A stretch of 35,670 nt of DNA. It comes from Chiloscyllium plagiosum (lineage: Eukaryota). The notes under the pieces are model-generated. The model did not search any database. It was not told the DNA's origin and saw nothing but the letters and a program-made list of their open reading frames with translations. Position 1 is the stretch's first letter, and each line of letters starts with the position of its first letter. The position numbers and the translations under genes are program-made. The stretch spans positions 52,656,254 to 52,691,923 of the forward strand of contig NC_057718.1 in assembly GCF_004010195.1 (NCBI RefSeq). The letters are read 5' to 3'. Positions 1 through 35,670 of this stretch are shown piece after piece.

Positions 1-301
1 ATTGTTTCGGCAAAACATTTTGTTAACCACATTCTAGGAATCCACATTCATTGGGTTGAATTTTCCCACCTTGCCTTTTTTATACTTTGAGACCCTTTTC
101 ATGTTACAATTTTGATTGCTGCGAGACAGGCATTCTGATTGCTCTTTGCCAGCATAAATCAATTAAAAGTCTAATGTTCATGAACAATTGGAAGAGGTCA
201 GGCCATTTGAAATGACAATTTTGTCACAGGAAGGTTTCAGTTCTTCAAAGAAGTTCTCCAGGATTGAGATTTTTTTTTAACTCTACAGTACCCATAGAAA
301 T

Positions 302-430
302 TCCTGATGAAGGGTGTTTATGCCCGAAATGTCGACTGTCCTGCTCCTCAGAGGCTGCCTGACCTGCCGTGCTTTTCCAGCGCCATACTTTTCGACTCTG
401 ACTCTCCAGCTTCTGCAGTCCTACTTTCTG
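302..430 (+). mobile_element. Short Penelope-like (PLE) pLTR-derived element with minimal hammerhead core
   Basis: CTGATGA(304-310)-A-GGGTGT/ATGCCC hairpin-GAAA(326-329)-TGTC. Body matches the copy at 23454-23585. Flanked by direct repeat CATAGAAAT (293-301 and 431-439). Confidence 0.75.
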
Positions 431-564
431 CATAGAAATGTTGAAAGACTGATCAAATGGCAACCTTCTGGTACAAACTTTTTGACTTGGTGAACTTATG
501 AATGCTGATTGTAAGTGACATTGTCAGGACAGCAGCTCACAATCCCAACTTACTCACAGGGCAT

Positions 565-1441
565 GTTGACTATTTTGTTCTGGTAAGACAAGCTTTTCTT
601 TAAGGGTACACAAGTCCGAGTTAGCTGAGAATGCAACTCAGTGACTGTTTAGAAATGTCTCGTTTGGATTACACTCAGCTACGAGAGATATACCATGGAT
701 TGTTGCAGCTGGAAGGGTATTAAGGAATTTCAGAACAATATTTCAAAGGAAAAGATACAATACAAAAATCTGAGCCATCTCCTGTGTATTACATTCTCAA
801 ACTATGGACATAATATGCGCTAACAGAAAGCATTTGTTTCCCTGCATACATAAGAGAAGACATTAATAACTCATGGCACCTAGTGTGGTGTTCTAGTATG
901 ACTGGGCTAAAGTATACTGTGGAACATTACAGTACAGCTGAAGAACATCTGAGTGACAGCCCTGTACTCGCAGGTCAAAAGGAAAGAGGTGGAAAGGTTC
1001 TCTCTGATTGCTGGAAGCAAGTCTCCAGTCAAGTGCAGTCAAACAGGAAACCAGACATATCCTTTCAGCTAATTTACAGAAACCAGAGTCTTAAAACCAA
1101 CTGCTCAACTTCCAAAATCAAAATTACCGAAATTACTCAACATTTGCAACATTTCTGCCACCTAATTCAACACACACAAAACAAGGACTGATTTGAACTT
1201 GATCTTTTGAACTGTGATTCTTTCTCTCATTGCTAATCTGTGTGTATGAGTGTTGCATTTCATTTTCCATGACCTCGTAACTAATGAATTTGATGTTTCT
1301 TCAACTCAAGAAATGCAGTTAAATCAGCTCTGCTGGAAACATTGGGCTTAATAACACATTTTTTGGTGATATCTGTTGTGTTATTTTTTTAAAGGGATTT
1401 TTACTGTGAGATTGAGCGCAGTCTCATGAGGTATTATAACA
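565..1441. mobile_element. Possible degenerate LTR-like element
   Basis: Ends in ...TTATAACA like the solo LTRs elsewhere in the window and has LTR-like composition. No TSD found and boundaries are uncertain. Confidence 0.25.
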
Positions 1442-1659
1442 AATTCAACTCATGAACTACCTATCCCACCCCTACAATGGTCCTCTCATCTGATTCTAGC
1501 CTCATCTTATCACACACTATTCCCAGAAGAACTCACCACTGAGCAGACATCCATTGAAACATCAGCACCACGGCACCTGTGCACCCAGACATGTGCTGGC
1601 ATTTTGAAGCTGCCCAAATCTGTGCAGTACAGTCAGAAGGGAGAAGGGAGAGATGATTC

Positions 1660-2200
1660 TGTGACACTCTGACAGGCACCTGATGGTCCTGGTGGAGGGG
1701 CTGATGCAGAAGAAGGGTGACAAAGGAAGCCACAGCAGAACATGGCCCTGGGTCAGCATCTGGTTCATCCATGCCATAAGAAGGTCAACCATCCACTCCA
1801 CTCTGCCAAAGTAGGTACTGCACTCTTCTCTCTGCTACTTCACACTCACTCCATCTTTGCCAATACACACATCTCCTATCGAGGCTCATGGTCTTCTACT
1901 CATAATTGTATGTAACATTTTCCCTCACTTGTTCTGATTTCCCTCAACTCTCCCTCTTTCCTGTATCACTGTGCAGCCTGCTCACTAGCCCAGGATACCT
2001 TTGCCACCTTTTGACCATCTGTACCAGCACTAACAGTCATGATGCCCACTTTCATCTCACTCAATCCCTCTGTTTCACTTGTTTCAGGAGAAGACAGCCC
2101 AGAGTAGGGTAGGAAGGTGATTATGTGTCTGAGATCAAGCTCCTCAACTCTGATGAGAGAATCCTATCCCTAACAAAAGACCAGGACCACTTCTGTGAGG
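1660..2200 (+). pseudogene. Decayed Myb/SANT-like gene of a PIF/Harbinger-type transposon (two exon remnants)
   Basis: Translated remnants SDRHLMVLVEGLMQKK...HPCHKKVN, donor GTAGGT at 1811, acceptor TTTCAG ending 2087, then EKTAQ...EIKLLNSDERILSL. Resembles Harbinger Myb/SANT proteins (FSDxxLxxLV...QCRKKVNDL...EKxAHN). Confidence 0.45.
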
Positions 2201-2408
2201 ATATTGGGCCATCTATGTCCTGCCAATCGAGTAAGGACCACTCCATCGCTCGCATTAACCCCACTGTCAGTGTCCTTCACTACATGCCACATCTTTACCC
2301 TGGGTGTGCTGCCTTCTCATTCTTGCAGGTATCACCAGATATCCATGTCCCTGGGGAGAAAGAGACTAGTCTGCCAGAAGTCACCTCAGAGACAGTACTA
2401 ACACCTTG

Positions 2409-3200
2409 AGTCATAGATTCATAGAGATCTACAGCACAGAAGAAAGGCCCTCAGGCCATTAGAATCTGCACCGTTATAAACAAGGAACTAACTATTCTAT
2501 TCCCACTTTTTAGCAATTAATTCATGGCCTTGTATGCCTTGTTTTTCCAAGTGCACACTGAAATCCTTCGTGAATGTTATGACAGTTTCTGCCTTCAGCA
2601 CCTTTACAGGCAGTGAGTTTTGAATTCCCACAATCCTCTGGGTGAAAAATACGTTTTCTTTATATTCCCTAACACTCCTGCACCTAACCTTACGTCCCTT
2701 GGTCCCTCCACCAAGCGACAATATCTCTTCCTGTCCATGTTCCTCATAATGTTATACATCTCAATCATGTCGCCCATCAGTCTCCGCTGCTCCACGGAAA
2801 ATAACCCCAGTGTATCCAAACTCTCTTTATAACTAAAACTCTCCAGCCCTGGAAACGTCCTGGTAACTCTCCCCTGCACCATCTCCAGTGCCATGATATG
2901 GATTCTAGAACGTCACATCTACACTCTAATGTTTTAAAACAGTTCAGTTCCAGCATAACTTCACTGTTCTTAAACCTCAGCGAATAACAATAAGTATAAC
3001 ATAAACTTTCTTAATATCATTATCTACCCATACCACCACCTTAAGGAATGAGTAGACATGCACACCAAAGTACCTCTGCTCCTTGATGACTCCAGGATCT
3101 TGCCATTCATCATGCTTTCCCTTACCTTGTTTGTCCTACCAAGTGCATCACCTCACATGTATCTAAATTGGATTCCATTTGCCACTGATCAACCCATGGA
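2409..3200 (-). mobile_element. CR1 LINE 3' fragment
   Basis: Minus-strand ORF2 C-terminus (ALEMVQGRVTRTFPGLESFSYKESLDTLGLFSVEQRRLMGDMIEMYNIMR; FFTQRIVGIQNSLP) and CR1 3' tail at 2409-2460. Confidence 0.92.
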
Positions 3201-4100
3201 GGCTGTTTGCAGTGAGCTGAACTCTCCAGCCATTTTCTGGCCAAGACCTTTCAGCATCTAGCTTTTTCAACACATTAGGTAAGATAGGAAGCTGAATATT
3301 AATGAGGCATTCTGAATGTTTATTAAGGTCACCAACAAATAATAATCCCTGTTTAAAGGCAACTTTGCGTTGCCTAATGCATAAAAGATGTAGCAAGTTG
3401 CTCCACACCGAGGTCACCCTCTCCAGACTTCTCATGTGATCATGTGATCTAGGCCAGGTTGTTGAGATCCCCTTGAGATCCTGCCCCTTAGCACTTAGGA
3501 ATTGGGAAAGATACCATTGTGGAAAAGGTCCTTTGTTTTTTAAAGTTAAGTTTGTTGCAATCAATGTGTTATAATAAAGAAGAGCCAATTCCCCTCTCCT
3601 TAGCCAGGATGATAATGATCTCAGGACCCTTGCCCAGGGCTAGTAAAAATACCTGAGGGTACAGATTGGCTTCACTGAAGTGAATTCTCTGAAAGGCAGG
3701 AAGCAGAAAATCTTTCTTTTTAAATTAAGTGATTTTTGTCAAGATGAGCACTGTGTGCCTCTCTTATCTGGAGATGGTGGAACAGGAGGATACACAACCT
3801 CAGGAGAGCATTACAGGTGAGTGATGTGACACCGTTAAGTGCCAGGCTTCACAATATGACTTGTCCAGCATTCTCCTGCACAGTGTACCTCGAGTCACCT
3901 TGTACATTCACTCATTTCACTTTGTGCAGACACTCCACATACCCATATGAGCAACCAATATACATAATGACCTCCAACATATTAACCTCTCGGGCACATG
4001 CCTCACAGTGCAAATTCTGCCCTTTGCTCCTTTGAACACAAGCAATTTGTGGCACTGTCACCTCCCTGCTTTCTCTCTTTTCCAAACAATACCACAATAG

Positions 4101-4414
4101 ATTAGATTAGATTACATTACAGTGTGGAAACAGGCCCTTCGGCCCAACAAGTCCACACCGACCCGCCGAAGCGCAACCCACCCATACCCCTACATTTACC
4201 CCTTACCTAACACTACGGGCAATTTAGCATGGCCAATTCACCTGACCTGCACATCTTTGGATTGTGGGAGGAAACCGGAGCACCCGGATGAAACCCACGC
4301 AGACACGGGGAGAACGTGCAAACTCCACACAGTCAGTCGCCTGAGGCGGGAATTGATCCCGGGTCTCTGGCGCTGCGAGGCAGCAGTGCTAACCACTGTG
4401 CCACCGTGCCGCCC
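4101..4414 (-). mobile_element. HE1-type tRNA-derived SINE, full length
   Basis: Minus strand starts GGGCGGCACGGTGGCACAGTGGTTAGCACTGCTGCCTC (A box), has a B-box-like GATCAATTCC, a conserved core and an (AATCT)n tail. TSD CCACAATAG at 4092-4100 and 4413-4421 (7-9 bp; the first 2 nt overlap the SINE start). Confidence 0.93.
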
Positions 4415-4779
4415 ACAATAGTTGGGACACGTTGGAGGTTGGGGTTTTTTGACATGTATAAGGGGTGGTTTCAGTTACCAGCCTGATCCACCGGGGTTGG
4501 CGGTGATCCAACAAAACAGCAAGATGTCGGCAGTGACCTCCATGAGTGGCTCAGCCTTATAAGGCAGTGTTGGTTTCATGTGTGAAGAACTGGTTCTCTG
4601 CATGACATGGTGAACTGAGCATCCTGCCTCCTTCCACCTGCATCTTAATGGAAGACCTTACGCCTGCACGGCTGCTGTTAAAGTACTGGACAGTGCATTT
4701 GTCCAATCTGTTCTGGTGCTGCTCTGAGGGCTGCCAGTGGGGAAGTGAAACTGAAAAATTGGTGAAGCTTGTTGAGTAA

Positions 4780-4867
4780 AAGCTGAAAATGTGTTGCTGG
4801 AACAGCGCAGCAGGTCAGGCAGCATCCAGGAAACAGGAGAATCGACGTTTCAGGCATAAGCCCTTCT
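4780..4867 (-). mobile_element. PLE-derived hammerhead-family fragment (truncated in the core)
   Basis: Minus strand AGAAGGGCTTATGCCTGAAACGTCGATTCTCCTG..., same family as 23454-23548. Confidence 0.75.
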
Positions 4868-5677
4868 AAAAGGCCTACCACACAATATTAATCACCAGAG
4901 ACACAGTTATTGCACTCTGTCAGAAGGACTGCTTCATAGCATATCTATCTATTCAATTTTCCAATTCTTCACAGCAACTGATTAAAGCCTTCACAGTTTG
5001 TCAGCTTCACTGAAACATTTTCCAGCTGTACTCTCACCTTCTCTTAACTGTTGACTTGGAGAACACAACCTGATACTGCTCCCCTGTTTGGAAAGAGGGA
5101 TTCCACTGGGAAAAATCACTGAATTGTTACTTTAATGACATCAATTGGCTTCCCACCTCAACTGCAGCATTTCTCAACTTTTCCACAAACCCACCCAACA
5201 TAGCTGGAGGCAGAAACATATTGGTAAACTGACCTAATTCATTTATTTCTCATTTTCCCAGCAGTCCAGCCTCTACACCCACCTCCAAGCACCTGGGAAA
5301 ATGCCCCCATTTTCCCTGCTCCTTTTCTTTTATCTATTTCAGAGGACTTCAAAATTGACAATCATGACTGATCTTGAACAAATTGCTTTTCTTGATTACT
5401 TCATTTGTAATGCTTACTAATTTGTTCTTGAATTATTGACTTGAAACAAACTGGTCAATCACTGCTTTCTTAAACAAGCTTGCTTTATGGGCTTTCTCCC
5501 CAATCCATTGGCAAACTTGCAGCTTCAATTAAATTTTAACATCACTGTTATAATCTACCTGTTGACATTTTTCAAAACCTAGGCTGCATTCCTGTTAGAG
5601 TTGAATGACTTGTGCATGCTAAAGTCTGCTAACTGCTTTCAGAACAAATTCTTTCCATTGCAGTTATCTTAAGCCAT

Positions 5678-6436
5678 ATCCTAGGATTATGTGGGAAGCA
5701 AGAGAGGAAATTGCAGTACCGTTGACAATGATCTTCTCGTCTTCACTGGCAACGGGGGTGGTACCAGGGGACTGGAGAGTAGCGAATGTTGTGCCCCTGT
5801 TCAAAAAAGGGAATAGGGATAACCCCGGGAATTACAGGCCACACACTCTCACGTCTGTCGTCTGTAAGGAGTAAGAAAGGATTCTGAGGGACAGGATTTA
5901 TGACCATCTGGAAGAGCATGGCTTGATTTAATGCAATCAACACGGCTTTGTGAGGGGCAGGTCATGCCTCACAAACCTTACTGAGTTCTTTGAGGATGTT
6001 ACTAGGCAAGTTGATGAGGGTCGAGCTGTGGATGTGGTGTATATGGACTTCAGTAAGGCATTTGATAAGGTTCCCCATGGTAAGCTTATGCGGAAAGTCA
6101 GGAGGCATGGGATAGAGGGAAATTTGGCCAATTGGATAGAAAACTGGCTAACCGGTCGAAGGCAGAGAGTGGTGGTAGATGGTAAATATTCAGCCTGGAG
6201 CCCAGTTACAAGTGGAGTACCGCAGGGATCAGTTCTGGGTCCTCTGCTGTTTGTAATTTTTATTAATGACTTAGATGAGGGAGTCGAAGGGTGGGTCAGT
6301 AAATTTGCAGATGATACGAAGATAGGTGGAGTTGTGGACAGTGAGGTACATGGATGGGTGCTTCAGCTAGGACAAATGTTTGGCACAACATCGTGGGCCA
6401 AAGGGCCTGTTCTGTATTGTTCTATGTTCTATGTTC
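5678..6436 (+). mobile_element. Young CR1 LINE fragment with RT domain and internal deletion
   Basis: [44 protein letters not shown] motifs. In-frame stop at 5872-5874. Jumps at ~6345 to the 3' end with a (TTCTATG)n tail. Confidence 0.95.
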
Positions 6437-6437
6437 T

Positions 6438-6484
6438 ATACACACACATACACACACACACACACATACACATACACACACATA
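6438..6484. repeat. (CA)n/(CATA)n microsatellite
   Basis: Direct reading of tacacacacatacacacac... Confidence 0.9.
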
Positions 6485-6506
6485 TAAACGATGATACGAA
6501 GATTCC

Positions 6507-6921
6507 ATGGAGAGGAAGTCGTACGAGGATAGGTTGAGAGTTCTCGGCCTTTTCTCGTTGGAACGGCGAAGGATGAGGGGTGACTTGATAGAGGTTTATA
6601 AGATGATCAGAGGAATAGATAGAGTAGACAGTCAGAAACTTTTTCCCCGGGTACAACAGAGTGTTACAAGGGGACATAAATTTAAGGTGAAGGGTGGAAG
6701 GTATAGGGGAGATGTCAGGGGTGGGTTCTTTACCCAGAGAGTGGTGGGGGCATGGAATGCGCTGCCCGTGGGAGTGGTAGAGTCGGAATCATTGGCGACC
6801 TTTAAGCGGCATTTGGATAGGTACATGGATGGGTACTTAATCTAGGTTAGAAGTTCGGCACAACATCGTGGGCCGAAGGGCCTGTTCTGTGCTGTATTGT
6901 TCTATGTTCTATGTTCTATGT
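6507..6921 (+). mobile_element. Young 5'-truncated CR1 3' end
   Basis: Intact ORF2 C-terminus ([32 protein letters not shown]...FFTQRVVGAWNALP...FKRHLDRYM) and (TTCTATG)n tail. Confidence 0.95.
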
Positions 6922-7425
6922 TGTGTTCTCCTCCACTGCACCCATATTAACACACCGATATTACTGCACCTATGTTATTGCACTATATTAATGCACCTAT
7001 ATTAACATTTTAACAACAGATGCAAAATAGTAATAACTCTAATGGACCTTCAGCCTCCAGAACTGGATTCCATCTTTTACCTATGTGTAGTCTTATTCTC
7101 TCATTATTCTTTTATCAAAAATCTTATATTTTTCCCATCTGTTTGCCTTTTATTCATATTTCCTTTAGCCATTCTGATCCCCCTTGCATATTCCCTTTAC
7201 TTTCTACTTTCCACATGATTATCTTCAATATTGTTCACTGTAATTTTGTCATTTACCTTCATTTTAAGTTTGTGCTTGTGTTAAACTCTAATTAACCAAT
7301 AAACTATTTTCTTCAGTTCATCCCCTTTTCACCTTACCAGTACTTATTTATTCTGCGCTCCTTGTTACTACTTCAGTAACCTCTCTTCTTGCTTTTCTGT
7401 TTACAAGGCAGATTCTTACTTATCT

Positions 7426-7686
7426 GGAGGTGGCACGGTGGCTCAGTGGTTAGCACTGCTGCCTCACAGCACACAGGTTCAACCCTAGCCTTGGTGACTG
7501 TCTGTGTGGAGTTTGCACATTCTCCCTGTGTCTGTGTGGGTTTCCTCCCACAGTCCAAAGATGTGCAGGTCAGGTGAATTGGACATGTTAAATTGCCCGT
7601 AGTGTTAGTGCATTATTCAGAGGGTTGGTGTGGACTTGTTGGGCCAAAGGGCCTGTTTCTACACTGTAGGGAATCTAATCTAATCA
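7426..7686 (+). mobile_element. HE1-type SINE (internally deleted)
   Basis: GGTGGCACGGTGGCTCAGTGGTTAGCACTGCTGCCTCACAGC head, conserved core and GGGAATCTAATCTAATC tail. Confidence 0.9.
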
Positions 7687-8334
7687 TACTTCTGGTTATT
7701 TTCATTGTATGCCTTATTTCTTTTTATTTTTAATCTACATTGTGGTTACTACTTCACATATCAATTGTTACATTCTCATTTTGTGCGCTATAAAAAGGCT
7801 CCCATTTCCATCCCATGCAGAATCTTCATCCCAGCTCATTTTGTTGAAATCACCCAGTATTATTGCATTGTTGTTTTTAACTTATGTGTCTTCAGATTTC
7901 TTTTACTTTTTATGGGCCACAAAACATGCATTGCATCTTGAGAACTATTTTGTCTCATAATTCTTCAGAGCTACATGCATAGTTAGGAAAATCTATCAGA
8001 GTGACAACATAGTTTGATGTAAGTACATTGCAAAGAGCTTTGTCAGCGTGGAGTGCTTTCAACCAAGCAGGATCAGGAAATATATAGATAGTCAATGTAA
8101 TTAATTGGATGGAATAGGATAAGAAATGCTGAAAAGGCTGAGTTCCATTACCTACCATTTCCGTGTCATGTAGGAATGACAGGATGCTTCATGTGTCCCA
8201 AATAACTACATGTGCAGATGAGGTCTCCCAGTACCTGACATGAACTCAAGGTTTATGGACTTACAAACAGACTGAACTGACGGCAGGGCAAACAGAGAGT
8301 GGAGAATTTCTTGGTATGTATGTTCCAGAAGGTT

Positions 8335-8545
8335 GAGTCGAAAAGTGTGACACTTGAAAAGCGCAGCAGCTCAGGTAGCATCTGAGGAGCAGGAGAATTG
8401 ATGTTTCGGGCATATGCCCTTCATCAGGGGCTTATGCCTAAAACGTCAACTCTCCTGCTCCTCGGATGCTGCCTGACCTGCTGTGCTTTTCCAGCACCAC
8501 ATTTTTCGACTTTGACTCTACAGCATCTCCACATTCCTGACTGCT
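8335..8545. mobile_element. Fold-back PLE-derived element (two inverted copies), minus arm with hammerhead core
   Basis: Left arm 8335-8428 is an inverted copy of right arm 8428-8515. Minus strand reads CTGATGA-A-GGGC-ATAT-GCCC-GAAA-CATC (8427-8400). Confidence 0.75.
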
Positions 8546-8637
8546 TCAGAGGATTCAGAAAAATAGGAGGTGGGTGATTATCCATCCGTGTATGAAAAGA
8601 CATACATAACAGGTTTGTCGCAGTGTGCGGCACTCTC

Positions 8638-8965
8638 AAACATAGAAAATAGGAGGAGTAGGCATTTCAAGACTGTTCTACCATTCAATATAATCCTGAC
8701 TGATCATGCAGCTCAGTACCCTGTTCCCGCTTTCTTCATTTGCCCCTTTTCCCTTTAGCCCGATGAACTATATCTATCACCTTCTTGAAAACATTCAATC
8801 AGCATTCATCTCAGTCCTAAATAGTCCATCCCACATCCTTAGACTGTGACTCCTGCTTCTGAACTCCCCTGCCACCAGGAACATCCTCTCTGTGTTTATA
8901 CTGTCTGGTCCTCTAGAATTGTATGGGTGTTTATAGACCCCTTCTTATTCTTTTAAACTCCAGTT
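8638..8965 (-). mobile_element. CR1 LINE 3' fragment
   Basis: Reverse complement of the CR1 tail type seen at 10030-10110 (GATCAG...ATATTGAATG...) plus degenerate ORF2 end. Confidence 0.8.
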
Positions 8966-8969
8966 GATA

Positions 8970-10112
8970 TGGATATAGAACTGGTTGGCAGGTAGTACGC
9001 AAAGAATGGGAATAATTATGGGTAATTTTCTCAGTGGTTGCCAGTGACTAGTGGGGCACACACAGATCAATGCTCAGACTCCAGCTATTCATAAAATATA
9101 TTAATGAGTCAGATGAGGGAACTGAATGTAATATTTTTAAGCTTGCAGATGACACAAAGCTAAGTAGGCCTGTGAGCTGTGAGGAAAATGCAAAGATGCT
9201 TCACTGCGATTTGGACAGTTGAATCAATGTGCAAATGCATGACAGATGATGTATAAAGTGGATAAATATGAGTGAGGTTGTCCACTTTAGTAGCAAAACA
9301 GGAAGGGGGTTGTTATCTGAATAGTGATAGATTGGGAAAGGAGTAGATGCAACATGACCTGGGTGCCCATGCATGCCAGTCACTGAAAGTAAACATGCAA
9401 GAGCAGCAGGGGGTGAAGAAGGCAAATAGTATGTTGAAGAGTGTGGTGCTGGAAAAGCACAGCCAGTCAGGCAGCATCCAAGAAGCAGGAGAGTCGACAT
9501 TTCAGGCATAAGCCCTCATGGTATGTTGGCCTTGCTGCAATTGTACAAGCCCTTGTTCAGACCACAAATGGAGTATTGAGTGCAGTTTTTGTCTCTTTAC
9601 CTGAGGAAGGATGTTTTAGCTATGGAGGGAACGTAATGAACGTATGGAGAAACCAGACTGATTTCTGAAACAGGAGAGACTGAATTATTTAGGACTGTAT
9701 TCACTAGAGTTTAGAAGAATAAGAAGGGATCTCATAGAAAACTCTAAACTTCTAACAGGACGCAGTAGTTTACATGCAAGAAGGATGTTCGTGATGGCTG
9801 GGGATTCCAGAATCAGGGAGGACAGTCCAAAGGACATGGAATAAGCCATTTAGGACTGAGATTAAGAGAAAATTATTCAGCCAGAGAATGGTAAACCTGC
9901 AGAATTCTCTACCATAGAAAGTAGTTGACGCCAAAACATTGAATGTTTTCAGAGAAGGAGATAGATATAGTGCTTAGGGCTAAAGGAATCAAATGGTATG
10001 GGGTGAAAACGATAAAAGGGTACAGAATAAGACGATCAGCCCTGACCATATTGAATGAGGGAGCAGGCACGGAGGGCCCAACAGCTGACTCTTGTTCTTA
10101 TTTTCTTGTTTC
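8970..10112 (+). mobile_element. Old CR1 LINE 3' fragment
   Basis: WIENWL, VTSG, KLADDTKL remnants and CR1 3' tail. Interrupted by a PLE fragment at 9437-9520. Confidence 0.88.
9437..9520 (-). mobile_element. PLE-derived hammerhead-family fragment inserted in CR1
   Basis: Same family as other copies. 8-bp TSD GTATGTTG at 9429-9436 and 9521-9528. Confidence 0.8.
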
Positions 10113-10874
10113 AAATATATTTCCAATTTCAAAGAAAATAAATAATTTACAGGTTTTTGGGAAAATGTAGGTATTTGTGGTAAATTGGATAGATGTACCA
10201 AAGGGCCAGCACAGGCTTAATGAGACAAATGGGCTTAGTCTGTGCTGCTTGATTGTATGATTCTACAATTCTCAATTATATTCACATGGATTCGGTCTAA
10301 ACACCTGAGGGGAGCCTAAAAATGCTAGGTCTGTAATCAAATTCTATAGTATCACTGGCATCTCCAAATCCCTTGAAAACATTCGACTTAGAAATGCAGA
10401 ACGTGACACTATATCAAACCAGTGTTTTGTAACCATTTAATACCCTGGAGCAATACAGTGCTGCAAGTTGCTCCAGGCAGAATCTTATGTCCTTCAATAA
10501 TAATCATGGGGCAGCACTATTTCTAAATCTTAACAAAGCACTTGTCAGCAATGTTCAATGATACCTTCACAGAATGCCTGTGACCACAGTTTTGATCTGT
10601 TGATCCCGGGTGTGTTTGATGGGGTTTGTGAGCAGTGAGCCCTGAAATAGGCCTCATAGGCACTGCAACCAACTGATACCGGGCTGACTCCTGGCACCTG
10701 GTGTGCTTTGGGATAAACTGGGGACCCAACCTGGAGTGCCCCCAAGTGACCTGCAATTGGCCATTTAATTATTCAAATTGACTACCCACTGTTGCCATTT
10801 ATGACAAACATCTGAACTCCTGACCTCATCCCTCCACACATACATTCTCTCTCAATGTCCACCAGCCTACTTAC

Positions 10875-10990
10875 ACAGGACCAGGAAGATTTCACCTGTT
10901 GTGCCCACAAGTGCTGCCAAGGAATTGATATCATCCATATGCACTTCCTTCAAAGTGATAAACAAATTTGTAGCCGACTTAATTTCCAGT
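10875..10990 (-). other. Candidate small exon of the minus-strand gene
   Basis: Acceptor TTTAACTTTAG (weak pyrimidine tract) and donor TGT|GTAAGT, with alternative CAG|GTGAAA ending at 10897. One frame is open (LEIKSATNLFITLKEVHMDDINSLAALVGTTGEIFLVL). Non-repeat-looking sequence. Confidence 0.3.
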
Positions 10991-13752
10991 CTAAAGTTAA
11001 ACCATATCTTTGTTATAGTTAATAACGGCAGTGCCTGGGTTATAAAAGAGTTCTGTTCCTGAGTATGTTTGTAAATTGATTTATACTCTAGTTGTAACAC
11101 AACACAATATAATATAAAATGGCCATTCATTAAGTGCATTCACATGTCAGATCCTTAACATTATTATTCTAGTTTCTAGCTTGTAAGTACAAAATATTCA
11201 TAAATCACAGACCATCTGTATATCATATCCCACTTTAGCCATTAACACTGAAACTCTGACTTTATGTTAATCAATTGTAGTTTCTAGCTGTCATAGCTCT
11301 TAGACCAGGTTCTAATTGCTTTGCAATCATGTTGACCATTACTTTTCCTTCTTAAATTTTTACTTTGCTTTCTCCAACTAAAACTGCTTTAATCTCCCAC
11401 AACTGCATTGCTTTTATTTTGACTGGTTCTCTGCTATTTTTCATTTTGTTATATATTCCAACCATCCACTTATTAAAGTTACAAATTAGTTTATCCAGTC
11501 ATGCGTGAGCTGGTTTGCATTTCACAAGAAAAATGTTGATTTATTTTGCCAATGTATTTGTTGGAGTTACAGGAATATCAGGTATGACACAAGAACAGAA
11601 GAACCAGAGCCTTTAGAGAAACAAAAATAAAGATTGTTTGGCTATGTATACTTCAGTGAGATATGAGCTAAATGAAGAGAAGGTAGAATGGCTTTTTGAA
11701 CTAGAGAGATGGAGAGAGTTGAATATGAGAAAGTGACTCTGAAGCCAATGTTTTGATACAAGCCTGCCTGATTGTCTGTAGATAAAAACTGATTTTATTT
11801 CCCTTTAAAAATATATGTAATTTGATACATAATTCAAGTGTTCATAATTTTCTAATGAGTATATTATGGATCTCTGCTCCAACTCCCATATGACCAGTAT
11901 TTCATTATTAGCATCTTGCTTTTACCTTCAAGATTTTATGTATTTTTCCCCCACCAGAAGGAGAAGAATGATGTGCAGTTATTACAACCTGAGGTACAAA
12001 GCTTACATACCACTCATTTTCATAGATTATGTCCATTCTCAAGCTGTTATATACTTTGGCCTGTTGCAGTTTTTATAAATCTGTTGGCTAGCTTTTATTA
12101 TTTTCCTCAGCTGCCATCTATACGTAATAGCTTGGTTGCAGAAAAAAAGAAAATGCAACTTGACTCAAAACATTATTTAGTTGAATCCATTAACAGTATA
12201 CCTTTTGATCAATCTGCTTTAAGTAAATACCAAAAAGTTTGTCCCATGAAAAAATGTAATGCCTACTTCCTTAGCTGGCACAATTCTATATTAAAATAAC
12301 AATTGTAACAGAAGACAATTCAACCCTCTTCCGAAGAAACAGTCTATTAGACAACTTATGTACCAGGGCGCATCTCCTTTTCACCAATGACTCTCAAAGC
12401 TTGTGGCTGTATACTTCGGGGTCTCTAGCATCAGCCTGTCCTGCTATGACACATTACCCAACCAATATTCAGAATTCCTCCCTTGCCCTTTAGTGCTTAG
12501 CAGTAAGGAACAACAAAGGAATTCTATGAGAAAGTGGATAAATGAAATCCGAATAAGGAATATAATTTCTCTTTGTCTTTATTTCTGTGGGGAAGTGACT
12601 GTTTCCCACTTGGTACCACCCTGAAATTCCATGAGTGGGCAGAACAGAATTCTCTCTCTCCGAGTTAGCACCATCTAAAATTCTTAAGTACAATCATTGT
12701 AAAGAGCAGTGACCCCAAAAGTTAGTGAACTGGTCAGTCATGCAACAAACTTAGTTGTGAAATACCCTTTCCAGTTGCCCAAAATAGTTCTTAGGGCTGT
12801 TACATATAATTTGTAGTATAGTTAACCTAATTGTCCGAACATCAAGATAATATTAAAAAGGATCAGATATTCAAACCTTTTGACATTTTAAAAAGATTCA
12901 TGAATGTGCTCAGGATTGGAGAAACTGAGGTTCTTGGACTATACACATAAACATCACACAGTTCGGCATAATTTTAAGAGCATTGGTTGCAAAGATGCAA
13001 TAACAGCTAAAAATTACTGCTGGTGATATCAACATACAAGCACTTCACCTGCTGCTGCTTTAGTAGTATTGACCTGGTTAACATGAATGACATTATATCT
13101 TCATTAAAATAGCAGTCAAGGAAATGTCCTAGAAAATTGCTGAGTGTTCATCTTTTAATAATGGCAACTATAATTTCTAGACTAAACAGTTTATAAATAA
13201 TGACCATAAAGAGGGCAGTATGGCATGGCGTAAAATTTCATTGCAAATAAATTAATTCAGTATTGACACCATGGCAATCCAACAGCTACCATCCACATCA
13301 TCACTTGTCATTTCAGAATAAAATATTAAGATGTCTGTGTACACTCTGATGGAGTTAATTGTTGAAATATTAATAAAGGATCAAGATTGATGTCATGTTT
13401 AATCTTGAAGGCTGCAAAACCTAATGGTGTGGCACTCATGTTTACATCATTACATGGATGATTTTGGGCCTAACATGTTGTTTGTGCCAGCACATGTATA
13501 CAGGTCTTGTGCATGTTTCACCAGATATCATTTTGGCAAGGGCAACAGTATGGGTGCATGCACCAGAAATATGCAAAGTCGTCAGCTCTTGAGATCAGTA
13601 AACACACAATGCTGATTTTTCTTTCTATCCTAGCCACTTTTGACCTGAACACTCTTGGCTAATGTCTTCTCTTAAACATGCACAGCTGAACATCCATTCA
13701 GCAGCTAGAAGAAAACCCTCCAGGATTATTTAAAAAATCACTGCTCACTTAC

Positions 13753-13963
13753 AGGTTAGTCACTGATTGATTTCTATTAGCTATTTCTCAGTTTATAACA
13801 TAATTTAGAAGTTGACACTGCTACTTAATGGTGCAGATGTCCTTAGTCTTGACTTCAAGAGTTGAGCCCAGAACATTTGCTCCCAGGCTTGAATACAGTA
13901 GTTTCCATCCCCTTGACAAGTAAAATGTCTGGGAGAATTAGAAGTGACCCAGAGGAGTACAAA
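13753..13963 (-). other. Candidate non-coding (5' UTR) exon
   Basis: Long polypyrimidine tract TTTTTTTCTCCTCTCTTTCTCACTCCTTGTGCAG ending at 13964 and donor CCT|GTAAGT at 13752. No frame is open across it. Confidence 0.45.
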
Positions 13964-14364
13964 CTGCACAAGGAGTGAGAAAGAGAGGAGAAAAAAAATC
14001 ATATTTATTAGTTTTGACTAAGAGGTCATCTTCACCTGAGTGTTCAAATGTGTATTTCTCATATCTCAGCCTCACCAAAACATAATGCATTAGATACCTC
14101 TACTTCACCCAGGATGTGTTCGCTGAAGTCTGCTACCTTCTGCAGCCCAAAGAGTTTCATGGTACAAGGATAGCACTACCAGCCATGGCAAAAGTGACTA
14201 TGGATATGAAGTTGAATGAGTTAGACTTTTGCTGGGCAGTAGCAGGTGACATTTGCCAATTCACTTTTCATTTTTGCATATGGAAGCCGACTGAACTGTG
14301 TGAAAAGATAGGTGAATACATTGTATTCCTTCTTGCGAGAGGGAAGCCTACAAAGTGAACACGT

Positions 14365-15138
14365 TTTGGAAAGGCAAATCAGGGCAGGACTTATGCACTT
14401 AATGATAAGGCCCTAGGGAGTGTTGCTAAACAAAGAGACTTTGGAATGCAGGTCATAGATCCTTGAAAGTGCAGTCACAAATAGACAGGATAGTGATGAA
14501 GGCATTCAGTGCGCTTGCCTTTATTGGTCATTGTGTTGAATATAGGAATTGGAAGATATGTCATGGCTGTCCAGGACTTTGGTTACACCACTTTTGGAAT
14601 ACTGCATTCAGTTCTAGTCTCCCTGTTATAGGAAGGATGTTGTGAAACTTGAAAGGGTTCAGAAAAGATTTACAAAGATGTTGCCAGGGTTGGAGGGATT
14701 GAGCTATAGGGAGAGGCTGAATGCGCTGGGGTCATTTTCCCTGGAGTGTCGGAGGGTGAGGGATGACCTTATGGAGGTTTATAAAATCATGAGGGGCATG
14801 TTTAGGGTGAATAGCCAAGGTCTTTTCCCTGGGATTGGGGAATCCAAAACTAGAGGGCATAGATTTAAGGGGAAAGACTTAAAAGGGACCTAAGGGACAA
14901 TCTGTTTCACACAAATGGTGGCACACATGTGGAATGAGCTGCCGGAGGAAGTGGTGGAGGCTGGTATAATTACAACATTTAAAAGACATCTGGATGGGTA
15001 CATGGATAGGAAGGGTTTAGAGGGATATGGACCAAATGCAGGCAAATGGGACTATATTAATTTAGGATATCTGGTCTGCATGGACGAGTTGGACCAAAGG
15101 GTCTGTTTCCATGCTGCATAGCTCTATGACTCTATGAC
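14365..15138 (+). mobile_element. CR1 LINE 3' fragment
   Basis: LERVQKRFTKMLPGLEGLSYRERLNALGSFSLECRRVRDDLMEVYKIMRG, WNELPEEVVEAG...FKRHLDGYM and (CTCTATGA)n tail. Confidence 0.95.
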
Positions 15139-15789
15139 ATGACTTTGCCAGTAATGTAGGCTTCCCTCTGGTGAAGGGTGCTCGCCACAGCATCCCTCCC
15201 TTTGAAGACACATTGTGTAAATTTTGAGATGTAAGACAACAGAAAGAGGATTCAATCCCTCGACATCTAGTAGCTATAGTCTGCACAATATGCAGGTCAA
15301 TCAACATTATTGTGGCAGCAGTCTGCTGCATTATCACCATCTGAGCTACAAAGAAAGCCAAACAAAATGGCTACAGGATGATTATAGCTACCTGACAATT
15401 ACCTTGTTCCTGATTCCAGTACAGAAAGCACTTACATATCATCAGGATGCACACAACAAGAACCATTAAAACCATTTGAAAATTCATCAAACAAAACTTG
15501 GGGGTGCATAAGCAATGTTTCATTGCTTGAACTATTATGGAGAAGATCTGCAAAACTCACCAGAGCATGGGTTATGATTCATTTTTGTTTGCTGCTTCCT
15601 GCAGGATCTAACCAAAATGAGGACACTGTTAGTGTAAGGTGTGCAAGAGGAGAAAATCAACAATACAAGAAGTTGTATTTACATAATATCTTTCATATGA
15701 TAAAACAAGATACTGTATACGTATGTTTTAAATCAAGACTTGATGTTGAGTTGTATGATGCATTATTATGGCAGATAGCCAAACTGTTT

Positions 15790-16320
15790 TTGTAAAGATT
15801 TGTTTTGGAGGATGTATTATAAGGAGGACAGAGAGTTACAGTGTACAGAGAAGGAATTTCAGTGTCCAGATGACTAAAGGCGAAACCAACAATTGTGGAG
15901 GAATGAAAATTGGGGGTATCAATGAAGCTTGAATTAAATGAGTACAAATATCTGGGAAAGTTGTAGAGCTGGAACAGATTATATACATGAAAAAAAGAGA
16001 GCGCAGCTATGGAGGAACTTAAAATTTTAAAATTGAGGCATTATTTGTGTAGAATCCAATCAAGTTCCGTGAGTTCAGGAAAGATGACTGAATGGAGTTT
16101 ATGGCATGAATTAGATAGACATTGGAATTTTAGATGACATCAAGTCTACACAGAGTGGACTGTGGGACACTGACTAGGAATGTATTGGAATCATCAATGT
16201 GAAAGATAACTGATGAACTGAGCCTTATATGGAGGTAGGGAGAAATGTGAAGGTGGAAACAAATGGTCTCAGTAAAAGTCAGAAGCTTATCCTGGGGATC
16301 AAATATGATTCACATTTAGG
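15790..16320 (-). mobile_element. Degenerate L2-type LINE 3' fragment
   Basis: Purine-rich plus strand (AGAGAAGGAATTTCAG...AAAGGCGAAACCAACAATTGTGGAG) resembles the antisense 3' region of vertebrate L2 elements. Recognised from memory only. Confidence 0.5.
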
Positions 16321-16600
16321 GACAGAATGACCCAAACTGTGCTTATTTTTTAGTTTAGTTATGAGAGATTATTAAGCTCAGTATATTTTAGCAATAACTG
16401 GTTTATATATTAAAGGAATTACTTACAGCATTAAAGAAGTATGACTAACTTTGCTGATTCCATGATCCTTTTCCTCTTTCCAATGTATCCAAGTGAGTCT
16501 CTCTGATATTCTTTCCTTTCTCTTCATCTCTTACATTGTCCCATACATTAATACTTTTGAGCACTTACATCAGATCTTTCTGCATTCATTATTATTTTGA

Positions 16601-16752
16601 CAAGAGGTTAGGTTAGTTCAGTTGGTTGGACATCTGTGTTGCACTGTAGAGTGATACCAACAGTGAAAGTTGAGATTACCACAAAGGTTCCGTCTTCTCA
16701 ACCTCAAACCCCATCTGAGGCATGGTGTCTCTCAGTTAAAATCGCTACCAGT

Positions 16753-16789
<37 letters not shown>

Positions 16790-16822
16790 ATGAGAGTGTG
16801 GTCCTCCGGGACTACAGCAAGG
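16601..16822 (+). mobile_element. tRNA-derived SINE (non-HE1 family) with internal (CT)n
   Basis: A-box-like TTAGTTCAGTTGG head and (CT)~15 at ~16757-16787. 12-bp TSD TTATTATTTTGA at 16589-16600 and 16823-16834. Confidence 0.7.
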
Positions 16823-17814
16823 TTATTATTTTGATATGTGACCAATGTCAACTCAAATCTCTAACATCAGAGATTCAAACAATCAGAAGATTTCAAAACT
16901 CTCCCTGATCTTGATTGTTCCTGTAAGACCCACTCTGATTTATTATTTCTTGACTTCATACAGTTTTCATGAATTTCATCCAAACATATGGAGGATTGAT
17001 ATCTTTGATGAATAATCATAAAGTTATCCTGCTTCTTATTGAATTGTATACCAAGTGAGATCTCTGTTGATTATCATCTCTTTGGTCAATTACTCTGCCT
17101 TGGTCTTTAACTCATACTTTTCTCCTTTAATCAGTATACTATGATAGCTCTTGTTATAGTTTAAAGTTATTGCTTTTGAGAAAAGGTTTCTTCATCTTGA
17201 ACTGTTTGATAGTCCTGCATTTCTAGTTCCAGTAATACTTTGTGTTTTGGATAGAATAGGAAGTGGCATTTAGCTCTGACAGTGCAAAGCTACATTTAAG
17301 TGGAGTGGATTTGTAGGTTACTAAAATGGCCCTCAAATCTCCACTTTTCTTTAGAAGTGCTTCAATAATTCTGACTCCTCTTTCAGCTTCAGTATTGTAT
17401 TGAGGATGTCTCAGGCAAGAATTACAAATCCAGCATTTTTCACAATCTGTAGTTATTTATAAATTGTACATCAATTTTGGAGAGAATCTGATCAAGAATT
17501 CCAAATGTTGCGTAAATCTCTCTTTTTAAAGCTAAATTATAGTCTCAGTAGTTGCTGTATACAATGTGATTTTGATCCACCAGGAAATAATGGCGGACTA
17601 TCAAAGAAGATTTTCTATTAAACATGAATAGCTCCAGCTCCAGACATTCCTGAGGCAGGGTTAGAATTTGAGTTGGAACAAGAAGTTCTTTCAGTTTTAG
17701 TCTTTGGCAATTAGAAATAATTTATTTGACAGATTTTGGTATTCCTGGTTACCACACAGATGATGGGGCATGTGCTTTGTATTCTGCAATACCCTTGTGG
17801 CTCTGGTGTATTTT

Positions 17815-18114
17815 AGATTAGATTAGTTTAGATTAGTTTAGATTAAAGCGTGGAAACAGGCCCTTCGGCCCAACAAGTCACACCGCCCCGCCGAAGTGCA
17901 ACCCACCCATACCCCTACATTTACCCCTTACCTAACACTACAGGCAATTTAGTATGGCCAATTCACCTGACCTGCACATCTTTGGACTGTGGGAGGAAAC
18001 CGGAGCACCCAGAGGAAACCCACGCAGACACGGGGAAAACGTGCAAACTCCACACATTCAGTCACCTGAGGCGGGAATTGAACCCGGGTCTCTGGCGCTG
18101 TGAGGCAGCAGTGC
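17815..18114 (-). mobile_element. HE1-type SINE inserted in Gypsy integrase
   Basis: Near-identical to 4101-4414 but missing the first ~20 nt, with (AATCT)n tail. Flanked by TATTTT on both sides. Confidence 0.92.
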
Positions 18115-19585
18115 TATTTTCTGGGTATTTTCTGGGGTGAAATTAGAATCACCAACCTCTATTCATGTAACCAGCAAATCATCCATAATTATAAAATACT
18201 TCATGCTAACATTGACATTGGTGAATGCAGATGCTTCTTCATCTTGCATCTCACATGACAAATTTCTTGGAGCTATTCTGAACTTGCCATCCAGTGTGCT
18301 GCAGCGACCTGGGAATATGATTCCTCTGTTTCAAAATACGCATAGCATGGTCAATGATATCTCAAGACAATGCATTTGCTGTTATTTACAATTTGCTCCA
18401 TACTTTTACCATTTCATAAGTGCACCTCATTAATCTCCACTGGAATGTTAGGATTTGTAGAGACTTTCAGGAGAGTTATTTTCATCAAGTAATGAGATTA
18501 GGAATTGTGCTCTTTCTCCATGACAACCTTTAAGAAGGTTTCATATGCCAAAGATTGTAAAAGTCTTTTTTCTATGATGGAGTATCTCATCCCAGTTATG
18601 ACAATGCCAAGATAAATAATGAGCTGTATGTGATGCCAAATAGCTGACATTGAAAGAGGAATACCTCAACACTGTAAATAAGACAGCAACTTTGGCCAGT
18701 AGTGAGGGGTTATAATGTGTTAAGACATTTGGCAAAATCAGCATTTCCTTGACCTTTTGAAACAATCATTTGAGTTTTCTTTAATATTCCTCTTAAGAGT
18801 TCTAAGAGTGCTAGATTTGGCAAAACATTTTCTGAGTTGCTTAACCATTCCAAGTGAGCATGAAGGTCTTGAACAAACTGGAAAATGGGAATTCATTAAT
18901 GGTTCTTATTTTTTTGCACTTGCTGCTAATTATGTGTTCGAGGGAATGGTAGTTTTTTTTTAAGAATTCACACTTATTGTTACTGTAGGCCTTCTCCTGG
19001 TCAATGATTTAAATATGCTTGTACCCTCTGATAACATGAAATATTTGACATAGTTCTTTGGAAAATTTCAGGTGTTGAGGTTATACTGAATGTCAGAAGA
19101 TTAAAATGAAATCTTCTGAACAAAGTAAAAAGATCATCAGCAACTCTGATTTTACAGCCAACAAGACTTGCCAAAACCTACAGTTTATGTCCAGCTTTGT
19201 GGCTGTGGTGCTTTTGGACAAATTCCCAAGCTTTCATCCATCGAGAGCATTGAATGAATTACTACAGCATTATTAAGTTAATTCTATACAAATACAAAGA
19301 GTACTGTCAATTTTCAGACCTGGAACCGTTCCAGAGCACTACAATGTAGGCTTAGTGACGGGAGAAATTATTTCCGTTGTGGTCATCTCTTTTAGCTGAA
19401 TTGGATTTGCTTTATTGATGAGTGTACTATTTTCTTAGGCATGAAAAGACAAAGGTTTAACATCTTTCCACAAAGCAATATTATACTTGGTCTTACATCT
19501 TCCTAGATCAAGAAATAATTTTATCAAGTCTATTTTTTAAAAAGCACCTGTTGATCCCTGCTGCTTAACTTCTTCCACTTTCTGG

Positions 19586-20038
19586 TGTGACAGTACTGTG
19601 GCTTTAAGAAGCGTCGCTTTGTCCTTTTTAAAAAAAAAAGATGCTTTAAGACAGAGGTGATAAATTGTCTCTTCCAAGCTAATAAAGTAAACAGCTTGGC
19701 AGGCCCTTTTTTTAAGTTAGAACAATAGAAGCATCATGAATAGGTGGAGTCAGGCTCCCATAAAATAAGGGTTTTAGTTTAGATTTGAGTTATTGAGGGT
19801 ATTGAAATTGGTTGTGGAAGCTGTTATAATCTTTCTGCCACAGCAAAAGCTGGAGTTCTCTCTCTCTCTGGCAGAGTTTTCTCTTGGTGTTCTTTTCTCC
19901 TGGACTGGAGAAACATTGCATGTGAGGCAATCTATTTTATTGAATTTGCCTTTGCCAAGGGTGTGTTTATGACATATTACTACATTGGAACAGTTGCTGT
20001 TTAGTAGCTAAATACTCTATTTGGTCTTGTCCATAACA
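19586..20038 (+). mobile_element. Solo LTR (family A), inserted in Gypsy pol
   Basis: TGTGA...ATAACA termini and 4-bp TSD CTGG (19582-19585, 20039-20042). Homologous to 25156-25780 in opposite orientation. Transcriptional strand not established. Confidence 0.88.
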
Positions 20039-22595
20039 CTGGATAAAATTAATGTTTAAACAAGAGCTTCTATATAAAATGCAAAATTCTTGATTTTTGT
20101 CAAATAAACAGTGTTTCAAACACCTGCCTGAGCTTGTACTGGAGTACTGCTTTCCCTCTGCTTCGAAAATTAACCTCTCCTGAATCAAATTAATTCAGTT
20201 GGTTTTTAGACAACTTTTGAATAAAGTTAGTGATATATCTGTTGACATTTATATCTGCTTTCCAAATTGGATGATTTGGAGTAGTGTTCTGATCAAGGAG
20301 ATTTCATAACCATGAAAGTCAGAGTTTTACGTTTGCACATCTTCCCAAAGGGCCAACATTTTGAAGGGAAAGCATTCCAGCTTTTTTGCAGGACACTGTT
20401 GGTGCAACACACTGGCAGGAGTTTACAGTATTTAGCACTTTCCCTCTCAAGTGTAATTTGCTTTTCTGGTATTTCTTTCACAGTATTATGCTTAAGGAGC
20501 TGTCTGGTGACTGGAGGTTACATGAACCAAGGTTTTCTTCATCTCTCAGAGTTACACTTCTGTTTACACACCTCTGCGTATATCAACAGCTATATTGCTT
20601 TTTCTAAGGTGAGCTCTTCCTTAGTCTGCAAAAAGCCTGATAAAGATTAATCAGCAATATCTACATGGTGTAACCTCATATTAATTCTATTTTAGATCTC
20701 CATATTTGCATTCTTTAACTAGCCTGTAAAGGTCATCAATAAAAGTGTCTACTGGCCTCTGACCACTTCTGACTAATTTGGCTCGAAGAGCTTGTTTCTC
20801 CCCAGGTTGAAGTCGCTATCAAAAGCTTTTAAGACTTCCTCAAATTTGTTTGAAGCATCTTTATTGCTTTAATTTGCAATAACATCATCTGTTATTGTTC
20901 AATGGAGTATGATGTCAACTTGTTTTACTTTGGAATCCCTTTCTAAATTCGAAACAATTCCTTATCTCAATTTTCTTTCTCTGAAGTGCCCTGGTTTGAG
21001 TCTGATTTTGGCGCATTCATGTGTTCAAATCGCTCAGATAATATCTCGCTTTTTTTCTTTAAACTTTCTAATTGATTAATTTGCTGGTTTAAGTTTTCCT
21101 TTGGCTTTGAATGTTTTCTCATACTCCCACTGCAGTCACTGTTATTTCTCAAAGAACCTCTCTGTTACACTAGTTACTTATATTTTGAAACATGCAAAAA
21201 TCAAAAGCTGTTTTATTTCAGTTTAATAACCTTTTCACTGCCTCTTCCTGGAGCTGCATTTGGTTAAGGTTTGCTTTTCTATTTCATTGCCTCCACAGTT
21301 AATGGTGTCAATATCACATTGAGTCTGTTAGGTGTTTTATTATGAGCTGTTTTTTCTAAAGGGTAGAATCTCCCAGCCTAGCTGTCTGTCTAGTGTGCCA
21401 TTAAGACATTTCTTTTACCATGTAAAGGTTGCTTACCACTTCCCTGATAGCTCTGACTTGAAGCCTGCAATTACTTGAGCAGGATTTTCTTTATAGGCTT
21501 CTTATGTGTAGCCTGAGTGCCTTTGCAAGTTGATTTTTTGACTATTGCACTGCCTACTTTCTGTCAACAGAGTAACTTTAGAGTTTTTTGCTGTCTCTTC
21601 CCAATCTACTTCCCAGATTTGGTGTCATTTGTTTCAGGTTTGATTTTGGAAACTTCTTTAAAGTTTATTTTTCAAACGCTTCTGGTATTATTCACAAACA
21701 TTGCATATTTGATTAGTCCAGCTGGGAGAGTTTACTGATCTTTCAATCTTTTAACAAGAACAATATTTTTATATGTTACTTAACCAAGTATAACATTACA
21801 GAAGTATGGATAATTGATGATGCCATGATACTCTCCCCTCATTGTCATTTTATGTGATTATTTAAATTATCATAGTGGTGGGTTCTACTCACACTGTCCC
21901 AGACATTAATCCATTCAAATCTTTGTATTGAAGCCCAATGAATGCAAGCTCAATTCTCTATTTACAAACAGTTCCACACATCATGTTCTCTTTATTACTG
22001 CCATGAAGGCATCCGCACAAGTGACAATGCTGAAATAAATTCCACCACAAAATGAACATTACAAAACAACTCGCTAAAACAAATCACAACATATTCTGTA
22101 CAAAACTAATCATGCTTGTGCTTATCTTTTAGCCCTGAATTCTGTATGCCTTTACTAGTCTTAGTTCTGCTATGTAGTGCTCCTCCAGGGGCTGCAACAT
22201 GACTAACGGAAGACAGCTGACTTTCAATGGGGAAAATGGCAGATCAATGACATCAAGCATCTCTGGCCCTAAAAGGCCCAACATCTTTAGTATGTATGCT
22301 TGCAGCCTCAGGCTGGCTGGTTGACAAGTAAGAGAAAGGACACCAACAGATCGGTGAATATTTTGATCTTGAGGCAGAAAGCAACACAGAATCTCTGAAA
22401 TCCCAAAAGCGTAAATCATAGGAATGTGTTGAAGTGCTAGAGTGCTGCAAGATTCTGTCAGGCTCTTTACACATACTGGTGGTACTTAGTGATTTCAATC
22501 TCAGGTTCCATTACAGCTTTCAGAATTTGATTGATCCATTGATGGTGTTTCTTCCATAGCCCCCTTCTGGTTAAGTGCTGAAACTAATTATAGTA

Positions 22596-22985
22596 CCATA
22601 GAACCATAGAAATGATACAGCACAAAAGGGTGCCGTTCGGCCCAACTTGACCATGCCGATCCATGTATGATGTGTCACCTTGCCCTGTAAGAGAGAGAGA
22701 ATGTATCTATGCTATGTGTTTAGAACATAGATCGATATAGCAAAGTCTCTGGCTATTTACTCTATCTATGCCTCTCATCATCTTGTACACCTCTATCAAG
22801 TCACCTCTCACCCTTCTTTGTTCCAAAGAGAAAAGCCTTAGCTCCCTCAACCTTTTTATTTAATTAAATGTGCCTTCCAAACCAGGCAGCATCCTAGTAA
22901 ATCTCCTCTGCATCCTTTCTAAAGCTTCCACAACCTTCCTATAATGAGGCAACCAGAACTGAACACAATATTCCAAGTTTAAGTG
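22596..22985 (-). mobile_element. CR1 LINE 3' fragment
   Basis: Tail (CATAGAAC)n and LEYCVQFWLPHYRKVVEALERMQRRFTRMLPGLEG. Confidence 0.88.
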
Positions 22986-23353
22986 ATGCGATGATCTGCA
23001 TGAAGAGTTGACAATGTGTGAAAGCTTGCAGCAGTGTAAAACGTGAGAAGGTGAGGTTAGACATGTGCATGCTAGATTAAATTCACACAGGCTGTTGTTT
23101 GGGGTGTGATATATTGAGCAGTATGTGAGGATATGGTGGCATTTGGTGAGATGTGGCATTTGAAGAATTATTTACTGACCATGACTGTTCATGTGAGATC
23201 ATTGACCTTTTGCTGCTGTCCATTCAGGTCCGTGTAACCAGACTCTTGACATTGACCTTCCCAACAAAGAATATTAACATTGAATATGGAACAGTATGGC
23301 ACATGAACAGGCCCTTCAGCCCCTGTGCTGACCATGATGCCATTCTAAACTAA

Positions 23354-23585
23354 GCTGAAAAATGTGTTGCTGGAAAAGTGCAGCAGGTCAGGCAGCATCC
23401 AAGGAGCAGGAGAATCGACGTTTTGGGCATAAGCCCTTCTTCAGGAATGTATGATTCCTGAAGAAGGGCTTATGCCCGAAACGTCGATTCTCCTGCTCCT
23501 TGGATGCTGCCTGACCTGCTGCGCTTTTCCAGCAACACATTTTTCAGCTCTGATCTCCAGCATCTGCAGTCCTCACTTTCTCCTA
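23354..23585 (+). mobile_element. Fold-back PLE-derived element with hammerhead core, 15-bp TSD
   Basis: 95-bp inverted arms (23354-23448, 23454-23548; 2 mismatches), 5-nt loop and 37-nt tail. TSD GCCATTCTAAACTAA at 23339-23353 and 23586-23600. Confidence 0.9.
23454..23492 (+). ncRNA. Minimal type I hammerhead ribozyme-like motif
   Basis: CTGAAGA(23458-23464)-A-GGGC-TTAT-GCCC-GAAA(23478-23481)-C-GTC, with predicted cleavage after 23485. Stem III has no loop and stem I is very short. Confidence 0.65.
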
Positions 23586-23951
23586 GCCATTCTAAACTAA
23601 TCCCATCTGCCTGCACATGATCCTTATCCTTCTATTCCCTGCCTGTTCATGTATCTGCATAAATGCCTCATTAACATTGCTACCGTTTCTGCTCATATCA
23701 CCTCCCCTGGCAGTGCATTCCAGGCACCTATGATTCTCTGTGTAAAAGTCTTTCTTCACACACCTCCTTTAAATTCTTCCCCTCTCATATTAAACCTATT
23801 TCCCATAGTATTTGACATTTCTGCCCTTTCTTAATTTTATATGCACTTCTCTCATAGCCTTAGCCTCCAATGCTCTAGTGAAAACAGTCCAAATTTGCCC
23901 ATGCCCTCCTGATATCTAATACATTCCAATCCAAACAACATTCTGTTTAAC

Positions 23952-24349
23952 TAGGAGAAAGTGAGGACTGCTGATGCTGGAGTGCCAGAGTTGAACAATG
24001 TGGTGCTGGAAAAACACAGCAGGCCAGGCATCATCCGAGGAGCAAATTCCTTTCCCCCTCCCTTTTATCTCAGCCCGCAGCCCCAAATTCCTTCCCCCCT
24101 CCCTTTTATCTCAGCCCGCGGCCCCAAATTCCTTCCCCCCACCTTTTATCTCAGCCCGTGGTCCCAAATTCCTTCCCCCTCTACCTTTTATCTCAGCCCG
24201 TGGCCCCAAATTCCTTGCCCCCTACCTTTTATCTCAGCCCGCTTGACACACCAGCCTCATTCCTGAAGAAGGGCTTCTGCCCGAAACGTCAATTCTCCTG
24301 CTCCTTGGATGCTGCCTGGCCTGCTGTGTTTTTCCAGCCCCATATTTTT
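23952..24349. mobile_element. PLE-derived element with inverted ends, internal tandem array and hammerhead core
   Basis: Antisense end 23952-24043, array 24044-24242, sense end with CTGAAGA(24263-24269)-A-GGGC-TTCT-GCCC-GAAA-CGTC. TSD CAACATTCTGTTTAAC at 23936-23951 and 24350-24365. Confidence 0.85.
24044..24242. repeat. ~40-42 bp tandem repeat, 5 copies
   Basis: Unit approx. AAATTCCTTCCCCCCTCCCTTTTATCTCAGCCCGYGGCCCC. Confidence 0.92.
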
Positions 24350-24516
24350 CAACATTCTGTTTAACCTAATTTTGCACCCTCTTCAAAGCCTCCACATCCT
24401 TCCTATGGTATGGTGACCAGAACTACACAGAAGACTCCAAATGTGGCCTAACTAATGTTTTATTCAGCTGCAACATGACTTGCCAACTTTTATACTCAAT
24501 GCCCTGATGGATGAAG

Positions 24517-24651
24517 AATGGGAAAGTGAAGCGCTTATGCTTGAAATATCAACTCTCCTGCTTCCTCAGATGCTGCCTGACCTGCAATGTTTTTCCAGCA
24601 CCACGCTTTTTGACGCTGATTCTCTAGCATCTACAGTACTCACTTTCTCCA
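24517..24651 (+). mobile_element. Older PLE-derived copy with decayed core
   Basis: GTGAAGCGCTTATGCTTGAAATATC...CACTTTCTCC. Imperfect 16-bp TSD GCCCTGA(TG/CT)GATGAAG at 24501-24516 and 24652-24667. Confidence 0.75.
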
Positions 24652-24955
24652 GCCCTGACTGATGAAGGCAAGAATACTTTCCACCTTCTTTACAACCTTA
24701 TCCATCTGTGTTGCCATTTATAGGGAGCTTTTGAATTTGCACTCCAAGTTCCCTCTGTATATCAATGCTCCTAAGGGTTCTGCTATTTACTATACAACTT
24801 TACTCTTGCATTTGACCTGCCACAATCCTTCACCTCACACTTACCCAGGTTAAATTCCATCTGTCATTTCTCCAAATTTCTAATTGATCTATATACTGCT
24901 TTATCCTTTGACAACTGTCTTAATTATCCACAACTCAACCAATTTTCATGTTGTC

Positions 24956-25148
24956 TGCGTCATGATTGTAATACAGTCACCCAGCTGGACATTATCATAG
25001 CCTTGACTGACGTATGAAAAGGGAGGTGTCCGAGATGCTGACACTTTGGTTGCTGATTCTGAATGAGGCAGTACTAAGGTCAAGAACTGTTCATATGTAA
25101 ATAAAAGGTGACTTGGTACTGGATACCAGTCTCTGTGGAGTTATCTCC
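24956..25148 (+). mobile_element. Short solo LTR (family B)
   Basis: TG start, AATAAA near 25100, ends ...GAGTTATCTCC (CA apparently mutated). 5-bp TSD TTGTC at 24951-24955 and 25149-25153. Confidence 0.65.
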
Positions 25149-25155
25149 TTGTCTA

Positions 25156-25780
25156 TGTTATGGACCAGTCCAAACGCCCTCAAAACATGTCAAGGAGATA
25201 GCCTTGACCCTCATGTTTTCGTATTTTAAAAGGCAACTGTCAGGCATTACACTTTGAATACAATTCAATACGTCAAATCACTAAGCTTGAAGCGTAACAC
25301 ACTATTAATACACTATAGTTAAAGTACAGACAATAAAAATAAAATAATTGGCTTAACTGTAACTCTATCAAAATACTTAAAATAATAAACTGCTTATTAA
25401 CTGTTCCAATGTATTAACATCCCATAAGTATACCGTTGGCAAAGGCAAAGTCAGTAAAATATATTGTGGCACATGCAGTTCTAGCAGCAGGAAGAGAACC
25501 CCAGCTTTTAGCTGTAACAGAGAGAGGAAAAACAGCTTCAACATCCAACTTCAAGACCGCAGCAACTAGTGAAAGCTAAAACTAAAAGTCCTGGTTCTGT
25601 GGGAGCTTGCGCCCACCCATTCAGGCTGCTTCTAGCTCTTCCAATTTTAAAAACAAACCCCAAAGCCTCACTAGGTATGTAGTTTATTGGTTTGAAGCAG
25701 ACAGTTCCTCACCTGTGTCTCAATCTCTCATTAAACAAAATCAGGACAAAATACTCTCTTAAAGCCATAGTATCATCACA
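25156..25780 (-). mobile_element. Solo LTR (family A)
   Basis: TGTTAT...ATCACA termini and 4-bp TSD TCTA (25152-25155, 25781-25784). Reverse complement aligns with 19586-20038. Confidence 0.88.
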
Positions 25781-26254
25781 TCTATGACCAAACAAATTTT
25801 GTATCCAAATTCCCAATTCACCCTGTGACTTAATCTACTGGACTAGCCTACCATGAGGGGCCTTGTCAAATGCTTTTGTAAATCCATGTAAACAACATCC
25901 ACTGCCCCACCCTCAATCATTTTCATCACTTCTTCAAAAACCTCAATTAAATTTGTGAGCCAAGACCTTCCCTGCATAAAGCCACATTGACTCCTCCCAA
26001 CAATCCATTCTTTTTCAAATGCGAGTAAATCCTGCTCCTAACAATCTTCTGTAATAATTTCCCTACTACTAGTAGAAAGCTCACTGGCCTATAATTTCCT
26101 TGATTATCCTGTTGCCCTTCTTAAACAAAGGAAAAATATTGCTATTCTCCAAAGTTCTGGGACATCACTTGTGGCTAAAGAGGAAACAAAGACCAGTGTC
26201 AAGGCCAGAGCAATCTCTTTCCTTGCGTCCTTCAGTGTCCTGGGATAGATCCCA

Positions 26255-26590
26255 GGATGGCACGGCGGCACGATGGCACAGTGGTAAGCACTGCTGCCTC
26301 ACGGCGCCAGAGACCCGGGTCAGTTCCTGCCTCAGGCACCTGTCTGTGTGGAGTTTGCACATTGTCCCTGTGTCTGCGTGGGTTTCCTCCGGGTGCTCCG
26401 GATTCCTCCCACAGTTCAAAGATGTGCAGGTTAGGTGAATTGGCCACGCTAAATTGCCTATAGTGTTAGGTGAAAGGGTAAGTGTAGAGGAATGGGTCTG
26501 GGTGGGTTGCTCTTCGGAGGGTCGGTGTGGACTTGTTGGGCCAAAGGACCTGTTTCCACACTCTAGGGAATCTAATCTAATCTAATCTAA
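26255..26590 (+). mobile_element. HE1-type SINE inserted in CR1
   Basis: GGCGGCACGATGGCACAGTGGTAAGCACTGCTGCCTC head, core and (AATCT)n tail. ATCCCA on both flanks. Confidence 0.92.
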
Positions 26591-27158
26591 TCCCATCAGG
26601 TCCTGGGGACTTATCCACCTCAATGTTCATCAACACCCCTCATTCTCAATATCAACATGCCCTAGAATATCAATATACCCCTCCCTAATCTCACCATTAT
26701 CCAGTCCTTCTCCTTGGTGAATACTGATGTGAAGTGGTCATTAAGGTCTTTACCCACTTTCTCTGGCTCCACACATAAGTTCCCTTCTTTATTCTTGAGT
26801 TGACCTATCCTGTCCCTAGCCAGCTTCTTGCAACTCATGTACATATAAGATGTTTTTGGATTCTCCTTAATCGCGCTTGCCAAGAATATGTCATGACCCC
26901 TTTTAGACCTCCTCATTCCTGCTTTTTTTCTGCACCCTTTCTATTCCTCAAGGGCCTTGTCTACTTTCAGTTTTCTAAACCTTACATATGCTTTCTTTGT
27001 CTTTCTGATTAAACTTTCAACATCACTTGTCACCCAGGGTTCTCAAATGTCACCAATCCTTATCTTTCATCCTCACAGGAATACATTGGTCCTGAGCTTT
27101 GGCCAACTGACCTTGAAAATATTCCCTCATGTCAAATGTTGATTTATCCTCAAACACA

Positions 27159-27334
27159 TCCAAAGATGTGCAGGTTAGGCGAATTGGCCATGCTAAATTG
27201 CCCATATTCAGGGGTAGATATAGGGTAGGGGAATGGGTCTGGGTGAGTTACTCTTCAGAAGGTCAGTGTGGACTTGTTGGGCCAAAGGGCTTGTTTCCTT
27301 ACTATAGGAAATCTAACTTAATCTAAATCTAATC
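27159..27334 (+). mobile_element. 5'-truncated HE1-type SINE inserted in CR1
   Basis: TCCAAAGATGTGCAGGTTAGG...GGAAATCTAACTTAATCTAAATCTAATC. Confidence 0.88.
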
Positions 27335-28867
27335 AGATGCTCCCAATCTAACTTATCCAACTCCTGCCTAGTACTATCATGACTGGCCTTCAACCAATTT
27401 AGCATTATCACTCAACAACCAGTCTTATCCTTATCTAAACTATCTTAAATCTTATGGAATTATGATCACTGTCCCCAAAATGCTCTCCCTTTGAAACCTC
27501 GATAACCTGGCCTAGCTCATTCCCCACTGCAAGCTCTGGTATGACACCTTCCCTTTTTTGGACTATCCGCATATTGTTTCAAGAAATAGATGTACTTCAC
27601 AAATTCTCTACCACCCAAACCCCTGGCTCCAAGGGAATCCCAATCAATATTGGGGAAGCTGAAATCACCCATGACAAAAACCTTGTTATTTTTACATCTT
27701 TTCTTTATCTGCTTGCATACCTGTTCCTCTATCTCCTGCTGACTATTGGGAGGCCTATAGTCTCACCCCATCATGATATCTTTTCCCATTGTGCCCTGAT
27801 AGTTTGTCTGGAGCTTCTCCTGTCAAGGAGACATCTCTCCTTAACCAAGAGGTTCAATACAACATTGGAACATCTTCTAGTCCTTGCTTTGCCATATTAT
27901 GTGATCACTGTTTGTTCTTTTAGCTCAAAGATACTTCCTAAACTGCTTCAGTCAAAATGCACATCCTCAGATTTCTTTAAGTCATTTTTCAGGCCTCCAG
28001 CTCAGGCAGGTAGCTACTTAGTACCATGTTCCACACTGCTTGCCTTTGGAACTCACTTCAATGATCAGACAGCATTTTACCTGTACTGAAGGCAACAGAC
28101 ATGAGTTAATCACACAAAGAGATCATCATGCCAATTTTCATATTTTATCAAATATTGGAACCAATATATTTCAGTTTATGGATATTTGAGCATGCCCTGG
28201 TGCTCCCTTAAAACTGACAGAAAATATTCAACACAATACTGGTTGATGTGCCACAGTGTTGCTTGTAAACAAGAATAAAGTTAGCACAGTAAAACAAGTA
28301 ACAATGCAAAGAACTATGCTGTGCAGTAATGAACATGTTTCCAAGCAATTACTGGAGATCAACTGCAAATTTGAGCTTGTAGATAGAGATCATGATGTGC
28401 TGGGAAGAAGATCTTATTAGTAAGATGAGGCAGCAGAAGATTATTCAACATGCCTAGAAAATGAGTAGGCCAAAGAGGGTGACTGCTGTGTCCTTGTTGA
28501 GGCAGAGATGAGGGAAAGTGAGTAATTATGATGAAGAGAGGTAGGAGTGGACTTGGGACCTGCTGAAGGAAAGGGAAAAGCAGTGACAGTTCGGATCAGA
28601 TGGAGGAGACAGGAAAGGTAAAGAGCACAATTTGGCTAAGACACTCGAAGAAGGAAGGAATTACATTTATAGAGTACTTGCCTGCAAATTGGGGGTGGAG
28701 GGTGTGCCTCAGATTGGAGAGGGTGGGAAGGCAGATGTCCAACAGAAGAGGCAGGGTGCAATCTAGTGAGGAAATAGGGCAGCAGCCAAAAAATGGGGGA
28801 GAAGACTGAAGCTCGAGGTGAGGAAAGACTAAAACAGAAGAGTATGTGCGAGGGAAAACAGAGACTG

Positions 28868-29200
28868 GGAAAGAGAAAATTACTGCAGATGCTGGAATGT
28901 GAACTGAAAACAAAAAATGCTAAAGATCACAATGGGGCAGCATTCATGAAGAGAAATTAAGCCAACCCTTCAAGTCTAGAAGTGGAGTGGGCTGGATGGG
29001 TGGCCAGGAAAAGAGAAGACAAAATGGATGTTGGAAAAAGCAAAAAAGGGAGACAGAGAAGTTGCTAGGTGACTAGAGTGGTCCTGTTGAAAGAACAGTA
29101 GGAAAGCAGGGGGAACAGAGTGGGAGAAAAAAGGAAGGGGAGCATAATAGTCAGCAAAAGGGAGGTTCAGAAAGGCAGGTGAAAAATCTACAAAAGGGCA
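28868..29200 (-). mobile_element. Old PLE-like terminal fragment with purine-rich flank
   Basis: AAATTACTGCAGATGCTGGAA...AAATGCT...GGCAGCAT resembles the antisense end of the hammerhead family, followed by G/A-rich sequence. Confidence 0.4.
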
Positions 29201-30915
29201 ACACCGACATAATCTCTATTGTTTCCAGGTTCTCTCATTTAATGTTTGTATTTTAAGCTTGGCTTCTATCTGTGTCTGCATTCCATTTATCCAATCTGTT
29301 TCAAAATACTTCATAATACCGTTCAAAAGAAACCTTTTAAGTGGCAAGGTGAATCAATATAAGACTGTTACTGCACTTATTTCCTTTTTTGGACAATATT
29401 TAGAAGTGTGTAAAGTGCAAAATGGCTGAACCTGCCACAAAACAATATCTCAGCAAGTGCATTTTAATTCTTTGTGTGTTGAGCTCCCCCCATACCAGAT
29501 ATTCGATGGTTAAAAACAATGCTTAATCCTTCAAAATAGTTTAAAAGGAAACAAAGTTCATTTTAGCCAAATTAGATTTTACACCTAATTTGTTAATTTT
29601 TAAGCAATTTGCTCAATAGGTTTTAATAACTAAGTTGTTGGCAGAACGATAGACAAGTTGCTTCAATCTAATTAGATGTGTTTTGTTGCTAAACACCATT
29701 AGATTCCAAAAATGATAACTATAATTCCTAACAAAAAAAGCATACAAATGCCAAAGTAAAAATATGTAAATCCAATCCTTAGACTAATATCAAGACTCCT
29801 GTCCTACAATGCTCTTGCATAATGTATTCTAAGACTTTGGGATTGATGGTTACTTGGTCTATTTAGTTCAGTACACTCCCATAGTTTCATTTGTGGATTA
29901 TACAATTGTCCTCACATACCTGACGTCCAACACTACCCTGGACGCTGAAAAGCAAATAATTCGTTTACTGACTGGCACATCACTTGTTGCAGTGTTCGAA
30001 GAAATGCAGCACTTTATGGTTAAGCACGTTTTTTCCCCCTTCTCTCTCTGCCTTTTGATTTCGATTGTCTTATTAGCTTTCTCACACTACACCTAATGAG
30101 CCATCGCACCTTTCTTGGATTGTAAAAATGCCTGAAGTGAAATCATGACAGGAAATCTAATTACCAATGTACCACAGCAAAACACAGCATGGAAATTATC
30201 AGACAAAAGGACGCTCCAGTTTGATACACTTTTCTTTAAAGAGAAAACGCCACCGATATGCGCCTAACATGCTAATTTCTCTTCTCAGTTTCCTGTCTTC
30301 AGAAGCAGCGGTCGGTTCTCACCTAATGACACTTAGGATCGTTTCCCATATATCATAAAGAGAATAAAATGAATATTAACCCAACCTATAAAATTAAGCA
30401 GCAATTTTTCTTCAGTGATGCAATTTGGATACGCTATATTAGATGGAGAACAGCCAAAATAATACAACTATACACAATTCTGGTCGGGAGTAGGAAAGGA
30501 CAAAAATCCATCCTGTGCTATGGCACAATAAAACTGGTCCTTATGTTTAAACATGCTATCAGAATAGAAATCCGTTTCGACAAAGGCAAGAAATCCCATT
30601 CAATAACCAACTACTTTGATTTTGCAATCATGCTACCAACTAAGCCTCAGATGATAAGATTAAAGGGACTCCAATCACAGAGGAGTAAATAGTCTTGCAC
30701 TCATTATTGGAAAGGGGCTGCAGAGAACGAGAAGGGCTCGGTTTGATTTTAATTGATGTACTGGTGTCTATGGAGTCTGCAAAATGCAAAACACTCAGAC
30801 CCACATCCTAAATCTGCAACCTCCTGCACAATGATGGCTGCTTTTAAACCACTCACCTGGTTCCTTCACTCTTTTCCTGTACGGTGTATTGTGGATGCGC
30901 AAGGATTTGACTCAC

Positions 30916-30961
30916 CGATGAGGACCAAGAACACAAAAGAGGGGGAGATAATATCGGACAT
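30916..30961 (-). CDS. Candidate 46-nt signal-peptide-like first coding exon (MSDIISPSFVFLVLI + phase 1)
   Basis: ATG at 30961, hydrophobic FVFLVLI, phase-1 donor G|GTGAGT. Could instead be a uORF in a UTR exon ending at 30857. Confidence 0.35.
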
Positions 30962-31137
30962 GGGCTGGGGGAAGAGTGGGTGGGCTTTACATCTCTCCAC
31001 GCGGTAAAGCAATGATGTAAGACCTTCTAGGATTGGGGTTTTTTTTTTGTCTACTCGCCAACCTCTTAAAGATTGGGCTTCCCCGCTCCGAGACATGACG
31101 GAGAAAATTCCATCAGTGCACGGCAGGACAACGAAGG

Positions 31138-31175
31138 ACAGACAGACAGACACACACAGACACACACACACAGAC
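31138..31175. repeat. (GACA)n/(CA)n microsatellite
   Basis: Direct reading. Confidence 0.85.
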
Positions 31176-31671
31176 AACGCAAGGAGGATACCTCCACATA
31201 CCTCAGAGAAGCTGCTGGAGCCAGTAACCAGGCTGTGAGACAACGCTGACCTTTCAGACGAATTCCCGTTTTAAAATTTAAAACACACGCGCGCCAAATC
31301 AGTTCCAGCTCCCTTCATCACATCAGTCTCTTTCTGTGCCAAGAGATTGCCATCCCTCTTGCCTCCCGTCAAAACAGCGCTGTCAGATTACAGCGAATCC
31401 CCCGCCTTCTGGAGCCCAGACCCTGCTGAAAGATGACGCATTTTCCCTCTGCAAAGTAAAGGAAATCGAGAAAAAATTGCATCTAAAAAAATTGTCGCAG
31501 CCCTTTTCTCGTTTCAGCGGAAGCAATGAAAAACTCCAACATTCATCTTCCCAAACGCCAAAGCACCGCCCCTCACCTTAGACACACCGCCAAACCCCAA
31601 ACAGCAAAACACCCCGGAATGCCTGGTCTCGATTGGGAAAGATCATCACTGACAAGGCGGCTGCTGCTGGA

Positions 31672-34600
31672 CTGACCATGCTCAGGGTGTCTGACCATGC
31701 TCTGGATGCCTGACCATGCCCTGAATGTCTGACCATGTCCTGGGTGTTTGACCATGCTCTGGGTGTCTGACCATGCCCTGGGTGTCTGACCATGCCCTGG
31801 GTGTCTGACCATGCTCTGGGTGTCTGGCCATGCTCTGGGTGTCTGGCCATGCTCTGAGTGTGTGGCCATGCCCTGGGTGTATGACCATGTCCTGAGCGTC
31901 TGACCATGCCCAGGGTGTCTGACCATGCTCTGGGTGTCTGGCCATGCCCAGGGTGTCTGACCATGCTCTGGGTGTCTGGCCATGCTCTGAGTGTGTGGCC
32001 ATGCCCTGGGTGTATGACCATGCCCTGTGTGTCTGACCATGCCCTGGGTGTCTGACCATGCTCTGGGTGTCTGACCATGCCTTGGGTGTGTGGCCATGCC
32101 CTGGGTGTCTGGCTATGCCCTGAGTGTCTGGCTATGCCTTGTGTGTCTGACCATGCCCTGCGTATCAGGCCATGCCCTAGGTGTGTGGTCATGCCCTGGG
32201 TGTCTGACCATGCCCTGGGTGAGTGGCCATGCCCTGAGTGTCTGACCATGCCCTGGGTGTCTGACCATGCACTGAATGTCTGAACATGCCCTGGGTGTTT
32301 GAGCATGCTCTGGGTGCCTGACCATGCCCTGGGTGTGTGGCCATGCCCTGGGTGTCTGACAATGCCCTGAGTGTCTGACCATGCCCTGGGTGTCTGACCA
32401 TGCACTGCATGTCAGGCCATGCCCTGGATGTGTGGTCATGCTCTGGGAGTCTGACCATGCTCTGGGTGTCTGGCTGTGCCCTGGATATCTGGCCATGCCT
32501 TGAGAGTCTGAACATGCCCTGGTTGCTTGAGCATGCTCTGGGTGTCTCACCATGCCCTGGGTGTGTGGCCATGCCCTGGGTGTCTGACCATGCCCTGGGT
32601 GTCCGGCCATGCCCTGTGTATCTGACCATGCCCTGATTGTCTAGCCATGCCCAAGGGTGTCTGGCGGTGCCCTGGGTGTCTGACCATCCTCTGAGTGTCT
32701 GGCTGGGCCCTGGGTGTCTGACCATGCCCTGAGTGTCTAGTCATGCCCTGGTGTCTGACCATGCCCTGCGTGTGTGACTATGCCCTGTGTGTCTGGCCAT
32801 GCCCTGGGTGTGTGGCCCTGCACTCGGTGTCTGACCATGCCCTGGGTGTCCCGCCATGCCCTGTGTGTCTGACCATGCACTGAGTGTCTAGCCATGCCCA
32901 GGCTATCTGGCTGTGCCCTGGGTGTCTGACCATGCCCTGAGTGTCTAGCCATGCCCTGGGTGCCTGACCATGCTCTGGGTGTCTGGCCATGCCCTGAGTG
33001 TCTGACCATGCCCTGGGTGTCTGGCCATGCCCTGAGTGTTTGACCATGCCCTAGGTGTGTGGCCATGCCCTGAGTGCCTGACCATGCCCTGTGTGTTGGG
33101 CAATGCCCTGGGTGTCTGGCTATGCCTTGGGTGTCTGACCATGCCCTGTCTGTTTGACAATGTCCTGGTTGAGTGGCCATTCCCTGGGTGTGTGACAATG
33201 CCCTGGGTGTCTCACCATGCCCTGAGTGTCTACCCATGCCCTGGGTATCTGGCTATGCCCTGAGTGTCTGGCTATGCCTTGTGTGTCTGACCTTGCCCTG
33301 AGTGTCTGGCCAAGCCCTGGGTGTGTGGCCATGGCCTGGGTGTCTGACCATGCCCTGGGTGTCTGGCCATGCCCTGTGTGTCTGACCATGCTCTGGGTGT
33401 CTGACCGTGCCCTGGGTGTCTGACCATGCGCTGGGTGTCTGGCCATGCCCTGTGTGTCTGACCATGCTCTGGGTGTCTGACCATGCCCTGAGTGTCTGAC
33501 CCAGCCCTGGGTGTCTGGCTGTGCCCTGGGTGTCTGGCTATTCCCTGGGTGTGTGGCCATGCCCTGGGTGTCTGATCATGCCCTGGGTGTCTGACCCAGC
33601 CCTGGGTGTCTGGCTGTGCCCTGGGTGTCTGGCTATTCCCTGGGTGTGTGACCAGGCCTTGGGTGTCTGGCCATGCCCTGGGTGTATGGCCATGCCCTGG
33701 GTATCTGACCATGCCCTGGGTGTCTGGCCATGTCCTGGGTGTGTGGCCATGCCCTGGGTATCTGACCATGCCCTGAGGGTCTGACCATGCTCTGGGTGTC
33801 TGACCATGCCCTGGGTGTCTGACCATGTCCTGAGTGTCTGATCATGCTTTGGGTGTCTGACCATGCCCTGAGTGTCTGACCATGCCCTGGGTGTCTGACC
33901 GTGCCCTGGTTGCCTGGCTGAGCCCTGGATATCTGGCTATTCCCTGGGTGTGTGGCCATGCCCTGGGTGTCTGTTCATGCCCTGGGTGTCTGACCATGTC
34001 CTGAGTGTATGACCATGCCATGGGTGTGTGGCCATGCCTTGAGTGTCTGACCATGCTCTGGGTGTCTGACCATGCACTGGGTGTCTGACCATGCCCTGGG
34101 TGTCTGACCATGTCCTGAGTGTATGACCATGCCATGGGTGTGTGGCCATGCCTTGAGTGTCTGACCATGCCCTGAGTGTCTGACCATGCCCTGGGTGTGT
34201 GGCCATGCTCTGGGTTTCTGACCATGCTCTGGGTGCATGAACATGCCTCATGCCTTGGGTGCCTCACATGCCCTGGGTATCTGACTATGTCCTGGGTGCC
34301 TGAATATGCCCTGGGTATCTGACCATGCCCTGAGTGTCTGTTCATGCTCTGGGTGTCTGACCGTGCCCTGGGTGTCTGACCATGTCCTGAGTGTCTGACC
34401 ATGCTCTGGGTGTCTGACCTTGCTCTGAGTGTCTGGCTGAGCCCTGGGTGTCTGGCCATGCCCTGGGTTTGTGGCGATACCCTGGGTGTCTGATCATGCC
34501 CTGGGTTTCTGACCATGCCCTGAGGGTATGACCATGCCCTGGGTGTGTGGCCATGCCTTGTGTGTCTGACCATGCTCTGGGTGTCTGACCATGCACTGGG

Positions 34601-35670
34601 TGCCTGGCCATGCCCTGAGTGTCTGACCCTGCCCTGGGTGTGTGGCCATGCCCTAGGTTTCTGACCATGCACTGGGTGCCTGACCATGCCCTGAGTGTCT
34701 GACCATGCCCTGGGTGTGTGGCCATGCCCTAGGTTTCTGACCATGCTCTGGGTTTCTGACCATGCCCTGAGTGTCTGACCATGCCCTAGGTTTCTGAACA
34801 TGCCCTGGGTGTCTGACCATGCCCTGGGTGTCTAGCCATGCTCTGGGTTTCTGACCATGCCCTGGGTGTCTGACCATGCTCTGGGTGCCTGAACATGCCC
34901 CATGCCTTGGGTGCCTGACATGCCCTGAGTGTCTGACTATGCCCTGGGTGCCTGAATATGCCCTGGGAGTCTGACCATGCCCTGGGTGTCTGACCATGCC
35001 CTTGTGTGTCTGACCATGCTCTGGGTTTCTGACCATGCCCTGAGTGTCTGACCATGCTGTGGATGTCTGACCATGCCCTGGGTGACTGACTATGCCCTGA
35101 GTGTCTGACCATGCACTGGGTGTCCGGCTATGCCCTGGGTGTCTGGCTATGTCCTGAGTGTCTGGCTATGCCTTGTGTGTCTGACTATGCCCTGGGTGTG
35201 TGACCATGCCCTAGATTTCTGACCATGCCCTGGGTTTCTGACCATGCCCTGAGTGTCTGACCATGCTCTGGGTTTCTGACCATGCCCTGAGTGTCTGACC
35301 ATGCCCTAGGTTTCTGAACATGCCCTGGGTGTCTGACCATTCCCGGGTGACTGGCTGTGCCCTGGGTGTCTGACCATGCTCTGGGCGCCTGAACATGGTC
35401 TGGTTGTCTGACCATGCCCTGGGTGTCTGACCATGCTCTGGGTGTCTGACCATGCTCTTGGGTGTCTGACCATGCCCTGGGTGTCTGACCATGCTCAGGG
35501 AGTCTGACCATGCTCTTGGGTGTCTGACCATGCTCTGGGTGTCTGACCATGCTCAGGGAGTCTGACCATGCTCTTGGGTGTCTGACCATGCCCTGGGTGT
35601 CTGACCATGCTCAGGGAGTCTGACCATGCTCTTGGGTGTCTGACCATGCCCTGGGTGTCTGACCATGCTC
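31672..35670. repeat. 19-bp minisatellite, consensus CTGACCATGCCCTGGGTGT, ~210 copies, continues beyond window
   Basis: Direct periodicity. The minus-strand ORFs show a 19-aa (57-nt = 3 unit) period MVRHPGHGQTPRAWSDTQG. Confidence 0.98.

Follow-up and report, generated by a model that had tools for sequence, protein, structure and literature searches.

Hammerhead ribozymes in truncated ends of Penelope-like elements (PLEs) have already been described, with thousands of copies in other animals. According to the available text of Cervera and De la Pena (2014, PMC4209133), the minimal motif of metazoan PLEs is a type I hammerhead without helix III and with a palindromic 15.2-16.2 segment, carries an extra base separating position 9 from 10.1 together with a G10.1-C11.1 pair, and occurs mostly as single dispersed motifs from truncated PLEs, with some close pairs on opposite strands. 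Insertions of endonuclease-bearing (EN+) PLEs, as set out in the accessible parts of Arkhipova et al. (2013, PMC3846280) and Craig et al. (2021, PMC8557442), are strongly 5'-truncated and show head-to-head inverted ends, a 30-40-bp tail on one arm and target-site duplications (TSDs) of ~8-10 bp or none. For Poseidon of Anolis carolinensis (PAc; Frangieh et al. 2024, PMC11167929), two 3' end sites flank the tail downstream of the hammerhead. Animal non-LTR retrozymes (bioRxiv 10.64898/2026.07.22.740005), reported from one chondrichthyan, are non-coding, related to pseudo-LTRs (pLTRs) and equipped with a type I hammerhead. The family analysed here, in a 35,670-nucleotide stretch of the Chiloscyllium plagiosum genome (the window), shares these features, with some departures. 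Its helix I has just 2 bp and its helix II just 4 bp, and it was seen in truncated copies only, in contrast to the metazoan PLE motifs of the 2014 text, the available parts of which make no mention of sharks. Its units measure only 90-400 bp, contain no ORF remnant, have TSDs reaching 16 bp and have 5' ends clustered at the hammerhead, which sets them apart from the EN+ units as described in those parts. Finally, its copies are single or inverted, whereas the retrozymes form head-to-tail tandems with a hammerhead per unit. As a ribozyme discovery the family has little value; its use lies in the many natural products of PLE insertion that it offers for study.

Within the window, a query covering 23454-23584 (reference position 1 = 23454) matched ten arms at seven loci (blastn E <= 7e-25, nhmmer E <= 2e-16), 80-98% alike; the sole further match of either program was a weak relic at 28882-28910. 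The original prediction of seven related insertions, about one per 5 kb, was right in that all seven are present, belong to one family and have this density (seven loci in ~31.4 kb with the satellite excluded), but the arms number ten, since three loci are inverted pairs. The first locus is a single arm with a tail (300-430, plus strand, reference 1-128) between copies of a 9-bp TSD (293-301 and 431-439; null P ~0.011). The second is a short arm without a tail and with an incomplete core (4781-4867, minus, reference 9-96); its flanks share a repeat of 6 bp, no more than chance would give, and no convincing TSD was found there. Another short single arm forms the fourth locus (9433-9517, minus, reference 12-93), with an 11-bp TSD containing one mismatch (9426-9436 and 9518-9528; null P ~0.044), while the seventh, also a single arm, has a tail, an incomplete and decayed core (24528-24651, plus, reference 10-130) and a 16-bp TSD with two mismatches (24501-24516 and 24652-24667). 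The remaining loci are joined head to head. At the third, a left arm with the short 3' end (8335-8428, minus, reference 4-92) meets a right arm with a decayed tail (8428-8542, plus, reference 13-124), and no TSD was recovered at the flanks. The fifth is the youngest, its two arms being 98% identical: a left arm without a tail (23353-23449, minus, reference 0-96) and the reference arm (23454-23585, plus), whose tail occupies the ~35 nt between both 3' end sites (23550-23584, plus), all within a perfect 15-bp TSD (23339-23353 and 23586-23600). At the sixth, a tailed left arm that is 5'-truncated at reference 41 and lacks the hammerhead (23952-24044, minus) and a right arm without a tail (24212-24353, plus), the sole arm reaching upstream of the hammerhead, flank a central 41-bp tandem of 4.9 copies (24043-24242, plus), of which the final unit overlaps the element's upstream sequence and the others are a local expansion; the TSD is 16 bp and perfect (23936-23951 and 24350-24365).

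We consider these loci, with a probability of roughly 0.85, to be 5'-truncated, dead-on-arrival insertions that derive from the 3' end of an abundant Penelope-like retrotransposon of the endonuclease-bearing kind, and hold with the same confidence that the inserted piece is the pLTR with its hammerhead, the 35-nt tail being optional. Each locus is a separate insertion, as shown by its own TSD at five of the seven (9-16 bp, three with null P <= 0.003), although two loci without a convincing TSD fit less well. No AT bias of the target was seen in the TSDs (42 of 67 letters AT, against a 59% background). The 3' ends lie at two sites ~35 nt apart, reference 92-96 (five arms) and 124-133 (five arms), and the tail is on exactly one arm in all three inverted pairs. 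Across the genome the long 3' end forms a sharp boundary: in 3,149 contigs of run X1 the family sequence ends at 23583-23586, beyond which the contigs are unrelated (agreement 0.33-0.35). By contrast, no short 3' end was present among the loose-end matches listed in the genome-wide depth analysis. The inverted pairs, one-sided tails and variable TSDs bear out the proposal of heavily truncated, very abundant PLE products, and the PLE reading is supported because published PLE insertions match this anatomy in the available text (PMC3846280, PMC8557442). By analogy with PLE work, the target would be cut by the element-encoded GIY-YIG endonuclease, reverse transcription would begin internally on element RNA left uncleaved, at either of two sites that give the two 3' ends, just 85-130 nt would be copied, and at three of the seven loci a second, inverted copy would be made before the gap is closed.

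In our analysis the link of the family to PLEs rests on architecture, not on sequence similarity. A search of the window with 226 PLE-like proteins gave no meaningful tblastn match, and neither of the two open frames of the arm matched a PLE protein. That no ORF of the C. plagiosum family was found in the window or in the contig collections searched counts against our preferred reading, but the window arms are too short to reach an ORF, because comparison ORFs end 56-164 nt upstream. Exact family patterns had no match in viral, metagenome or prokaryote genome contigs. A looser core pattern, again with no match in viral contigs, found at least 123 stretches in metagenome contigs, none of those listed resembling the C. 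plagiosum family beyond the core. In host DNA of the metagenomes, 37 of 127 same-architecture hammerheads among the matches listed follow a PLE-type protein encoded on the same strand, 56-399 nt downstream of its C-terminal end (36 of the 37 within 164 nt), and relatives of the adjoining protein carry RVT_1 and GIY-YIG. Protein P0006 of this type had no Pfam match itself, and no homologue was shark-labelled among the 65 matches listed or among the best 120 of 1,231. The comparison families have two end sites, which follow the cut by ~55-65 and 105-119 nt (~62 and 99 in the window), and an inverted upstream arm in 26 of 109 units. Their stem I covaries, with pairs 1-4 formed in 56, 55, 54 and 40 of 62 families against shuffle means of 48, 35, 28 and 25, and has at least 3 bp in 43 of the 62; the 2 bp of the window family, shorter than in most of these, is a further point against the preferred reading. 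In the nearest comparison proteins a Cys linker precedes GIY-YIG, which is the Neptune/Nematis pattern in the available text of PMC8557442.

That the hammerhead itself is of the minimal type I PLE kind, as originally proposed, is supported. The full core, CUGANGA, GAAA and UH around stem II, is present in four arms, at 304-333 (plus), 8400-8427 (minus), 23458-23485 (plus) and 24263-24290 (plus), the four originally noted; a fifth, the left arm of the youngest locus, has a natural G12-to-A change. This pattern matched four times against 0.34 expected, a number reached by 1 of 100 shuffles, whereas CTGANGA by itself is at chance level in the window (24 seen, 24.9 expected). Among non-CpG letters, conservation is higher in the core (70 of 70) than outside it (461 of 498; P 0.009), in a test that counts related arms as independent and whose alignment edges favour the core. 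The extra nucleotide between 9 and 10.1, an A at reference 12 in all eight covering arms, had been called atypical but is a described PLE feature (PMC4209133), and the G10.1-C11.1 pair is intact in five of nine arms, the others having C-to-T at a CpG. Other parts of the original prediction stood only in some copies. The palindromic 15.1-16.1 segment ACGT is kept in five of nine arms and two of the four full cores, those at 23458 and 24263, and is replaced by ATGT at 304 and ACAT at 8427. Contiguous stem I measures 2, 0, 2 and 0 bp in cores 304, 8427, 23458 and 24263, so that the 2-bp stem I holds for the first and third only. Stem II proved to have 4 bp (GGGC/GCCC) rather than three, and its loop is TTAT in seven of nine covering arms. 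Every stem change (columns 13-24) is one-sided, so we rejected loop II variation as covariation and take it to be decay. The core at 304 also has a 2-nt insertion in stem II, and that at 8427 is buried in a fold-back hairpin. In the core at 24263 the first pair of stem I is a C.A mismatch, so the proposed cut after 24290 is no fair prediction, and we rejected this copy as a test substrate. Only the core at 23458 combines all conserved positions, the ACGT palindrome and a 2-bp stem I; its cut is predicted after 23485, but its first stem I pair has a predicted probability of 0.01-0.4 and the core would be buried in a 96-bp hairpin of read-through RNA. A dimer between both arms of an inverted pair was rejected as well, the arms lying on opposite strands and the core being buried by that hairpin. 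Most cores here look dead through CpG decay, a stem I of 0-2 bp and hairpin sequestration. The hammerhead is probably a pLTR passenger that selection keeps in the source elements and that decays neutrally in the stubs; in the source elements its cutting is probably weak and dependent on dimer formation or on help from protein.

These repeats are ordinary truncated PLE ends but for one oddity, the termination of almost every stub at the leading edge of the ribozyme. Regardless of an end at 96 or at 131, eight of the ten arms have their start at reference 0-13, a 14-nt zone on the 5' edge of the hammerhead, and none starts at the cut site. This pattern suggests that the cDNA was copied from uncleaved RNA and either ran off or stalled; plain random truncation fails to account for the clustering, a point against the preferred reading. 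If this boundary holds genome-wide, it would bear on which RNA is the PLE template, on whether the ribozyme cuts it and on the origin of inverted ends in the PLE cycle. One tentative refinement is that the stubs are defined run-off ('strong-stop-like') cDNA from the same PLE source. Reverse transcriptase would start at 5'-proximal initiation sites of an uncleaved element mRNA whose 5' end is the hammerhead front edge, and drop off where the template stops, leaving a free cDNA end that would fold back or re-prime to give the inverted arm. The best constant-hazard chance of the clustering is ~3.5e-6 for six of the seven loci with ten zones allowed for, a figure to be read with the small sample and with a start zone picked after viewing the data. 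Four of the five CUGA-bearing arms stop within 5 nt of CUGA, against 11 of 82 comparison arms within 10 nt (Fisher 0.003 by arm, 0.013 by locus). Family depth falls ~30-fold just upstream of the core, and from 218,245 to ~1,500 upstream of 24212, a drop due in part to divergence of the copy at the sixth locus. PLE transcripts initiate within the pLTR in the available text of PMC2377424, and in PAc reverse transcription starts 111-118 nt into an ORF beginning at stem II (PMC11167929); here a loop II ATG (23472) is 113 nt ahead of the tail end, but the frame it opens matches no PLE protein. The right arm of the sixth locus, extending at least 45 nt further upstream than the others, indicates that longer templates exist. 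Nor do read ends pile up in one raw RNA run (X21), a single-cell poly(A) library ill-suited to the question; with that reservation, the family resembles PAc, in which templates are uncut at the ribozyme and no RNA-seq ends lie at the cut site. It is possible, on the same tentative footing, that run-off cDNA, fold-back included, is the dominant PLE product of the C. plagiosum genome. Very many stubs would then show where the transcript starts and how fold-back proceeds in the PLE cycle, and would correspond to retroviral strong-stop DNA, but in integrated form.

The same clustering would result if reverse transcriptase, copying a longer template, stalled at a hammerhead that was folded or bound by protein, and both the stability of stem II in the isolated arm (predicted P 0.97) and the need of PAc hammerhead cleavage for the element's protein (PMC11167929) are consistent with it. 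However, stalling is expected on the 3' side of a structure, whereas these ends are 5' of or inside stem II, and the comparison families were mostly copied through the same core (52 of 82 arms by at least 50 nt), which makes this explanation doubtful.

The original suggestion of retrozyme or ribozyme-SINE behaviour fared worse. Here a self-propagating, non-autonomous family would have a 130-nt master RNA, which hammerhead cleavage or transcription from a promoter inside the element would supply and which a PLE would copy in trans. The defined 5' zone, the huge excess of stubs and the lack of a detected ORF would fit, and there are precedents in pLTR sequences that suffice for trans-mobilisation in a rotifer (available text of PMC3846280) and in vertebrate retrozymes derived from pLTRs (bioRxiv 10.64898/2026.07.22.740005). 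We nevertheless find it unlikely: the window has no head-to-tail units, no arm starts at the cut or contains a B box, poly(A) or simple-repeat tails are absent, and the centres of all three pairs differ. PAc, moreover, requires ~55 nt 3' of the reverse transcription start that such stubs lack (PMC11167929), and 97% of family-matching RNA reads continue into unlike flanks, as expected for passengers in host transcripts.

A chance look-alike in another short repeat (MITE or SINE), with no ribozyme ancestry, is very improbable: although no Rfam hammerhead model matched at E <= 5, the minimum-energy folds of five of six isolated fragments are no better than shuffles and stem I is marginal, the excess of full cores, the recurrence of this 27-nt architecture, its stem I covarying, next to PLE ORF ends in other animals, and variable TSDs and one-sided tails foreign to MITEs all argue against it. 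The sole Rfam matches were hairpin-driven miRNA models, below cut-offs. A 43-aa frame matched only one NLR-like protein, which we regard as spurious, and two C. plagiosum FUBP3-like gene models, both of which terminate in a family copy.

We show here that the hammerhead-bearing repeat of this stretch comprises ten copies (arms) at seven loci: L1 (300-430), L2 (4781-4867), L3 (8335-8542), L4 (9433-9517), L5 (23353-23585), L6 (23952-24353) and L7 (24528-24651). They were recovered by blastn and nhmmer searches of the whole window with the reference arm 23454-23584 (position 1 is 23454), and are 75-98% identical to one another over positions 13-93. The original prediction had counted at least seven related insertions; all seven loci were recovered and no copy was found beyond them in the window, but three (L3, L5 and L6) are head-to-head inverted pairs, which brings the arms to ten. 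The family is very large, with 141,176 of 16.5 million contigs in run X1 placed on 23300-24420, a figure that also takes in other repeats of that stretch. It is a new representative of the described hammerhead repeats of Penelope-like elements (PLEs), real and correctly spotted. No published description was found in the mainly open-access main texts on Penelope elements, sharks and hammerheads, on Chiloscyllium and on elasmobranch repeats; shark motifs may be listed in supplements. A weak tail-like match at 28882-28910 (E 2.8e-4) falls within 28870-28985 (-), possibly what is left of an old copy from a related family.

The motif reads CUGANGA followed by one extra A, a stem II of 4 bp closed by a 4-nt loop, then GAAA and CGUC. 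Four loci had been said to keep it, and a plain descriptor search of the window indeed finds four full cores (304-333 (+), 8400-8427 (-), 23458-23485 (+) and 24263-24290 (+)) against 0.34 expected, every one within an arm, while CTGANGA by itself occurs at chance frequency. The proposed Rfam check gave no hammerhead match in the window. The extra A had been called atypical; however, Cervera and De la Pena (PMC4209133) list an extra nucleotide, a G10.1-C11.1 pair and palindromic 15.2-16.2 positions as recurring in PLE minimal hammerheads, so the extra A is typical. The 2-bp stem I holds for the cores at 304 and 23458 but not for those at 8427 and 24263, where contiguous stem I is 0 bp; helix I of the D. 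virilis ribozyme is likewise given as 2 bp there. Stem II had been said to keep its pairing while the loop varies; every change in stem II is one-sided and most fall at CpGs, which is decay. Core columns are better kept among the window arms than positions 33-96 (86/88 versus 555/620 letters, P 0.010; without CpG columns 70/70 versus 461/498, P 0.009), a contrast inflated by related arms and alignment edges. This fits selection in the source elements.

The core at 23458 is the only one of the four with everything in place, and in the predicted read-through RNA it would be hidden within a hairpin of 96 bp (MFE -199.7 kcal/mol; stem II forms with probability 0.0), as would the 8427 core. The arms of one inverted pair cannot dimerise with each other, as they lie on opposite strands. 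PLE minimal hammerheads are described as mostly single dispersed copies with low activity even in dimers (PMC4209133). In the raw RNA reads of run X21, 3,990 of 12.96 million records match, on both strands, and 97% continue into unlike flanks; no site where many molecules start or stop was seen in this single-cell poly(A) library, of which ~2% was read and which is poorly able to show a cut.

The 3' ends fall at positions 92-96 in five arms and 124-133 in the other five, the extra 35 nt (tail, 23550-23584) being present on exactly one arm of each inverted pair; the ends of the reference arm are themselves defined by comparison with other arms. Target-site duplications (TSDs) flank L5 (15 bp), L6 (16 bp) and L7 (16 bp, two mismatches), each equalled or bettered in <=0.3% of 1,000 random position pairs, as well as L1 (9 bp, 1.1%) and L4 (11 bp, one mismatch, 4.4%). 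The 6-bp flank repeat of L2 is at chance level by the same comparison, and no TSD was recovered at L3. At 23583-23586, 835, 988, 756 and 570 X1 contigs stop and pass into unrelated AT-rich sequence (agreement 0.33-0.35); these counts are a lower bound, as not all ends were counted, and they indicate that the long 3' end lies at a constant position across the genome in a very large family. This is the anatomy published for endonuclease-bearing PLE insertions, namely an inverted 5'-truncated copy, a 30-40-bp tail at one end and a short TSD (PMC8557442, PMC3846280, PMC8969392). In PAc, the Poseidon PLE of Anolis carolinensis, the tail is reported to be the stretch between two internal reverse transcriptase (RT) start sites (PMC11167929). 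L4 is nested (9300-9620) in an older LINE-like remnant, the source of its 11-bp TSD. Inside L6, a 41-bp tandem of 4.9 copies (24043-24242) appears to be the upstream segment of the element multiplied locally, either by repeated re-priming at insertion or by later slippage.

What the window shows directly is a set of separate insertions with two alternative 3' ends, some arranged as inverted pairs, along with TSDs and decayed cores. By analogy with PAc and other PLEs, an endonuclease would cut the target, RT would start at one of the two internal sites and make a short copy, a second, inverted copy might follow, and repair would close the insertion, leaving the TSD. None of the ten arms starts at the cut site and nine extend past it, which argues that the RNA template was uncleaved, as was also found for PAc in vitro (PMC11167929). 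The stubs in the window are probably not re-copied: PAc activity needs the first 172 nt of the ORF, with RT starting at 111-118 (same source), and the stubs are without this sequence 3' of the tail. A counter-example is the rotifer trans-mobilisation by pseudo-LTRs alone, reported in PMC3846280.

Eight of the ten arms begin at positions 0-13, with either 3' end. Six of the seven loci fall in such a zone (even the constant truncation rate that favours this most gives P ~3.5e-6, with ten zones allowed for; the zone was picked after the fact). Four of the five CUGA-keeping arms stop <=5 nt from CUGA, whereas 11/82 of the comparison units do so even with a limit of 10 nt (Fisher 0.003 when counted by arm and 0.013 by locus). 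Summed X1 depth, which does not equal copy number, is ~7 million in the bins that cover the core and 0.22 million immediately before them, a value lowered by divergence of this copy. There are two readings: the RNA template begins at this point, giving a run-off, or RT stalls at it. Transcripts of PLEs are said to initiate inside the pseudo-LTR (PMC2377424), and loop II carries an ATG in 8/9 arms, 113 nt before the tail end, a spacing like that in PAc (PMC11167929); both fit run-off, and neither is proof. That the boundary marks an undescribed run-off product seems to us rather unlikely. Nothing relevant on strong-stop products of Penelope-like elements was found in the literature searched.

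Among the 226 PLE-like proteins none matches the window meaningfully or either open frame of the arm, and no ORF could be linked to this family. The window arms go no further than ~50 nt beyond the 5' side of the core, which is not enough to show an ORF end. An indirect link comes from metagenome contigs, apparently animal host DNA, in which the core pattern occurs in at least 123 stretches. The 122 loci examined (127 matches) represent many other families, resembling one another in the core only. Of the 127 hammerheads, 37 lie downstream of the C-terminus of a PLE-type protein encoded by the same strand, 36 at a distance of 56-164 nt. At one of the loci, L017, a 330-aa frame without a Pfam match of its own ends 130 nt before the hammerhead, and its full-length relatives (P0012: 48% identity, E 2e-85) carry RVT_1 and GIY-YIG, each at or near cut-off. 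Among 62 distinct flanks, stem I pairs 1-4 form in 56, 55, 54 and 40, where shuffling gives means of 48, 35, 28 and 25; by this measure stem I covaries across the families, the rows being related and so not independent. The metagenome copies end ~55-65 or 105-119 nt past the cut, which is close to the ~62 and 99 of the window family, and an inverted upstream arm is present in 26/109 metagenome units (21 loci). We judge this indirect link to PLEs to be strong.

Retrozyme or ribozyme-SINE behaviour, also proposed, finds no counterpart in the window, where no arm has a B box or poly(A) tail and no head-to-tail tandem units occur, the arrangement described for retrozymes (bioRxiv 10.64898/2026.07.22.740005).

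A 43-aa frame of the family matches two gene models of Chiloscyllium plagiosum at the C-terminus (70%), namely the predicted FUBP3-like isoforms P0002 and P0003, whose last ~37 residues are supplied by a family copy, through either exonisation or a gene-model artefact. The window (GC 43%) further holds LINE-type and SINE-type remnants. RT remnants recognised by Pfam RVT_1 (E 1.6e-21 for 5935-6339) and tblastn lie at 5683-6920 (+), which ends in a TGTTCTA repeat, and at 25998-26241 (-); they are presumably CR1/L2. A second family of ~300 bp (4098-4413, 7429-7685, 17821-18116, 26264-26592 and 27147-27334; 70-94% identity), shows B-box-like matches, ends on one side in TTAGA-type repeats and resembles the shark HE1 SINE. 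An inverted pair of ~400 bp (19586-19995 and 25399-25780, 65% identity) is possibly two old LTR-type repeats, and a 19-bp satellite of ~185 or more units (82-90% identity) fills 31540-35670, to the window end. Two GGTGAG donor-like sites noted by eye at 30850-30920 (-), near a CpG-richer stretch, suggest first exons of a leftward-reading gene, which, if real, would make the family loci intronic.
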